Below are positions 1 to 64,000 of a DNA stretch of 64,000 nucleotides, piece after piece. Within the stretch, counting starts at the first letter, position 1, and the number at the start of each line of letters is the position of its first letter. The stretch lies in NCBI GenBank assembly GCA_963665115.1, contig OY762007.1:704001-768000 (forward strand). Direction: 5' to 3'. The notes beneath the pieces were generated by a model, which was not told where the DNA came from, searched no databases, and saw only the letters and a program-made list of their open reading frames with translations. Both the position numbers and the translations under genes were made by a program. This DNA is from an uncultured Rivularia sp. (GTDB lineage: Bacteria > Cyanobacteriota > Cyanobacteriia > Cyanobacteriales > Nostocaceae).

Positions 1-62
1 TTGTTTAATTATGATACTTCTAATAATGAATTATTGATTTTGATTTATTAACTGGTAACTGC

Positions 63-527
63 TCACTGATTTAACTGATATATTTTCCAAGCGGTGTAAG
101 TGCCAATGGGACTCCAAATTAAATAAGGAACCAATAATAATGCCGCCCAACCGGAAACTGGTAAAACAAACAAAGTAAGAATTAATCCAATAACAAAACC
201 GACTCCTCCGACAATTGCCCCTGCTTTCATGCTTTGCAACCAAAGTGAAACTGGAGTGAAAGCCACAACAACAACTTCAAGTAGTAGATAGAAGCCCATT
301 AAAAACCAAGTTTGAGAGCTACCAGGTTCGCTTTCCCAAACTATATAAGCAGACCATGCACCACAGATAAAAATTACCGTCCAAATTACCGGAATCAGCT
401 TTTCAAATGTCAACCAACTCGGTCTTTGCAATCGCTTAAACCATTTGATATCTTTTGGTCTGATTATATTACTTGCAAGAGCCACTATTAAAGTTACGGC
501 TCCGATTACCATCCAGGGTTTTAGCAT
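63..527 (-). CDS. tspO: TspO/MBR family tryptophan-rich sensory protein
   Basis: 154 aa, about 5 hydrophobic helices, family motifs WFKRLQRPSW.....IPVIWT and LLLVPYLIWSP. Confidence 0.9.
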   Translation of the reverse strand: MLKPWMVIGAVTLIVALASNIIRPKDIKWFKRLQRPSWLTFEKLIPVIWTVIFICGAWSAYIVWESEPGSSQTWFLMGFYLLLEVVVVAFTPVSLWLQSMKAGAIVGGVGFVIGLILTLFVLPVSGWAALLLVPYLIWSPIGTYTAWKIYQLNQ

Positions 528-758
528 TGTTTTTTTTAATCCGAATAGTTGGATGGGGGATGGGAAGAGGGGGAGACATTATTAAAGTAGTAAGTAGTGA
601 GTAATGAGTAGCGAGTAAAAATAGACGGGCAGCGATGAGCGATATTCATGACAATAAGAATAAAAAGTGATTTACTTGCTACTCCTAACTCCTCCCAATT
701 ACCAATTACCAATTACCAATTACCCATGCCCAATGCCCAATCCCCAATTCCCATTTTT

Positions 759-1766
759 TCAACTTGCAATAAAACTTTTGACTTTCATTTTTTTGCGACG
801 CAAGCGAGCGATTGCTTGACGCTGTAGCTGTCGGACTCTGGTATGGGAAATATCCATACGTTTTGCGACTTCTGTTAATGTTAATTCACGTCCGTCGCTC
901 AAGCCAAAGTGTAAGTTAACAACTTGTCGCTGTTGGGGTGTTAATTCTACAAGCATTTCGTCAAGACATTCTTTGAGTGATTGACTGTTGACGTAATCGT
1001 CTATGGAAGAACTTGTATCTTCGAGTAAGTCTTGCAGTTCGGTATCTTGTCCTTCACCAACTCGTAAATCCAAGGATACGGGTTGACGGGACATATGTAG
1101 ATAATCTTGTATTTGCGACGGTTTCAAAGATACTTGAGAACCAATTTCCGCCATCGTCGGCGTGCGTCCTAATTCTTGGGTTAAATCCCGACGGGCTTTC
1201 TTAATTTTTTTCAGGGTTTGACATACGTGAATTGGTAGACGAATGGAACGACTTTTTTGGTCTAAAGCTCGCGTAATTGCCTGTCTAATCCACCAATAAG
1301 CGTAGGTAGAAAATTTGTATCCTTTATCTGGATCGAACTTTTCTACTCCTCTTTGTAAACCCAAAGTTCCTTCTTGAATTAAATCGACAAACTCCAAATT
1401 ACGATGCTGGTATTTCTTGGCGATCGCCACAACTAAACGTAAGTTGGCTTCGATCATTTTTTGTCGGGACATCTCTCCTTTGTCAAGGGTTTCTTGCAGT
1501 TGAGATTCTGACATTTGTGCTGCCGAAGCCCATGTGGAAAGACTTGGTTCCGAGTCAAATTTTTCTGTTAAATCTTCTTTAATTTGCAGCAATTGAGTTA
1601 ACTGCTTAACTAGTTGGGAATGAAATATTTCTTCTTCACGAGTTAATAATGGTACGCGCCCAATTTGAACTAAAAAAGACCGGACGGTATCTGTATTTAG
1701 TCTTTGAGCGGCGGATGCGCTATTTTTTTGTCCCCTATCAACAATTGCTGGTTGCATATTAATCAA
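759..1766 (-). CDS. Group 2 RNA polymerase sigma-70 factor (SigB-like); start may be 1757
   Basis: Region 1.2 (FLVQIGRVPLLTREEE), region 2 (EANLRLVVAIAKKY, DLIQEGTLGL, GYKFSTYAYWWIRQAI), region 4 HTH; no long region 1.1. Confidence 0.9.
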   Translation of the reverse strand: MINMQPAIVDRGQKNSASAAQRLNTDTVRSFLVQIGRVPLLTREEEIFHSQLVKQLTQLLQIKEDLTEKFDSEPSLSTWASAAQMSESQLQETLDKGEMSRQKMIEANLRLVVAIAKKYQHRNLEFVDLIQEGTLGLQRGVEKFDPDKGYKFSTYAYWWIRQAITRALDQKSRSIRLPIHVCQTLKKIKKARRDLTQELGRTPTMAEIGSQVSLKPSQIQDYLHMSRQPVSLDLRVGEGQDTELQDLLEDTSSSIDDYVNSQSLKECLDEMLVELTPQQRQVVNLHFGLSDGRELTLTEVAKRMDISHTRVRQLQRQAIARLRRKKMKVKSFIAS

Positions 1767-2005
1767 AAACTCCTGAAAGCTTTAACTTTATATTGGTTAC
1801 GTTCACCGTATGCGTTGAAAAATCAAACTTTTATTGTTTTATTTACCACAGCCTTAGCATCTATTTGAGATGTTCGGCAACACAAGACAACAGTTTTCAA
1901 AAGCGTGTTAATGTGGGATTCATCGCCCCAATTGAAGGGAAGAAATTTGAATTTACCACATAAATATTATCTAGATCGTGGGTAACACAATTCAAATCGA
2001 GGACG

Positions 2006-2437
2006 TTAACTGTTGAGTAACTTCCCGTCTCGACAAGTTCCTCCCTGATGATTCATAACTTTTAATGAGATGGGTATCCCGACAATTATTGGGAACCTAA
2101 CTTTTCGGAGGACTTTTTCAAATTGATGTCGCAAGCGACGAAGAGCTTTTTGGTTGTTTGGACGATAATAAACTTTTATTTGTTTGTTTTTTGCTATTTC
2201 GACACGATTTTCAACATTCGCGAAGTCCTCACTTGGCATCCACCAATCTACAGAACGATTGGCAAAAACTTTTAATAAGCTGTTAAGAACCCATCGAGGA
2301 AAATCTGGTCGCATCATCTCCCATTTGTGCTTACCCATTAGGCGAACGCGATCTGATGGTTTTGCATCTTCTGGTAAACCGAAATAAAAATCGTTGATTG
2401 CTAATACTGTAATTATTATCTCGTAATATTTTTGCAT
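2006..2437 (-). CDS. Hypothetical protein
   Basis: 143-aa ORF with ATG start, co-oriented with neighbours; no motif recognised. Confidence 0.6.
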   Translation of the reverse strand: MQKYYEIIITVLAINDFYFGLPEDAKPSDRVRLMGKHKWEMMRPDFPRWVLNSLLKVFANRSVDWWMPSEDFANVENRVEIAKNKQIKVYYRPNNQKALRRLRHQFEKVLRKVRFPIIVGIPISLKVMNHQGGTCRDGKLLNS

Positions 2438-2940
2438 TAATAGTGATTAATTATTAGATGTTTTTTACTTATTTTGGTTCGAGAAAAGTATTTCGTTCTA
2501 TACTTGGTAAAGTAAGAGGAAAAATCTATTCAATTTTTAGATAGGTAAAGAAGAAAAGATAAAGCATAAAGTATTTCTATACTTCATACTCAAAATTTTT
2601 ATTCATGAATATGACTTACGACAAACCTCTATTACTAGACTTAGTATTTAAAGCTTTCAAATCCTCTTCAATCTCTCATAAATAATCTGATAGTTTGAAA
2701 GATAGGGTACAAAATATGAATATTTTTTCCTACTTCATACCTTATCTTTCATAACTTTTAAGCATTTACCTTTTGCTTAGATCAAACTCAATTTTTATCA
2801 TCTTCACATTGCTCGTGAACTGCATTCCAAGCAGCTTATTATGCCTTACTTTCATGCTTTAATTCATTTTGATTCCCCTGTCTTAAATGCAATTCACGAG
2901 TATGAATGTGAGAATGAAGTTTGCTTATAATTAACTACTT

Positions 2941-3474
2941 CTAGTTAACGCCCGCAGCAGTTTTTGCAGGTCCTTGACCATCTGCTTGTAAGGATTCTCC
3001 TTCAATAAAGGAGCGCAACATCCAAGCCATTTCTTCATGTCCTTCCATTAATCCGGTAAGGAAATCAGCGGTTCCTTCATCATGAAACTTATCACCACAA
3101 GCATCGATATGCCCGCGCAAGTTGCGGATAACTTGTTCGTGGTCATCTACCAAACTAGATACCATTTGAGTTGCTAAAGGTAGATTTGCTGGATTCTCTT
3201 TCAAAGATGCTAGCTTGAGAAATCCTTCCATAGTACCTACAGGGAAACCACCCAAAGCACGAACGCGCTCGGCGATGGAGTCAATGCTCATGGTCAAAGT
3301 TTGATAGTGTTCTTCCCACAGAGTATGCAAGCTGCGGAACTGAGGTCCGACTACATCCCAATGGTACTTTTTAGTTTTAACTAATAGTAAGTAAGCGTCT
3401 GCTAGATCGTTGTTTAGGAGGTTGCAAACACCTTTACGTTGTTCTTCTGTCAGACCAATATTAATACTACGCAT
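2941..3474 (-). CDS. dps: Dps family DNA starvation/stationary-phase protection protein
   Basis: Ferroxidase-centre motifs KYHWDVVGPQFRSLH, DSIAERVRALG, and WMLRS. Confidence 0.95.
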   Translation of the reverse strand: MRSINIGLTEEQRKGVCNLLNNDLADAYLLLVKTKKYHWDVVGPQFRSLHTLWEEHYQTLTMSIDSIAERVRALGGFPVGTMEGFLKLASLKENPANLPLATQMVSSLVDDHEQVIRNLRGHIDACGDKFHDEGTADFLTGLMEGHEEMAWMLRSFIEGESLQADGQGPAKTAAGVN

Positions 3475-3856
3475 AATTTTTCTCTCTTATTCAACTCTCT
3501 CTCAATTTGAACATATTCACTTTACTGAAAAATCAATCGCAAGTGGGAATGTTGGGTTAGATTTTGAAGATATATACCTAATTCTTTTTATGTAGTGTAA
3601 TTAGAAAAATTATCAATATTTGATGATGAATCATATTGCGTCTTATACTAGTAACAATATGTAGTATCCTAAATCTAATACTGATAGTTGATATTCTGTT
3701 AGAGGTAGCATAAAGCTTGGGCAATACTGCTAAATAAATATGTAGATTAAATTTATGGAGAGCGTTTTAACTAAAGAAATATTGTGCCTCCTCCATTCAA
3801 ACCTATGAGAATATAAGTCTCAATAGAGGAAGCTTATTCAAACCGTTTTTTAAACT

Positions 3857-4066
3857 CTAAAGCGAAGGAGTAACTTCGTTATCCCCTTCTTCTTTATCCT
3901 TGCTCATTTTGCCAGTTTTATATTGTTGAGCCGCTTCGTAATCTTTGTCAACATCAACATTCGTAGCCTTTTCTTGCTCTTCGCTTATAGCTTCCTTGGT
4001 TAAATCAGCTTCCTGATTGGGTTCACTATTAGTCTTAGCAACTTTTTCTTCAGCCATTTTAAACAC
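3857..4066 (-). CDS. Small acidic hydrophilic hypothetical protein (start probably 4057)
   Basis: Highly charged ORF containing VDVDKDYEAAQQY, same strand as the stress genes. Confidence 0.65.
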   Translation of the reverse strand: MFKMAEEKVAKTNSEPNQEADLTKEAISEEQEKATNVDVDKDYEAAQQYKTGKMSKDKEEGDNEVTPSL

Positions 4067-4415
4067 CCTATATTATCGAATTTTAATCTGCAAACTTTAT
4101 GCTACAAAAAATACCGATATTTTATAACTGTTCTTACGGTGTAATTACAATTTATATCTATGGACTGATTGAATATTAAGGCTTTAATGATATGGCGGGA
4201 AATAGAGAGCGGGGAAGAATCAAAATCAAACGATAAATTCCGTATTGGAGCGCTCTATAATTACCTATCTCTCTTTCCTCTGCGCTCTCTGCGCGGCAGT
4301 TGCTATAACGGGGGGAACCCCCGCAACGCACTGCCTTGTCTAGTAAAGTTTTTTTTAATCGGTGGTTTTCTATCGGGAAGGGAGTAATTCCTTCTGATGC
4401 TCCTGTTTTTGAGAA

Positions 4416-4545
4416 TAGTGCCCAACCACGATAATTCTGCGGGGTTGCAGGAGTGCGAGCCGGAAAGCTCGCTGGTTGTCACGAGGGAGCGAGACGCTCC
4501 CACTACATTTTGATTACCCCGCAAAACTAATGTGGTGGAGTAGTA
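4416..4545. mobile_element. 130-bp IS630-related MITE, copy 1
   Basis: TA-bounded; 29-bp imperfect TIRs (TAgtgcccaaccacgataattctgcgggg / TActactccaccacattagttttgcgggg) resemble the adjacent IS630 ends; differs from copy 2 at one base. Confidence 0.85.
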
Positions 4546-5857
4546 GTATTCCACCACATTAATTTTGCGGGGTACACGACTGTGCGATCGCCTCACTATT
4601 TATTGACTGTGAATTATTTTCACAGCTATCATCTACAATTTCAATTTTTGGATATAGTTTATTCAATTTAACGCGGGCATTATCAGTTGTAAACTGCCAC
4701 TCTACAGTTGCTTTTTCTTGATTTCTTACTTCTTCCCAAGCAGCAATTTCTTCAAAGATAATTTCTTGATTTGGAATGCGACGATTTAAGCATTGACGTG
4801 AAAGAATTGATAATTCAATTTCTGCCATATTTAACCAACTGCCATGCTTCGGTGTATAGTGAAATTCCAATTTATTTAGAATTCTTTTTGCTTCTTCGGG
4901 GGCAAATGCTTTATATAAAGATGCTGGGCTATGAGTATTTAAGTTGTCCATAACAACTGTTATTAACTCAGAATTTGAATAATAAATGTCAACTAAATCC
5001 TTCATGCAGTGAGCAAAATCTATAGCTGTTCTGCGGTCTGTGACTTCAACGTGTCGCCAACCGATGCGAGGTTCTAAAAATACGAATAAATTACAATTTC
5101 CCATACGTTCGTATTCATAATCGACACGTCTTTTTTGCTTTGGTTTAACTGGTATCGGGACTTTAGTATTACTGAGTAATTGTGTTGGGCGCTCGTCAAA
5201 ACATATGATTGGGCGTTTTGGGTTTGAACTTCGAGCGTATACATCTAAAACATCTTCCATCCGCCACACATATTCTGCACTAACTGTGGGAATACACCAT
5301 TGTTCGACTAACCACGGTTTTAAGTCGTTTTTTTTAGAGTTCGACGTACAGTTTCATCACTAATATTATCGACAACTGATAGTTGTACCAACTTGTTAGC
5401 TAGTAATTGCATTGTCCAATTACTTCGTCCTTCAGGTGGGTTACTACAAGCGGTTGCAATTAAAAATGCTTCATGTGAACCAATTAGTTTTTTTGGTTTA
5501 CCTGGTCGTGGTTTCTCGTTCAGTGCCTCTGCCAACCCTGATTGCACAAATTTTTTACGAGTTCGTTCTATTGTATCTACGCTTATTTTTAACGCTGTTG
5601 CTATTTCAACATCAGAATACCCACTTTCTGACATCAATAGAACCTGTATACGTTTGTATTTTCTTGCCGAAATTTTTCCTTTCTTACTCTGTTGCTCTAA
5701 TTGCTCTCTTTCTGAGATATTTAAGTTAATGATGTACTTCTTGGACATAACGAGTAGATGCAGACAATTTCGCTATAGATGCTTTAAAATATAGCTTACT
5801 ACTTTTAGGGCGATCGCACAGCCGTGTACCCCGCAAAATTAATGTGGTGAAGTAGTA
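4544..5857 (-). mobile_element. IS630 family insertion sequence
   Basis: About 49-bp IRs starting at TA and ending in HIP1; two-ORF transposase inside. Confidence 0.93.
4559..5748 (-). CDS. IS630 transposase, HTH ORF (5320-5748) joined to DDE ORF by a probable programmed -1 frameshift
   Basis: A8 run at 5328-5335; -1 frame reads KKNDLKPW..WCIP into the DDE domain (CFDERP, VMDNLNTH, NMAEIE), the usual IS630 layout. Confidence 0.9.
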
Positions 5858-5985
5858 GTGCCCAACCACGATAATTCTGCGGGGTTGCAGGAGTGCGAGC
5901 CGGAAAGCTCGCTGGTTGTCACGAGGGAGCGAGACGCTCCCACTACATTTTGATTGCCCCGCAAAACTAATGTGGTGGAGTAGTA
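5856..5985. mobile_element. 130-bp IS630-related MITE, copy 2
   Basis: Direct repeat of 4416-4545, shares its TA with the IS630 end. Confidence 0.85.
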
Positions 5986-6149
5986 GTGCAAGATTTAAAT
6001 ATTTCACCAGCAACTTTGTGCAACATACTCTCTCCCAATAAAAATTTTGGTCAAGGTAGATATCTACACTTGACCAAAATTTTCTTTTATATAAGAAATA
6101 TAGGGGAAATTAAATTATCCTCTATATATCAAAGCATTGGGGTAAATTA

Positions 6150-6513
6150 CTACTTATCGCCTGTAATCTTTTCGAGGAAACCTTCTACCTTCTCTTCTAC
6201 AGTTACAGCCCCTTGGCTGTTGGAAAGGACGGTTCATGTTTTCAGCGTTAGCAGCGCCTTGAACTTCATTCAATCCTTTGTTGGATTTGTCGATCACTCT
6301 CTTGTTTGAAGGAGCGTTATTTTCAGTTAATTCTTGAGTATTTTGTTGAATCTCATTTAACTGCTCTGCTCCTTTATTAGGAGAACTTTTTGAAGCGCCA
6401 ATTGCAGCAGCAGGAAGCGCGGTGGACAATAACAGCATTACGCACATTAATGCTGCAAACACAAAACGAAGTGGACGTAGGTTAGATGCTAGTTTAGAAC
6501 GAACAAAATTCAC
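6150..6513 (-). CDS. Secreted small stress protein (low-temperature-induced-like), +1 frameshift near 6224
   Basis: GGAGG RBS then GTG start, signal peptide; removing one base at 6224-6226 gives NRPSNSQGAVTVEEKVEGFLEKITGDK*. Confidence 0.7.
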
Positions 6514-6913
6514 TGTCTTTCCTCCAAGGATACGGATTTTTATTATTTGGGAGAACCAAACCATTGTTGTTTAATTCAATATTAGAAACGGTACTGCTAA
6601 AACAATTAAGGAAAAACATTAAACTTAATTTTTCCCTAAAATTCAAGCTTTGATATTGAGTTATATCGAACTAGCTTCAATTCTTTTTAACTATTACAGA
6701 AGGTAAAGCATTTAGCATTCAGATAAACATTCAATAATCAACATTTTTTGATAGCTGTACCGCTCCTAAATTCAACTCGTTTACTTAACCTTTAAATAAT
6801 TCGAGCCGTCTTATTTATCAACAAACTCGCTTGGTTTTCGGTGTTTTTTAACCTTTTTCAACTATATCAGAGAACTAGTCTTAAGTTAGCTAATGAATAG
6901 TATCCCGTTACTT

Positions 6914-7333
6914 TTAGTTACCAAAAAAATCTTTTATCGCATCAATAGCGTTTTCGCTTCCTTCTTCTACTTTATCGGAAGCATTGTCAGCAGCGGATTT
7001 AGTTTTTTCAATTCCTTGTTTAACATTACCTTTCGCTTGCTTGGCTAAACCTTGCACTTCTTTTCCCGATCCATCTAATGCTTGTCCGGGAGAATTTCCT
7101 AAGTTACGTTGGGCTTTTCCTATTGCTTGTTCTACATTGCCTTCAACTTTATCGCCAACTCCTGAGAGAGGATTAGCTGCAATTAATTGTTGTGAATAGC
7201 TATGTATTGGAGACGCAACTGCTGCTTGTGCTGCACCAAACCATACAGTAGTTAGCAGTAAAACACAGCTAAAAACTGATAGGCAGTAATGTTTTACTAT
7301 TTGCATTTTATTTTTACTATTATCGGATTTCAT
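6914..7333 (-). CDS. CsbD-like stress protein with signal peptide
   Basis: Hydrophobic N-terminus, then DKVEGNVEQAIGKAQ...GKEVQGLAKQAKG CsbD-like repeats. Confidence 0.75.
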   Translation of the reverse strand: MKSDNSKNKMQIVKHYCLSVFSCVLLLTTVWFGAAQAAVASPIHSYSQQLIAANPLSGVGDKVEGNVEQAIGKAQRNLGNSPGQALDGSGKEVQGLAKQAKGNVKQGIEKTKSAADNASDKVEEGSENAIDAIKDFFGN

Positions 7334-7820
7334 CGTCAGATATTTTCCCTATTCACTTTTCCTTTACAGTTGTAATACAAAAAAGTCAATCGTTTCATCA
7401 ATCTTCCGAGCAAAATTGATAATTAATTAATTGTGATAATACCACTCCTCGGATAGTCTTCTTTACAGGTGTTTATCATACTTTTGATAGAAGATTTTTG
7501 TTCTTGTCATTAAATACAAGTCAGACAAGACTTTCGATGACCGTCACCATAACTTTAAGTTTTATTTTTAAAAGTAAAGAAAAATAAAGTTAGATATAGT
7601 TGTTTGCCTTCTTATTACAATTTGGAAGTTATAAAACTACGCAATTAATTATATTTTTGGTTTATAAAAAGCTAAGTAGTTAAGCCAAATTATTTATATA
7701 ATTACTACTCAGTTACATAACCGTTTCCTGTTCCCTATCAAATTAACCGGGAACGTGAGAACCCCTACCTTTTAAGGAGGGGATGAAACGCGACGCGACG
7801 GGTTTTAACCCGGTGTTTCT

Positions 7821-8234
7821 TTATTTCCCACGTTGATTTTCAATATACTTTTTAACTACCTCAGTGCTGAGTTGACCTGTTGAAGCTACAAAATAGGTTG
7901 GTGTCCACAAAGACGGTAGTTTTTTTAGTTGCGGAAACTCTTTTCTAAGATGATGGGATGCTCGACCTTTTACCCATCTAGCAATATCTGCGGGTGATTC
8001 GTGGGTAGGTGTATTTAAAAATAAGTGAACATGGTCAGGCATAACTTCCAAAGCAATTAATTTCCAGCCATGCTCTGTCGTTAACTCAAAAATAATATCT
8101 TGCAACCGTTTAACTACATCTTTCACCAACACGGGTTTACGGCGTTTCGGGACAAAGACAAAATGATAATTTATTGATGACACAGAATTTTCAGTACGTC
8201 TGTACTCGTAATCTTTTTCTGAAAGTTTAGCCAT
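7821..8234 (-). CDS. tnpA: IS200/IS605 Y1 (HUH) transposase TnpA
   Basis: YHFVFVPKRRK, HUH motif DHVHL, LWTPTYF, catalytic Tyr in KKYIENQ. Confidence 0.95.
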   Translation of the reverse strand: MAKLSEKDYEYRRTENSVSSINYHFVFVPKRRKPVLVKDVVKRLQDIIFELTTEHGWKLIALEVMPDHVHLFLNTPTHESPADIARWVKGRASHHLRKEFPQLKKLPSLWTPTYFVASTGQLSTEVVKKYIENQRGK

Positions 8235-8303
8235 AATTTTACGGTATACTGTTGTTAGAATACGTAGTAGCAACAATAATAAAAAATAGGAAGTGATGAC
8301 AAA

Positions 8304-9740
8304 TTGTACAGAACAATACCGCTAAAAGCGAAGTTTACAGATGAAGAAAAAGCATTTTGGGTTGACCAATGCGAACACGCCAACAGTCTTATTAACTCGG
8401 CAGTGTACGAAACACGTCAACGACATTATGCGATACTGCAAAACAATGAGGATGCGTTTTGTGTTTATTGGCGTGGCGATGAACTGCGTTACGGGTGGAA
8501 AACTTATCGGTGCAATACAGCTTACCCGGAGTTAGATAAAATACTCAAAAACAATCCTCATTACAAGGCAATGGCTGCACAATCAGCACAGCAAACCTTG
8601 AAGTCTGTGGGCGAGTCAATAACCAGTTACAACGGGTTGGTTAAAGCTTATTATCGTGGTGAAGTTGATAGCGCAAAGTCGGCGGGGTCGGTTTCTGTCC
8701 CGTCGAACTTTGTAAGAAGACCATCACTCCCTAAATACAGAAAAAGTGGTGGTTTGGCTGCGGTTACATTTCCCCGTCAGGCTCTCACTTGGAAAAACGG
8801 TTGTTTTTACCCGTCAATCAGCAAAGAAACGAAGCCACATTTATTAACAGAAATAACCCTACAATTACCCGATTTTATTGATTTTGATTGGGTCAAAGAA
8901 GTAACGGTTCGTCCTTCAAAAGGCGAATTGTGGATTGATTGGGTTATTGATGATGGAAAACACCCGATAGATGTTAACCCCAATCTTGATTACACACAAG
9001 CATGGAGTTTTGACCACGGCAGTACAAATTGGTTAACTGGAGTTTCAACTCGTGGCAAAAGCTTAATTATAGATGGTCGAAAACTTAAAGCGATGAATCA
9101 AGGTTATTGTCGTTTAGTTGCCAAATATAAGCAGGGCAAACCTGATTTATACTGGGATTCTAATCTTGATCGTGTACAACGCAAACGCAACAACCAAATG
9201 CGTGATGCTGTTAACAAAGCAGCAAGATTCATTATTAATCAGTGCCTTAACGATGGAGTTGGTAATCTGATTATTGGCTGGAATGATGAACAGAAAAATG
9301 GTTCCAACATGGGTAAACGCGGTAATCAAAATTTTGTTGCTATCCCTACAAAACGGTTGATTAACCGACTAAAACAACTTTGCCCAGAATACGGAATACA
9401 ATTAACAATTACCGAAGAGGCATATACTTCAAAAGCGTCTTTTCTTGATGGTGATTCTCTACCGAAACACGGTGAAAAACCCGTAAGTTGGAAAGCATCA
9501 GGTAATCGAGTAAAACGCGGAATGTATAAAAGTCGTGATGGGTACATCATCAATGCAGATTGTAATGGTGCGGCTAACATCATGAGAAAAGTAGCCACAC
9601 AGCTAGAATTGAATCTAGCCGAGGTGGGTAGGGCATCTTTGACTGTGCCACAACGGTATGACTTGTTTGCGCGATTAAATAAATCATATCGTAAACGTTG
9701 CTCCGCTCGGATTTTATCCGGCGTAGCAACATCAGTTTAG
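8304..9740 (+). CDS. tnpB: TnpB RNA-guided nuclease with rearranged RuvC-II and no Cys4 zinc finger
   Basis: RuvC-I FDHG, IIGWN at the canonical Glu position, alternative Glu in EEAYTSK, RuvC-III NADCNGAANI; next to tnpA. Confidence 0.92.
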   Translation: MYRTIPLKAKFTDEEKAFWVDQCEHANSLINSAVYETRQRHYAILQNNEDAFCVYWRGDELRYGWKTYRCNTAYPELDKILKNNPHYKAMAAQSAQQTLKSVGESITSYNGLVKAYYRGEVDSAKSAGSVSVPSNFVRRPSLPKYRKSGGLAAVTFPRQALTWKNGCFYPSISKETKPHLLTEITLQLPDFIDFDWVKEVTVRPSKGELWIDWVIDDGKHPIDVNPNLDYTQAWSFDHGSTNWLTGVSTRGKSLIIDGRKLKAMNQGYCRLVAKYKQGKPDLYWDSNLDRVQRKRNNQMRDAVNKAARFIINQCLNDGVGNLIIGWNDEQKNGSNMGKRGNQNFVAIPTKRLINRLKQLCPEYGIQLTITEEAYTSKASFLDGDSLPKHGEKPVSWKASGNRVKRGMYKSRDGYIINADCNGAANIMRKVATQLELNLAEVGRASLTVPQRYDLFARLNKSYRKRCSARILSGVATSV

Positions 9741-10045
9741 AATCCCTCGCGCTTCTAGCCGAGGGAGAAGTCAACAAGACAAAATATCCAATTAATTTTA
9801 CACGGTTACTTATATAAACACCCTTGATGATAAACCGGGTTTGTTGGCGATCGCTACATTTTTCTGTTCTTATCAACTAGGGCTTACGCAACTAATATAT
9901 TGTCGTTGCCAGTTTCTTGGAGATTCACCTCACTTCACAGCAGGATTTGAACCGCTTGCAACCATATTGACATTTAAGTAGTTCACGTGTACTATATAGG
10001 TATGGGGAAACTATAGCAAGCATTCAGCACCTTCAATCAAACTCA

Positions 10046-10137
10046 CATCTTGCACCAGTTTCAGAAACCGGGTTTCTTTTCGTAAAAACATGAATATTTC
10101 GTTGTTCAATCAGCAAGAAACCAGGTTTATTTGAGCT
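10046..10137. repeat. Dispersed AGAAACCGGGTTTCT-type repeat element
   Basis: Reverse-complement homologue at about 39834-39907. Confidence 0.7.
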
Positions 10138-10234
10138 TATTAAGAATAGTGCAATAGATCGTTGTGATGGATTGTTGAGAATTTTGGACTTTTTATAAAG
10201 CTTTAAATTACAAATAATCAAGGTAAGTATCAAG

Positions 10235-12232
10235 ATGAAAAACATTGTTGATGGCAGAATTAAGTTTGTTATTTACAATTTGTTAGGGCAAGAGAAAGCT
10301 TACTATATTGCAGACAAATTTGTTTTAAATAGTTTGAATATAGAAGAACCTTTGGCTATTGATTATAGTTATCAAGTTTTTCTATCTGAAGATGCAAAAA
10401 TAATTCAATGTACTGCGGGAATATTAAAAGTTAACAAGTTGCAGCCAGAAGATACGGGAATAATTTATAAATACAAGCCAATTAGCAAAGAAACCTTCAC
10501 GCAATTAGAAGTACCAGTTGTGCAAAATCATCAGGCTGTTTATGTTTTTGTAAAAGCTAATTTAGCTGAAGGTAATTTGAATATTGCCAAATATGCTTTA
10601 TTCAGTACTTTCAACGAAAAATTAATAGCAAAACACGCTCAAGCATTAACAAATCAGCAGCTTGCGAACTTTGAGCGCGATATTGAAACAGCAATATTTT
10701 CTTCTGAAGTAATGCAAGAATCGGGACTTATTCAGATGCGAGAAAATGACAGTATTTCTTTATTAGAACTGATTCAAATTTTAGAATCACATCGTCACAG
10801 CATTATCGTTAACTTGAAACACTTACGAGGAAATTATCAGTACAAAGGTGTAAAAAGGCTGAAAGGAAGTCGAGATATAAATGGGCAACTAATTAAACCT
10901 TGGCTGAAAACAGAATACATTGATAACGGTGATTATGTCGAAATGGGTTGCTTTGAAATGAACCGCAACACCGCTACGATAAATATGCTGGTAACTCATA
11001 AAGTTAAACTTGTAAAAACAGAAGATGAAACCCCAATTATCGAAATTGCAGGTTTATTAGCTAATGATTTGACTAGCTATAACAATTATACGATAGTTAG
11101 CGACGGTGAAATAAATATCAAATCGCTAAAGGTGAAAATTAGCAGTAAGAAAACCTTTGATTTATTAAAGCAAAAAGGTGTAATTACAGCAGAAACATTT
11201 GACTTCCGCACTTGCCATACAATTGATTTAGAATTACCGTTGGTACCGTTGAATGGAAAATACAGCAACATTGACGGTTTATTTGAGCGGTTAGCAGAAG
11301 TAAAAATCCTGACGAGCATCATTTCCGCGCATTTGAAACAAGAATCGGATGCTTTTGTACCCGAGCAATTGGATGAATTAAAAAAGCATTATTTATCTAA
11401 AAATCTTTATCTCAACTTTCCGACAACTAAAGCTGGAGGGGCGATCGATACGCGAATCAGCTATAAAATTGATATTGGAAATAAAGATGTTCTCAACTTG
11501 AGTAAACTTTATTCTGCAAATAAATTCTTAGAAAGAAGATATGAGGTTTACGATACTGAAACAGGAGAAATTTTTAGTAAACCAACCTTTGAAATGACTT
11601 TGAGAGAAAATATAGCCGTTCGTCAAAAGTCGCTTTCACCCAGGATGAAAATTAGCAAAGTTGATGAATTGATGAAGCCGATTTTTGATGATTTTTTGGG
11701 AATTGTAAGTAATGGGAAGGTTGCGGGGATTTTAGCGAAAGTTGGTCATATTTATAATGGTAGTAGTGGGAGCATCTTGCTCCCTAGATTTAATCAAAGC
11801 GAGCAAGATAAGGTTATTTCTCGCGAGCAAGATCGGGTTATTTCTAGCGAGCAAGATCGGGTTATTTCTAACGAGCAAGATCGGGTTATTTCTAGCGAGC
11901 AAGATGCTCGCACTACGATGAATGCGAAATTAGGAAAACAAGAAAAAATTACAGCGTTAACGGTAGCGAAAACGAAATTGGATGAATATGTAGAGAAGAT
12001 TTATCGGGATAGAATTTCACCTTTGGTATTTTATATTGGCTCCACCGGGCTTTTACCCGATGGCATGGAAGGGAAAGTTATGAGTGCAATTCAACTTGCA
12101 GCAAAATATCCGAATTTAAGTTTTTCAAAGGATGAGGGAGAAGGGTTATTTTTTGAAGTTGGTGATAGTTTGATTGGGGTTTATGAAAAGGTTGAGTGTT
12201 TTAGTCGGAAGGATTTAGTCGAAGTTGGGTAA
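10235..12232 (+). CDS. Hypothetical protein with an in-frame REP-derived repeat insertion
   Basis: 665-aa ORF; (SEQDRVIS)n block encoded within 11763-11916. Confidence 0.85.
   Translation: MKNIVDGRIKFVIYNLLGQEKAYYIADKFVLNSLNIEEPLAIDYSYQVFLSEDAKIIQCTAGILKVNKLQPEDTGIIYKYKPISKETFTQLEVPVVQNHQAVYVFVKANLAEGNLNIAKYALFSTFNEKLIAKHAQALTNQQLANFERDIETAIFSSEVMQESGLIQMRENDSISLLELIQILESHRHSIIVNLKHLRGNYQYKGVKRLKGSRDINGQLIKPWLKTEYIDNGDYVEMGCFEMNRNTATINMLVTHKVKLVKTEDETPIIEIAGLLANDLTSYNNYTIVSDGEINIKSLKVKISSKKTFDLLKQKGVITAETFDFRTCHTIDLELPLVPLNGKYSNIDGLFERLAEVKILTSIISAHLKQESDAFVPEQLDELKKHYLSKNLYLNFPTTKAGGAIDTRISYKIDIGNKDVLNLSKLYSANKFLERRYEVYDTETGEIFSKPTFEMTLRENIAVRQKSLSPRMKISKVDELMKPIFDDFLGIVSNGKVAGILAKVGHIYNGSSGSILLPRFNQSEQDKVISREQDRVISSEQDRVISNEQDRVISSEQDARTTMNAKLGKQEKITALTVAKTKLDEYVEKIYRDRISPLVFYIGSTGLLPDGMEGKVMSAIQLAAKYPNLSFSKDEGEGLFFEVGDSLIGVYEKVECFSRKDLVEVG
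11763..11916. repeat. Inverted GTAG-REP pair enclosing a 24-bp tandem array
   Basis: GTAGTGGGAGCATCTTGCTCCC ... (gcgagcaagatcgggttatttcta)x~4 ... GCGAGCAAGATGCTCGCACTAC. Confidence 0.9.
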
Positions 12233-12461
12233 GTAAGTATCGCCGTCACCGGCTTATGGGTGCGGTTACACAAACGAAGCCCACCTGCGTGGGCTATAGC
12301 CTGCGGAGGCAGGCTTTGTAATTGTAGCCCCAGCCTTCTAGGCTGAGGGCTTTTATGGTGTAATTCAAAATCCCCATATCCTTGACAAGTATTAAGAAAA
12401 CACAATATATCTGAAGCAGGGCACAATAGAGAAACATAAGAGCATAAAATGCCCGCGTACA

Positions 12462-13608
12462 ATGAGTTACTGTCTTAATCCAAATTGTCCAAATCCGCAA
12501 AATACGAATAGTGAAAAGTTTTGCTTGAGTTGTGGTTATAAGTTACTGCTCAAGGAGCGCTATCGGGCGATGAAACCTATAGGGCAAGGTGGTTTTAGCA
12601 GGACTTTTTTGGCTCGGGATGAAGATAAACCGTCTCTACCTCTTTGTGTAATTAAACAGTTTTATCCGCAAGCTCAAGGTACTAGTACTTTAGCTAAGGC
12701 GATAGAATTATTTAATCATGAAGCGATGCGTTTGGAAGAATTGGGCAAGCATCGACAAATACCCGAACTTTTAGCGTATTTTACTCAAGATGATAGACAA
12801 TATTTGCTGCAAGAATTTATTGATGGTTTGAATTTGGGGCAGGAATTACAGCAAAACGGGGTTTATAGTGAAACTCAAATTCAACACTTTTTAAATGAAT
12901 TGTTGAGAATTTTACAATTTTGTCATCAAAAACAAATTATTCATCGCGATATTAAACCCGAAAATATTATTCGTCGTCAAAATCCTACTAAGTTGAGGGG
13001 GCAAATTGTATTAGTGGATTTTGGCGCTTCTAAAGTTGTCACTCAAGCTTCCATGCAGCAAACGGGTACGAGTATTGGTAGCCCGGAATATGTAGCGCCG
13101 GAGCAGATGAGAGGAAGGGCGCTTTTTGCCAGCGATATTTACAGTTTGGGAGTTACCTGCATACATTTGTTAACAGGGCGATCGCCTTTTGATTTATACG
13201 ATATTAATAATGATGTTTGGCTGTGGCGAGATTATCTCCAAGCTAGCATTAATGTGGATTTGGGCAGAATATTAGATAAAATGATGGCGACTACTCCCGC
13301 ACGTCGCTATCAAACTGTAGATGAAGTATTAAGAGATTTGAATAAATTACCGACTTTGATTTCGCAAACTGGGAATGTTGTAAAGCCAGTTTCCCACACC
13401 ATCCAAACCAACTCCACCAACTATTGTTTCATCTTCTCCGAGTCAAATAGATAAGGAATTGGAAGAGATGAAAACAGTATTTATGAAAGGTAAAAAAGCT
13501 CTTAGTCAAAATTCAGCATCTTCTCAAGGTACGCCACAATCAGCAACGAATAGCAAAATAGATGATGAATTGGAAGAATTAAGAAAGAAGTATGGGAATA
13601 ATTCTTAG
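12462..13608 (+). CDS. Ser/Thr protein kinase with 4-Cys prefix domain; +1 frameshift near 13390-13395
   Basis: MSYCLNPNC..CLSCG, GQGGFS, HRDIKPEN, DFG, APE; removing one base extends the ORF through IDKELEEMK..IDDELEELRKKY to TAG at 13608. Confidence 0.9.
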
Positions 13609-13817
13609 GGAATGGGGCATTGGGTGTTAATACTTAAATTTTATCAAATATTATTTCTATAAAAGCTTTTATTAGAACATTAATACATACCGATTATAAG
13701 ATTTACTTCAGTAATTACCGTACAAGATAAAGTTTCAGTATTGTCTCGGTAATCTCTTGAGAATCCTATGGTTAGCATGAGTAGATAAATATGTGATTTA
13801 TTGAAATTGTTAATAGG

Positions 13818-15113
13818 ATGAAATACGCAAAACTTTTATCTTTGAGCTTAGTTGTATTTACATTATTTGGCTGCAATCAACCTTCTGCTACAAGTGAGAT
13901 TGAGAATACAGTAGAAGCAGCAAATGCACCTCAAGAAGAAAATCCTGCTTCTCAACAAGCTGAAGACAAACCATCAAATGAATTTTCCTCTAATAAGAAG
14001 AATCCAATTAGGAAACAAATTGAATCGAGATTTGACTGTAATGGTGATGGAAAAGCGAATGGTGCGCGTATAGATACCAATGGTGATGGAATACCCGATG
14101 AGTGTATTGAAAGCGATGAAAAAACCAAATCAGTTATTGAGGAAACTTCTTACAATAGCGCATTAAAATCTTTAAAATCTTTAACCAAAGGTTGTAAAAA
14201 AACTGAGAAAACCGAAGGAGTTCGCTATTATTCAATTTGTAAAAAAGGCGGCGAGGTTGTAGAGGCTAGCGAATATAATTCTGAAGCTGGTGCTGGCTTA
14301 ACCTTTTGGTTCCATAACGGTAAAGTTGTCGCAGTACAAAGACCTCATAGTGAAGAAACTTTTGTTTACAATAATGGTAAACTTAACTCAAAGTTTATTT
14401 ACCCCAGAAAAGTTAAAAGTATTAGCAATCAAGATCGTGAGGATGCTAAATCCTTGTATAATGCTCACGAGCGAATTTTTGCAGCTTTTAATAATAACTC
14501 ATCTGGAAAAACAACAGCAACTCCAAAACAGAATTCCTCTTCTCAATACGGAACTTTAGAAGAATTAAACGCGAAAATAAAAAAACGTAACGGCAGAATT
14601 ATCGGCTCGGCTAGCTGCGATGGCGATGGAAAAGAAAATGATGTTCGCGTTGATTTCAATGGCGATGGAATGCCAGATGAATGCGTTACCGCGAATCTCA
14701 AAATACATCCATCAATTCAAGAAGAAACTCTTGAAACTGTTAGTGCTACCTTAAATTATTTGGAAAAAGGCTGTAACACGGCTTCTAAAAGTCAAGGTAA
14801 TTACGATTATTATATTTGTAAAAAAGATGGTAAGATTGTAAAAGCGATTAAATCTCAAAAGGAATCTGCTGCTTCGGTTATGTATTGGTTTGAAAATGGG
14901 AACCCGCTTGCAATTCAGAGAATTGATAGCAACTATAAAAACGATTTTTTCGTATATTATCCAGACGGTAAGCTTAGTTCAATATTTAATGTTTTTGCTG
15001 GCGAAGGTGATAATTCTAAAAGAATATTGAATTTCAATAATCAACAAATTCAAGAAGCTGGAAATTTGGTTAATAGTTATCAAGATATCTTTCAAGTCTT
15101 TGGCGTTAACTAA
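13818..15113 (+). CDS. Lipoprotein with an internally duplicated Cys/DxDGDG domain
   Basis: Lipobox LFGC; two copies of a CxGDG....DxNGDGxPDEC...KGC...ICKK...YWF/FWF module. Confidence 0.8.
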   Translation: MKYAKLLSLSLVVFTLFGCNQPSATSEIENTVEAANAPQEENPASQQAEDKPSNEFSSNKKNPIRKQIESRFDCNGDGKANGARIDTNGDGIPDECIESDEKTKSVIEETSYNSALKSLKSLTKGCKKTEKTEGVRYYSICKKGGEVVEASEYNSEAGAGLTFWFHNGKVVAVQRPHSEETFVYNNGKLNSKFIYPRKVKSISNQDREDAKSLYNAHERIFAAFNNNSSGKTTATPKQNSSSQYGTLEELNAKIKKRNGRIIGSASCDGDGKENDVRVDFNGDGMPDECVTANLKIHPSIQEETLETVSATLNYLEKGCNTASKSQGNYDYYICKKDGKIVKAIKSQKESAASVMYWFENGNPLAIQRIDSNYKNDFFVYYPDGKLSSIFNVFAGEGDNSKRILNFNNQQIQEAGNLVNSYQDIFQVFGVN

Positions 15114-15158
15114 TTTTATTTCAATTAAATAAAGGACATTTCAAAAGTCTTTAATATT

Positions 15159-15265
15159 TACAGCACTTTGCAGATGAACGAGGTACAAAGCTATATTCTA
15201 AAAGTCTTGTGGGATGGGCATCCCTGCCCGTCCGAATGTACTTCACCAAAGTCAAATATGCTGTA
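15159..15265. mobile_element. 107-bp TA-bounded MITE (TACAGC...GCTGTA), copy 1
   Basis: Bipartite 29-bp TIRs; same-length close homologue at 42703-42809. Confidence 0.8.
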
Positions 15266-15314
15266 ATTTGAAAAAGAAAGTAGAGAGCAGAAAGTAGAAA
15301 AAAGATTCATTTCC

Positions 15315-15514
15315 GTAGTGGGAGCATCTTGCTCCCTAACTACTAAAGAGCAAAATGTGCATTAACTCTAAAATTTCTTCCCTAACTACTAAAGAGCAAA
15401 ATGTGCATTAACTCTAAAATTTCTTCCCTAACTACTAAAGAGCAAAATGTGCATTAACTCTAAAATTTCTTCCCTAACTACTAAAGAGCAAAATGTGCAT
15501 TAACTCTAAAATTT
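15315..15514. repeat. Single GTAG-REP followed by four 46-bp tandem repeats
   Basis: REP at 15315; units start at 15334, 15380, 15426 and 15472. Confidence 0.9.
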
Positions 15515-18247
15515 ATTCACCAAATCCAACATCACCTGATGCATATCACTTCTGCCTTTATCTTGATACAATTCGGCAGCTTTTTGTAAATCGCTTTTCG
15601 CTCCTTGTTTATCCTGTAAATTATCGCGAAGTAAACCGCGCTTGTAATAAGCTGAAGGTAGATTTGCATCCAAATTTATTGCTTGATCAAAATCTTTCAG
15701 AGCAACTTGTTTATCAGTATTGCTGCGAATTATACCCCTTAATAAGTAACCTTGAGCAAGTTTTGGCTGTAAAGAAATAGCTTTATTAGCATCTGCGATC
15801 GCCCTTTGTTTTTCTCCTCTATCATGATAAACTCTACCTCTAACTACATAAGCTAAAGCTGCTTGAGAATTAATCTTTATCGCTTGATTGGCATCTTTAA
15901 TTGCCGCTTGTTTATTGCCGATACTGTAATAAGCCGAAGCTCTTTTCCAAAAGGCTTGGTCATTTTTAGGGTTAATTTCAACGGCTTTACTAAAGTCAGA
16001 AACAGCCATTTGTTTATTTTGTAAATCGTATTGCAGGCTTCCCCGATTAATAAAAGCTGATTCATCTTGAGGATTGATGGCAATTATTTGAGTATAATCT
16101 TCAACTGCTGCTTGATAATCCTTTTGTTTAATATGAGTAACTGCCCTTGCTAGATAAGCTGGAACATATTTAGGATTAATTTCAATCGACTTTGATAAAT
16201 CGGCAATAGCTTTCTGATAATTTTCCTGTTGCAAATAACTTAAACCGCGCCCTCCATAAGCGATATAATTTGTCGGTTTAATTTTAATCGCTTGGGAAAA
16301 ATCTGCGATTGCTCCTTGATAATCCTTTTGTGAAATGCGAAGAAAAGCCCTACCTTGATAAATATCGGGGTTTTGGGGTTGAATTGATAATCCTTGGCTA
16401 AAATCTTCTATTGCTCCCTGCTTATCTCCCAATTTATTGCGGATACCTGCTCGCATTCCATAAAATAAGGCATTTTTAGGATTAAGACTAATAGCTTTAT
16501 CAGCATCGGCTAAAGCACCTTTTTTATCTCCCAAATCAACGCGAATATTTGCCCGATGCATATAAGCGCTGGCATTCTCTGGGTTTTGATTAATCGCTTT
16601 CGTCATATCTGCCGCACCAGCAGCTTTATCTCCCATTGTAGAAAGAATTAAACCGCGACTTGAATATAAACTTGAATCTTGGGGATTGATGGCAATTGCT
16701 TGATTAATATCTACGAGTGCTTTCTGATAATCCCCTAATTGCCCATAACTAAGACTGCGTTGAGTATAAGCATAAAGATTTTTCGGAGACAGTTGAATTG
16801 CTTTGTTATAATCTCGAATTGCTTCTTGAATGTCTCCCGTGCGAAATAAAATACCGCCACGATTAATGTAAGCTTCAGCCGCTTCAGGTTGAATTGATAT
16901 CGCTTTATTTGCATCAGCTAAAGCTGCTTTGTAATCTCCTAATTCAATATAAATATAACCACGGGATGAATAAGCGCTAGCATTTTTAGAATTAAGACGA
17001 ATTGCTTTATCGAAATCCGCCAGCGCTCCTTCAAAATCAGCGACTTGTTGGCGTAAAGTACCCCTGCTTTCATAAGCATCGGAAGATTTAGGAGCAAGTT
17101 TAACAGCATAGTTAGCATCTGCAATTGCTTGTTTCAAGTTTGCTGTAGCTGCATGAAGAAAAGCTCGGAATGAATAATAAGAAGCTTCTTCGGGATTAAG
17201 TTTGATTGCTTGATTAACATCTTTAATAGCTGACGGAATTTTTTTTAATACAAAGTTAACCGAAGCACGACTCATGTAAGCAATTTCAGATTTAGGGTTT
17301 AACTTAATTGCTCGATTAGCATCACCCATTGCTTTTTTATATTCCCCAACTCTGAGATGAGCAAAGCTACGTTTTCCGTAAGCTGCTGAATATTTAGGCT
17401 TTAAACTGATAGCTCGGTTAAAATCTGTAATTGCAGCCTGCCAGTTATCATTTTTAGTGTTTTCTCCACCGCGTATAAAGTAATCATCTGCCGTTACCGC
17501 TTTGGCTATTTGAGGAGGTATTTTAATCCCTAAGTTAATACCTACTTCAGTTTGATTTTGTAAAAGCGTATTGATGGGAATTCCTAAATTAAATCCAGTT
17601 TTGATAAAAGCAATTTCAGGATTAACCGCAGAAACTTCGATATTATCTCGAATATCGGCTCTACCATGCACCCCAACTAATTCACCTTTATCGTTTAATA
17701 TTGCTCCACCGCTCATTCCCGGTAAGGTGTCGTTACTGTAAACCAACCCGTAACCATCCTTTAGCGGTTGGGAAGCATTTGCAGTAATTTCACCTTTAGT
17801 AAATGTATAAATTGAACGAGAAATCGCCGCCGTACTTTTAGGAAAACCAGCGATATAAGCCGTAGTGCCTTCTTGACAGGTATTGGAATCGCCGATTTTT
17901 GCAACTTGATAATTTTGATTGCTAGTAAATTCAGCAACAGCTAAATCAACTCCTTTAATTCGTTTGATACTGTTTTTATTAATTGGATAGCGTTGATTAT
18001 CCGGGCTAATAATTTCATAGTTATCTTGTCTTCCTACAACATGAGCGGCTGTAATAAAGGTGTAATTATTTCCTTGCTTTTTGATAATTACTCCGCTACC
18101 GTTGCTATTTGGGCTATTAACTAATACGGTGATTCCCTTCGCAATTTCGTTTACTCGCGGGGAAGATTGAGCATTAGTAATCTGTGGCTGTACTATTGCG
18201 ATTGATGTACCGATAAGTGTTGATGTAAGTAGATAGTTAAATTTCAT
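15506..18247 (-). CDS. Secreted trypsin-like serine protease with long TPR array
   Basis: Signal peptide, TAAHV / DLA / GMSGG triad, many 34-aa TPRs. Confidence 0.92.
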   Translation of the reverse strand: MKFNYLLTSTLIGTSIAIVQPQITNAQSSPRVNEIAKGITVLVNSPNSNGSGVIIKKQGNNYTFITAAHVVGRQDNYEIISPDNQRYPINKNSIKRIKGVDLAVAEFTSNQNYQVAKIGDSNTCQEGTTAYIAGFPKSTAAISRSIYTFTKGEITANASQPLKDGYGLVYSNDTLPGMSGGAILNDKGELVGVHGRADIRDNIEVSAVNPEIAFIKTGFNLGIPINTLLQNQTEVGINLGIKIPPQIAKAVTADDYFIRGGENTKNDNWQAAITDFNRAISLKPKYSAAYGKRSFAHLRVGEYKKAMGDANRAIKLNPKSEIAYMSRASVNFVLKKIPSAIKDVNQAIKLNPEEASYYSFRAFLHAATANLKQAIADANYAVKLAPKSSDAYESRGTLRQQVADFEGALADFDKAIRLNSKNASAYSSRGYIYIELGDYKAALADANKAISIQPEAAEAYINRGGILFRTGDIQEAIRDYNKAIQLSPKNLYAYTQRSLSYGQLGDYQKALVDINQAIAINPQDSSLYSSRGLILSTMGDKAAGAADMTKAINQNPENASAYMHRANIRVDLGDKKGALADADKAISLNPKNALFYGMRAGIRNKLGDKQGAIEDFSQGLSIQPQNPDIYQGRAFLRISQKDYQGAIADFSQAIKIKPTNYIAYGGRGLSYLQQENYQKAIADLSKSIEINPKYVPAYLARAVTHIKQKDYQAAVEDYTQIIAINPQDESAFINRGSLQYDLQNKQMAVSDFSKAVEINPKNDQAFWKRASAYYSIGNKQAAIKDANQAIKINSQAALAYVVRGRVYHDRGEKQRAIADANKAISLQPKLAQGYLLRGIIRSNTDKQVALKDFDQAINLDANLPSAYYKRGLLRDNLQDKQGAKSDLQKAAELYQDKGRSDMHQVMLDLVNKF

Positions 18248-18297
18248 TCTTATAGTTTTAAAAGTTGAGACAATGTAAAGGGAAGGGTAATTAATGA

Positions 18298-19492
18298 TTA
18301 CCGACTTCTTTGTCTTTTCGTCTGTTTCAAAATATAACTAGCTCGTCGTAAATCTTTAACTGCTCTTTCTTTTTTTCCCAATCTCAGATAACAAGAAGCC
18401 CTACCAATATAAGACACAGCAGCATAAGGACTTTTATTATCAAAAACTAATGCGATACTGAAATCAATAATAGAGCCTCTATAATCGCGCATCCGATTGC
18501 GAGCCATTCCTCTCTTGGTGTAAGCCTTAGAATTTTTCTTATTTATTCCTAATACTTTTGTGTAGCTCTCCTTAGCTTTCTGATAGCTCTTTAATTTATA
18601 AAAAGCATCTCCTAATTTCATATGAGCATCTTCATATTTCGGATTTAAGTTTACTGCTTTAGATAAATCGGTAACAGCAGCTTGATAATTATTATTTTTA
18701 AACTTGTTTCCTCCCTGAAGATAGAAATCATCGGCTTTGGGTTTTGTGGCAACGTTAGTAGGAAGTTTATTAACGTTAGGTTTAATATTCCCAGAAGCAT
18801 AAAGCTGCTTAAATGTATTAATAGGAACAGCCGCATTAAAACCAGTTTTGATAATAATATCGGGATTCATTTCGGATATCTGATAATTTTGAGTGGTATC
18901 TCCCCTACCGTGAATTCCAATTAATTCCCCTTTCTGATTCAATACCGGGCCACCACTCATTCCTGGTAAAGTATTGATAGTATAAATTAGAGTGTAACCT
19001 TCGTTTAAAGTTTCAGAAGCATTGGCGCTAATTCTGCCATCAAGGAAAGTGTAAGTCGATTGGGTAATTACTGCGGTGGGTTTAGGAAAACCAGCGACAT
19101 AAGCAGTAGTTTCCTTCAGTTGCGGTATCGGAATTACCAATCTTTGCCGCAGCATAATTATTATCATTAGTAAAATTCACAACCGCTAAATCAACATTTG
19201 GTAGTTTTTTGACACTACTAACAATATGACGTTGATTATCGGCAGTAACAATTTCGTATTTATCTTCTTTACCTACAACGTGAGCGGCTGTTAAAACGGT
19301 GTAGATATTACCAGATTTATTAATTATTACCCCAGAGCCATTACTATTCTTGCTGTTAATTGAAACAGTAATTTTCTTTGCTAATTGTGCAACCTGGGGT
19401 GAAGATTGCGCTTTTACAGATTGTGGCTGTATTAATGCGATTGATGTGCCAATTAATAGCGGTGAAAGTAGATGATTATATTTCACGATCAA
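18298..19492 (-). CDS. Trypsin-like serine protease-TPR protein, +1 frameshift at 19110-19112
   Basis: Removing one base restores EGTTAYVAGFP as in the paralogues; triad intact. Confidence 0.88.
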
Positions 19493-19507
19493 AACCCGAT
19501 TAAATTA

Positions 19508-20806
19508 TTAATTACTAGCTTTTTGTTTTAATTGCTCAAACAGATAATTACCATATTTTAGATCGGCAAGTCCCCCTTTTTTATCTCCAGAGCTAAAACG
19601 AGCAATTCCTCTACTTCCATAAGTAATAGCTGCAAGTCTGGTGTTTTTTTCAAATTGCAATACTCTGTTATAATCAGCAATTGCTTTTTTATAGTCTTTC
19701 AATTGATTCCAAGCAAGTCCCCTAATTAGATAGGTTTCGGAATTTACCGGATTAATTTTCAATGCTTGGGTATAGTCGGCGATCGCCCCTTTAATATCTT
19801 TGAAATTAGAGCGGCTGTATCCCCTTTTAATATAAGCTTCTTCATAGTTGGGATTTAATTTAATTGCTCGATTATAGTCGGCTATTGCATTTGAATAATT
19901 TCTTAAAAGCGAGTAGTTATAGCCTCTTTTAAGATATGCTTCTTCATAATTAGGATTTAATTTGATTGCTTGAGTATAATCATCAATTGCTCCTTGATAG
20001 TTTTGATTTTCAGACTTTTTACCACCACGAATGAAAAAGTCATCTGCTGTAAGTATGGAAGCCTGTTTTTCAGGTAAACTTATTCCTAAATCTACTCCGA
20101 CTTTAAGCGACTGTCGGATAAAAGTATTGATGGGAATTCCTAAATTAAAGCCACTCTTAATCACAGCAATTGCAGGATTTGCAGCAGAAACTTCAATATT
20201 AGTATCTCTAATATCTGCCCTGCCATGAATCCCAATTAATTCACCTTTTTGATTCAAAACTGCTCCACCGCTCATTCCCGGTAAAGTGTCGTTGCTATAC
20301 ACCAAACCGTAACCATCCTTTAGCGGTTGGGAAGCATTTGCAGTAATTTCACCCTTCGTAAAAGTATAAATTGAACGAGAAATCGCCGCAGTGGCTTGGG
20401 GAAAACCTGCAACAAAAGCCGTAGTACCTTCTTCGCTGCTATCGGAATTACCAACTTTAGCAACTGGATAATTTTTGTTACTAGTAAATTCAGCAACCGC
20501 TAAATCTACTCCTTCAACTTGTTTAACGCTGCTTTTATTAAGAGAATAACGTTGACTATCAAAAGTAACTATCTTATAATCATCTTGCTTTCTAAGTACG
20601 TGAGCGGCGGTTAAAAAAGTGTAAATATTGCCTTGCTTTTTGATAATTACTCCGCTACCGTTACTATTTGGACTATTTACTAATATAGTAATTTCCTTCG
20701 CAATTTTATTTACCTGATTTAATGCTTGTGCCGATACAACTTGCGGTTGTACAACTACAATTGATGTGCCAACAACTGCGGAAGAAAGTAAATAGTTAAA
20801 TTTCAT
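19508..20806 (-). CDS. Secreted trypsin-like serine protease with TPRs
   Basis: TAAHV, DLA, GMSGG; C-terminal TPRs. Confidence 0.92.
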   Translation of the reverse strand: MKFNYLLSSAVVGTSIVVVQPQVVSAQALNQVNKIAKEITILVNSPNSNGSGVIIKKQGNIYTFLTAAHVLRKQDDYKIVTFDSQRYSLNKSSVKQVEGVDLAVAEFTSNKNYPVAKVGNSDSSEEGTTAFVAGFPQATAAISRSIYTFTKGEITANASQPLKDGYGLVYSNDTLPGMSGGAVLNQKGELIGIHGRADIRDTNIEVSAANPAIAVIKSGFNLGIPINTFIRQSLKVGVDLGISLPEKQASILTADDFFIRGGKKSENQNYQGAIDDYTQAIKLNPNYEEAYLKRGYNYSLLRNYSNAIADYNRAIKLNPNYEEAYIKRGYSRSNFKDIKGAIADYTQALKINPVNSETYLIRGLAWNQLKDYKKAIADYNRVLQFEKNTRLAAITYGSRGIARFSSGDKKGGLADLKYGNYLFEQLKQKASN

Positions 20807-20873
20807 GCGGTAAATTCTTAAGTTTAATATCTTTGTTAAGATGCAGCACCCGATAATTGAACTGAATTAATAA

Positions 20874-22817
20874 TTACTGAATTACGCTGATTAGAGTCTT
20901 GATATTAGATATAAAATTTGTATTTCCCTGCTGTCGAGCAAGATTTTCAGCTTTCCTAAAATTTTCGGCAGCCCCTTGTTTATCATCTTGAGAAGCGCGT
21001 TCAAATCCTTTATATAGGTAAAGGTTAACATCATTAGCAGCATACTGAATCGCTTTGTTAATATCCGCAATTGCCCCTGACTTATTTTCCTGTTTAATGC
21101 GTATCAATGCACGGAAAAAATAAGCTTGATCCTGCGAGGGATCTAAACGTAAACTTTGGTTGAAATCCGTTAATGCTTTCTGAAAATCCTTTTTTAAAAA
21201 CAGAATTTTTGCTCGGCTTGCGTAAGCGCTAGCATAATTAGGATTAATATTGATTGCTTGGTTGTAGTCTGTGAGAGCTTTTAGAGCATCTCCATTTGCT
21301 GCGTAAGCATCTCCCCGCAAATTGTACATTTCGGCATCTTCGGGATTAACTTGAATTGCTTTTGTAAATGAATTAATTGCTGCTGGATAATTATTTGATA
21401 CATTAAATGCGAAGCCTTCAGAACCATATGCATAAGCTTGATTGCCTTGAGCAGCAAATAGTTTTGAGGCTTTTTGTACATTAGCAATTGCTTTTTGTAT
21501 GTCTCCAAAATTGTAATGGACAACACCAAGAATTAAATAAGGAAATGCATAATTAGGAGCAATGCTAATCGCTTTATTTACATCGGCGATCGCACTTGTT
21601 TTATCTTGAAGTTTTAAGTGCGTAAAAGCTCTACCCATATAGGCATAAGCATCGCTCGGTTGCAGTGACAAACTCTTGTTATAATCAGCGAGCGCTCCCT
21701 TTAAATCTCCCGAATTTAAGCGAGTCATTCCCCTTTCGTTATAAGCATCGGTATCTTTGGGATTAAGTTGAATCGCTTGAGAAAAAGCTGCAATTGCTTT
21801 TGGATAATCTTTTTGCAGCATCCGCATCGAACCTTGGCTTCTAAAAGCATCTCCCTTATTACCTTGTGCGGCAAATAATTCAGCAGCTTTTTGTAAATCC
21901 CCAATTGCCTTTTCCGGCTCCCCAATATTTTGTCTAGCTTCAGCACGACGGTAATAAGCAAAAGCATATTTAGGATTAATACGAATAGCTTGATTTAAAT
22001 CTGTTATAGCTCCTTGAAAATCTGCTTTATTCCGTTTTTCCACACTTTGTAGATAAAAATCATCCGCTTTAGGTTTTGTTGCAATATTTGGTTTTGTCGA
22101 TGTCGCTGTATTTGAAGCCGTTTTAAACAACTTTGTAAAAGTACTAATAGGAATACCTAAATTTCTACCAGTTTTGATAATAATATTGGGATTAACATCA
22201 GAAATATTAAAATTTTCCATAGTATCTCCCCTACCGTGAATTCCCACTAATTCACCCTTTTCATTTAATACCGGGCCACCACTCATTCCCGGAAAAGTAT
22301 CAATACTGTAAACTAAAGAATAGCCATCGCGTAAAGACTTAGAAGCATTAGCAATAATACGCCCATCCATAAAAGTATAAAGCGCATTAGAAACTGCCGC
22401 AGTAGGCTTAGGAAAACCAGCCACATAAGCAGTAGTACCTTCTGTAGAGTTATTCGGATTACCTATTTTCGCAGTAGCATAATTTTGATTGCTGTTAAAT
22501 TTAACAACAGCCAAATCAACATCTTTTAATGGTTTAATATTGCTTTTATTTAAACTGTATCGCTGCCCATCAGAAGTAACAATATTGTAATCGCTCGTAC
22601 CTCTAACCACATGAGCAGCAGTAAGAACAGTATAAGTTGTTCCAGAGCGATCGATAATTACACCACTACCAGGACTATTTTTATTATCAATTAAAACAGT
22701 AATTTCCTTAGCCATCTTCGCCACCTCAGCAGAAGATTGAGCCACAGCAAACTGCGGTTGCACCAACACAGTTGATACCGTTATCATCACCGGAGAAATT
22801 GCATAATATAGCTTCAT
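20874..22817 (-). CDS. Secreted trypsin-like serine protease with TPRs
   Basis: Start MKLYYAISP (the upstream extension is STRR); triad intact; TPRs. Confidence 0.92.
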   Translation of the reverse strand: MKLYYAISPVMITVSTVLVQPQFAVAQSSAEVAKMAKEITVLIDNKNSPGSGVIIDRSGTTYTVLTAAHVVRGTSDYNIVTSDGQRYSLNKSNIKPLKDVDLAVVKFNSNQNYATAKIGNPNNSTEGTTAYVAGFPKPTAAVSNALYTFMDGRIIANASKSLRDGYSLVYSIDTFPGMSGGPVLNEKGELVGIHGRGDTMENFNISDVNPNIIIKTGRNLGIPISTFTKLFKTASNTATSTKPNIATKPKADDFYLQSVEKRNKADFQGAITDLNQAIRINPKYAFAYYRRAEARQNIGEPEKAIGDLQKAAELFAAQGNKGDAFRSQGSMRMLQKDYPKAIAAFSQAIQLNPKDTDAYNERGMTRLNSGDLKGALADYNKSLSLQPSDAYAYMGRAFTHLKLQDKTSAIADVNKAISIAPNYAFPYLILGVVHYNFGDIQKAIANVQKASKLFAAQGNQAYAYGSEGFAFNVSNNYPAAINSFTKAIQVNPEDAEMYNLRGDAYAANGDALKALTDYNQAININPNYASAYASRAKILFLKKDFQKALTDFNQSLRLDPSQDQAYFFRALIRIKQENKSGAIADINKAIQYAANDVNLYLYKGFERASQDDKQGAAENFRKAENLARQQGNTNFISNIKTLISVIQ

Positions 22818-22952
22818 TTTTTTATCCTTAATAGAATTGGGAATTGGGCATTGGGCATTGGGCATTGGGCATTGGGAATAGTTGAGAGTAGTGAGTTAGG
22901 AGTTAGGAGTTAGGAGTTAAGAGTTAGAAATTATAAAATTAGGAGTTAATAG

Positions 22953-23795
22953 TCAGTTATTGTCTCCTTGTCTCCCCATCCCCATGCCCCATCCCCAATC
23001 CCCCATGCCCAATCCCCCATGCCCAATCCCCATTACCTTCCCCATCGGCACCGCCCAACTCAAACGCACAATCTTTTCATGCAAAGCCTTATCAACTTCC
23101 TCTCCCGACTCGAATACCGAAGGAATATCCCACAAAGGAAAAGCGTGCATTCCATTGACACCAACAACTTCACCGCTCTGATTCAATAAAGCACCACCGC
23201 TCATTCCCTTTTGAATATCGTTGGTGTAACCAATTTGATATCCTCCCTGTAAAGCCTTGTCTAAAATCAAAGAAACTTTACCAGTAGTTAACAAAAACTT
23301 GACACGACTACCAGCTTCAACAATCGGAAATCCGGCGGCAACGACTTCCGCACCTACTTTTGGCTTCACCCCAATAGATGGAATGGTATAAACTTCACCT
23401 TTGCTGCGAAACTGCAATATTGCTAAATCATCACCCTTCTCAGAAGCAACATATTTAGTCTCGGCTTTCCAAATCTTGCTATCTGAAGTTTGAATTTGAT
23501 AGGGAGCTTTGCCCGCTCGCAATACATGGGCATTCGTCACCACCGTGTAAACGCAACCCTGTTTTTTTAGTAGAAATCCCGTGCCTATAATCTCAGGTGC
23601 CATCACCTTTACAGAAATATTTTCCGCTCTTTGCTGTAGCTGTTGTGGTGACAATATTGATGGTTTTACTTGAGAAGTTTGCTCCTCACAGCTATTACTA
23701 TCGCTTCTAGCCGAAACAGTACAGCATAAATTTGACACAGACAGCACAACTAGTAAAAAACTAAAACAGCCGATATTCCATTTGCGCCATAGCAT
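22953..23795 (-). CDS. Trypsin-like serine protease without TPRs
   Basis: TNAHV, DDLA, GMSGG; C-terminus runs into STRR. Confidence 0.88.
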   Translation of the reverse strand: MLWRKWNIGCFSFLLVVLSVSNLCCTVSARSDSNSCEEQTSQVKPSILSPQQLQQRAENISVKVMAPEIIGTGFLLKKQGCVYTVVTNAHVLRAGKAPYQIQTSDSKIWKAETKYVASEKGDDLAILQFRSKGEVYTIPSIGVKPKVGAEVVAAGFPIVEAGSRVKFLLTTGKVSLILDKALQGGYQIGYTNDIQKGMSGGALLNQSGEVVGVNGMHAFPLWDIPSVFESGEEVDKALHEKIVRLSWAVPMGKVMGIGHGGLGMGDWGWGMGMGRQGDNN

Positions 23796-23917
23796 CTTAT
23801 ATTATTTTGGATTTTAGATTTTAGATTTTAGATTTTGGATTTTGGATTGAGGCAATTTTGAGTGTAGATACTCCTCCCCAAACATTGCCGTTATGTTGTC
23901 ACACACCCTACTAACAA

Positions 23918-24464
23918 CTATCTTTTTGCTTCATCACTACCGCTTTCCAAATATCTTTCAAAATCGATATCTACAGAATTAGAACTTTCGTTAAGCACCA
24001 TTCCTCCAGCTAATCCGCGTCTATCTAATAGTCTTCGTAAAGTCGCATGAGGATTGCTACCCGGTTTTAAAGTAAATAAAACAGTATCGCTGGTACAGCC
24101 AATTCCTGGGCTGGGAGTCGCACATAATACAGGCTGTCCCTTCAAAGTATCGGCTGTAATGTATCTTAAAATACCGTGATCGTAGAACCGTTGAAACTTA
24201 CTCGATACCGCTCCACAACGTCTTCTAGGTGTCCCACGGTGGCGGAAAATAATTGCTAACCCAGCGAACAATTGGCACCCTTTTACCATCTTGAGTGCGG
24301 GCAAAAGTTGTAGGAACAGACTTATTCTCATGCTTGCTCGTGCCGCAATAAAAAGTTGCCCCTTCAGCATAAGAAGGCATCGGACTAAATGTCACCGCAG
24401 AAAGTACAGTCAAAGAAGCTATAGTAGCTCCACTTAATGCTCTTACAAGTAAATCCAGTTTCAT
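23918..24464 (-). CDS. COP23 domain protein, +1 frameshift at 24233-24235
   Basis: FYCG..PTTFART..IVRW; removing one base gives WTPRRRCGAVSSKFQ, then PVLCA and LFTLKP. Confidence 0.85.
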
Positions 24465-24686
24465 AAATCAACGCAACTTTAATATAAAAGCGTAAATTCG
24501 ACTTTTGTGTTAACTTTTCCAAGCTACAAGTTCTACTTATAGCATTTCGGATTATGCCTAGATATATCAGCTATATGAAGCCTTTTTAATAAAGATATTG
24601 TTAAGAGCAGTATTTTGACTGCTTATTTAGATGATTAGCAAGCCCTAAGTGGGTTTTGTATAAAAGGGTATGCAAAATTAATTGTG

Positions 24687-24750
24687 TCATTGCAAGCGAA
24701 GTGGATCTTTCCTAGAATCTTGTGATTGCTTCGCTATCGCTCGCAATGAC
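24687..24750. repeat. Palindromic GTCATTGC...GCAATGAC dispersed element
   Basis: Terminal inverted repeat gtcattgcaagcga / tcgctcgcaatgac. Confidence 0.6.
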
Positions 24751-24948
24751 AAATGTACAATTAGTTTTTCTTGAGTACTTAAAAGGTAGTAGGGAGGAGT
24801 TAAGAGCAATCGGTTTAAATATTCTCCATTCCCTTTCATATACAAAAATCTCAAGTCAAGAGTATATAGTTGCTGAAAAAAAGCGTAATTTAGCAGAGAA
24901 TGAAATTTATTCTCCTTGTTGACATTTATCTAAGTCAATAAAAAAGAT

Positions 24949-26217
24949 ATGAGTAAACCTAAAAAATCACTTTTTCAGAAGCTGCAACAGAATTGGCGTT
25001 TTGTAAACAAATGGTTTTTTGATACACCTCAAAGAGCGCTATTAATTGCTTATGAAGCAGCATTGAAAATTCGAGATATTGAAGACAAGCATTTTAATGG
25101 GAGAAAAATTTCTTCAGAATCAACGGAACATACGGCAAATATTTTATCTTATTGGCAAGCAGAATTAGAAAAAAACCTCAAAATAATCAACTTCAGATTA
25201 GCAGAATTTCAGCGAACTCGTTCTGTATTAAATATATCCGATCTAGCATTTTTAGATCGATTAAAGTTTATCGATGAAGTAACAGCAAAATATGCCATTG
25301 ATACAGAGTTTCCTTCACGAAGATTATCAGTTAATTCAGAATCAAATCTTCAAACCTACGAAGTACCCAGCGAACCAGATTATCCTGATATAAATAAAAT
25401 GAAAGTTAAACCTGTCTCTGTAAAAACAGGTTTATTTCCAGGTTCAATTACAAGGAGTTTGCAAAAAGTTTTCAAAGAGCTATCTCCACAAGCGGAAGAG
25501 AAAGCTGTTAAAGATTTCCAAATAGCCAGCAAAAGAACAAAAATTGCTTTAAAATTTTTAGCAACCTTAATATTAGTACCTTTTCTAACATATTTAACAG
25601 TCAAACTACTATTAATTAATCCAATAGTAAATCGAGTCAGAACTGATATTGCTACCGATGCTTTTATAAATACTCATATAGAAGAAAGAGTACTGCATGA
25701 ATTCAAATTTTATCAACAAGAGCAGAGATTTGAAAAACTAATTCTGCAAGCTCCATTATTATCACCAGAAGAAACACAGCAAAAACAAAAAGAAAGAGCA
25801 ATCGAAATAGCAGAAAAATTTCACCAACAAAACAACAGCGCTATTAGTAACGTATTCGCGGATTTAATTTCATTTATAGTATTTGCATTAATAATTGCTA
25901 CCAGCAAAAGAGAAATAGCAATTTTACAACTATTTCTAGATGATACAGTATACGGACTTAGCGACAGCGCCAAAGCATTTCTAGTTATTTTATTAACAGA
26001 TATGTTTGTAGGTTTTCATTCACCCCACGGATGGGAAGTACTTCTCGAAGAAATTGCACAACATCTAGGCATCCCACCATCAAGACACGTAATGTTTCTA
26101 TTTATCGCCACATTTCCCGTAATTTTAGATACTATTTGTAAATACTGGATATTTCGTTATTTGAGTCGTATTTCACCATCAGCATTAGCTACTTTTAAAG
26201 AAATGAATGAGCAATAG
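24949..26217 (+). CDS. pxcA: Proton extrusion protein PxcA (CemA family)
   Basis: YGLSDSAKAF, TDMFVGFHSPHGWE, FIATFPVILDT..KYWIFRYL. Confidence 0.93.
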   Translation: MSKPKKSLFQKLQQNWRFVNKWFFDTPQRALLIAYEAALKIRDIEDKHFNGRKISSESTEHTANILSYWQAELEKNLKIINFRLAEFQRTRSVLNISDLAFLDRLKFIDEVTAKYAIDTEFPSRRLSVNSESNLQTYEVPSEPDYPDINKMKVKPVSVKTGLFPGSITRSLQKVFKELSPQAEEKAVKDFQIASKRTKIALKFLATLILVPFLTYLTVKLLLINPIVNRVRTDIATDAFINTHIEERVLHEFKFYQQEQRFEKLILQAPLLSPEETQQKQKERAIEIAEKFHQQNNSAISNVFADLISFIVFALIIATSKREIAILQLFLDDTVYGLSDSAKAFLVILLTDMFVGFHSPHGWEVLLEEIAQHLGIPPSRHVMFLFIATFPVILDTICKYWIFRYLSRISPSALATFKEMNEQ

Positions 26218-26219
26218 TT

Positions 26220-26420
26220 TTGGGGATTGGGAATTGGGGATTGGGCATGGGGGATTGGTAATTGGGCATGGGGGATTGGTAATTGGAGAGAATTCTTAAT
26301 CACTCCCTACCCCCTACCCCCTACTCCCTACTCCCTACCCCCTACCCCCTACTCCCTACCCCCTACTCCCTACTCCTAACTCCCTACCCCCTACTCCTAA
26401 CTCCCTACTCCCTACTCCTA
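26220..26420. repeat. STRR heptamer tracts (e.g. TTGGGGA/TTGGGCA, CTACTCC/CTACCCC)
   Basis: Tandem 7-mers; similar tracts near 700-750, 22835-22930, 23805-23848, 28450-28593, 35925-35978, 38560-38595, 57795-57840 and 62465-62515. Confidence 0.9.
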
Positions 26421-26707
26421 ACTATCTCAAACCCCTGCAACCCTTCTGCTTCTGAATATTCAACTTGTACGTCTTTGACAACAGCAGAATTTGATCCTTG
26501 ATGGCACCAGCGAATCATTTCTTCTACTACTTCCGATGTTCCTTCAAATACTGCTTCAACGCGACTATCGGCAAGATTTCGCACCCATCCGTTTAAACCT
26601 AATTTTTTGGCTGCATTCATCGTGGAGTAACGATAGCCTACTCCTTGCACTTTGCCGGATATAAAGGCATGGGCGCGAGTTTGTTTTGGTAAATTAGAAT
26701 TTGACAT
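26405..26707 (-). CDS. acyP: Acylphosphatase
   Basis: ISGKVQGVGYR and GWVRNLADSRVE signatures. Confidence 0.93.
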   Translation of the reverse strand: MSNSNLPKQTRAHAFISGKVQGVGYRYSTMNAAKKLGLNGWVRNLADSRVEAVFEGTSEVVEEMIRWCHQGSNSAVVKDVQVEYSEAEGLQGFEIVRSRE

Positions 26708-26831
26708 GATTTGACAAGAAAGGGAATAGGGAACAGTTTTCCTATATAAACAATATAAAATAGGAATTTTTCTACTCAAGACTTATAATATTTAATCCCA
26801 TTAATCCAAAATCTAAAATCCAAAATCCAAA

Positions 26832-27200
26832 ATGGAATTACCTGCACTAACTACCGATACAATTTGGGCAATTCTCAAAAACGAAATTGATGATACAACC
26901 GTTCTTAATTTAGTATGGCATTATCTCGGTTATCGTTATGATGAATCTACTGGTAAATGGGATGCAAGTAATGTATCCGAAGAATGGCTTACTGAATATC
27001 CAGAGCCACCAGATTTTATCGCCAATCGTCCCCCAACGGTTAAGTTAACTCGTTCTATTCCCAAGGAAAATAAACAGATTGCCAAAGAATTTTTAGGTTT
27101 TACTGGTTACAAAATAGGCGAATTTGGACCTAGAGAAACACGTAGAGCAACTATTGCAAATTGGTTACTTAGCTATATGAAAATTAATGGTAAATGTTAG
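26832..27200 (+). CDS. Conserved cyanobacterial protein (DUF1823-like)
   Basis: LVWHYLGYRY, RPPTVKLTRSIP, TRRATIANWLL. Confidence 0.8.
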   Translation: MELPALTTDTIWAILKNEIDDTTVLNLVWHYLGYRYDESTGKWDASNVSEEWLTEYPEPPDFIANRPPTVKLTRSIPKENKQIAKEFLGFTGYKIGEFGPRETRRATIANWLLSYMKINGKC

Positions 27201-27262
27201 TAGTAGTGAGTAAAGAATTTTATATCTTTAACCTCTAACCTTTGACCTTTAACCTTAAAAAA

Positions 27263-28444
27263 ATGCGTTTTCCCAAATCATTATTCTTTTTTATAGCCGC
27301 TTTTATTACGGTTGGTTTGCTGCTGATAACTACTCCTGCCAAGGCTGCGAAGGATTTACCGCAGGAAAAAGCTGTCGGGAATATTGAAACAGTTGCTACT
27401 TTTAACGGTGCGATGCCTACGGGTGTAACGGTGTCGCAAACAGGAAGGATTTTCGTTAATTTCCCGCGTTGGGGAGATAAGGTTGATTTTACGGTTGCTG
27501 AAATCAAAAATAATCGTAGCGTGCCTTATCCTAATGCTGCGGTGAATGTTGCCAACAAAGATAAACCAAAAGATTCTTTACTTTCGGTGCAAAGTGTAGT
27601 TATCGATGCTTTAGATCGTTTATGGATTTTAGATACGGGAAGCATTGAATTTACGCCGACAATCGATGGTGGTGCAAAGTTGGTGGGAGTTGATTTGAAG
27701 ACGAATAAGATTTTTAAGAAAATCGTCTTTCCTCAAGATGTGGCTTTGAAAACCACTTATTTAAATGATGTTCGCTTCGACTTGCGACGCGGTAAGGAAG
27801 GAATGGCATTTATTACCGATTCGTCGCCAAATGGAGCAAATGCAATTATTATCGTCGATTTGGAAACAGGTAAAAGCTGGAGAAGGTTAAACAATCATCC
27901 ATCAACCAAAGCCGAAGATATTGACACATTTTTGCCCATTGTCGAAGGGCAACCGTTGATGTCTCGTCCACCACAGGCAGAAATTAGCGCTTTCAAAGTT
28001 GGTGCCGATGGTATTGCAATTAGTAGTAATGGCGATCGCCTATATTATTGTCCGCTTTCAGGTAGAACATTGTACAGCGTCAGTGTAGATGCATTAGTAG
28101 AGCCAGCATCGGAAGAAGAAGTTGCCAAAACCGTAATTAATCATGGTGACAAAGGTGGAGCTTCCGACGGCTTAGAATCCGACGCAGAAAACCGGATTTA
28201 CGTTACCAATTACGAAGACAACGCCATATTGCGCCGTTTAAATAATGGAATGTACGAAACCGTAGTTCACGATTCCCGCTTATTGTGGCCAGATACATTA
28301 TCATTAGCCTCAAACGGATATTTGTACTTCACCGCAAATCAGCTTCACCGTCAACCGAATTTTCATAACGGTAAAGACTTACGCGAAAAACCCTATAGCG
28401 TATTTCGGATTAAAGTTGATGCGAAACCAGTGGCTTTGAAGTAG
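27263..28444 (+). CDS. Major royal jelly/yellow family beta-propeller protein
   Basis: Signal peptide; GRIFVNFPRW, SVQSVVID..DRLWILDTG, YLNDVRFD, LLWPDT. Confidence 0.9.
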   Translation: MRFPKSLFFFIAAFITVGLLLITTPAKAAKDLPQEKAVGNIETVATFNGAMPTGVTVSQTGRIFVNFPRWGDKVDFTVAEIKNNRSVPYPNAAVNVANKDKPKDSLLSVQSVVIDALDRLWILDTGSIEFTPTIDGGAKLVGVDLKTNKIFKKIVFPQDVALKTTYLNDVRFDLRRGKEGMAFITDSSPNGANAIIIVDLETGKSWRRLNNHPSTKAEDIDTFLPIVEGQPLMSRPPQAEISAFKVGADGIAISSNGDRLYYCPLSGRTLYSVSVDALVEPASEEEVAKTVINHGDKGGASDGLESDAENRIYVTNYEDNAILRRLNNGMYETVVHDSRLLWPDTLSLASNGYLYFTANQLHRQPNFHNGKDLREKPYSVFRIKVDAKPVALK

Positions 28445-28648
28445 AGGGATGGGCATTGGGCATTGGGGATTGGGCATGGGAAGAGGGGGGAGAGGGGGAA
28501 GAGGGGGTAGAGGGGGGAGATGGGGAGATGGGGAGATGGGGAAAAAAATTCCTAACTCTTAACTCCTAACTCCTAACTCCTAACTCCTAACTCTATTGCC
28601 CATAACTAAAATAAAAAGATAAGCACGTATATTTGTAGTGAATAATAT

Positions 28649-28918
28649 ATGAATATCTCCTTTACTCCAGAATTAGAGCAATTTATTCAAAGTCAAGTTT
28701 CGAGTGGTAAATATGATTCGATAGAAGAAGTAATTGTTGCGGGAATTAAACTTTTAGAGGAAAGGGAATGTATCTATCAAGGTAGATTTGCACAATTGCA
28801 GCGAGAAATTGCAATCGGAGTTGAAGCTTCAGAGCGTGGGGAAGTTATTGACGGGGAAGTCGTTTTTCATCAATTACAACAGAAGCTACTTTCTCGTCGT
28901 CAGCAGAATGACAAATGA
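28649..28918 (+). CDS. ParD-like ribbon-helix-helix antitoxin
   Basis: MNISFTPELEQFIQSQVSSGKY..EEVI; 4-bp overlap with the toxin. Confidence 0.88.
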   Translation: MNISFTPELEQFIQSQVSSGKYDSIEEVIVAGIKLLEERECIYQGRFAQLQREIAIGVEASERGEVIDGEVVFHQLQQKLLSRRQQNDK

Positions 28919-29256
28919 CCAATATTTGTAGATTTACTGTTCCTGCAAGTCGGGATATTGAGAACATTATTGATTATGTTGCTGACAACAGTAGCTTTGA
29001 TGCTGCGGAAAGTTTGCTCAAGAAAATTAACGAAAAATGTAATAATCTAGCAAGCTTTCCTAGCATGGGGCGCAAGCGCGACGAACTTTTACCTTTTTTA
29101 CGTAGCTTTCCTGTCGATGATTATCTTATTTTTTATCGCCCTATTGAAGACGGGATTGAAATTTTACGGGTAGTTAGTGGTTATCGCGATTTAAATGCGC
29201 TTTTTGATGAGGCTAACAACGGATTGCATTTAAAATTATTTTCCTCAAGTTCATGA
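28915..29256 (+). CDS. RelE/ParE family toxin
   Basis: ASRDIENI, FPSMGRKR, YLIFYR..IEILRV. Confidence 0.9.
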   Translation: MTNICRFTVPASRDIENIIDYVADNSSFDAAESLLKKINEKCNNLASFPSMGRKRDELLPFLRSFPVDDYLIFYRPIEDGIEILRVVSGYRDLNALFDEANNGLHLKLFSSSS

Positions 29257-29338
29257 CTTTCGGTAAGATTACCGTAACGGGAATTACAAATTTCAAGAAG
29301 AGACAAGCTACATAATCCAAAACAAAATCCAAAATCGA

Positions 29339-32227
29339 ATGACTGAATCAGGAAGCTACAAAAAAACAGTAAATTTACCCAAGACTAAGTTTGATATGCG
29401 GGCAAATGCTACCAAGCGCGAACCCGAAATCCAACAGTTTTGGGCTGAGAATAAAGTCTACGAACGCCTTTCTCAAGAGAATCCTGGCGAATTATTTATA
29501 TTACATGACGGGCCGCCCTACGCAAACGGTTCGCTACATATTGGTCACGCTTTAAACAAAATTCTTAAAGATATTATTAATCGTTACAAAATTTTACAAG
29601 GTCGCAAAATTAGTTATGTACCCGGTTGGGATTGTCACGGTTTGCCGATTGAATTAAAGGTGTTGCAAACCATGAAGTCTTCCGAAAGGCAGGAATTAAC
29701 GCCTTTGAAGTTGCGTAATAAAGCCAAAGATTTTGCTTGGGAAGCTGTCAACGAGCAGCGAGAAAGTTTTAAGAGATATGGTGTTTGGGGTGATTGGGAG
29801 CATCCTTATTTAACTTCCAATCCCCAATACGAAGCCGAACAAATTGCTGTTTTTGGCGATATGTTTTTGAAGGGTTACATCTATCGCGGTTTAAAACCCG
29901 TGCATTGGAGTCCTAGCTCAAAGACTGCTTTGGCTGAAGCTGAATTAGAATATCCGGAGGGACATACTTCACCAAGTATCTACGCTGCTTTCCCGATGAC
30001 TAATTTAGCGGATGCAGTAAAAGATAAATTATCAGAGTTTTTACCAGAGTTAGGTGTAGCAATTTGGACAACAACACCCTGGACAATTCCCGGTAATTTA
30101 GCCGTCGCGGTGAATCCAGCGCTCAATTATGCTGTGGTGGAAGTTGAGAATTTAGACCAAGTTAACTTTAAATATCTGATCGTCGCTGCGGATTTAGCGG
30201 AACGTCTTTCCGAAACATTTGGCGCGAAATTAACTGTTAAAGCGACTTTTAAAGGAAAAGAATTAGAAAATTCTACTTACCGTCATCCCTTATTTGACAG
30301 AGAATCTCCGGTAATTATCGGCGGCGACTACATCACCACAGAATCCGGTACCGGCTTAGTACATACTGCCCCAGGTCACGGTCAAGAAGATTACATCGTC
30401 GGACAAAAGTATAATTTACCAATTCTGGCTCCGGTTGACGCAAACGGTAAGTTTACCGAGGAAGCAGGGAAGTTTGTCGGTTTAAAAGTAGTTGGTGCAA
30501 AAGGAGAAATCAGCGAAGGGAATCAAGCAATTATCGACGCTTTAACGGAAGCTCATTCGCTAATAAAACACGAACCCTACGCGCATAAATATCCTTACGA
30601 TTGGCGTACCAAAAAGCCGACGATTTTTAGAGCTACCGAGCAATGGTTTGCTTCTGTAGAAAAATTTCGCGAAACAGCATTAGAGCAAATCAAATCCGTG
30701 CAGTGGATTCCCGCACAAGGGCAAAACCGGATAACGCCAATGGTTGCCGATCGAAATGATTGGTGTATTTCTCGTCAAAGAAGTTGGGGTGTTCCGATTC
30801 CGGTATTTTACGACGAGGAAACCAACGAGGTGGTTTTGAATGAAGAAACTATCAAGCACGTACAGGCAATAATTGCCGAAAAAGGAACTGACGCTTGGTG
30901 GGAACTGTCCGTAGAAGATTTGATGCCGGAAAAATACCGCAACGACGGCAGAAAGTACCGTAAAGGTATGGATACGATGGATGTATGGTTTGATTCCGGT
31001 TCCTCCTGGGCATCCGTAGTTGAACAGCGTCCGGAATTGCGTTATCCCGCCGACGTATATTTAGAAGGTTCCGACCAGCACAGGGGTTGGTTCCAATCGA
31101 GTTTACTTACCAGCGTCGCCGTTAACGGTGTTGCACCTTATAAAACAGTGTTGACTCACGGTTACACTTTAGACGAGAAAGGATTTAAGCAAAGTAAATC
31201 TTTAGGTAACGTAATTGACCCGAGAATCGTTATTGAAGGTGGTAAAAATCAGAAGCAGGAACCCGCTTATGGTGCCGACGTATTGCGATTGTGGGTTTCA
31301 TCGGTAGACTATACCAACGACGTAGGAATTGGTAAAAATACCTTGAAGCAAATCATGGATATCCGCAACAAGATTCGCAACACATCGCGTTTCTTGTTGG
31401 GTAACTTGCATGATTTTAATCCCCTAACAGATACAATGGCTTACAAAGATTTAGCCGAAATTGATAAATATATGCTGCATCGGATGACAGAAGTGTTTTC
31501 CGAAATCACCAATGCATACGAAACATTTCAATTCTCGCGATTCTTCCAAGCCGTACAGAATTTCTGCATCGTAGACTTATCCAACTTCTATTTAGATGTC
31601 GCCAAAGACAGATTGTACATCAGTAGTTTGGATGGCGATCGCCGTCGTAGCTGTCAAACAGTAATGCAAATCGCGCTAGAGAATTTAACCAAGGCGATCG
31701 CACCAGTCTTGTCTCACATGGCAGAAGACATTTGGCAATATTTACCTTACGAAACTCCCCAGAAATCAGTATTTGAAGCCGGATGGGTACAGTTAGAAGA
31801 TAAATGGAAAAATCCCGACATCGTAAAATTCTGGGAGAAAATCCGTCAAATTCGTAACGATGTAAATAAAGTGTTGGAAGAAGCCAGAATCGATAAAATG
31901 ATTGGCTCCTCCTTAGAAGCGAAAGTATTACTTTACATCAAAGACGAAGAATTGCGAAATGCAGTTAAATCGTTGAATGATAACAGTAATAATAACGTAG
32001 ACGAACTTCGTTACTTCTTCCTAACATCTCAAGCAGAAATCTTAGATAATCCCGGAATTGATGATTGTAAACACAAATCCCAGACAGATAACTGGGATAT
32101 CGGAGTCGCAAAAGCAGACGGCGAAAAGTGCGATCGATGCTGGAATTACTCTACAAAAGTCGGAGAATTCAAAGAACATCCCTTATTGTGCGAAAGATGC
32201 GTTAGTGCATTAGCAGGAGAATTCTAA
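29339..32227 (+). CDS. ileS: Isoleucine--tRNA ligase
   Basis: HDGPPYANG, HIGH, GWDCHGLPIE, WCISRQR, KQSKS, C-terminal CDRCW/CERC. Confidence 0.98.
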   Translation: MTESGSYKKTVNLPKTKFDMRANATKREPEIQQFWAENKVYERLSQENPGELFILHDGPPYANGSLHIGHALNKILKDIINRYKILQGRKISYVPGWDCHGLPIELKVLQTMKSSERQELTPLKLRNKAKDFAWEAVNEQRESFKRYGVWGDWEHPYLTSNPQYEAEQIAVFGDMFLKGYIYRGLKPVHWSPSSKTALAEAELEYPEGHTSPSIYAAFPMTNLADAVKDKLSEFLPELGVAIWTTTPWTIPGNLAVAVNPALNYAVVEVENLDQVNFKYLIVAADLAERLSETFGAKLTVKATFKGKELENSTYRHPLFDRESPVIIGGDYITTESGTGLVHTAPGHGQEDYIVGQKYNLPILAPVDANGKFTEEAGKFVGLKVVGAKGEISEGNQAIIDALTEAHSLIKHEPYAHKYPYDWRTKKPTIFRATEQWFASVEKFRETALEQIKSVQWIPAQGQNRITPMVADRNDWCISRQRSWGVPIPVFYDEETNEVVLNEETIKHVQAIIAEKGTDAWWELSVEDLMPEKYRNDGRKYRKGMDTMDVWFDSGSSWASVVEQRPELRYPADVYLEGSDQHRGWFQSSLLTSVAVNGVAPYKTVLTHGYTLDEKGFKQSKSLGNVIDPRIVIEGGKNQKQEPAYGADVLRLWVSSVDYTNDVGIGKNTLKQIMDIRNKIRNTSRFLLGNLHDFNPLTDTMAYKDLAEIDKYMLHRMTEVFSEITNAYETFQFSRFFQAVQNFCIVDLSNFYLDVAKDRLYISSLDGDRRRSCQTVMQIALENLTKAIAPVLSHMAEDIWQYLPYETPQKSVFEAGWVQLEDKWKNPDIVKFWEKIRQIRNDVNKVLEEARIDKMIGSSLEAKVLLYIKDEELRNAVKSLNDNSNNNVDELRYFFLTSQAEILDNPGIDDCKHKSQTDNWDIGVAKADGEKCDRCWNYSTKVGEFKEHPLLCERCVSALAGEF

Positions 32228-32244
32228 AACACACAGTCACCAAT

Positions 32245-32325
32245 GTAGAGACGTAGCACTGCTACGTCTCCCCGCATTTAAGGTTTTAATAATAATTTCG
32301 TCAAAAAATTTCTTTTAAATAGTAC
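32245..32325. repeat. GTAGAGACGTAGCA-REP plus tail, direct-repeat copy 1
   Basis: Ungapped similarity to 33078-33158. Confidence 0.75.
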
Positions 32326-32401
32326 AGTATTTCACCGGAAGAAAATAAACAAAGTCTAACTTATATTTAATTGACACTCGTTTATTTTTCTTTTTAATGC
32401 T

Positions 32402-33055
32402 ATGGAATTAACATTTATCTTTATTGTCTTTATTCTTACGATTATTTTAGTTCCCTTTGGTATCTATATTCAGTTCAAAGAAGATAAAGAAAGAAGAAAA
32501 GCTTACCAAACTTGGGCACAATCATACAATTGGTATTACAATCCGAAACGCGATGGAAAGATTTGCCGTAATTATAAACACTCAAATCTAATCCGGTTTA
32601 TCCTTACTATTTCTGTGTTTGACGTTATTAAAGGGACATGGGAAGGGTATTCATTTCTTTCTTTTAATATTCACTGTAAATATAAAAATAAACGTACTAA
32701 TTACATCGGAGGAGTAATAATTCATCTTCAGCAATCTTTCCCCAAAATTCTCATACGTCCAAAAAACAGTTTTAATTTATTCGGGAATATTTTAGATTTT
32801 AAAGATACTAGAACTGAATCTGTAGAATTTTCAAAACATTTTACTGTGCGTTGTAAAAATAAGGATTTTGCTTACGATTTTTGCAATCCAAGCATGATGA
32901 AATATCTTTTATCACAACCACATACATATATGGAAATTGAATTAAGCCAAAATACGCTGATTATTTTTAACTACTATAAATCGGCAATGAAGCCTAATGA
33001 CGTAGAAGAAAATTTAAATCAATTAATTCAACTGCGGAAATTAATGCCAAATTGA
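32402..33055 (+). CDS. Membrane-anchored hypothetical protein (DUF3137-like)
   Basis: N-terminal TM helix; ESVEFSKHFTV...FAYD...P.MMKYLL motif; very AT-rich. Confidence 0.7.
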   Translation: MELTFIFIVFILTIILVPFGIYIQFKEDKERRKAYQTWAQSYNWYYNPKRDGKICRNYKHSNLIRFILTISVFDVIKGTWEGYSFLSFNIHCKYKNKRTNYIGGVIIHLQQSFPKILIRPKNSFNLFGNILDFKDTRTESVEFSKHFTVRCKNKDFAYDFCNPSMMKYLLSQPHTYMEIELSQNTLIIFNYYKSAMKPNDVEENLNQLIQLRKLMPN

Positions 33056-33077
33056 AAAGGTTATACATATCAATTGT

Positions 33078-33158
33078 GTAGAGACGTAGCAGTGCTACGT
33101 CTCCCCGTGTTTAGGGTTGTACCAACAACTTCGTAAAAAAACATCATTTCAACAAAAC
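33078..33158. repeat. GTAGAGACGTAGCA-REP plus tail, direct-repeat copy 2
   Basis: See copy 1. Confidence 0.75.
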
Positions 33159-33179
33159 ACCCAAAAATAACAAATATTG

Positions 33180-33278
33180 TAGGTTGGGTTGAGGAACGTT
33201 AGCGCAGCGTGTCCCGCAAGGACATAACCCAACAAACGGTTGATAATGTTGGGTTTCACTTCGTTCAACCCAACCTAC
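33180..33278. repeat. GTAGGTTGGGT...ACCCAACCTAC REP doublet
   Basis: Terminal inverted repeat; related copy at 38484-38550. Confidence 0.8.
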
Positions 33279-33287
33279 CACTACATA

Positions 33288-34766
33288 GTTTCCATCCCCG
33301 TTGAGGGGAATAGGTTTGGAAAGCTGCTGCTTTCACGTCTGAGCCCAAATATGTGATCGTTTCCATCCCCGTTGAGGGGAATAGGTTTGGAAAGTACTTG
33401 CAAGGTGCTTCGTAAAGTTTGCACAAGAAAAGTTTCCATCCCCGTTGAGGGGAATAGGTTTGGAAAGGAGGGAATGTACGGCAAAGCCGTATGGGTGCTA
33501 GATGGTTTCCATCCCCGTTGAGGGGAATAGGTTTGGAAAGAATAAAAAATTTAGAGAAGAAGTAGCAAATTCATGTTTCCATCCCCGTTGAGGGGAATAG
33601 GTTTGGAAAGGATTATCGGTCACTCAAATAGATCCAGTAGGAATGTTTCCATCCCCGTTGAGGGGAATAGGTTTGGAAAGATAATATTGAAAGAAGATGG
33701 CGATTTTACAAATAAGGTTTCCATCCCCGTTGAGGGGAATAGGTTTGGAAAGACGCTGCTTTAGGTTTCGCTGCTGGTGTTGCTTTAACGTTTCCATCCC
33801 CGTTGAGGGGAATAGGTTTGGAAAGTGGTTTGAACGAAAGAAAATATGCTATTATCTGTGGGTTTCCATCCCCGTTGAGGGGAATAGGTTTGGAAAGAAG
33901 GAAATTATATTTTTCTTGCAAAAAAGCAATAGAGTTTCCATCCCCGTTGAGGGGAATAGGTTTGGAAAGTTGTAAGAGTTTCGTGTGAAGATCCTAATAC
34001 GAAACGTTTCCATCCCCGTTGAGGGGAATAGGTTTGGAAAGTTTTCGTATCTAACTGCCCAAAAAGGTGTGTATGTTCCGGTTTCCATCCCCGTTGAGGG
34101 GAATAGGTTTGGAAAGGTTGAAAAAGTTCTCCCAGGAGAGCTTATATTAAAAGTTTCCATCCCCGTTGAGGGGAATAGGTTTGGAAAGAGGAGTAGAAGT
34201 TGCAAAAGCTGACAGTGCACCAGGTAGTTTCCATCCCCGTTGAGGGGAATAGGTTTGGAAAGGAAGGGTCTAAATTGTTTAAGTAAAACAACTAGAAAGG
34301 TTTCCATCCCCGTTGAGGGGAATAGGTTTGGAAAGAGAAAAGAAGTAAGCCTAAAGCTCCAAGAAGAAAGTTTCCATCCCCGTTGAGGGGAATAGGTTTG
34401 GAAAGAATAAACCTGCAGAAGCTAATACCAAAGAATGGGTGTTTCCATCCCCGTTGAGGGGAATAGGTTTGGAAAGAATTCATACAGTTAGTAACGACTA
34501 CATGGATTATGTTTCCATCCCCGTTGAGGGGAATAGGTTTGGAAAGTGCCCCATGCATTCTGGAAAACCTTTCGTTGGAGAAAGAGTTTCCATCCCCGTT
34601 GAGGGGAATAGGTTTGGAAAGTGTAAGAGTCAATTTGAACTCTTCCATATTTCTGCCAGTTTCCATCCCCGTTGAGGGGAATAGGTTTGGAAAGAAGCAT
34701 CTAATAATTCTGTTTTTGTAGGACTTTAATGTTTCCATCCCCGTTGAGGGGAATAGGTTTGGAAAG
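33288..34766 (-). CRISPR. CRISPR array, 21 identical 36-bp repeats and 20 spacers (34-39 bp), type III-like repeat
   Basis: Minus-strand repeat CTTTCCAAACCTATTCCCCTCAACGGGGATGGAAAC with CCCC/GGGG hairpin before an 8-nt ATGGAAAC handle; leader on the right. Confidence 0.98.
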
Positions 34767-34960
34767 AGTTCACTTCTAGAACCGTTACACAGCAGGGGTT
34801 TGGAATACCCCAATCGACACACTCTGAAAAAATGGAAAAATTTTTCGGAGAATTGATGATTTTTGTCGTCTGAAAGCCTTACTGGGCAAGCAATCGACAC
34901 ACTCCAACGAAGTTATAGGGTTTTCAAGGTTCTGGCGGAGTGTGTCGATTTTGATGTATC
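34767..34960 (-). promoter_or_regulatory. CRISPR leader
   Basis: Non-coding, abuts the end repeat; AATCGACACACTC at 34812 and 34892, inverted at 34938. Confidence 0.8.
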
Positions 34961-35257
34961 GCAACTCTATGAATAATCTAAGTGTAATCAAATTCATAGT
35001 CAACTACTTAGAAACAAATTGAAACAATTAAATAGGGGAAACATTTCGTGGAAGAGGAAATTAGGAATCTATGATGATTTATAAGTCGATTTAAATTAGC
35101 ATTGCATATTGTCATATATAATACAATTCTGAACTAACAAACACTTAACCAATATTAATATAATTTTTTCCATTAAAATTATAGGTTGGATTGAAGGTCT
35201 TGTAAATCGAGCTTTCTTAGCAGAGAAATGTCCATTTGCCCCTCTCAATTTTCTTTA

Positions 35258-35596
35258 TTAACAACTAAGCAAAGTTGTAAGCATTCCTACCATATAATCA
35301 GTCAAATCTTGGTCAATAACAACACCAGTGGTTTCCCAGCATCGATCGTTTAGGTCTAAATTTCGCACCTGTTCTGTATCAACCGATCCTGTAATAGATA
35401 AATTATCTGGTAATGGCACTAAGGTTTTAATTTTGGGCTTGATAGTGTTAGTTATGGGTAAAACAATAACCATCTTGCGCCGATGATTGAACTTAGTATT
35501 ACTAATCACTAAGTAAGGTCTGGTTTTTCCTTGTTGCTCCCTACCTGAAGTTGGATTAAGGTTTATTCTGATAATTTCTCCTCTTTGAACGCTCAA
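35258..35596 (-). CDS. PemK/MazF family toxin
   Basis: RGEII..NLNPTSGREQQG.TRPYLVIS, VLPIT, EQVRNLD. Confidence 0.92.
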   Translation of the reverse strand: MSVQRGEIIRINLNPTSGREQQGKTRPYLVISNTKFNHRRKMVIVLPITNTIKPKIKTLVPLPDNLSITGSVDTEQVRNLDLNDRCWETTGVVIDQDLTDYMVGMLTTLLSC

Positions 35597-35850
35597 ATTA
35601 ACTCTCTCCCCTGTGGTTCCGACTGAGGAAAGTCCTGTAAGTCTTCTGGATGTCTGTAATCTTCAGGAATACTATCTAAAATTTCATCCAAAGTTGGCAA
35701 TGTTTTATCTTGCTCTATAATCAAGCGATCGCCTTCTATACTTACCAAAATATTGCTGTTAGCCTCCAGTTTGAGATCGTTGACTATCGAACTAGGGACG
35801 ATTAACCCTAAGCTATTCCCCCATTTTTTGATTTGACTTTTGATTTTCAT
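35593..35850 (-). CDS. AbrB/MazE family antitoxin
   Basis: IKKWGNSLGLIVP, TLDEILD, P.GRE; overlaps the toxin. Confidence 0.92.
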   Translation of the reverse strand: MKIKSQIKKWGNSLGLIVPSSIVNDLKLEANSNILVSIEGDRLIIEQDKTLPTLDEILDSIPEDYRHPEDLQDFPQSEPQGRELI

Positions 35851-36068
35851 AAATTAGACATAGTATAATTAGACATAGTATAACAAATTAAGGGAGCTTT
35901 CCGGCTTCCATTGCAATTACCCGTTACCAATTACCAATTATCAATTACCAATTACCAATTACCAATTACCAATTACAATTCCTGAGTTAATTGAGTAAAC
36001 GCTGGGAATTTGACGAAGATAAATACTTCACATAACTTATCAAGCAACGCCTCCATCCTTATATTCCA

Positions 36069-36087
36069 TATAATGATAAGAATTGCT
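36069..36087 (+). promoter_or_regulatory. Possible Fur/PerR-type box upstream of katG
   Basis: TATAATGATAAGAATTGCT, 13/19 match to GATAATGATAATCATTATC; AT-rich background weakens this. Confidence 0.3.
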
Positions 36088-36172
36088 GTGACACAAACTT
36101 TAGCCTACACAATCTCCTCAAGTAAAATCTCAAACTAAACCATCACAACAACTATAGAAAGGACTGAACTAA

Positions 36173-38458
36173 ATGAACAACAACCCTACTGACGCTCCCG
36201 CACAATGCCCCTTTCGTGGAACCCGCGTTGGAGGAGCGCTCGGTTCTAAGCCGCAAACTGATGACTGGTGGCCGAATCGACTTCAGGTGGAGCTGCTTCA
36301 CCAAAATTCACCTCTAGCTAACCCGTTAGGAGATTTCAACTATCAAGAAGCGTTTCAAAAGATTGACTTCCAACAGTTGAAGAAGGATATCAAAACTCTA
36401 CTCACAAATTCAAAAGACTGGTGGCCAGCCGACTACGGCAACTACGGACCTCAGATGATCCGCATGGCATGGCACGCTGCGGGAACCTACCGCATCGCAG
36501 ACGGTCGCGGGGGAGCGAGCCGAGGTATGCAGCGCTTTGCCCCGATCAATTCTTGGTGGGATAACGGCAACACAGATAAATCACGACGGCTGCTGTGGCC
36601 AATCAAGCAGAAATACGGCGCAGCACTAAGCTGGGCAGATTTAATGATTTTGGTCGGCAACTGCTCGCTGGAAATCATGGGTTTGAAGACTTTTGGCTAC
36701 GGCGGTGGTCGCATTGACGCTTGGGAAGCAGATCGCGCTACCTACTGGGGGCCTGAGTTCTGGAACGGTGAACCCTTCGGAGAAAATGGTAAGGAACACG
36801 AGGGACATCCAGATGAGATGGTGACTCGAACAATTCGCTGGGTTGGCGAACCGAAAGACGAATACTACGACCTGGAAAACCCTTTGGGAGCTTCGCACCA
36901 GGCTTTAATTTACGTCGATCCAGAAGGTCCTGATGGCAGCGGAGACCCGATTGCATCTGCCCGCGACATCCGCGAGACTTTTGCTCGCATGGCAATGAAC
37001 GATGAGGAAACTGTAGCGTTGATTGCGGGTGGTCATGCTTTTGGTAAAAGCCACGGTATGGTTGCGGCAGGCAAGATTGGGCCAGCCCCCGAAGGTGCGC
37101 CGATTCAGGCAATGGGCTTGGGGTGGCAGAATCCCGAAGGTACTGGGTTTGCCGAATATACAATGACAAACGGGATTGAAGGCTCATGGACACCAAACCC
37201 CACCCAATGGGACAACAGCTACCTAGAAAATCTCTTTAAATACGATTGGGAAAAAGACAAGAGTCCAACTGGTGCGATTCAGTGGAAGCCAGTTGATCCT
37301 AGTGCGCCAAAGACACCAGATGCCCATAAATCTGGTGTCGAGCATTCCTTAATGATGATGACTTCAGACGTTGCGTTGAAGGAAGATTCTGCTTATCATC
37401 AAGTCTGTAAAAGCTTTCTGGGTGACTTCGAGTACTTTAGCGATACATTTGCGCGTGCTTGGTATAAGCTGACTCATCGGGACATGGGACCAAAAGTACG
37501 CTATCTTGGCCCAGAAGTTCCACAGGAAGACCTGACTTGGCAAGACCCGATTCCACAACTCGACCACGATGTTGTCAATGATGCCGATATTAGTTCTCTT
37601 AAAAACAAGATTTTGGCGAGCGGTCTTTCAGTATCGGCGCTAGTGTCGGCAGCTTGGGCTTCCGCATCAAACTATCGCGACTCAGACAAGCGCGGTGGTG
37701 CGAATGGCGCTCGCGTTCGTTTAGACCCCCAAAAAGATTGGGAAGTAAATCGTCCGCAAGAACTCAGTCAGGTTTTATCCACTCTTGAGCGAATTCAGGC
37801 GGACTTTAACGGCACCCAGTCAGGTAACAAAAAAGTCTCGATGGCAGACCTGATTGTCCTCGGTGGCTGCGCTGCTGTCGAAAAAGCTGCCAAAGATGCT
37901 GGAATTGACACCAGTGTTCCATTCACACCAGGTCGAATGGATACTACTCTAGAAGTGACAGATGTTGAAAGCTTTGAATGGCTCAAACCAGTCTCCGACG
38001 GTTTCAGAAATTATCATAACGAGGCTGTGGGCTATAAGGTGAAGGCAGAGCGCATCTTCCTCGATCGCGCACAGCTGCTGACACTGACCGCACCCGAGTG
38101 GACGGTTCTTGTTGGTGGACTTCGCGCCCTCGACCAAAACTGGGATAATTCCAAGCATGGTATATTCACTGACCGACCAGGTGTTTTAACCAACGACTTT
38201 TTCCGTGTCTTGACCAGCATGGACTACGAGTGGAAGCCAATTGACAATCGCGAGATGCTCTTTAATATTTGCGATCGCGAAACAGGCGAAACCAAGTTTA
38301 CCGCGACACGCTGCGACTTGATTTTCGGTTCTAACGCCGAACTGCGTCAAGTAGCTGAAGTCTACGGAGCCGACGACGGTAAAGAGCGGATGGTTAAAGA
38401 CTTTGTTGCAGCTTGGAATAAAGTGATGATGCTCGATCGCTTTGACGTTAGCGCATAA
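36173..38458 (+). CDS. katG: Catalase-peroxidase
   Basis: [40 protein letters not shown], duplicated C-domain. Confidence 0.97.
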
Positions 38459-38593
38459 AGGTGAAATTGTTGTACTGGATTTTGTAGGTTGGGTGAAGCG
38501 TTAGCGCAACCCACACAGATATTGGGTTACACTCCGTTCAACCCAACCTACCACTCGATTACCAATTACCAATTACCAATTCCCAATTCCCAA

Positions 38594-39478
38594 TTAAAGT
38601 TTTTTCAACAATTCCTGAGTCAATTGATTAAAAGCTTTTGAACCTCCAGATTGCGGACTATTTAACACCACTGGCATAAAACTATCAACTGCTTTAGCAA
38701 CATTTACATCAACTGGTATTTGCGTTTGACAAATTTTTTCAGCACCATAATCTTGATAAACGCGATTGATTACTTGTTTATAATATCTTCCAGTTAACAT
38801 ATTGCTGTTGGACATTGTAAACACAATTCCCAACATTGATATATCTATATTTGCCTCGTTCTCGTGACTTTCTTTTAACTGAGCAATGCGTCTTTCTAAT
38901 AACTGAATACCAACCACAGATAAAGGTTCTGGTTTCGCAGGAAGAACGTAAAAATCGCTGGCAGCTAAAGCGCTACGAGTTAAAAGATTATAGCCGGGAG
39001 CGCAATCGAGAAGAATGAAATCATACTCATCACGTACTGGTTCTAAAATCTTACCCAGCAACACTCTTTCAAAACGATTCCAAATTGCTTCAAAATTATT
39101 TTCACCCAAACTTACTGCTTGTTGGTGCAGCATTTGCGACACAATGAATTCATCGTATAAATCGATATCTCCCGGCAGCAAATCAAGTCCTGAAAGGTTA
39201 TTAAGTGAAGGTTGAATAATCTCTTGAATCGATAATTTTTTCCGATTTGGTGATTTGACAATATCATCGATCAAATATCTTAAAGTCTGTCTTTTTTTCC
39301 GCAGTTTAGCAAACTCAATCGGCGACATCAAACTTAGAGTAGCGCTGATTTGAGTATCTAAATCCAACACAAGCACCCGCTTACCGTGATTTTTCGCCAA
39401 ACAAGTAGCCAAATTAACAGTAAGAGTAGTTTTACCAACCCCACCCTTCATATTTGCCGTCGAAATTACATATCCCAT
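38594..39478 (-). CDS. ParA/MinD family ATPase
   Basis: Deviant Walker A NMKGGVGKTT, LDLDTQ, ILLDCAP. Confidence 0.92.
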   Translation of the reverse strand: MGYVISTANMKGGVGKTTLTVNLATCLAKNHGKRVLVLDLDTQISATLSLMSPIEFAKLRKKRQTLRYLIDDIVKSPNRKKLSIQEIIQPSLNNLSGLDLLPGDIDLYDEFIVSQMLHQQAVSLGENNFEAIWNRFERVLLGKILEPVRDEYDFILLDCAPGYNLLTRSALAASDFYVLPAKPEPLSVVGIQLLERRIAQLKESHENEANIDISMLGIVFTMSNSNMLTGRYYKQVINRVYQDYGAEKICQTQIPVDVNVAKAVDSFMPVVLNSPQSGGSKAFNQLTQELLKKL

Positions 39479-40014
39479 TCTTACAGTTCCTCTGTTAACG
39501 CATTCCGATTTAAGTCAAGCAAACGTATCTATAAAATTCAAAATTACAGCGAGATTTAAGATTTTTTATACTCCAGAAATTGGCATTGATAATGTTTTAT
39601 TATTTAAGGCAGTCAGATTATACCTGTGAGTTGATTATTGGTAAAGCCAATTCATGTATTTCTTTAGATATATAAAATTTCTCTGTAAATCCTCACACTC
39701 GCCTTGGAATAAATTCCCAGGCTAATATACGAAGTCGTCTAAAGACGACTGCATAGGGAATTGAGTAGGTTTTAACTCTTAAGGAACCTAAAACTAATTG
39801 CGTTAAGATTAATAACTTACAAAATTCTTAAAAAGCACAAATAAACCCGATTTCTTGCTGGTTGTATAACGAGATAATTATATTTTTACAAATAGAAACC
39901 CGGTTGCTATAACTGCTGATGTGCAATTAAACGGCGTTTCAACGTACATCTTGCACCATTGTTGTTAAGCCCACATTCCAAGGTGTGAAAGCCAATCGCG
40001 GATACTGCAAAAAA

Positions 40015-42631
40015 TCATTTCAAATCAATATTCTTCGCATACAAACTTTGCAAACGCTGCAACTTAGCCCCAACCTGGTATAGCAAATCACCTTTACCCA
40101 GCAAATAAGCAGCAGCAGTTTTTTTACCACCTAAAACGATTGCAGAATCCGCTTCACTTGCGGTACGTAAAGCAACTCTTCCCGGTAAATTGGAGCGAAT
40201 TATCGGTGTAACCACCTTAGCTTCCGGACGTTGAGTAGCAATTATCAAATGAATTCCCGCAGCCCGTGCCATTGCACCCAAGCGTTTTATACTTTGTTCC
40301 AAAGCACTACGAGATTCTTTCTCAGCCATAAAATCGGCATATTCGTCAAAAATGCAGACAATCCGAGCTAAAGGTTTATCAGCACGTTGATTGTAAGCAC
40401 CCAAGTCAGCACACTCGGTTTTTTCAAATTGCTGATAGCGATATTCCATTTCCGAAACCAACTTATCCATCAGTTTCGATCGCATCTTCACTGTCTTTAA
40501 CTATTTGTGAATACAGCCAAGGCATTTTTTCAAACTCTGGAAAAGTCACCCGTTTGGGATCTACCAGAGCAATTTTTAACTGTTGGGGAGAATAGCGTTT
40601 TAGTAAACTTAAAAGTTGCGATCGCAAAAATTCGCTTTTACCGCTTCCGGTTGTACCGCCGACTAAAAAGTGGCAGGTATTGGGATCTGATAAATCGGCT
40701 TCTATTAACTTTCCTTCTAGATTTACACCGATAGCAATTTTTACCGATGTATTTTCAGCTAATTTTTGTGGCTTCAGATAATCATCGAATAAAGCTGCCT
40801 TCCGATTCGGATTAGGTAAATCGACACTAACATATCCAGCTTGTGGAGAAATCAACGGCGGATTTTCCAATCCCATTTGTATCTGTAAATCCGCATATAA
40901 TTTCTGAATAGAATTAAATTTAACACCCAACTGAGGCTTTAACTTCACCCGAATAAAACTTGGAGCAACAGCAGCCTCAATAAAATCTACACTAATTCCA
41001 AACGACTGTAGAGTAGTTACCAACTCCTCACCAACAGCACCAGCGTTAACAGAATTACTTTCTTCCCCCTTCTCTCCACCTCTTTCCTCTGCGCTCTCTG
41101 CGCCTCTGCGGTTTTTAAATCCATAATCTTCTTTATCTACAGGGATTTGATGAGAATCTACCTCACCACCAAAATAACTTTGACACTTCTCCTGCTGAGA
41201 ACAAATTTCACATAAATAAGGCTGAGTTGTAGCTGGGGGAGAATTAGGCTGAGACGGTTGCCAACTCAACCACTCTTGCATCTGCTGTAACTTGTAGGGA
41301 ATTAGCTGATTTACAGTATCTTCCAATTCTTCCCAGCCATAATAATACTCCTTGAATTCCGGCAAAACGCAGTAAACAGCCGAATCTACAGGTACTTGCT
41401 TTTTCTGCCACAACATATAGCCATACAAAGAAACTTGGGCTAATTGCGCCGAAGGATCGACAGGTTGGTAAGTTTTAAATTCCAATAAACACAACCGCTG
41501 ACGTTCAAAATTATAAATTAAACAATCATATTCTCCCCTAACTTGCTGTCGGCTTCCATTAGGTAAATCAAAATAATGTTCTAGCTGCCGCTCTCCCGAA
41601 ATAAAAGTCTTGCGAATTACGCTGGCAGCACTGCAATAACCTCTATTTACTACGAGAATTTCGGCAAAACGTTTAATAATACCTTGCAATCCCTGCCAAA
41701 CTTGGAAAAGCGGTTGAGCTTTACTAATATCCTTTTTAGTAACTTGCTGTAAATAAGGATAAAATTTAACTTGATAGAAAATCTGCTGCATTTCCGAAGC
41801 AACTTTTTCTACATCTAACTGCGATGCTTCTGGTTTAAATAATTCTTTAAATCTAGCTTCACGCAAAGCTAAACTAACAAATTCATCGGCGGAAGTATGA
41901 AAAACAGAACCAATTCCAGTTACAGTATTGCGAGGAATAAATAATGTCTTCCCGCCAAATTTATCGTTAAGATAAAATAAACGCGGACATTCAAATGCAA
42001 CTCTAACTTTAGTAACGGTTAAAGAAGAACTATCAGTTTTTTTCGCGAACCTGTTTGTATTAGCTTTCATCTTAAACAGAGTATTTTCATTATCAGAATT
42101 AAAATCTAATAAATAGCGATGTACGGCAGCTAAATAAACCACATCCATCGCCGCATAATGTAATTGTTTACTTGAAAGAGGTCGTCGTCTCCAGTCGCTA
42201 GCTCCCCCTTCTGCATCAACATCGGTAAATTGACAAAGTTCTGCTGCTAAAGTTTTAAGCTTTAAATTAGAAGTTTTTAATTTGTAACGAGTAATTTTTC
42301 TAGATATTTTCAGCGTACAGGTGACATTTGGGATTAACTTTCCTCCCAGATATTTTAAATCGAAGCTGGAATTATGAAATACCTTTTCTATCTGAGGATT
42401 AACCATAATTTGGTTAATAAAATATGCTGTTAAATCGGGTTTATCCAACACATCAAAAATATAAGCAAACTCACCCATTGAATCATTAGGGTTAGCCAAT
42501 ACCTGAATTAAAGATAATCTGGGATTGGGAGTCCGACAGTCAGCAACTTCCGTATCCAGCCATAGGATTTTAGAAGAGCGGAATCGATCGATTTGAGTTT
42601 TTATTTGAGTCGCATCTGTCAGGTAGTGCAT
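40015..42631 (-). CDS. Fusion of DEDDy 3'-5' exonuclease, Cas4/AddB-like PD-(D/E)XK nuclease and FtsK/SpoIIIE translocase; +1 frameshift at 40474-40476
   Basis: WLDTE, HNSSFD, YAAMD; CPR..YDCL..EFKT..QVSLY..CEIC.....C; GGTTGSGKSE, LVDPKRV, IFDEYAD, RAAGIHLIIATQRP, LLGKGDLL; removing one base joins the two ORFs as AIELMDKL. Confidence 0.9.
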
Positions 42632-42702
42632 TTGATTTTTTTAAGATAAACGGCGAATATAATTCGCTTCTACACCGCACATTTCTCGGCAAGCTGGACA
42701 AA

Positions 42703-42809
42703 TACAGCCCTTTGCAGCTAAATGAGGTACAAAGCTATATTCCGAAAGTTTTGTGGGATGGGCATCCCTGCCCGTCAGAATGTACTTCACCAAAACTAAA
42801 TATGCTGTA
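42703..42809. mobile_element. 107-bp TA-bounded MITE, copy 2
   Basis: Homologue of 15159-15265. Confidence 0.8.
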
Positions 42810-42843
42810 TTTGAAACTCGTACAGATAAATTGATTTTGATAG

Positions 42844-42899
42844 GTTCGTAGTAAGGACTAAAGTCCTTAGATTGAGCGATAAATCGCTGACTACGAACC
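42844..42899. repeat. GTTCGTAGT...ACTACGAAC REP-like doublet
   Basis: Terminal inverted repeat with two internal hairpins; related element at about 59044-59100. Confidence 0.7.
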
Positions 42900-42918
42900 T
42901 TAATTACCCTTGAGAAAA

Positions 42919-45021
42919 CTAAGCAATCAAACAAATCAATTGATCTTCTAACTTCGCTTTAGGGTTCATAATTTTTACTTTCCTTTCATCACATAAAGAT
43001 TGAATTAGCAATTTAACATCACTTTCACTCACATCAGAGAATTCTGCGATACATTGTGAAATTAAAGTCATAATTCCCATAAAACTTTGAGTTTTGATAA
43101 GATTGAATAAGAACTCTTTGATTGGTGCAAAATCTATTTCATCGCCATTACCAGTATCTTCCGATTTATCAATAATTTCTAAATTCTGCAACAAAACACA
43201 TTTATCCAATAATTTAGATTCCCGAATTAAGGTTTGTAGTTTTGGTAATTTAATTGTGTTACCAGCAATAACTAACTCCGCCGCTAAAGCAGAATCTACC
43301 AAACTATGATAAGTAGCTAACAGATGGACGGAAGATAGACTTGGCTTAATATGAATATTTTTACTACCTGTAAAAATTTGCTGATAAAGTTGATAACCTT
43401 TAAGCTTTGATGTTCCTAAGTTAGCATTTCTAATCAGATATAGTTTATCGGAAAGCTGTTTATTTATTACTTTATGAGAAGCATTCATAACATTAAAGAA
43501 ACTGATCATGTTAGAATCTTCCGTCCAAACTATTCCTACCCGTTCGCGTTTATCGGGCTGTTGATAGCTCAAAGAATAACCAGCATATTTTCCACTAATA
43601 AGTTTTGGTTCAATCCCGTTAATTTGTAATGCTTCTAAGGTTTCTTTTAACATCCCAATTAAATCGGGTGCTGATAAAAAAGTAATTTTAGAGATTTTAT
43701 CTTTGATTTTCTTAGATTCTTTTTGCCATAGTAGTTGAAATTCAGCTGCAATTGTTTCCTCGTCTTTCGTTCCCTTTGTCGTAGTAATAACTATGGGAGG
43801 TTTATTTTGTCCGGGAATTTTAACAGCAATTGTGCTATTTGCAGCACTACTTTCTTGTCGCGGTATCTCACTACTATCTATCAGCGATAGTTTATATCTG
43901 TGATACTCATTTCTTGCCAAAATTAATGCATTTCTTGGTAGAGTTTTACCACCGAGAAAACTTGATTCTAAAAATTGACGATTTAATGGAAATATATCTA
44001 ATTTAGGTTGTGGTTTGGCTTGTTGATTTAACGGTTTAAGACGATAAGCCCAAAGCGCTTCTACTTGTTCTAAATTGATCCGTTTTAACCTTACCGCTTT
44101 ATCAATTCTAACTCTGTCAGCTTGCTGAATGCGGTCGCAATTTCTATTCCAAGTATTAGTAATGACGCTAATAATAACTAAAAAGTTTTTTAAATAGCTA
44201 TTATGAATAGTTGTATTGATATTAAATAAAGATTGAAAATCCTGAGAACCATCTGCGACACGAGGAATATTGTCCAAATTGTCAAAACATAAAACAATTG
44301 GTTGAGTTTCAATGGAAATTCTACCAAAGTTGGCTAAAATGTTTTTCGCTGCATTTTCTGAATCAATACAGCTATTAACCTTCAAAGCTTGCATCGACTC
44401 TTCACTTAAGTCATCTCCCCGCAACCACTCGCAAGCAATGGGATATAATTCTGGGTTAGTTAAATCGTGCAGTACACCAAAAAAAAAGTCAGGATTGTAA
44501 AGTCCAGTTTGACTGTAAGTTGTTTTGAGATGATGAATAAACTTACGGCGATCGCTCCGCATAAACTGCCAAATACTATCGCTAAAAAGTCGTTGATCTG
44601 AGTTGATTCTAGTAAAGGCTGATAGGCTTTTGAGCCACACGATCAACTGCGACTCTTGCTGTCCTTCCGGAATTTGAATTAAGCTATCAACAGTAGAACG
44701 TAAAACGTGTCGCCAAATATAATCGCTATCAGCCCAAGAACCGATATAAGCAAAAAAGGCTTTAGGATTAAGGGTGTGTTTGAGACGACCTAATAAATAA
44801 CTTTTACCAGAACCAGAATCACCCAAAAGTAACAGGCTGCGGCTACGATTGTCTTTATTAACTAAATCGAGAAAACCTTCAACTTCACTTATTACTTCTT
44901 GATGAATTGAATCAACGCTGTTAGTTGAATCTTGTTTTTCTCCCCAGAAGTTACCCGGTTTCAAATTTATGAGGTCAAAAGGATTAACCTCGCGCTTAAT
45001 AATATTGTTGATAGATGTCAT
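42919..45021 (-). CDS. Large P-loop ATPase (possibly RcaG-like)
   Basis: Walker A GDSGSGKS, Walker B LCFDNLD. Confidence 0.85.
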   Translation of the reverse strand: MTSINNIIKREVNPFDLINLKPGNFWGEKQDSTNSVDSIHQEVISEVEGFLDLVNKDNRSRSLLLLGDSGSGKSYLLGRLKHTLNPKAFFAYIGSWADSDYIWRHVLRSTVDSLIQIPEGQQESQLIVWLKSLSAFTRINSDQRLFSDSIWQFMRSDRRKFIHHLKTTYSQTGLYNPDFFFGVLHDLTNPELYPIACEWLRGDDLSEESMQALKVNSCIDSENAAKNILANFGRISIETQPIVLCFDNLDNIPRVADGSQDFQSLFNINTTIHNSYLKNFLVIISVITNTWNRNCDRIQQADRVRIDKAVRLKRINLEQVEALWAYRLKPLNQQAKPQPKLDIFPLNRQFLESSFLGGKTLPRNALILARNEYHRYKLSLIDSSEIPRQESSAANSTIAVKIPGQNKPPIVITTTKGTKDEETIAAEFQLLWQKESKKIKDKISKITFLSAPDLIGMLKETLEALQINGIEPKLISGKYAGYSLSYQQPDKRERVGIVWTEDSNMISFFNVMNASHKVINKQLSDKLYLIRNANLGTSKLKGYQLYQQIFTGSKNIHIKPSLSSVHLLATYHSLVDSALAAELVIAGNTIKLPKLQTLIRESKLLDKCVLLQNLEIIDKSEDTGNGDEIDFAPIKEFLFNLIKTQSFMGIMTLISQCIAEFSDVSESDVKLLIQSLCDERKVKIMNPKAKLEDQLICLIA

Positions 45022-45084
45022 GCTAAAACTATGGTGTGAGTCGCGAATCGAAATTAAAAATAGTCCAAAAAGTACCTATGATAG

Positions 45085-45948
45085 CTATTCAACTGAGATA
45101 AAGAACAACGGACCGCCAACATTTTGCTCAATTCCACTCTCAATTTGTTCGGAAGTATAAGCATTAGCTTCCTGTAAAGTACTCAACTCAATTTTGTCGT
45201 CAGCTTGTAGTTGAAAAAGAACTTGATCTAATTCATCCCGTGACAACGGTGGCTGCAACTTTTCTCGCAAATAGAAGATAGGTAAATAATCCTTTGTACC
45301 TAACTCTTTATCTAATTTCTGGATAATTTGTAAAATATCTTCATCAGTTAAACTGTTACTCTTCTCATTAACCTGCTCCTGCTCGCTAGTAATAACAGGT
45401 GCAGCAACAATAGCTTCTTCCGACTTTCCTTTCAAAGACTTCCGCAAAAAGCGCAGGTAATTATTTAATAAATCCAAACTTATCGTCGGATTAGTCCCCT
45501 TCTTCGGGCTAAAATCATCCCGTAAAAACTCAATACCTCGTTCAGTCAGCCAAACTTCCGCTTTCGTCTTCTTCAGCTTGATTTCAGTCTCAATCAAACC
45601 ACGACTGCCCAAACTTCTTAAAATCTCTTCCTTCTGTGCAGCCTTCAACGAAGACTTAATCTTGCTTGGTGCAATTTTACCTGAAGCTTTACTAACATTC
45701 TCCAGCACCTTAAGTTCCTTATCTGTAATCGGAATCTCAGCCGCATCCAGTTCCAACAACGCTTGCCCCGGAGGTAAAATCTTTACACCAGCAACCTCAC
45801 GGGAGTAATCGACTATTTCGCGATCGCCCAAATTTTGGCAAATAGTATTTTTACCTTTAAATGATTTAAAAATATTGCCGCTCAAGCTTGAACGGTAATT
45901 TTCGCACCCCAATAGCTTAAGTAAGAACTTTAACTCGTTTGTATCCAT
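45085..45948 (-). CDS. Putative winged-helix DNA-binding protein; resembles, from memory, proteins annotated transcription factor RcaD
   Basis: wHTH-like segments (RGLIETE..VWLTERG; LPIFYLREKL..LSRDELDQVLFQL..IELS); first gene of the operon. Confidence 0.7.
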   Translation of the reverse strand: MDTNELKFLLKLLGCENYRSSLSGNIFKSFKGKNTICQNLGDREIVDYSREVAGVKILPPGQALLELDAAEIPITDKELKVLENVSKASGKIAPSKIKSSLKAAQKEEILRSLGSRGLIETEIKLKKTKAEVWLTERGIEFLRDDFSPKKGTNPTISLDLLNNYLRFLRKSLKGKSEEAIVAAPVITSEQEQVNEKSNSLTDEDILQIIQKLDKELGTKDYLPIFYLREKLQPPLSRDELDQVLFQLQADDKIELSTLQEANAYTSEQIESGIEQNVGGPLFFISVE

Positions 45949-46530
45949 ACAATTAATCTTGCCTGTATATCAGCCAGCACTATTTGACCGAGAAGGTCAT
46001 TAGTTTGTTTCCTTTTTTATACTAACCGTCATGTGCTGTTAATACGCTGCAAGATTAATAATTAAAAAGAGTGAGGAGTTATGAATACTTAATTGTTTCT
46101 TTGTCTCCCCCTTCGGGTAAGGCTAACGCCTCGCTCCGCTAACACCACTTTGCTCGTACTGCGGGAACCTCCGCACACAAGTGGATTCACCATCCCCCAT
46201 CCACCTGTAAAAACCATAAAATTTATGTGATTTTTTGCATCAGTAGCTTGAGGTTGTATTTATTACATACAAAAGTAATGTGGCTGTGAGATAATCAGCA
46301 AATTACCAGTTATTTTCTGCGTTCAAAGAGTTATAGAGGTTATTCAGATTGCCTTTTAATCCAGAACTTTGCCGTAACGAAAGCGAATCAGATTATTGCG
46401 ATGTAGTTAATTCGGTTAAAGGATTAGGTGATAAAACAATATTAACTATCATTGACGAATGGTCAAAATAACTCCTAATTCCTAACTCATAACTGTTCAC
46501 TGTTCACTGCTCACTGCTCACTGTTTCCCC

Positions 46531-47475
46531 TCACCCCTTAACTTTCCGCAAAGCATCAAACGCTCTAGCCCTAACGCCCAAAGGTAACAAAGACAACCCC
46601 AAACCAGTCCAGGCTTTAGCCGTAGAAAAAGATTTACCTTTCCTAACCAACTCTCTTCCTTTATCAGTTTCACCAGTTTCAATTAATCGCAAACCCAACA
46701 ATAATTGAGTTTCGTGCAAACGTTTTAATCTAATATTCTCCAACTTCTCAGAATCAAATTTATAGCTTTGTAAATACTGCTGCTTACCTGTAAAATAAGG
46801 AATTGCGCGATTAATTCCTTGCTGCTCTGCATGAACTCGATATTCCATCAACAACTTCGGCAAATAATAACCCTTCTTCCTAGCCAAAGCTAACCGCACG
46901 AATAAATCATTATCCTCACAATTTTGCCAATTCGGCTGCATAAATCCGACTTCGACAACAGTTTGACGGCGAAATAAAGTTGCACCAATTTGAAAGCTTT
47001 GATTTACAAACACGGCTTCCAAAAGATTATTTACCACACCTGACGCTAAATCTTCTCTTCCCCATTTACGGGAATTTTCCTTAGTCTGAGCTTCATCGCG
47101 CTGATTATTAATATCAATTATCCAATGGTCAGTACCAACAAAATCTATAGTAGAATCTTCCAAGATTGCAGCAGTTTCCGCAATAAAATCTGGAGTTAAT
47201 CTGTCATCATCATCAAACTTGATAAAATAATCGCCAGTCGCCGCATCAAAACCGGAACGCATATTATTACTTTTACCAATATTTTGATGATGGCGAATAT
47301 ATTTAATTCGATTATCTTTATACTTAGACATTAAATCCGCAGTACCATCGCTAGAACCATCATCGCAAACAATCAATTCAAAATCTTGATAAGTTTGTTT
47401 GAGTACGCTATCAATCGCAACAGGTAGTAAATCAATGCGGTTAAATGTAGGAATGCAAATACTTACTTTAGGCAT
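46531..47475 (-). CDS. Glycosyltransferase family 2
   Basis: VSICIPTFNR, VCDDGSSD, KFDDDD, CEDNDL. Confidence 0.93.
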   Translation of the reverse strand: MPKVSICIPTFNRIDLLPVAIDSVLKQTYQDFELIVCDDGSSDGTADLMSKYKDNRIKYIRHHQNIGKSNNMRSGFDAATGDYFIKFDDDDRLTPDFIAETAAILEDSTIDFVGTDHWIIDINNQRDEAQTKENSRKWGREDLASGVVNNLLEAVFVNQSFQIGATLFRRQTVVEVGFMQPNWQNCEDNDLFVRLALARKKGYYLPKLLMEYRVHAEQQGINRAIPYFTGKQQYLQSYKFDSEKLENIRLKRLHETQLLLGLRLIETGETDKGRELVRKGKSFSTAKAWTGLGLSLLPLGVRARAFDALRKVKG

Positions 47476-47523
47476 AATATTTAATTAGGGAATTGGGGAT
47501 TGTGAATTGGGAATCGGAAGTTT

Positions 47524-47777
47524 GTAGTGCGAGCATCTTGCTCGCTGTAAATAAAAATCTTACTCGCGATTTCTAAAAATCCTGCTTACTGTAAATAAAA
47601 ATCTTACTCGCGATTTCTAAAAATCTTGCTCGCTGTAAATAAAAATCTTACTCGCGATTTCTAAAAATCCTGCTTACTGTAAATAAAAATCTTACTCGCG
47701 ATTTCTAAAAATCCTGCTCGCTGTAAATAAAAATCTTGCTTGCTGTAAATCAATAGGGAGCGAGACGCTCCCACTAC
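47524..47777. repeat. Inverted GTAG-REP pair enclosing a 44-bp (2x22) tandem array
   Basis: Units start at 47546, 47590, 47634, 47678 and 47722. Confidence 0.9.
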
Positions 47778-47853
47778 GGTATAGCTCCTAATTTTTTAAT
47801 CCTCCATGCCCCATGCCCCATGCCCAATTTTAACAAGTAGATATGTACACTTA

Positions 47854-48906
47854 TTAGGCTTTAAAAATCAACTCAACCCCTTCTTTCGCTGTCTTAGATT
47901 CATTTAAAATAAATTCATTTGGTCTTTGGTATTCTCTGAAGAGTTTTTCAATAGTATGTAATTCTATAGGTTCCATAAAATCGAACAATCTTAACTCAGG
48001 AAGCATTTCTGTTTTATCAATATAATGGTGAATTTTTGTATTTGCAGCGCTAATTCCAATGCTAGGTATGCCGAGGATATCAGCTAAAATAACAGAGTGC
48101 AAGCGGTTGCCAAAGTGTAAATCCATATCGCTTAAAATTTCTACAAACTCTATTGGCTTCTCCCAAGAGTGCAGTTTATAGTTAGATTCGGGTAAATATT
48201 TTTTAAGTAAGTGATGAAACTTATTATCGTTTCTTTCTTCTCCTACATGGGCTGGTAATAAATGAATGACTGAATTGTATTTTTCAATCAAGGGCATTAA
48301 CTGTTGCGCGTAAAATTCCCCTCTGCCATCTCCCCACCAAAATTTACCAGAAAAAGAAATATTTTTGATTTCGTTCTTATTTTTTTCTTTTATATAAGAT
48401 TGGTAATAATTTAAATCTAAAAATGCTAAATCGCCACCCAAACAACAGGCTTTAACTGGCTTGAGCTTTTGCAGAGCCGATTCGTAAGATTGTTTGTCTC
48501 TTAAATAGAGTAAATCGGCATTTTGAAAAACTTGGCTTTTATTTTCTTTTTCATCTGAATTAATAGTTTCCAAACCCACGCCAAGGAAGCCGAAACGTTT
48601 CCCAGTCCATTTTGATAATGACTGCAATCTTAACAAATTGGTGGGTTTCTCTTCGATATTTAAAGTTCCACCACCCCACATCAAGCAGTCGCTTTGTAAA
48701 ATAATCGCAAGTCTTTTTAATTTATTTAAATTACTTGCAGCAAAAAACTTAACTTTATCTGTGGTGCGTTCGTAATAATCTTCTTGGCAAAAAACGAATA
48801 TCTTTTTAACATCTTGTTTTTTAGCAAAATAATCGATTAACTGACGTAAAAATAAATCATCACCAACATTGTGAAAACCATAATATCCCATCAATAAAAT
48901 ATTCAT
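47854..48906 (-). CDS. Polysaccharide pyruvyl transferase family protein
   Basis: GYYGFHNVGDD, WGGG, LRDKQS, RLHSVI. Confidence 0.9.
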   Translation of the reverse strand: MNILLMGYYGFHNVGDDLFLRQLIDYFAKKQDVKKIFVFCQEDYYERTTDKVKFFAASNLNKLKRLAIILQSDCLMWGGGTLNIEEKPTNLLRLQSLSKWTGKRFGFLGVGLETINSDEKENKSQVFQNADLLYLRDKQSYESALQKLKPVKACCLGGDLAFLDLNYYQSYIKEKNKNEIKNISFSGKFWWGDGRGEFYAQQLMPLIEKYNSVIHLLPAHVGEERNDNKFHHLLKKYLPESNYKLHSWEKPIEFVEILSDMDLHFGNRLHSVILADILGIPSIGISAANTKIHHYIDKTEMLPELRLFDFMEPIELHTIEKLFREYQRPNEFILNESKTAKEGVELIFKA

Positions 48907-49129
48907 TTTAATTCTCCTTACGAAAAAATAGATGTTTAATCTTATTCAGAACAATATTTACTAAATTATTGACATTAATTAATTAGCAAATATATCATAG
49001 TGTTTTAATAAAACAATTATTATTAATATTCAAATAAATTGAAATCTTTCCGGATATTAATAAACTAAATATTGCAAATTATATAGACAATAAGTCTAAT
49101 TATTTCAATTCAAAACAACACAAAATCCT

Positions 49130-50347
49130 ATGAACATCTTAATGCTGTCTTCTACATTTCCTTATCCACCTACTCGCGGTGGAACTCAAGTTAGAACTTT
49201 TAATTTACTTAAGTATTTAACGAAAAATCATCACATTACCCTGGTGACTCAACCCGAACCCGGAGTTACTGAAACAGAAATCGAAGGATTGCGCGATTGT
49301 GTGGATAAACTAGTCCTTTTTAATCGTCCCCATGACTCCGGTACCACCGGAGGAATACTGAAAAAAATTCAGCGTCTGAATAAATTTGTCAGTGAAGGTA
49401 TCCCCCCAAGCGTATTCAATCGCTACTCTGTGGAAATGCAAAACTGGATTGATAACTACGTAGAAGCAGGTAAATGCGACACCATTACCAGCGAACACAG
49501 CGTTAATGAAATTTATATCCGCCCTAGTTTCCAAAAAAAGATACGTACCGTAGTTAACGTTCACAGTTCAGTATACGGTAGCTGTCTCAATCAATTACAA
49601 AACGGAATATCTGAAAATGCTTTAAGAGATAAAATTAATTTACCTTTATTGCGTCGTTATGAAAAAACCTACTGCAATAAATTTTCGGCAATTGTAGCGA
49701 CAACCGAAGAAGACAAAATTCAGCTAGGGGAATTTAACTCACAAAGCGAAATGATGGTGATTCCCAACGGTGTAGATTTAGTCATGTTTCCCAATCGTAC
49801 AGCAGATCCAGGAGGACACCGTTTAGTTTTCATCGGTGCAATGGATAATTTAGCAAACATTGATTCTGTATGCTTTTTCTGTAACGAAGTATTACCCGAA
49901 ATTCAAAAAAAATATCCCGACACAACCTTTGATATAGTAGGCTCTCGCCCTGTTGCAGAAGTATTAGCGCTCAAAGAGAAACCCGGAGTTAACGTAACCG
50001 GAAAAGTCCCTTCAATGGCAGAATACTTACACAAATCCACAGTTTGCGTAGTGTCAATGCGGACTGGTTTCGGAATCAAGAACAAAACCTTAGAAGCAAT
50101 GGCTGCTGGTATACCCGTCGTCGGCAGCGACAGAGGTTTAGAAGGATTAGCTGTAGATGGTGAAAATGTAGAATTAAAGGCATTACGAGCGAATAAACCG
50201 CAAGAATATGTAAATGCCATTAGTAAGTTATTTGAGAATCCGCAACTAAGAGCAGAATTATCTCACAACGCCAGAAAATTAGTAGAAACAGAATTTACCT
50301 GGGAAAGTGCTGGAAAACGTTACGAACAAGTTTGTGTTGGCAAATAA
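49130..50347 (+). CDS. Glycosyltransferase family 4
   Basis: FPYPPTRGG, IPNGVD, GIKNKTLEAMAAGIPVV. Confidence 0.93.
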   Translation: MNILMLSSTFPYPPTRGGTQVRTFNLLKYLTKNHHITLVTQPEPGVTETEIEGLRDCVDKLVLFNRPHDSGTTGGILKKIQRLNKFVSEGIPPSVFNRYSVEMQNWIDNYVEAGKCDTITSEHSVNEIYIRPSFQKKIRTVVNVHSSVYGSCLNQLQNGISENALRDKINLPLLRRYEKTYCNKFSAIVATTEEDKIQLGEFNSQSEMMVIPNGVDLVMFPNRTADPGGHRLVFIGAMDNLANIDSVCFFCNEVLPEIQKKYPDTTFDIVGSRPVAEVLALKEKPGVNVTGKVPSMAEYLHKSTVCVVSMRTGFGIKNKTLEAMAAGIPVVGSDRGLEGLAVDGENVELKALRANKPQEYVNAISKLFENPQLRAELSHNARKLVETEFTWESAGKRYEQVCVGK

Positions 50348-50353
50348 ATTGGT

Positions 50354-50500
50354 GTAGAGACGTAGCAGTGCTACGTCTCCCGACGTTTGAAAGAAAACAA
50401 ACCATTGATAACAAACGAAGAATAGTAGTCAAACGCATTAATTATAATGGGTTAGTTTTTCTACAAACCGTAAAGAGACGTAGCACTGCTACGTCTCTAC
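50354..50500. repeat. Inverted GTAGAGACGTAGCA-REP doublet (REPIN-like)
   Basis: gtagagacgtagcagtgctacgtctc ... gagacgtagcactgctacgtctctac. Confidence 0.85.
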
Positions 50501-50559
50501 ATTTAATTACATCGATTTATTTATTCGTTACTTTGTCTTCAACCCCTAACTATTTACCT

Positions 50560-50859
50560 TTACTGTTTCAATCCGAAGCCAATCCGACTGTATACCGGAA
50601 TCCTGACACGTTCAGCTTTCTGGATATTAGCGGTTGCAGATGAGGGTTGTGACTGGGAAATATTAATAACCTCATTTTGATTTACAGCTTTAGATTTTTT
50701 CAATCTTGATATTATGCTTTCATTAGTTATGGAAGATTGAGAAGATGCAATAATATCCGCGTTTGTTTCTGCTGCCGTTTGAGCTTGAGATGGCATTGCA
50801 ACCAAAGCAGAACCAACCGCTAAAGCTAATGCAAGCAGACAAGAAGTATTTTGATGCAT
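50560..50859 (-). CDS. Small secreted hypothetical protein
   Basis: Signal peptide ending SQAQ, Ser-rich linker, basic tail RVRIPVYSRIG. Confidence 0.7.
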   Translation of the reverse strand: MHQNTSCLLALALAVGSALVAMPSQAQTAAETNADIIASSQSSITNESIISRLKKSKAVNQNEVINISQSQPSSATANIQKAERVRIPVYSRIGFGLKQ

Positions 50860-51457
50860 ATTTGTTCTAGTTGCTTATAAAATTGGATAAAAGTCTTGTT
50901 TTTAATATCATCATTGCGTTGCAAAAAAAGGTTTTTTTTATCAAGCAAGTGGATACAGCACAAGAAAAATGAAAAATGTTGATTTGTAAATGATTTGCTG
51001 CGCCTTTCTAACCGATATAAATACGATTCATAAATGCGCTCTGAAAACCCGATCGTTATTAAGATATGCGTTTATAGCGCAACTACTTAAAATGTAATGC
51101 TCGATCAATATTCTTTTCAAGAGGAAAAACACTGAAATGAGGTATCTATTTTATGGCTGAGATATTATAAATGCCACTGCCGCATATTTGACTATTTTAT
51201 TTAACTATATGAATTCTTTATATGGTAATAGGATAGGGCATTGGGCATAGTAAATTAACTTTTTAACAGATAAACATTAAAATGAATGCTCGTTTAACTG
51301 ATATAAAATGATAGATGAAAATTAGTAGCAAAAATGAAGTATATTTTTCGACGGTTAGCGGGTTGATTGCCCTGATAACTAGATTTATTATTAATAGGAA
51401 ACACTAATTTCTTATCCAATGCCCAATACCCAATGCCCTATCCCCAATTCGCAATTA

Positions 51458-53183
51458 TTAAAACGTAAAACTAGTCCTTAAAATACCAATAGTAATTGAA
51501 TCACTATCGGGTGTATGACCGGGTTCTATAATGTGAATAATTCCTGGAGTTAAACTCATATTATCGTTCAATCGCCAACGATAAAAAGCTTCGATATGAG
51601 TAGTAGTACCGGGTTGTCCACCTTCGCTTCCATTACCACCGTCTAAAAGGTCTGGTACATTATTACCTACAGGTAAGTTGCTACTAACAATTTTTGGTGG
51701 CTGCCCTACATAAACTCCACCTAAATTACCTTTACCAAATAAGTCGGGAAAATTAAGATAAACCATATAGTTAGTCATTTCTACATCTCCCGATTCTCCA
51801 GGAATACGAGAATTAGTATAACCAGCCCAGCCACCCAACGTAACCCCTCGTGAAATATCCCAATTGACGGTAGCGCCAAAGCCATTAGTTTGTAAAGGTC
51901 TTCCGGGAACTGCAAAACAATTAACGGCAGTTAAACAACTATCACCTGCGTAACTAAACAAAGAGCCATTGGGCGAATAATTATTAACGTAATATAAACC
52001 GACATCAAAAGTCTTAGCAGGTGTCAGTAACAATTGTGCTGCTGCCGTTGTGCTTCCATCAAATAACCCTGCGCGTTTTCCCGGATTTCCTATATCTCTG
52101 GCGCTATAAATTGCTTGCACGCTCGCACGTTTGGCGAATTGCCAATCAAAAGCGATACCACCATTTTCAAAATCCAGATTTAAAATTGGGTTTCGTTGTG
52201 CAAAGAATGACAAAGGGCCCGTTGGCTGCATTTTCAGCACGGTTGGGACCTCTAAATGAACGCACCATATCAACTCCTTTAGTTCCCACCATCATCGCTA
52301 AATTTTTAGTCAGAAGTTGGTGAAAATGCAAATCGCTTAAAACAAAATCGTTTCCCAAAGGAGGTTCGTAGCCAAGTATAAAGTCATTAGTTAATTTCGG
52401 ACTTGTCGAACCATTCGCAGTAAAAAGACCTGTTACCAAGAAACTACGCGGGTTGAATTGACTGGTTAAATATAGCTGATTGAAGTTAATAATATTAGTG
52501 TTAGTCCCTGGGTCATTAGTATCTTTTACACCGTCTCTTGGAGAAGTATCGGCGCGGTTTTCACCTCTACCATGAATACCAACGATTGCAATTCCCCTAA
52601 GTTTAGTTGTTACCGAAAATTTATTAGCTTCGATATCAGCAGCGCGAGATTCCGCTTCATCAACTCTTCCTCTCAATGTTGCTAATTCAGCACCAAATTC
52701 TTGCTGCAATTTTTGTAAAGTTGCTAAATCATCACGGGTGACTATATTACTCGCTGCTGTAGCGATCAACTCATTTACTCTTTCCAAACAAGCATTCAAA
52801 CCCGCAGCAAATTCATAGCGAGTTAAAGCACGATTTCCGCGATAAGTTCCATTCGGATAACCTGCAATACATCCGTAACGCTCCACCAAAGACTGCAATG
52901 ATTGAAACGCCCAATCTGCTGGCTGTACATCTCTAAATTGAGAAACCGAATTAACTTGTCCCATCGGATTTACATCCAATGAGTTGTCAGGTTCAATAAG
53001 TGGCTGAGAAATCTTAAACTGTTCTGTATCTTGTATCTCGAATTTTGTCTCCACCGTTCCTTGATTAGGGATAGTGAAATCTAATTCAACAGAAGCCAGT
53101 TCCTTAGACATTGCTTTATCTGGAAATCCGGTAATTCCCGCAGCCAAAAAACAGATAATTAGAGAAATTTTACTTGTTTTCAA
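51458..53183 (-). CDS. SLH-domain OprB/iron-uptake family porin, +1 frameshift near 52212-52224
   Basis: VSQFRDVQPADWAFQSLQSLVERYGC, TRYEFAAGL, FSVTTKL, HIEAFYR, terminal RTSFTF. Confidence 0.9.
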
Positions 53184-53486
53184 CTTTTTACACTGTTGTA
53201 TATATACAACGGTTGAGCGTATCTAATAATTTTTCATAATGACATGGGTGATGATACGGATTTTTAACAAAGGTCATTAAGTTAATTTTTAAGTAATATC
53301 TCTGAAGCGCGAGTATAAAAGAAAAAGCTAGTACTGTTACGGGGAATTTAAAATCAAAGATTTATAAAGTGATTTAAAGGGCTTATGTTTTATTTTGATT
53401 TTCAACGATGTTTTATCGTGACACAAGCAATTTAAGATTTCAGATCGAGTAAGAGTATCTTTTGTGACTGGAATATAGTTTTAACA

Positions 53487-55076
53487 GTGGAAAAAAAGCA
53501 GCAGAGTCAATCCAAAATCCGTCTTGGAAAGTTTGCTCAACGGGGGGAATCCCCGCAGCGCAACTTTCCCCAAGATGCAAATTCCTCGCCTTCATCAAAA
53601 CCATTAAAAAACGGTAAAACGCAGCCCAATACAAAGGTTCGCAAGCTTCGTAAAAGAATAAAAAAATCTAAACAAAATCTCAAAAAGAAAACTGCCCCTA
53701 CTAAAGGAAATCGTTCCTATTCGGGCGATCGCCCGAAAGTCAAAAAACCAAAAAGTTTAGTAGCATCAATGTTTGCTGTTGCAATCTTGCTCTCAAGTGC
53801 GGGTTTAGTTATAACTCTGAGCTGGATCAGCATTATGTTTATATTTAATCCCCTTTCTGTAACTTGGTTAAATCCTTTTTTACCGGAATGGGCTAAGATT
53901 GCCTCGAATTTAGAAGACAAACCGCATACCGTAGAGCAAATTCAAGCAGAGATTAAAAAACAAAACCGTATAGCCGGAGAAATTCTTCCTTTAGAAACCG
54001 AAACAAACGAATCTTTTTTACTACCTATTTATCGTAATCGCAACAATTGTAATTCTGACTGTAAATACATAGTCGAACTTAGAACTTACCAGCTAGCAAC
54101 AGATTTTGAGTGGCAGTCGCTCTCCAAAAAATACTATCACCTCACCACTCAATTACCCGTTACGGGACCAGAAGAATTTGAAGTCATAGCTCCCTTGGTA
54201 GATGCAGGTGTAGAAGAAAACCCCGGTTCAACCATTCCTCTAGCCGTAACAGAAATAAAACGCGTTGGAAAAGATGCACCGAAGCCTGGAATTTGGTACT
54301 ATCTAATCGGAAACCGTTCTTCAGGTTCAAATACTACAGCTTACGGCTACATCCTTCACTATAATCCAGAACGCCGTAACTTACGAAGAGTCATATCCTG
54401 GACGAGTCCAACTGGAGATTTACCCCAATGGCAGCAGATAACTGGTGATGGTGAAAAAGAACTAGTAGTACGTCAAACAGTTGGTTTAGAACCTCGTCTG
54501 CGAATTTACCAAATTAAACCCGGCGAATTTATCGTGAACCCAGTCAAATTATCTGAAATCAACCTTAAACCAACAGCTTTTAAAGATGGAGGTTACAAAG
54601 ATGCGCTGTTAATTGCCCAAAATGGACTGTGGACACCCGCTCATAAATGGCTGCAATTTATCAAGAAACAGCACAAAGGGAAAATATCATCCGAAGTACA
54701 AGCACAAATCGACTTCATTAACGAACATTCTCAACTCACCAAAAAATTAGCCGATACAAGCTGGGCAAGTCCCTCTCAAGAAGTTTTAGCTAACTTAATT
54801 GATGGTAGATGGGGAGAAGCCTTGAAAGTATTTGAAGCATCACCGGAAAATCCAGAAGAAATCAAAAATTTACTAAAATCCGATACGGGAAGAATAGAAA
54901 GTCGGATTGATGCAGCATTAAAAGCAAATCCCAATCGTTCCGAAGTACAAGCATGGAAAGCTTTAGTGATTGCATCCCAACAAAATACAAACCAGGCTTA
55001 TTACTGGCTCAAAACACAATCTAATATTTCTAAAAATTCACAAACCTATATTCAGAAGCTTTTAGCGCAAATTTAA
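53487..55076 (+). CDS. Membrane-anchored hypothetical protein
   Basis: 529-aa ORF with basic N-terminus and one TM segment. Confidence 0.8.
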   Translation: MEKKQQSQSKIRLGKFAQRGESPQRNFPQDANSSPSSKPLKNGKTQPNTKVRKLRKRIKKSKQNLKKKTAPTKGNRSYSGDRPKVKKPKSLVASMFAVAILLSSAGLVITLSWISIMFIFNPLSVTWLNPFLPEWAKIASNLEDKPHTVEQIQAEIKKQNRIAGEILPLETETNESFLLPIYRNRNNCNSDCKYIVELRTYQLATDFEWQSLSKKYYHLTTQLPVTGPEEFEVIAPLVDAGVEENPGSTIPLAVTEIKRVGKDAPKPGIWYYLIGNRSSGSNTTAYGYILHYNPERRNLRRVISWTSPTGDLPQWQQITGDGEKELVVRQTVGLEPRLRIYQIKPGEFIVNPVKLSEINLKPTAFKDGGYKDALLIAQNGLWTPAHKWLQFIKKQHKGKISSEVQAQIDFINEHSQLTKKLADTSWASPSQEVLANLIDGRWGEALKVFEASPENPEEIKNLLKSDTGRIESRIDAALKANPNRSEVQAWKALVIASQQNTNQAYYWLKTQSNISKNSQTYIQKLLAQI

Positions 55077-56945
55077 CCATAACAGCAGAAGTCCCACATC
55101 TGACCGTCGTCGGCAGTGTGGGATGAATGCGAGTGAGACGACGACTATATTCCTGACCAATGCGTAGCGAGGGAAGGAATATGTGGAGGAGACGAACACT
55201 ATTCGGGCTTTTGTTGACCTTCGATGTATTTTCGTAAAGTTGATATAGTGACACCGCCACAACTAGCCACAAAATAAGAACCGCTCCAAAATACATCCTT
55301 CCAGTATATTTTTGATAAATACTCAGAGAATTCCTGACGTAATTTTCTGGAAGACACTGACTTAAGATTATTGACTAATTTACTTAGTTCTAAGTCCGGA
55401 TGATATTGAAAAAGACAGTGTATATGGTCTTCTTCGCCGTTAAACTCTATAAGCTTGCAATCCCACTTGAGTAACAATTCCTCGATTATGACGTGAAGCC
55501 TTTCTAACATCTCACCAGTAAAGGCTTTGCGCCTATATTTTGTGACTAAAACTAAATGCACTTTCAAGTCACTGACAGAACGTCCTTTAGAAAAAAAATC
55601 ATTTTTCACAGTAGTTTCGGAATATTTATAAAGTTTGGTGTATACTTATATGGTAACACTAATTAAATAACAAGGAGGTGATGAACAAGTGCGAACAAGC
55701 TATCAATACCGATTAAAGCCTAATAAAGAGCAACGTGAAATTATTGATCACACGTTAGATATGTTGCGTTGTCAATATAACTATGAATTAGCTCAAAGAT
55801 TTGATTGGTACGAGCAGAATCGATGCTCTATTGACAGGTGTCCTCTTGTTTGTCATCTTCCAGAATTAAAAGACCAACCTAACCGTTTTAGTCAGCAAGC
55901 ATCATTAAAGCAGCTCAAAAAAGAACGTTCTTGGTACAAAACTATTCACAGCCAAGTATTGCAGGAGGTTCCTAAAAAGGTTGAGATTGCATTTGATAGA
56001 TGGTTCAAAGGTGATTGTAACGGTAAAAAATCTGGTAGACCAAGATTTAAAGGTGTAGGACAATATAAGACTTTTACTTATCCTCAATTCAAGCAACATC
56101 ACTTTGTTGGTAATAAAATTACCTTGTCAAAAATTGGAGATGTAAAAGTAATTGTTCACCGTCCTATACCGGATGGTTTTGCTATAAAAACCGTATCAGT
56201 TACTAAAAAGGTAAACGGTTATTATGTAACTCTAAGCCTTGAGAATAAAGAAGCTCCAACGATTAAGCCTGATTTCAATGCGGATAATATTGTCGGCATT
56301 GATGTTGGATTGATTGATTTTTATGTAGCTTCTGATAATACCCGAATTGCTGCGCCAAAACATCTCCGTAAAGCTGAACGTAAATTAAAGTCAGCACAAC
56401 GCAAAGTATCGCGTAGAGAGAAAGGTTCCAAACGTAGTAAGATAGCTATTAAACAATTAGGTATTAGACATAAAAAAGTAGCTGATACCCGTAAAGATTT
56501 CCACTTCAAAACAGCTAAAAAATTGCTATCTAAATATGATGTAATTGCTGTTGAAAAGTTGAATGTCAAAGGACTTGCCAAGTCTCGATTGGCTAAGTCT
56601 ATACATGATGCCGGATGGAGTCAGTTTGTAAATATACTTTCATTCAAAGCCGAAAATGCTGGGCTGAAAGTAATAGCTGTTTCTCCAAACGGTACAAGCC
56701 AAGAATGTTCTAGTTGCGGTCACGTAGTGAAAAAGCCGTTATCCCAAAGAATGCATAACTGCCCGGTATGTCATACCAGTATTTGCAGGGATTGGAATGC
56801 GGCTATAAATATCAGGAATCGTGGGACGCACGACCTGTATAAACAAGCTCAGCGGAGTCGGAGACACTCCGCCTCCGGTCAATGTCTTCAAAGAAGAGTC
56901 GCTGAGAAGCCCGCACTCACCCGAAGGGGAGTGAGGGTACGTCAC
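55077..56945 (+). mobile_element. IS200/IS605 family element with divergent tnpA and tnpB (left boundary +/- a few bp)
   Basis: Left hairpin tcccaca..tgtggga; right end GAAG-cccgcactc..gagtgaggg-tacg-TCAC. Confidence 0.85.
55199..55609 (-). CDS. tnpA: IS200/IS605 Y1 transposase TnpA
   Basis: HLVLVTKYRR, DHIH, FWSGSYF, KYIEGQ. Confidence 0.95.
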   Translation of the reverse strand: MKNDFFSKGRSVSDLKVHLVLVTKYRRKAFTGEMLERLHVIIEELLLKWDCKLIEFNGEEDHIHCLFQYHPDLELSKLVNNLKSVSSRKLRQEFSEYLSKIYWKDVFWSGSYFVASCGGVTISTLRKYIEGQQKPE

Positions 56946-56957
56946 GAGAAAGGGTAA
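55689..56957 (+). CDS. tnpB: TnpB RNA-guided nuclease, canonical
   Basis: GIDVG, AVEKL, CSSCG/CPVC zinc finger, RDWNAA. Confidence 0.95.
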   Translation: MRTSYQYRLKPNKEQREIIDHTLDMLRCQYNYELAQRFDWYEQNRCSIDRCPLVCHLPELKDQPNRFSQQASLKQLKKERSWYKTIHSQVLQEVPKKVEIAFDRWFKGDCNGKKSGRPRFKGVGQYKTFTYPQFKQHHFVGNKITLSKIGDVKVIVHRPIPDGFAIKTVSVTKKVNGYYVTLSLENKEAPTIKPDFNADNIVGIDVGLIDFYVASDNTRIAAPKHLRKAERKLKSAQRKVSRREKGSKRSKIAIKQLGIRHKKVADTRKDFHFKTAKKLLSKYDVIAVEKLNVKGLAKSRLAKSIHDAGWSQFVNILSFKAENAGLKVIAVSPNGTSQECSSCGHVVKKPLSQRMHNCPVCHTSICRDWNAAINIRNRGTHDLYKQAQRSRRHSASGQCLQRRVAEKPALTRRGVRVRHEKG

Positions 56958-57352
56958 TGGGGGATAGGGAATAGCAATAATTCAGGAATGGCCGCGATTG
57001 TCACAAGACTCGGATGGTGCGTGACACGACTTCCCACTCCCCAAGCCAAAAATAATAAAAATAAATCAAACGTAGAAGCAAAAAATATCGCTTCTACGTA
57101 CCCTAATAGTGACTAATAGTGCTAAAGTAAAATAAAGCAATATTAATAAGAGTGCGATATGCATTTATGCATCACGCTCCGCGTATCGCAAAAATAGCAG
57201 TAAAGCTAAAAATCGCTCTACCAATAAAATATAGCCATAAATATATATTCAACGCCGGTAGAAAAATCAGCGTTTTAGCTAGCAGTGCTTGCCATCGGTT
57301 TAATTACATAGTAATTACATATTAAGTATAGGCAAGCACGCGAAGAATAAAT

Positions 57353-57574
57353 TTAACAAGACTGTTCGCGAGTACAAACATCTTTTTGCTGCTTAAGTTG
57401 TTGCAACTTGATCAACAATAAATCCACTTCAGCTTGCAAATCCATTAACTTAGCTTGCTGGTCAACCTGATAGCAAGTACTAGTCGAGGTTGCGTGAGAA
57501 TATTCGGGTTTACGTTCTGAAACACTAGATACAGACATACTACTAATTAAGTCCAAAACTCTACTCAACACCAT
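57353..57574 (-). CDS. Small coiled-coil hypothetical protein
   Basis: YQVDQQAKLMDLQAEVDLLL..LQQLKQQ heptads; start uncertain. Confidence 0.6.
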   Translation of the reverse strand: MVLSRVLDLISSMSVSSVSERKPEYSHATSTSTCYQVDQQAKLMDLQAEVDLLLIKLQQLKQQKDVCTREQSC

Positions 57575-57945
57575 TAGAGATATAATAGTGTAATTTAAAG
57601 AATCATTAAATCTTTGTGTAGCTGGTATTAGTTGCTGCAATATTAATGATTTTTTTTGCTATGCAACATCTATGAAATGACAATACACACTAAGATTTTG
57701 TTCCAAAAATAAAAATGGATTTGAGCATAGGGCATTTGATTTTGGATTGAGGTTAAAGGTCAAAGTTTAAAATTGCCCTTGTCTCTCCATCACCAATTCC
57801 CAATGCCCAATTCCCAATGCCCCATTCCCCATTCCCAATTCTCAAATTGTGATAAAAGTTATCCTAATGCTTCCCATTGATATAGTAAAAAGGATAAACT
57901 GTCATTCGACATTGCAGTAAAAACTAAGTAGCTCTATAAAATCCC

Positions 57946-59040
57946 GTGACCTTAAGCCTGTCTGCTGTAAAATCTCATCGCCAACCTTGGCAGGGATTAA
58001 TTGAACAGTATCGCCAATACTTGCCCGTCAGTGAAAATACGCCGGTTGTTACGCTTTTTGAAGGTAATACACCTTTAATTCCCGTGCCATCAATTGCGCG
58101 TCTAATCGGCAAGCAAGTACGTGTTTTTGTGAAATACGATGGTTTGAACCCTACTGGTAGCTTCAAAGATAGGGGAATGACAATGGCGGTTTCTAAAGCG
58201 AAGGAAGCTGGGGCTAAGGCTGTGATTTGCGCGAGTACTGGTAATACTTCGGCAGCAGCAGCAGCTTACGCTAGGCGCGGAGGGATGCGTCCTTTTGTAA
58301 TCATTCCCGATGGTTATGTGGCGCTGGGTAAATTGGCGCAAGCGTTGGTGTATGGTGCGGAAGTACTGGCAATTAAAGGAAATTTTGACGATGCTTTGGA
58401 AATTGTCCGGGATATAGCCGAGGAATATCCGGTAACTTTGGTTAATTCGGTTAACCCTTACCGTTTGGAAGGACAAAAAACTGGGGCTTTTGAAGTAGTA
58501 GATATTTTGGGTGATGCTCCAGACTGGCTGTGTATTCCGGTTGGCAATGCGGGTAATATCACGGCCTATTGGATGGGTTTTTGTCAATATCATCAAGATG
58601 GTAAATGTGGACGTTTACCCAAGATGATGGGTTTTCAAGCTGCGGGTGCTGCTCCTTTGGTAAATGGTGGAGTTGTGAAGAATCCGGAAACCTTAGCTAC
58701 AGCAATTAGAATTGGTAATCCTGCAAGTTGGGATAAAGCAGTAGCGGCTGCTGCGGCGAGTAAAGGTGAATTCAACTCCGTTACCGATGAAGAAATTTTA
58801 GAAGCTTATCGAATTTTGGCTGGGGATGAAGGCGTTTTTTGCGAACCAGCGAGTGCGGCTTCTGTGGCAGGTTTATTAAAGGTAAAAGATCGAGTTCCCA
58901 CAGGTGCAACTGTAGTTTGTGTATTAACTGGTAATGGATTGAAAGATCCAGATACAGCAATTAAACATAATAAAAGTCAGTTTACCCAAGGTATTGAAGC
59001 GGATATTAAAACTGTTGCCAAGGTGATGGGGTTTGAGTAA
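57946..59040 (+). CDS. thrC: Threonine synthase
   Basis: [10 protein letters not shown] (PLP Lys), [22 protein letters not shown]. Confidence 0.97.
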
Positions 59041-59103
59041 GGCTCGTAGTTGCGCGGTGACTCGCCTCTTAACCGGAAGCGCTAAAGCGCAACTACGAAC
59101 AAA

Positions 59104-61024
59104 TTACAAATTTTCTATTTCCACCGTCTGTATCTCTTCAACAACATCAAATCCAAATACCCGCGAATAAAAATATAATTCTGCTTCCAAAGCGCGTTTA
59201 ATATTTTCTGAGTTGCGAAAACCATGTTGTTCTCCGGGAAAGGGAAGGTAAGCAACGGGTAATCCCTTGTTTCGCAAAATATCAATCATGGTTTCAGCTT
59301 GATTTGGTGGCACAACTTTGTCTTCTAAGCCTTGGAGAAAAATTACCGGGCAAGTTAAATTCTCGGCAAAGTTAATCGGGGATCTTTGTACGTATAATTC
59401 CTTCTTTTCTGGATAAGCACCCACCAATCTATCTAAATATCGGGATTCAAATTTATGGGTATCTCTGGCTAAAGCTTCTAAATCGCTTACGCCATAATAA
59501 CTAGCACCAGCTTTGAAAGTATCGCGAAAAGTTAACGCGCATAAAGTTGTATATCCTCCCGCACTTCCACCAGAAATTGCTAGGCGATCGCCATCTACTA
59601 AATTTTGTTCTACGAGATATTTGGCACCGTTAGCGCAATCATCTACGTCAACAATTCCCCAATTTCCATCCAAACGCTGACGGTATTCTCTTCCGTAACC
59701 AGTACTACCGCCATAGTTAACGTCTAAAACGGCAATACCGCGACTCGTCCAATATTGAATTCGATAGCTCAAACTTGAAGATGTAGCCGCAGTGGGGGCC
59801 ACCATGACTTTTAACTAATAATGGTGGTTTTTCGTTCTCCGGTGCGGTGAAATCTTTGTTTTGCGGTGGGTAAAATAATCCATAAGCTGTTTTCCCATTG
59901 CTGGTAGGAAATTCTATCGGCTGCACTTGGGAAAGATAGCCGTTATCTATGGCAATATTGCTAGAACGTTGCAAAACTTGGATTTTTCCGCTTGTTAAAT
60001 CGAGTTGAACCAGTTCGCTGGCTTGAGTTGGTTGTCCTCCGGTGAATAAAACCTTTCCTGGTGTTGCTTTTATCCCGCTAAATTCCGTGTAAGGTAAATC
60101 GAAAATATCAAGTTTTTTTGTATTTACATCTAAGCTTGCTAAATACCAAATTCCTTTCTGGGTATAGCTGCAAATAATTCTATCAGTTGATTCAATTGCG
60201 TAGGTAGAGGAGCCTAAACCCCATTGCGGCTTGCCAAATTCTGTTGACATCGGGGTCAAATTTTCTACTTTTCCCTGTTGCCAAGAATATAAATTCCACC
60301 AGCCAGTTTTTTCCCAAATAAAATATAAAGTTCCATCATTTGACCATTCCGGTTGCCCAGCAGACTCATTCACACCACCTGCAATTTTTTGAGCATCACC
60401 AATCGAACCATCAGCTTGAACCGTACCCACCCACAATTCGGCGCTATCCCAAGGCATATTTGGGTGATTCCAAGTTAACCAAGCTAAATATTTTCCATCC
60501 TTACTCAAGCGAGGTGAAATATAGAAATCATTACCGGATACAATCACTTGCGGGTTATTATTTTCTGTTAAATTTACAGCGACTATTGTATTTGTCGGCT
60601 CTTTTCCCTGTTGCGTATGGTCTTCACAAATGCATATAATCCGCTGACGCTGACTGTCAACAATTCCATCACCGTAACGCATTGATAATTCAGGTGTTAT
60701 TGGTTGCGGTTCGGAGCCGGGTTTCTGCTGATAAAGACGTTGATCGATAAAGTTAGAAAAATAGACGACACCATCAGCAATAAAATAGGAACCACCACCA
60801 TACTCGTGAACCCGACTACGCACATTGAAACCATCCGGTGTCACAGTGGTTTCACCATCGGGGTTGCGTCGGACAATAACAGTACGTCCCTTATCCCAAG
60901 CCCGTAACTCGCTCCAATAGATATTATCGCCATCAACAGCAATTTGTCCGAGTCCGATTGTTGTTGAGGTAATTAAATCAGTAGTGATGGGTGATTTCCA
61001 AGAACCGTAAGGTGCTATTGTCAT
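59104..61024 (-). CDS. S9 prolyl oligopeptidase family peptidase, +1 frameshift at 59794-59798
   Basis: APYGSWKSP, restored HGGPT, GGSAGG, DKVVP, EQHGF. Confidence 0.92.
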
Positions 61025-61478
61025 GCTGTGTTTTCAGTTGGTGATGCTAGAACTTTATTGATTTTACAGCTAATGAATTATAGTGATTATTTTTGAAAAG
61101 CGAGAAGATGTAATTGTTTCGTTTATTAGAAGAATACCGATCAAAAAACCGATACTAGACGCAGAGTACGCAGCGAAAAGAAATAAAGAGCTTAAGCCCA
61201 CGTGCAGAAAATTAAAAAACCACAATTTTTCAAAAAAACAGGTTCCTTAATAGCTCAAATTATTACAACTCATATAAAATTGCTATAGAAACCTTCATAT
61301 TTGAAATACTGCTCGTTTTCACAAAAGCGCGTAAATCTTTGCGTGCAATTGCTGGCTTCAGGCAGCTTGGAGTTAAACTTAAAACGATAATTAAAAGAAA
61401 ATCTTTCCGCATATAGTGTTATAACTATTTGGATTAAATTTTTGAGCCAAGAAAGATGAGTAGTAATTATAGATAATA

Positions 61479-61823
61479 ATGGAAGCTGTAAAAAAAAGAC
61501 CCATCAAACCCAAATCCTATATATCGTTCCTCTATATCTACTCAACTAACTGGGGAACTGCCGGTGATATTTGTTTAATCCGCGAAACTGTAGCTGAAGA
61601 GAGTACTTCTAAATTCGTGGGTCGCAAAGTCAAATTAGCCCTTCCGAGAGGAATGGAAAAGCATCGCGTGGAAGGTTATCAGGTAATCAAAGTTGCAGGT
61701 CATGTCGGTGAGGGACATCCCAAAGATCCTGGTTCCGAATGGGAAGCTTATGAAGGTATAGAGCGAGAAGTTGCGACCGCAGTTCTGAAGCCTTGGGGAT
61801 TTAAGTTAGTTGAGCCAGAGTAA
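61479..61823 (+). CDS. Hypothetical protein
   Basis: 114-aa ORF with ATG start and protein-like composition. Confidence 0.75.
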   Translation: MEAVKKRPIKPKSYISFLYIYSTNWGTAGDICLIRETVAEESTSKFVGRKVKLALPRGMEKHRVEGYQVIKVAGHVGEGHPKDPGSEWEAYEGIEREVATAVLKPWGFKLVEPE

Positions 61824-61845
61824 AGCTTGTCAGGGCAATTTCCAA

Positions 61846-62466
61846 CTAATTAACCGGATGTTGCCCATAAAAAGGTAAAGCTTCCGTCCATTCCGGACGC
61901 TTCCCCTGCTGCCAATCCAAATGCGCCAATTGCAGCATACTCGTTACCGTCGCAGCTAAACCAGAGTTAGCTTCCAAAAGCCGATAATTACCATTCCAAT
62001 CGGCTAATTTTTCTTCCCATATTTCTGGGGTTAATACCACATCAGTCATTACAACCGATAATCCGCTACCATCCGGCATAACTTGGTAAATCGCACCATA
62101 CAACATACCTCGTTGCGCTGGCATTTGTACGGCAATAAAATTATCATCATCAACCCGGTTTTCCCAAGCAAATGCTGCCAAAGTAGAAACCGCAAACACC
62201 GGAATATTCAATTGTTGTCCTAAAGTACGAGCAGCCACAACCCCGATACGAGTTCCCGTAAAACCCCCAGGTCCCTTCGCTACAGCAATAAAAGCCATAT
62301 CAGCCCAAGTTTGAGGTTTAACAAAATCTATTAAATATTGATGCATTAAATTAGAAACATTACGGTCTAATTTCCATACATCAGAACGCGAGTCATCAGC
62401 GAAATTACTGATAGATAAACCTAATTCGGGAGTTGTGGTGTGTAGCGCGAAAGCGTATTTAGGCAT
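61846..62466 (-). CDS. tsaB: tRNA threonylcarbamoyladenosine biosynthesis protein TsaB
   Basis: ALHTTT, IAVAKGPGGFTGTRIG, ALPFY; upstream ORF extension is STRR. Confidence 0.93.
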   Translation of the reverse strand: MPKYAFALHTTTPELGLSISNFADDSRSDVWKLDRNVSNLMHQYLIDFVKPQTWADMAFIAVAKGPGGFTGTRIGVVAARTLGQQLNIPVFAVSTLAAFAWENRVDDDNFIAVQMPAQRGMLYGAIYQVMPDGSGLSVVMTDVVLTPEIWEEKLADWNGNYRLLEANSGLAATVTSMLQLAHLDWQQGKRPEWTEALPFYGQHPVN

Positions 62467-62537
62467 TGGGAATGGGGAATGGGGCATGGGGAATTGGGAA
62501 TTGGGCATTGGGCATCCCAATTATTGAAAAATATATC

Positions 62538-63003
62538 GTAGTGGGAGCGTCTCGCTCCCTTGATATATATAGCGAGCAAGATACCTATATATAGCGAGCA
62601 AGATGCTTATATATATAGCGAGCAAGATACCTATATATAGCGAGCAAGATGCCTATATATATAGCGAGCAAGATGCCTATATATATAGCGAGCAAGATAC
62701 CTATATATATAGCGAGCAAGATACCTATATATATAGCGAGCAAGATGCCTTGATATATATAGCGAGCAAGATACCTATATATATAGCGAGCAAGATGCCT
62801 ATATATATAGCGAGCAAGATGCCTTGATATATATAGCGAGCAAGATGCCTTGATATATATAGCGAGCAAGATGCCTATATATATAGCGAGCAAGATACCT
62901 ATATATATAGCGAGCAAGATGCCTATATATATAGCGAGCAAGATACCTATATATATAGCGAGCAAGATGCCTATATATATAGCGAGCAAGATGCTCGCAC
63001 TAC
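62538..63003. repeat. Inverted GTAG-REP pair enclosing an 18-unit array of 22-26 bp
   Basis: (AGCGAGCAAGATRCC + (TA)n filler) x18 including the terminal REP. Confidence 0.92.
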
Positions 63004-63085
63004 AAATTATATTTTGAATCTAAAATCCAAAATCCAAAATCTAAAATCCCTTAGTTCCTTACTGTTCACTGTTCACTGATAACTG

Positions 63086-63335
63086 TTAAGTGGGTACCAA
63101 TTCACCGGGGACGTAATTTAGACCATTTACCTTGTTCTTCTTTAAAACTTAAACATCCTACAACATCCCATTCCATTTCAATTATTTCGCCTTCGGTGCG
63201 GATATTTACGTTTATACTGGGTTCGTTAGGATCAAAGGTTGGTGTTTCTGTTAAGTGAAGTTGTTGGTGCTGTGTTTCTACTGCATTGTAGGTAGCACAG
63301 CGATCTACATAATGACAATTTACACAAATACACAT
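63086..63335 (-). CDS. ycf34: Ycf34 family protein, +1 frameshift at 63107-63110
   Basis: MCICVNCHYVDRC, EWDVVGCLSF; removing one base gives RPGELVPT*. Confidence 0.92.
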
Positions 63336-63430
63336 ATTAAAACCAAGTTATAGTTTCAGTTTCGCTTTGTTTTTATTCTAACGATTAGCTACGCTGTTGT
63401 TGCCTAGCCTTTGAGTTTATTTTTATTACA

Positions 63431-64000
63431 ATGTACGGTTCAATTCTGTCTAAATTTACACCAGAATCTTTACCTTTTAATCTGGAATTATTACCAAAAC
63501 CAGCTTACCTGGTAGGTGGTGCGGTACGAGATGCTATTTTAGCAAGAAATCGAGAATATCTGGATTTAGATTTTATTTTACCTTCAGAAGCGGTAAATGT
63601 AGCTCGTAAAATAGCGAAATATCATCAAGCTGGTTTTGTTTTACTTGATGAGCAAAGGCAAATTGCTCGCGTGGTGTTTCCCGATGCTACCGTTGATATT
63701 GCCCAACAGGAAGGCGATTCTTTAGAAACTGATTTGCATCGGCGTGATTTTACAATAAATGCCATAGCTTACAATATTCATACTCAAGAAATCATCGATC
63801 CGTTACAAGGCGGTGCAGATTTAGCAAAGGGTATTTTACGGATGATATCACCTGCTAACTTAGAAGATGACCCTTTACGTTTAATGCGAGGATATCGGCA
63901 AGCGGCACAGTTGGGATTTACCATTGAAGCAGAAACTCAATCTACAATTCGCGCTTTAGCTTCTCATTTAGAAAAAGTTGCTGCGGAACGAATACGGGTA
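63431..64000 (+). CDS. CCA tRNA nucleotidyltransferase / poly(A) polymerase family, truncated by the window end
   Basis: My translation: YLVGGAVRD..DLDF, DLHRRDFTINAIA, EDDPLRLMR. Confidence 0.92.
   Translation, partial: MYGSILSKFTPESLPFNLELLPKPAYLVGGAVRDAILARNREYLDLDFILPSEAVNVARKIAKYHQAGFVLLDEQRQIARVVFPDATVDIAQQEGDSLETDLHRRDFTINAIAYNIHTQEIIDPLQGGADLAKGILRMISPANLEDDPLRLMRGYRQAAQLGFTIEAETQSTIRALASHLEKVAAERIRV

Follow-up and report, generated by a model that had tools for sequence, protein, structure and literature searches.

The 64-kb window, by which we mean the whole stretch of DNA analysed, carries nine exact copies of a REP element built of a GT[AG]G tag, one base, a 7-bp stem and a 3-nt loop, that is, of the GTAG type. 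A shuffled window yields 0.03 matches at up to 3 mismatches. The element is of high copy number, with 297 exact copies genome-wide, and mostly extragenic, since only 23 of 394 copies in the whole genome lie within ORFs of at least 150 aa. Most copies are singlets, and an inverted partner at a spacing of at most 37 nt accompanies about 47 of 341. The bulk of the population is therefore not made of inverted doublets, as would be the case for REPINs. Tag-outside inverted doublets are nevertheless present, with spacers of mostly 8, 9 or 12 nt, and singlet REPs also seed arrays. The copies in the window and the arrays next to them are listed in Table 1.

Table 1. REP copies, arrays and host ORF in the window, and the cognate RAYT gene (positions refer to the window, except for the RAYT, given in genome coordinates)
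Feature	Position	Strand	Remarks
REP copy without array	4485..4506	-	REP pattern match
REP copy without array	5925..5946	-	REP pattern match
Site 1 host ORF	10235..12232	+	665 aa; site 1 lies in a variable loop
Site 1 closing partner (inverted) REP	11763..11784	+	
Array 1	11798..11905	-	24-bp unit x4.5: 3' arm + 12 nt of ancestral coding flank
Site 1 seeding REP	11895..11916	-	GTAG tag + 7-bp stem, TCT loop; array begins at REP position 11
Site 2 seeding REP	15315..15336	+	Single; two tag-region bases are missing in relatives
Array 2	15333..15518	+	46-bp unit x4.0: last 4 nt of the REP + 42 nt of host DNA
Site 3 seeding REP	47524..47545	+	
Array 3	47535..47750	+	22-bp base unit x9.8: 3' arm + spacer-like filler
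Site 3 closing partner (inverted) REP	47756..47777	-	
Site 4 closing partner (inverted) REP	62538..62559	+	
Array 4	62563..62994	-	22-26-bp unit x17.9: 3' arm + AT-rich spacer
Site 4 seeding REP	62982..63003	-	
Cognate RAYT	G000:C1:4654831-4655277		149 aa; outside the window; NF047646, 102 bits against a cut-off of 80

The first-pass annotation had placed arrays at four sites, and all four are there. Three of them lie inside inverted REP pairs (11763+/11916-, 47524+/47777- and 62538+/63003-). At sites 1 and 4 the REP that the annotation had named plays a passive role, and it is the minus-strand REP at the opposite end in which the array begins. The unit lengths that it gave (24, 46, 44 and 22-26 bp) stand except at site 3, where the base unit is 22 bp rather than 44 and two alternating unit variants create higher-order periods of 44 and 88 bp. 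It had also recognised flanking host DNA in the unit of one array only, whereas each of the four arrays has filler drawn from the local 3' flank. On direct reading, the fillers at sites 3 and 4 resemble the spacer between the two REPs.

Array 1 is in frame and encodes SEQDRVIS-type repeats, in keeping with the suggestion made at first pass that coding repeats are produced. Its host ORF has no match in Pfam or NCBIfam. Of 17 anchored orthologues, 16 have an insert whose length is a multiple of 3, and the period is divisible by 3 in all four arrays found inside long ORFs. Orthologous sites contain 0, 1, 2, 5 or 14 arms: a lone REP with the same filler occupies the position in G001, G016 and G005, two arms are found in G003 and G007 and 14 in G004. 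The unit of array 2 includes the stop codon of a TPR/trypsin gene (15506-18247), shows 2 nt of microhomology, and derives from host DNA that is single-copy in G001, G003 and G007. The elements of sites 3 and 4 are each missing in five of five relatives, and array 4 lies upstream of an ORF of the TsaD family (PF00814). As in BIME-2-type arrays, copies are alike within a locus while their number varies between strains, which is what the comparison of relatives proposed at first pass brings out.

Short tandem repeats abound in the genome, so that chance proximity or faulty assembly has to be considered. No read was seen over the whole of array 4, and contigs of the sequencing runs hold pieces of it, none of which spans it, small-share metagenome hits having been set aside. 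At site 2, in two sequencing runs of unrecorded library type that may be the source sample, a 62-nt contig over the unit junction has about 3x the flank depth (650 vs 220 and 204 vs 66.5), as three junctions predict. This array is therefore not an assembly artefact. Moreover, independently assembled relatives hold the same arrays at other copy numbers, and the units differ by patterned variants. Arrays of partial copies adjoin the 3' side of 36 of the 394 REP copies in the whole genome, compared with 10 of 915 other REPs (p=9e-12) and 5 of 1500 random sites (p=2e-20), which bears out the enrichment that the first-pass annotation expected. Artefact or chance is thus hardly credible as a general explanation. 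The other REP families, described at first pass as free of arrays, are so within the window, but genome-wide the GTAGAGACG family has them at 8 of 340 copies.

The arrays are strictly one-sided. None of the 394 copies has an array on its 5' side, and the 33 distinct arrays divide 33:0 in favour of the 3' side (binomial p=2e-10), a count that took in tag-containing units as well, so that 5' arrays could show. Tag repeats without the 3' arm amount to 4/47 in 31 genomes and 1/5 in 11 genomes, to be compared with 365 arm-pair matches, some whole-REP and inverted-partner matches among them. REP-seeded one-sided arrays are real and general in this cyanobacterium and its relatives. Three sources of the polarity were tried and rejected. 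Arrays occur on both strands (21 plus, 15 minus) and in all gene orientations, which speaks against the direction of transcription. Convergent arrays grow from both REPs of a single locus (G000:930592/930815, and also in G013), indicating that neither replication nor transcription direction sets the polarity; GC skew resolved no replichore. Finally, the two strands form hairpins of equal stability (-8.2 vs -8.3 kcal/mol).

This polarity bears on the proposal, made at first pass, that the hairpin triggers ordinary slippage. Protein-free replication slippage set off by the hairpin alone requires no new component, and arrays do persist in genomes in which no RAYT was detected. Some arrays begin from long direct repeats (the REP and its loop-inverted partner), and mean microhomology is slightly over chance, 1.06 vs 0.60 nt. 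Yet, both strands folding equally, arrays should form on both sides of the REP. Slippage also predicts longer microhomology than is seen: it is 0-1 nt in 22 of 30 clean duplications and not different from chance (p=0.16). Nor is a GC-rich hairpin sufficient, since other GC-rich REP hairpins have arrays at 0-2% of copies against 9% here. The clear direct repeats bounding the founder duplication and the absence of strand polarity that characterize classical slippage are not what is found. As the origin of the arrays it appears improbable; as the driver of their later expansion, slippage is very likely.

The array unit consists of the 3' part of the REP hairpin followed by local flank. All 87 events have units that start between REP positions 2 and 16, whole-REP units having been excluded beforehand; as the search pattern called for the final 8 nt of the arm, late starts were invisible to it. 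In G000, starts reach positions 18-21 and units are longer (median 24). Tandem units of whole REPs form a separate class, involving nine REP copies in G000 (for instance G000:2220268 and 6550289). The local flank is completely duplicated in 36 of the 87 events. Another 39 end within filler whose junction bases are absent from the present flank, so that decay or a second event is needed. An origin of this filler upstream of the REP was rejected, as the upstream sequence is unlike the junction inserts in the 39 cases read.

The length of the unit is rather constant: 16-26 nt in 35 of 36 clean events, with a mean of 20.4 and an SD of 2.4 for 29 unique events, one 34-nt event being left out. Start and end co-vary across all 30 clean duplications (rho 0.56, permutation p=0.004). 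The rule of about 20 nt has its exceptions, namely the 46-nt unit of site 2 and units of 13 nt, and it is neither seen in G074 alone (n=7) nor followed by the GTAGAGACG family (15, 15, 15, 26, 36, 68 and 75 nt). Growth at the REP end is not apparent in 54 arrays, the first unit pair being no more alike than internal pairs (p=0.79).

A published model of BIME amplification (PMC3333891, Fig. 7B legend) can be adapted to such short duplications. The RAYT would nick the tag strand in or near the hairpin, host polymerase would push the 5' end, capped by the protein, aside over some 20 nt, and the phosphotyrosine link would be resolved by the new 3'-OH, as any 3'-OH might in principle do according to the relevant passage of PMC3479197. 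This scheme accounts for polarity and for homology-free joins. A T follows the foot of the REP in 327 of 341 copies, as predicted by C↓T specificity, and unit starts show a local peak at the C↓T of the loop (position 14, 11/87). The ends of the units tell otherwise. Of the 36 clean events, a top-strand C↓T fits 6 at the REP end and 5 at the flank end; in 5, a single split places C↓T or C↓A at each end. A C↓T occurs within 3 nt past the end in 7 of 30 cases, with 6.8 expected. Two of 14 zero-homology joins have a C as their 3' base, while the E. coli enzyme required a 3' C (PMC8266576). In one and the same flank, moreover, ends form a nested series from +6 to +13. Units thus do not end at C↓T or C↓A as in the model of Ton-Hoang; it must be noted that C↓T specificity is assumed for this RAYT subclass. 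Short-range cutting and joining is accordingly unlikely, and the nick-primed copying suggested at first pass, if between canonical RAYT sites, meets the same lack of C↓T enrichment. With their units of about 20 nt, near-chance microhomology and ends off C↓T, the 30 clean duplications fit neither ordinary slippage nor the published cut-and-join scheme.

Alternatively, the RAYT might insert a 5'-truncated REP or REPIN piece from another locus just 3' of a resident REP, slippage then expanding the direct repeat. At site 1, a spacer and the partner REP come after the last arm, and both are absent where relatives have a single REP. At several two-arm loci the flank of the second arm is unrelated to the filler, and many loci of family f14 display one filler with two different flanks. 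Such insertions cannot yield the complete duplications of local flank or the duplicated host coding DNA of site 2. They probably explain only a subset of the arrays and are quite unlikely as the main source.

A host nuclease could also be at work. SbcCD-type nucleases cut near hairpin tips. If the tag-strand hairpin were cut near the 5' side of its loop and the other strand nicked about 20 nt away, fill-in and ligation would duplicate the interval. Starts do cluster at positions 7-14, around the loop and the upper end of the 5' stem, and fill-in yields homology-free joins of fairly constant length. Polarity would still require a tag-specific factor, and the second nick is an assumed step, which makes this route highly improbable.

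The search for a cognate RAYT suggested at first pass leads to a single-copy gene outside the window, which encodes a 149-aa protein with intact HUH and Tyr motifs and is flanked on both sides by the REP and its arrays. A paralogue, 59% identical, has no such REP alongside. The IS200/IS605 tnpA genes of the window (7821 and 55199) were rejected as the cognate enzyme, for they adjoin tnpB and are not flanked by frequent tagged repeats. Each of the orthologues of the 149-aa RAYT (63-72% identity) in G074, G146, G163, G226 and G314 has 2-6 tags in its flanks, whereas any tags are found at 3 of 25 other RAYT-family loci of these genomes. The pairing of RAYT and REP recurs in families f14 and f27, making three families in all. 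With G008 and G015 set aside, an arm repeat follows the REP in 159 of 1448 cases where an intact RAYT is present (5 genomes) and in 45 of 876 where it is not (20 genomes), a correlation of only about 2-fold among kin that are not independent, and with whole-REP units among the matches. G004 has 15/122 and the 14-arm array, yet no RAYT orthologue was found in its 150 contigs. Around the genes of 74 distant homologues (26-42% identity, mostly Verrucomicrobia), a truncated repeat is present at two loci and a clear array at none.

We tentatively favour, at somewhat short of even confidence, an explanation in which these polar minisatellites arise when the RAYT holds the tag-strand hairpin looped out and the 3' tail re-primes 17-23 nt back. 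According to the pertinent part of PMC3479197, the TnpA-REP of E. coli binds the REP but leaves the inverted strand unbound. By analogy with that in vitro behaviour, the RAYT would bind the tag strand only. The hairpin (17 nt) or the hairpin with its tag (22 nt) would be looped out of the strand under synthesis, and the primer end, shifted back by the looped length, would produce an initial duplication with hardly any homology. As soon as there are two arms, a repeat of the event in perfect register, or ordinary slippage, might expand and homogenise the array. Catalysis by the RAYT may be dispensable for the duplication step. Against loop-out, a primer end that is almost unpaired is chemically hard to extend. 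It is possible, but rather doubtful, that the RAYT is a domesticated and dedicated minisatellite generator: by clamping the hairpin of one strand only, it would impose homology-free duplications of about 20 nt on a single side of each REP, independently of C↓T cleavage.

In the main texts searched we found no description of polar half-REP arrays, the small dispersed repeats (SDRs) of cyanobacteria, reportedly described by Elhai in 2008 and cited in PMC2884548, lying outside this comparison. Since the relevant sections of PMC3333891 and PMC3733652 already describe tandem amplification of whole REPs or BIMEs with flanking DNA, the first-pass view that the pattern is undescribed holds, for the literature searched, only for the half-REP, one-sided form of about 20 nt. 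The BIME-2 and atypical BIME arrays of E. coli (Ton-Hoang 2012, PMC3333891; Nunvar 2010, PMC2817692, in the sections on these arrays) share with ours the GTAG-tagged REP, a single-copy RAYT flanked by its own REP, likeness within a locus and strain-variable copy number. In those accounts the unit is a whole REP plus an inverted REP, modelled as joins between C↓T cuts. The units described here are different: they lack the tag and the 5' arm, measure about 20 nt, lie only 3' of an intact REP and end off C↓T. The GTAG REP clusters and head-tail dimers of Di Nocera 2013 (PMC3733652) have whole-REP tandem units in common with this genome. The text of that paper that deals with them concerns whole elements, without truncated arms or polarity. 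As with the REPINs and clusters of Pseudomonas fluorescens SBW25 (Bertels and Rainey 2011, PMC3116915, PMC3337134), inverted tag-outside doublets occur, but here most copies are singlets, singlets seed arrays and the repeated unit is not a REPIN. The RAYT itself resembles TnpA-REP subclass 2.7 of Quentin 2018 (PMC6006769), which the portion of that paper on the subclass presents as cyanobacterial and flanked by GTAG-REPs. The placement is tentative and by motif alone: DHVH, WQ and YIRQNP fit the [ND]HVH, WQ and YI[LR][NQ]NP of Table 1 in that paper, and the protein has 149 aa against a subclass median of 213. That portion reports neither array formation nor biochemistry for subclass 2.7.

For the multiplication of REPs by RAYTs in vivo, the literature, in the sections that address it, offers models only. 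The arrays amount to a large collection of natural reaction products whose ends can be mapped; they are at odds with the published cut-and-join rule, and the one-sided duplications of about 20 nt provide a direct readout for a reporter assay. They are usable as VNTR markers for these cyanobacteria. For the host the arrays may be neutral by-products. They reveal an origin for bacterial minisatellites and new coding repeats. If the RAYT does act as a clamp, new VNTRs and in-frame peptide repeats would be written at hundreds of tagged sites.

The four tandem arrays near 11763, 15315, 47524 and 62538 (sites 1 to 4) lie where the first-pass annotation had placed them, together with their 22-nt GTAG-tagged REP (7-bp stem, 3-nt loop). 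The REPs it had named as bounding the arrays at 11763 and 62538 are correctly positioned, but they do not seed these arrays; the seeding REP is a minus-strand copy at the far end. Two inverted REPs enclose three of the four arrays, and the unit there starts within one REP and extends into its 3' DNA on the GTAG strand. A composite of about 170 bp that includes the REP and a loop-variant partner occurs to the left and right of a transposase pair of IS630 type, an arrangement that looks like duplication about the pair (see the table).

The closed source genome, G000 (8.69 Mb), in which the window spans C1:704001-768000, holds 297 exact copies of the REP. An initial Tandem Repeats Finder scan placed 50 of these 297 beside a long-unit array, versus 1.7% of random sites. 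The main count used a uniform detector for partial-unit arrays, run without any filter able to hide 5' arrays. It found arrays on the 3' side of 36/394 members of the REP family (33 distinct arrays) and on the 5' side of 0/394, versus 10/915 and 2/915, respectively, for six other REP families and 5/1500 for random sites. The enrichment over other REPs that the annotation had envisaged is thus present on the 3' side. Its statement that other REP families in the window have no arrays holds there; genome-wide, the GTAGAGACG family does have them (8/340 on the 3' side, 1/340 on the 5' side). Array formation therefore affects the REP family strongly, though not uniquely. The family beside the RAYT-like gene at 786427-786846 has 0/202 3' arrays; array formation therefore differs between RAYT/REP pairs. 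An independent direct-repeat count around 325 REPs gave 32 downstream copies of the 3' part versus one doubtful upstream copy of the 5' part. Artefact is a scarcely credible source of the arrays. About 45 REP copies in G000 are interrupted in the 5' stem, always at one position, by 24-45 bp of inserted DNA, and resemble small dispersed repeats; 3/45 still seed arrays.

The hairpin folds equally on the two strands. Both strands bear arrays, and the settings relative to genes (sense, antisense, convergent, divergent) are about as frequent among them as among REPs overall; at one locus two arrays converge, one from each of its two REPs. The tag is the only asymmetry remaining, which points to a tag-reading protein as setting the polarity. 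Binding by E. coli TnpA-REP is strand-specific, involving the REP strand but not the complementary one, according to the available sections of PMC3479197.

Among ten Y1-transposase matches in G000, one has the REP and half-REP arrays on either flank, and the cognate RAYT sought since the first-pass annotation has thereby been found. By motif, it matches TnpA-REP subclass 2.7 as given in the accessible part of PMC6006769. Within the genus, an intact orthologue is found in 4 of 26 other genomes; G008 has only part of the gene, and in G001 the gene is broken. REP copies flank the orthologue loci that were examined, and most of these loci have arm arrays; the REP is not on the flanks of a 59%-identical paralogue. 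Order-wide, a REP followed by an arm repeat occurs in 10/301 genomes and 7/122 genera. Half-REP arrays stood up to inspection in G074, G146, G163, G226, G314, G149 and G056; G192 and G093 had only whole-REP or partner matches. Five half-REP genomes searched for RAYTs all have a REP-flanked, 63-72%-identical orthologue; 3/25 of their other RAYT-family loci have any tag. In the genus, arm repeats per REP number 159/1448 with an intact RAYT versus 45/876 without, a noisy twofold difference whose statistic ignores kinship and which omits G015, whose single REP gave overlapping matches, and G008, whose gene is partial. G004 runs counter to this link, with 15/122 arm repeats and no orthologue found. 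At loci L393-L452 of family f14 (G314, G146, G163, G226), conserved flanks often lie on both sides of the REP, which hints at a larger element or at a repeat that serves as a preferred target. Distant RAYT homologues (L234-L238; Verrucomicrobia and one Phycisphaerales record), judged by eye, apparently lie within or between housekeeping-gene halves, with short palindromes at their bounds.

Features of the window and of the source genome (G000, contig C1)
Feature	Location	Remarks
REP-partner composite, ~170 bp	window ~4400-4560; 5800-5990	
IS630-type transposase pair	window 4559-5748	DDE_3 + HTH_32
IS200/IS605-type tnpA + tnpB pairs (two)	window 7821-9740; 55199-56957	
Four trypsin-like peptidase genes	window 15506-23795	clustered; three with TPR repeats; adjoin COP23-family gene
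CRISPR-like array	window 33288-34766	21 exact copies of a 36-nt repeat
Cognate RAYT ORF	G000:C1:4654831-4655277	149 aa; HUH and Tyr motifs intact; above NF047646 cut-off
Some insertion-bearing REP copies	C1:4655330-4655800	beside RAYT
Other RAYT-like genes	G000:C1:786427-786846; 2099571-2100005; 2547746-2547949	adjoin other REP families
Arrays in long open frames	G000:C1:6549158; 3276097; 2218444	periods 27, 24, 18

The repeat of the CRISPR-like array has no other array in the genome, and the neighbouring ORFs scanned include no cas gene.

A 665-aa gene harbours site 1 in a variable loop. The state of the site differs among relatives: the REP is missing, occurs singly beside the filler seen in G000, or comes with two or 14 arms. 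Arm number therefore varies between relatives, a comparison that the first-pass annotation had proposed. The insert length is divisible by 3 in 16/17 anchored loci (1/18 is unanchored), the exception having a one-base gap within the anchor. In the orthologues of window 11740-11930 (L014-L031), different, unrelated repeats occupy this loop in G013, G009 and G017, always in frame; it is a repeat-insertion hotspot in a protein without an assigned family. Another three G000 arrays fall within long open frames, whose predicted translation yields peptide repeats, among them KPSERDSYI and FNTTSEQE. At site 2, the last 4 nt of the REP together with 42 nt of host DNA form a true tandem duplication; G001, G003 and G007 have this stretch once, and their REP is two bases short in the tag region. 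Five out of five relatives lack sites 3 and 4. Eight further arrays, picked for having arrays in G000 and unsuited to measuring rates, correspond in five relatives to a two-arm founder state, a single arm, a different array or a site lacking the REP. The sequence of events is therefore REP insertion, founding duplication and lineage-specific expansion. Passive slippage is likely for the later expansion, but as the whole explanation we give it little credence. Across 54 arrays, divergence is greatest in the terminal unit (p=0.012); the first unit pair shows no greater likeness than internal pairs (p=0.79).

Junctions were collected in other families: 60 stretches hand-picked from 142 matches, together with further matched loci, gave 87 events; the search pattern needed the arm's last 8 nt, so that late starts were not visible. 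Complete duplications number 36 (30 unique), with microhomology of 0, 1, 2 and 3 or more nt in 14, 8, 6 and 2, versus 17.4, 8.8, 2.9 and 1.0 expected (p=0.16). The unit measures 16-26 nt in 35/36, and its start and end co-vary. The best reading, which we hold tentatively, is that the newly made tag strand would loop out the hairpin (17 nt) or hairpin plus tag (22 nt), leaving the 3' tail 17-22 nt out of register; re-priming there would make units of that length, whose start shifts with their end. The clean events match this expectation. Loop-out would also cover the polarity, the weak homology, the shortness of the fillers and the location of starts inside the hairpin, with no need for C|T ends. 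It accounts neither for the 46-nt unit of site 2 nor for units of 13 nt or the GTAGAGACG family, and a polymerase would have to extend a poorly paired end.

Nicking, displacement and strand transfer is a rather unlikely alternative. RAYT-type C|T or C|A sites are compatible at both ends in just 5/36 events, and C|T within 3 nt after the end shows no enrichment (7/30 versus 6.8 expected); the duplication ends are not at RAYT-type sites. On the opposite strand, however, C|T compatibility of the REP end reaches 15/36 (position 9), partly via repeated units, which leaves room for a cleavage model. Fill-in by a host nuclease merits very little credence as the source of the duplications. In 39 events the end lies within filler, and the junction bases do not occur in the present flank; some of these are decayed terminal copies, and others resemble units transferred from one locus to another. 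Truncated REPs inserted from elsewhere probably explain a subset, but are unlikely as a general origin.

The element is of the REP/RAYT kind. Tandem BIMEs of variable number, with amplification models (PMC3333891, PMC2817692), REPs, single or dimeric, reiterated along with flanking DNA (PMC3733652) and tandem REPIN and REP clusters (PMC3116915, PMC3337134) are on record; the available sections of these papers treat whole elements, whereas the G000 arrays consist of half-REPs. Truncated one-sided arrays receive no mention in the accessible portions of PMC8266576, PMC6006769, PMC3686654, PMC3184786 and PMC2884548, or of preprints 10.1101/2024.07.17.603846, 10.1101/2022.05.22.493013 and 10.1101/2020.03.09.984088, and a search of the literature's text, as distinct from figures and supplements, found no description of polar half-REP arrays. 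Half-REP arrays of this polar kind, with their length rule and their departure from the C|T model, thus appear to be undescribed. Such arrays make RAYT action in vivo testable.

What the first reader, a model, noticed from the sequence alone, without database searches (positions are those of the whole stretch)
41180..42631. Exonuclease and Cas4-like Fe-S nuclease replace the membrane anchor of FtsK
Seen: complete DEDDy motifs, then Cys..D..EFK..QxxxY..CxxC-x5-C; no TM segment, and the protein ends just after the motor with no gamma domain. Known: the 1+3 Cys staple binds 4Fe-4S in Cas4/AddB; Cas4 and DEDD exonucleases trim prespacers. Inference: a soluble translocating nuclease. A role supplying spacers to the array about 5 kb away is speculative.
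Basis: partly seen in the sequence, partly recalled or inferred. Interest (0 to 1): 0.7.

Follow-up and report, generated by a model that had tools for sequence, protein, structure and literature searches.

The report
Nuclease-tipped DNA pump behind rcaD-rcaG
This cyanobacterial gene joins two predicted DNA-cutting domains to a soluble FtsK-type DNA pump and is the third gene of a conserved unit whose first two genes are relatives of the reported pigment regulators rcaD and rcaG; the unit likely seizes and destroys invading DNA rather than feeding CRISPR, and no bench test of it was found.

Summary
The domain parse is right: DEDDy exonuclease, four-cysteine PD-(D/E)XK nuclease, FtsK alpha and motor, with no membrane segment or gamma domain. 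Exonuclease, nuclease and cysteine motifs are intact in 119 of 119 homologues, motor motifs in 118. The window copy has a one-base insertion near 40474; homologues are about 850-900 aa.

The CRISPR idea is not supported. Arrays lie near 2 of 76 loci, about chance, and cas4-cas1 pairs sit elsewhere in the genome. The nuclease fits Exo5, AdnA and Cas4 equally well.

The gene is third in a conserved operon behind rcaD (winged-helix) and rcaG (Orc/Cdc6-like ATPase); one Bacillota protein fuses RcaG, nuclease and FtsK. This matches the Orc/CDC6-coupled 'HerA/FtsK capture' systems predicted in 2024 (PMC10853773), including the exonuclease fusion. Patchy presence, motor exchange and swapping of divergent rcaG alleles between close relatives point to anti-invader DNA destruction (about 0.6); DNA repair is the main rival.

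The RcaD/RcaG link and the Fe-S staple were not found in print in my searches. This scan reported the same operon earlier on other genomes.

The parts
45085..45948 (-). rcaD orthologue, 287 aa, winged-helix DNA-binding protein (gene 1 of the operon)
   Evidence: 67% identical over 288 columns to P0245, a 285-aa 'unclassified Tolypothrix' protein; NCBI names orthologues 'transcription factor RcaD'; HTH_45 in 25 of 56 members; Z-alpha-like hit at profile 195-251, E 0.002
42919..45021 (-). rcaG-type Orc/Cdc6-like AAA+ ATPase, 700 aa: AAA+ (about 1-381), alpha/beta middle domain (about 421-615, possible inactive REase), C-terminal winged helix (625-700)
   Evidence: Model pLDDT 86, pTM 0.87; best folds ORC, Cdc6, TnsC, and winged helices for 625-700; Walker A lysine in 60 of 60, Walker B D-N/Q instead of D-E in 60 of 60
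42110..42628 (-). DEDDy 3'-5' exonuclease domain (residues 2-174) of the fusion protein
   Evidence: PF01612 E 1e-26; five catalytic residues in 119 of 119; folds like Nibbler, RNase D and Pol I proofreading domains, tied at Z about 15
41168..42022 (-). PD-(D/E)XK nuclease with a 1+3 cysteine staple (residues 204-488), Exo5/AdnA/Cas4/Dna2 clan; Fe-S cluster inferred
   Evidence: PF12705 E 2e-10; motifs in 119 of 119; Exo5 Z 14.4 rmsd 2.9 over 163, AdnA Z 14.3 rmsd 3.9 over 229, Cas4 Z 13.7 rmsd 7.6 over 199; Dna2 by Foldseek
40811..41047 (-). FtsK alpha domain (residues 529-607)
   Evidence: PF17854 E 7e-9; model
40015..40759 (-). FtsK RecA-like motor, split over two frames in the window; ends 26-33 residues after the last motif in homologues, no gamma domain
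   Evidence: PF01580 hits in both frames; Walker A, Walker B and arginine finger conserved
40474..40476 (-). One extra base in a short homopolymer run that breaks the frame in this assembly
   Evidence: DNA alignment with two intact relatives; present in run X1, absent in X2 and X3; P0002 is an intact 871-aa protein at 99% identity
33288..34766 (.). CRISPR array without adjacent cas genes; a neighbour, not part of the system
   Evidence: 21 repeats; flanked by DUF3137, ileS, mazEF and katG

Best explanation
The gene is the predicted motor-and-nuclease subunit of a conserved three-gene cyanobacterial unit (rcaD, rcaG, exonuclease-nuclease-FtsK) that likely recognises invading DNA, pumps it and destroys it. 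Shown by sequence and models: operon order, domain folds, intact catalytic motifs, a single-chain RcaG-nuclease-FtsK fusion elsewhere, exchange of motors and of rcaG alleles. Inferred: RcaD winged helices and the Orc/Cdc6-like RcaG act as sensor and loader, and RcaG is a nucleotide switch rather than a motor because its Walker B lacks the catalytic glutamate. The FtsK alpha/beta ring would be loaded on duplex DNA without septal anchoring or KOPS guidance and drive it past the Fe-S nuclease, which by analogy to AddB/AdnA/Exo5 would cut an unwound strand, while the optional DEDDy domain would trim the 3' strand. Specificity would lie in the swappable block from the RcaD C-terminus through RcaG. 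No methyltransferase was recognised among the frequent neighbours, so self/non-self discrimination would rest on that sensor. The window's own allele is frameshifted and would lack a working motor.
For: All three genes in order in 70 of 76 loci, the other 6 cut by contig ends; median gaps 55 and 25 nt in 57 complete operons. All 35 of 35 genomes with the nuclease also have RcaG, adjacent in 33. P0212 (Limnochorda) fuses RcaG (hhalign 99.6%, 559 columns), nuclease, FtsK alpha and motor. The architecture matches the anti-invader class predicted in PMC10853773. Patchy presence: 35 of 301 phylum genomes and 15 of 37 in the family for the nuclease, 156 of 360 family genomes for RcaD. Allele exchange: among 95 pairs with motors over 90% identical, RcaG AAA+ is under 65% identical in 33, against 0 for the exonuclease, nuclease, alpha and both RcaD parts; L063 and L070 are 96-98% identical on both sides of a block at 38-71% (pairs are not independent). 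Motors are exchanged between FtsK, HerA and DndH types, and kinase or YbjN domains are added in variants. An RcaD homologue bound DNA promiscuously in vitro (PMC2799420). Two sister runs carry the intact gene and one the broken allele, as expected if the gene is dispensable.
Against: No activity has been measured. The locus is stable and chromosomal among housekeeping genes, not in a defence island: ParA-like ATPase in 48 of 76 loci, glycosyltransferase in 29, ileS in 24; 1 match in 72,556 plasmid records and none in 50,697 phage records. It is nearly fixed in the window's genus (RcaD 17 of 19). No PADLOC model matches RcaD or RcaG. RcaD-RcaG occur without the nuclease in 7 of 42 genomes, and the fusion lies apart from them in 2 of 35. 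RcaD is reported to affect light-regulated operons (second-hand). None of the 35 carriers has a recB match, which leaves room for a repair role.
Confidence: 0.6

Rival explanations
1. Housekeeping DNA end-processing machine: an FtsK-driven stand-in for AddAB/RecBCD or HerA-NurA that resects broken or tangled chromosome ends, with RcaD-RcaG as loader.
For: The nuclease fold is that of the repair nucleases AdnA, Exo5 and Dna2. Stable position beside a parA-like gene. Purifying selection, omega 0 to 0.33 in 8 pairs. recB found in 0 of 35 carriers, and none of the 25 recB genomes carries the nuclease (confounded by phylogeny). No canonical FtsK with a gamma domain in the genome.
Against: 22 of 37 family genomes have neither the nuclease nor recB, so it does not fill a gap systematically. 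Swapping of deeply divergent rcaG alleles is not expected of repair genes (general knowledge). In L098 a lone rcaG remains at the usual site.
Confidence: 0.17
2. Abortive defence: the sensor detects an invader protein or replication intermediate and unleashes the motor-nuclease on the host's own DNA, killing the infected cell of the filament.
For: Switch-type ATPase with a STAND-like Walker B; no self-marking enzyme recognised among frequent neighbours (judged by eye); kinase-containing variants.
Against: No evidence on target choice either way. A motor-coupled nuclease is more than is needed for suicide, and the published model for the class is interception of invader DNA.
Confidence: 0.12
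3. RcaD-RcaG are a transcription regulator of light-acclimation operons, as published, and the nuclease-FtsK is a passenger or a chromosome-remodelling helper for it.
For: RcaD is reported to bind the cpc2 promoter and alter red-light operons, with RcaG as helper ATPase (Noubir 2002, seen only as summarised in PMC2799420). RcaD-RcaG pairs exist without the fusion (L097, L099).
Against: The nuclease gene never occurred without RcaG (35 of 35) and is fused to RcaG-like ATPases in a Bacillota protein and others. A homologue bound unrelated DNA as well.
Confidence: 0.08
4. One reading: a CRISPR adaptation helper that generates and trims prespacers for the nearby array.
For: Cas4-clan nuclease plus DEDD exonuclease; array 5.2 kb away; weak PADLOC DEDDh (E 3e-5) and Cas4_II (E 0.008) hits. 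Degradation products could be used opportunistically, as with RecBCD (recalled).
Against: Clear arrays in 2 of 76 loci (2 of the 47 with full 10-kb flanks), against about 3% expected by chance in this genome; the array in L053 has the window's own repeat, so it is probably shared ancestry. The genome has three cas1 genes, two with a cas4 beside them, all far away. The exonuclease is present in only 4 of 34 representatives.
Confidence: 0.03

Closest known systems
Orc/CDC6-coupled 'HerA/FtsK capture systems' (Rakesh, Aravind, Krishnan 2024, PMC10853773; abstract, search passages and part 7 of the main text read; supplement not readable; restated in PMC12839542, passages read)
   Same: Orc/CDC6 ATPase with C-terminal winged helix, active REase-fold nuclease, FtsK with alpha domain, separate multi-winged-helix gene, optional 3'-5' exonuclease fused to the FtsK component, motors captured from different clades.
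   Different: The main text has no occurrence of 'cyanobacteria', 'Cas4' or 'AddB', so the Fe-S staple is not described there under those names; the follow-up paper has none of 'RcaD'. It calls the neighbourhoods mobile, whereas here the locus is syntenically stable and swaps only its central block. The class is a prediction without experiments.
RcaD and RcaG of Calothrix (Fremyella, Tolypothrix) PCC 7601 (Noubir et al. 2002, not held; seen only through passages of PMC2799420)
   Same: Gene 1 is 67% identical to a 285-aa Tolypothrix protein of the published RcaD length and is followed by an ATPase gene; genome G343, which encodes that protein exactly, has the exonuclease-nuclease-FtsK gene about 25 nt behind rcaG.
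   Different: Described as a light-acclimation transcription activator and helper ATPase; the downstream nuclease-motor is not mentioned in the passages I could read. Identity of P0245 with accession CAC39267 is inferred from name and length, not shown.
SspFGH / DndFGH and MADS (mad8)
   Same: Defence systems with a C-terminal HerA/FtsK motor; SspH models match the alpha+motor part at E 8e-66.
   Different: Matches cover only the motor; no SspF, SspG, DndF or DndG match for the partner genes and no modification genes recognised nearby.
AddAB / AdnAB, Exo5, Dna2, Cas4 and cyanobacterial ACE1 (PMC12094033, passages read)
   Same: PD-(D/E)XK nuclease with an iron staple; ACE1 is a precedent for a non-CRISPR Cas4-family nuclease acting against invading DNA in cyanobacteria.
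   Different: The motor is a ring-forming FtsK, not an SF1 helicase; no Cas1/Cas2 or Argonaute in the operon.
Cell-division FtsK/SpoIIIE
   Same: Alpha and beta motor domains, Z 40.8, rmsd 2.1 over 336 residues to E. coli FtsK.
   Different: No membrane domain, no gamma domain, patchy distribution, fused nucleases.

Membership tests
Orc/CDC6-coupled HerA/FtsK capture system | Orc/CDC6-family AAA+ ATPase in the neighbourhood | tested here: met
   The RcaG model's best matches are ORC subunits, Cdc6 and TnsC; an orthologue is named 'Orc1-like AAA ATPase'
Orc/CDC6-coupled HerA/FtsK capture system | Inactive REase domain between AAA+ core and C-terminal winged helix | tested here: inconclusive
   A confidently modelled alpha/beta domain lies at about 421-615, with helix, strands, helix, strand order and no D-x-K motif, but no fold, Pfam or Atlas hit names it; it was not folded alone
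Orc/CDC6-coupled HerA/FtsK capture system | C-terminal winged helix on the ATPase | tested here: met
   Residues 625-700 match winged helices, Z 11.7, rmsd 1.9 over 72
Orc/CDC6-coupled HerA/FtsK capture system | Active REase-fold nuclease | tested here: met
   PD-(D/E)XK motif intact in 119 of 119; which of the paper's two REase families it belongs to could not be checked (supplement unreadable); activity not measured
Orc/CDC6-coupled HerA/FtsK capture system | HerA/FtsK motor, in one subset with FtsK alpha and a fused 3'-5' exonuclease | tested here: met
   text of PMC10853773. The window allele itself is frameshifted
Orc/CDC6-coupled HerA/FtsK capture system | Optional gene with 2-4 winged helices | tested here: inconclusive
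   Winged-helix signals in the middle and C-terminal parts of RcaD; the number of domains and kinship to DndG/SspB/FokI were not established; no model was made
Orc/CDC6-coupled HerA/FtsK capture system | Mobile or patchy neighbourhood | tested here: inconclusive
   Patchy (35 of 301) with allele exchange, but stable synteny in the family and 1 plasmid record
Orc/CDC6-coupled HerA/FtsK capture system | Protection against invading DNA | not testable with these tools
   Needs plasmid and phage assays; the published class is untested too
CRISPR-associated Cas4 | Four-cysteine staple and PD-(D/E)XK motif | tested here: met
CRISPR-associated Cas4 | Encoded with cas1/cas2 or consistently beside arrays | tested here: not met
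   Arrays in 2 of 76 loci against about 3% by chance; the genome's cas4-cas1 pairs lie elsewhere, and PF01930 does not match this gene
Cell-division FtsK/SpoIIIE | N-terminal membrane domain and C-terminal gamma domain | tested here: not met
   No hydrophobic segment, 26-33 residue tail; no PF09397 match in the genome
SspFGH / DndFGH | SspF/SspG or DndF/DndG partners and full-length SspH/DndH | tested here: not met
   PADLOC matches only the motor segment; partner genes have 0 hits
AddAB / AdnAB | SF1 helicase motor fused to the Fe-S nuclease | tested here: not met
   The motor is FtsK
Fe-S staple nucleases | Bound 4Fe-4S cluster | not testable with these tools
   Inferred from the four cysteines, kept in 81 of 92 aligned domains, and from fold matches

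The most novel reading that the evidence does not exclude
RcaD and RcaG, filed since 2002 as chromatic-acclimation regulators, are the sensor and loader of a methylation-independent cyanobacterial immune machine whose target range is reset by swapping rcaG alleles, and whose FtsK ring drives two nucleases as an AddAB-like shredder built on a different motor. In some lineages the fused nuclease is dead but keeps its four cysteines and sits beside an active free copy, as an active/inactive pair.
Probability: 0.4. Interest if true: 0.75.

Novelty: new member of a known kind. Interest (0 to 1): 0.5.

Why it matters
If right, it ties a predicted but untested defence class to two proteins with a published history in a genetically tractable cyanobacterium, so the class becomes testable at once and the role of RcaD in light acclimation needs a second look. 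rcaD is present in 156 of 360 genomes of this family, so the unit could be an unrecognised barrier to plasmid transfer and engineering in filamentous cyanobacteria. Mechanistically, an FtsK ring carrying both an Fe-S nuclease and a 3'-5' exonuclease would be a further solution to motor-coupled DNA degradation beside AddAB and HerA-NurA. The domain architecture itself is already in print, which limits the novelty.

Tried and rejected
CRISPR linkage: rejected. The repeat finder flagged 6 of 76 loci; I dropped L017, L034, L040 and L051 as short or low-complexity repeats with only 2-3 spacings, leaving L018 and L053. The chance figure of 3.0% rests on 14 candidate arrays in G000, a few of which are not CRISPR.

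Complex prediction of RcaG with the nuclease domain gave no verdict, score 0.00; it is not used either way. No RNA holder was listed, so there is nothing on expression. The Atlas did not name the RcaG middle domain, a PDB sequence search with the RcaG alignment found nothing, and internal-repeat alignment of RcaD gave only a weak match between its first two segments (65%, 21 columns). Promoter and terminator scans were near chance.

Apparent breaks of operon genes in G001, G003 and G007 were not counted as decay, because the essential ileS is also broken in those assemblies. The recB test is inconclusive because of phylogeny; addA was not searched separately. Neighbour clusters were identified by similarity to window genes or by eye from the 45 most frequent of 288 clusters, not by HMM.

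Literature: nine searches were answered, and none showed a paper linking RcaD/RcaG to the nuclease-FtsK gene or testing the system. Most subscription papers are not held; Noubir 2002 and the supplement of PMC10853773 could not be read and may mention these loci.

Full report
Observation. The finding covers residues 1-484 of a minus-strand ORF at 40463-42631 in a filamentous cyanobacterial genome (homologue names). Pfam gives a 3'-5' exonuclease (2-174), PDDEXK_1 (204-484), FtsK alpha (529-607) and the first half of the FtsK motor; the second half lies in an overlapping frame ending at 40015. In the 119 best homologues after the window's own protein (of 866 found, 120 listed), the DEDDy residues, the four cysteines and the nuclease motif are invariant, the motor motifs are kept in 118, there is no hydrophobic segment, and the tail is too short for a gamma domain. 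The genome has no FtsK gamma match at all.

The break. One extra base in the run at 40474-40476 truncates this copy. Run X1 has it at depth 237, while X2 and X3 of the same coded organism and study lack it and show no other difference over the gene. It is either a recent loss-of-function allele in one culture or an error shared by that run and the assembly; contigs cannot decide. An intact 871-aa version at 99% identity exists (P0002) and was used for modelling.

Folds. The model (pLDDT 85, pTM 0.48, flexible linkers at 178-199 and 490-526) shows three independent units. The motor matches E. coli FtsK (Z 40.8). The exonuclease ties between Nibbler, RNase D and Pol I proofreading domains (Z about 15), so its substrate, DNA or RNA, is open. 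The nuclease ties between Exo5, AdnA and Cas4 (Z 14.4, 14.3, 13.7), with Dna2 found by Foldseek. It is an iron-staple-type nuclease of that clan, not specifically a Cas4; the cluster is inferred, not shown.

The real unit is three genes. Upstream lie a 700-aa ATPase and a 287-aa protein. All three occur in order in 70 of 76 loci, the rest being cut by contig ends (these are the best 76 loci from 335 confirmed stretches). Among 301 phylum genomes, 35 have the nuclease and 42 the ATPase; all 35 have both, adjacent in 33. The ATPase folds like ORC/Cdc6/TnsC with a C-terminal winged helix, keeps Walker A and has D-N/Q in Walker B in 60 of 60 sequences. P0212 from Limnochorda carries RcaG, the nuclease, FtsK alpha and the motor in one chain; P0167 also matches RcaG, and P0184 has an N-terminal AAA domain before the nuclease. 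Across 34 of the 110 representatives, the nuclease is fused to FtsK-type motors in 17 and HerA-type motors in 12, and only 4 have the exonuclease. The exonuclease has a free paralogue at 50% identity in this and most related genomes, its probable source.

Identity of the partners. The Atlas and NCBI name orthologues of gene 1 'transcription factor RcaD'. The window protein is 67% identical to P0245, a 285-aa Tolypothrix protein; published RcaD is 285 aa and is followed by the putative ATPase RcaG (PMC2799420, passages). Genome G343 encodes P0245 exactly and continues rcaD, rcaG, exonuclease-nuclease-FtsK (68% identical to P0002), parA-like, ileS. The primary RcaD paper was not available. In PMC2799420 an RcaD homologue was pulled down from cell lysate and bound unrelated DNA as well as the probe.

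CRISPR. The array is an orphan between mazEF and ileS. Clear arrays occur in 2 of 76 loci against about 3% by chance, and the genome has its own cas4-cas1 pairs far away. The spacer idea is not supported.

Defence or housekeeping. For defence: patchy presence, motor exchange and kinase or YbjN add-ons, and allele swapping. In 57 complete operons, 95 pairs have motors over 90% identical; RcaG is under 65% identical in 33 (AAA+), 27 (middle) and 34 (winged helix) of them, against 0 for every part of the fusion and of RcaD. Nucleotide identity drops in a block from the end of rcaD through rcaG in all four pairs examined, which were chosen for that contrast. The AAA+ domain falls into clusters of 41, 7, 5, 2, 1 and 1 that do not follow the motor tree (FastTree, no formal topology test). 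Against: stable synteny among housekeeping genes, rarity on plasmids and absence from phages, near fixation in the genus, no PADLOC model for the partners, and no recB in any carrier, although 22 of 37 family genomes lack both. All fusion domains are under purifying selection. In 10 of 92 aligned nuclease domains (two of them duplicates) the four cysteines persist without the catalytic motif, and in L095 and L096 an active free copy lies in the same cluster, which suggests a structural role for the staple domain.

Comparison with the literature. PMC10853773 (part 7 of the main text read in full, plus search passages) describes neighbourhoods with an Orc/CDC6 ATPase bearing an inactive REase and a winged helix, an active REase, a HerA/FtsK with FtsK alpha in one subset, an optional 2-4 winged-helix gene and an optional 3'-5' exonuclease fused to the motor, and predicts anti-invader function. 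This locus meets the features I could test; the inactive REase and the winged-helix count are inconclusive. It is not Cas4, cell-division FtsK, SspFGH/DndFGH or AddAB by their defining features. PMC12094033 (passages) gives a cyanobacterial precedent for a non-CRISPR Cas4-family nuclease in defence. PMC5101192 (passages) reports that many cyanobacteria lack recBCD. PMC7766704 and PMC3025954 (passages) indicate that a canonical FtsK/dif system is not established in cyanobacteria.

Verdict. A real, conserved and untested system; a new member of a predicted class, with an RcaD/RcaG link and an Fe-S staple that my searches did not find in print. Earlier agents of this scan reached the same reading on other genomes. 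Interest 0.5.

Noticed in passing
window:33288-35850: Orphan CRISPR array of 21 repeats with a mazEF pair beside it and no cas genes nearby; a related repeat forms a second array at G000:C1:1459460, and L053 has the same repeat at the same site.
   Followed up: partly
window:42697-42814 and 41080-41116: A multi-copy repeat element sits between rcaG and the fusion gene (contig depth up to about 6000 against about 230), and a short dispersed repeat lies inside the coding linker after the nuclease.
   Followed up: no
G000:C1:1643784-1647001: A PD-(D/E)XK gene lies just upstream of an ORF that looks by eye like the PIWI end of an Argonaute; possibly an Argonaute-Cas4-family pair like APACE1, at the edge of an integrated element.
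   Followed up: no
G000:C1:1653485-1660189 and 6128506-6141816: Two related integrated elements, each with an unrelated soluble FtsK gene, an M23-like peptidase gene and small conserved genes; the second is interrupted by reverse-transcriptase-like ORFs (identified by eye).
   Followed up: partly
L095:3925-11870 and L096:819-9931: Variants in which the FtsK-fused nuclease has lost its catalytic motif but kept four cysteines, an active free nuclease gene lies in the cluster, and a Ser/Thr kinase domain (L095, Pfam on P0147) or YbjN domain (L096, Pfam on P0142) is added.
   Followed up: partly
L040, L041, L046 (upstream 10 kb); L097:5172-10358: An extra rcaD followed by two rcaG copies, either in front of the usual operon or on its own.
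   Followed up: no
L098:2495-9580: A lone divergent rcaG remains between the parA-like gene and the glycosyltransferase, with no rcaD or nuclease-FtsK detected in the 12 kb read.
   Followed up: no
G000:C1:7578855-7579829: Free DEDDy exonuclease gene (324 aa, with a C-terminal extension), 50% identical to the fused domain and present in most relatives searched.
   Followed up: partly
window:15506-23795: A run of paralogous genes with 102-nt periodic (TPR-like) repeats and a repeated 250-300-nt segment, some apparently split into overlapping ORFs.
   Followed up: no
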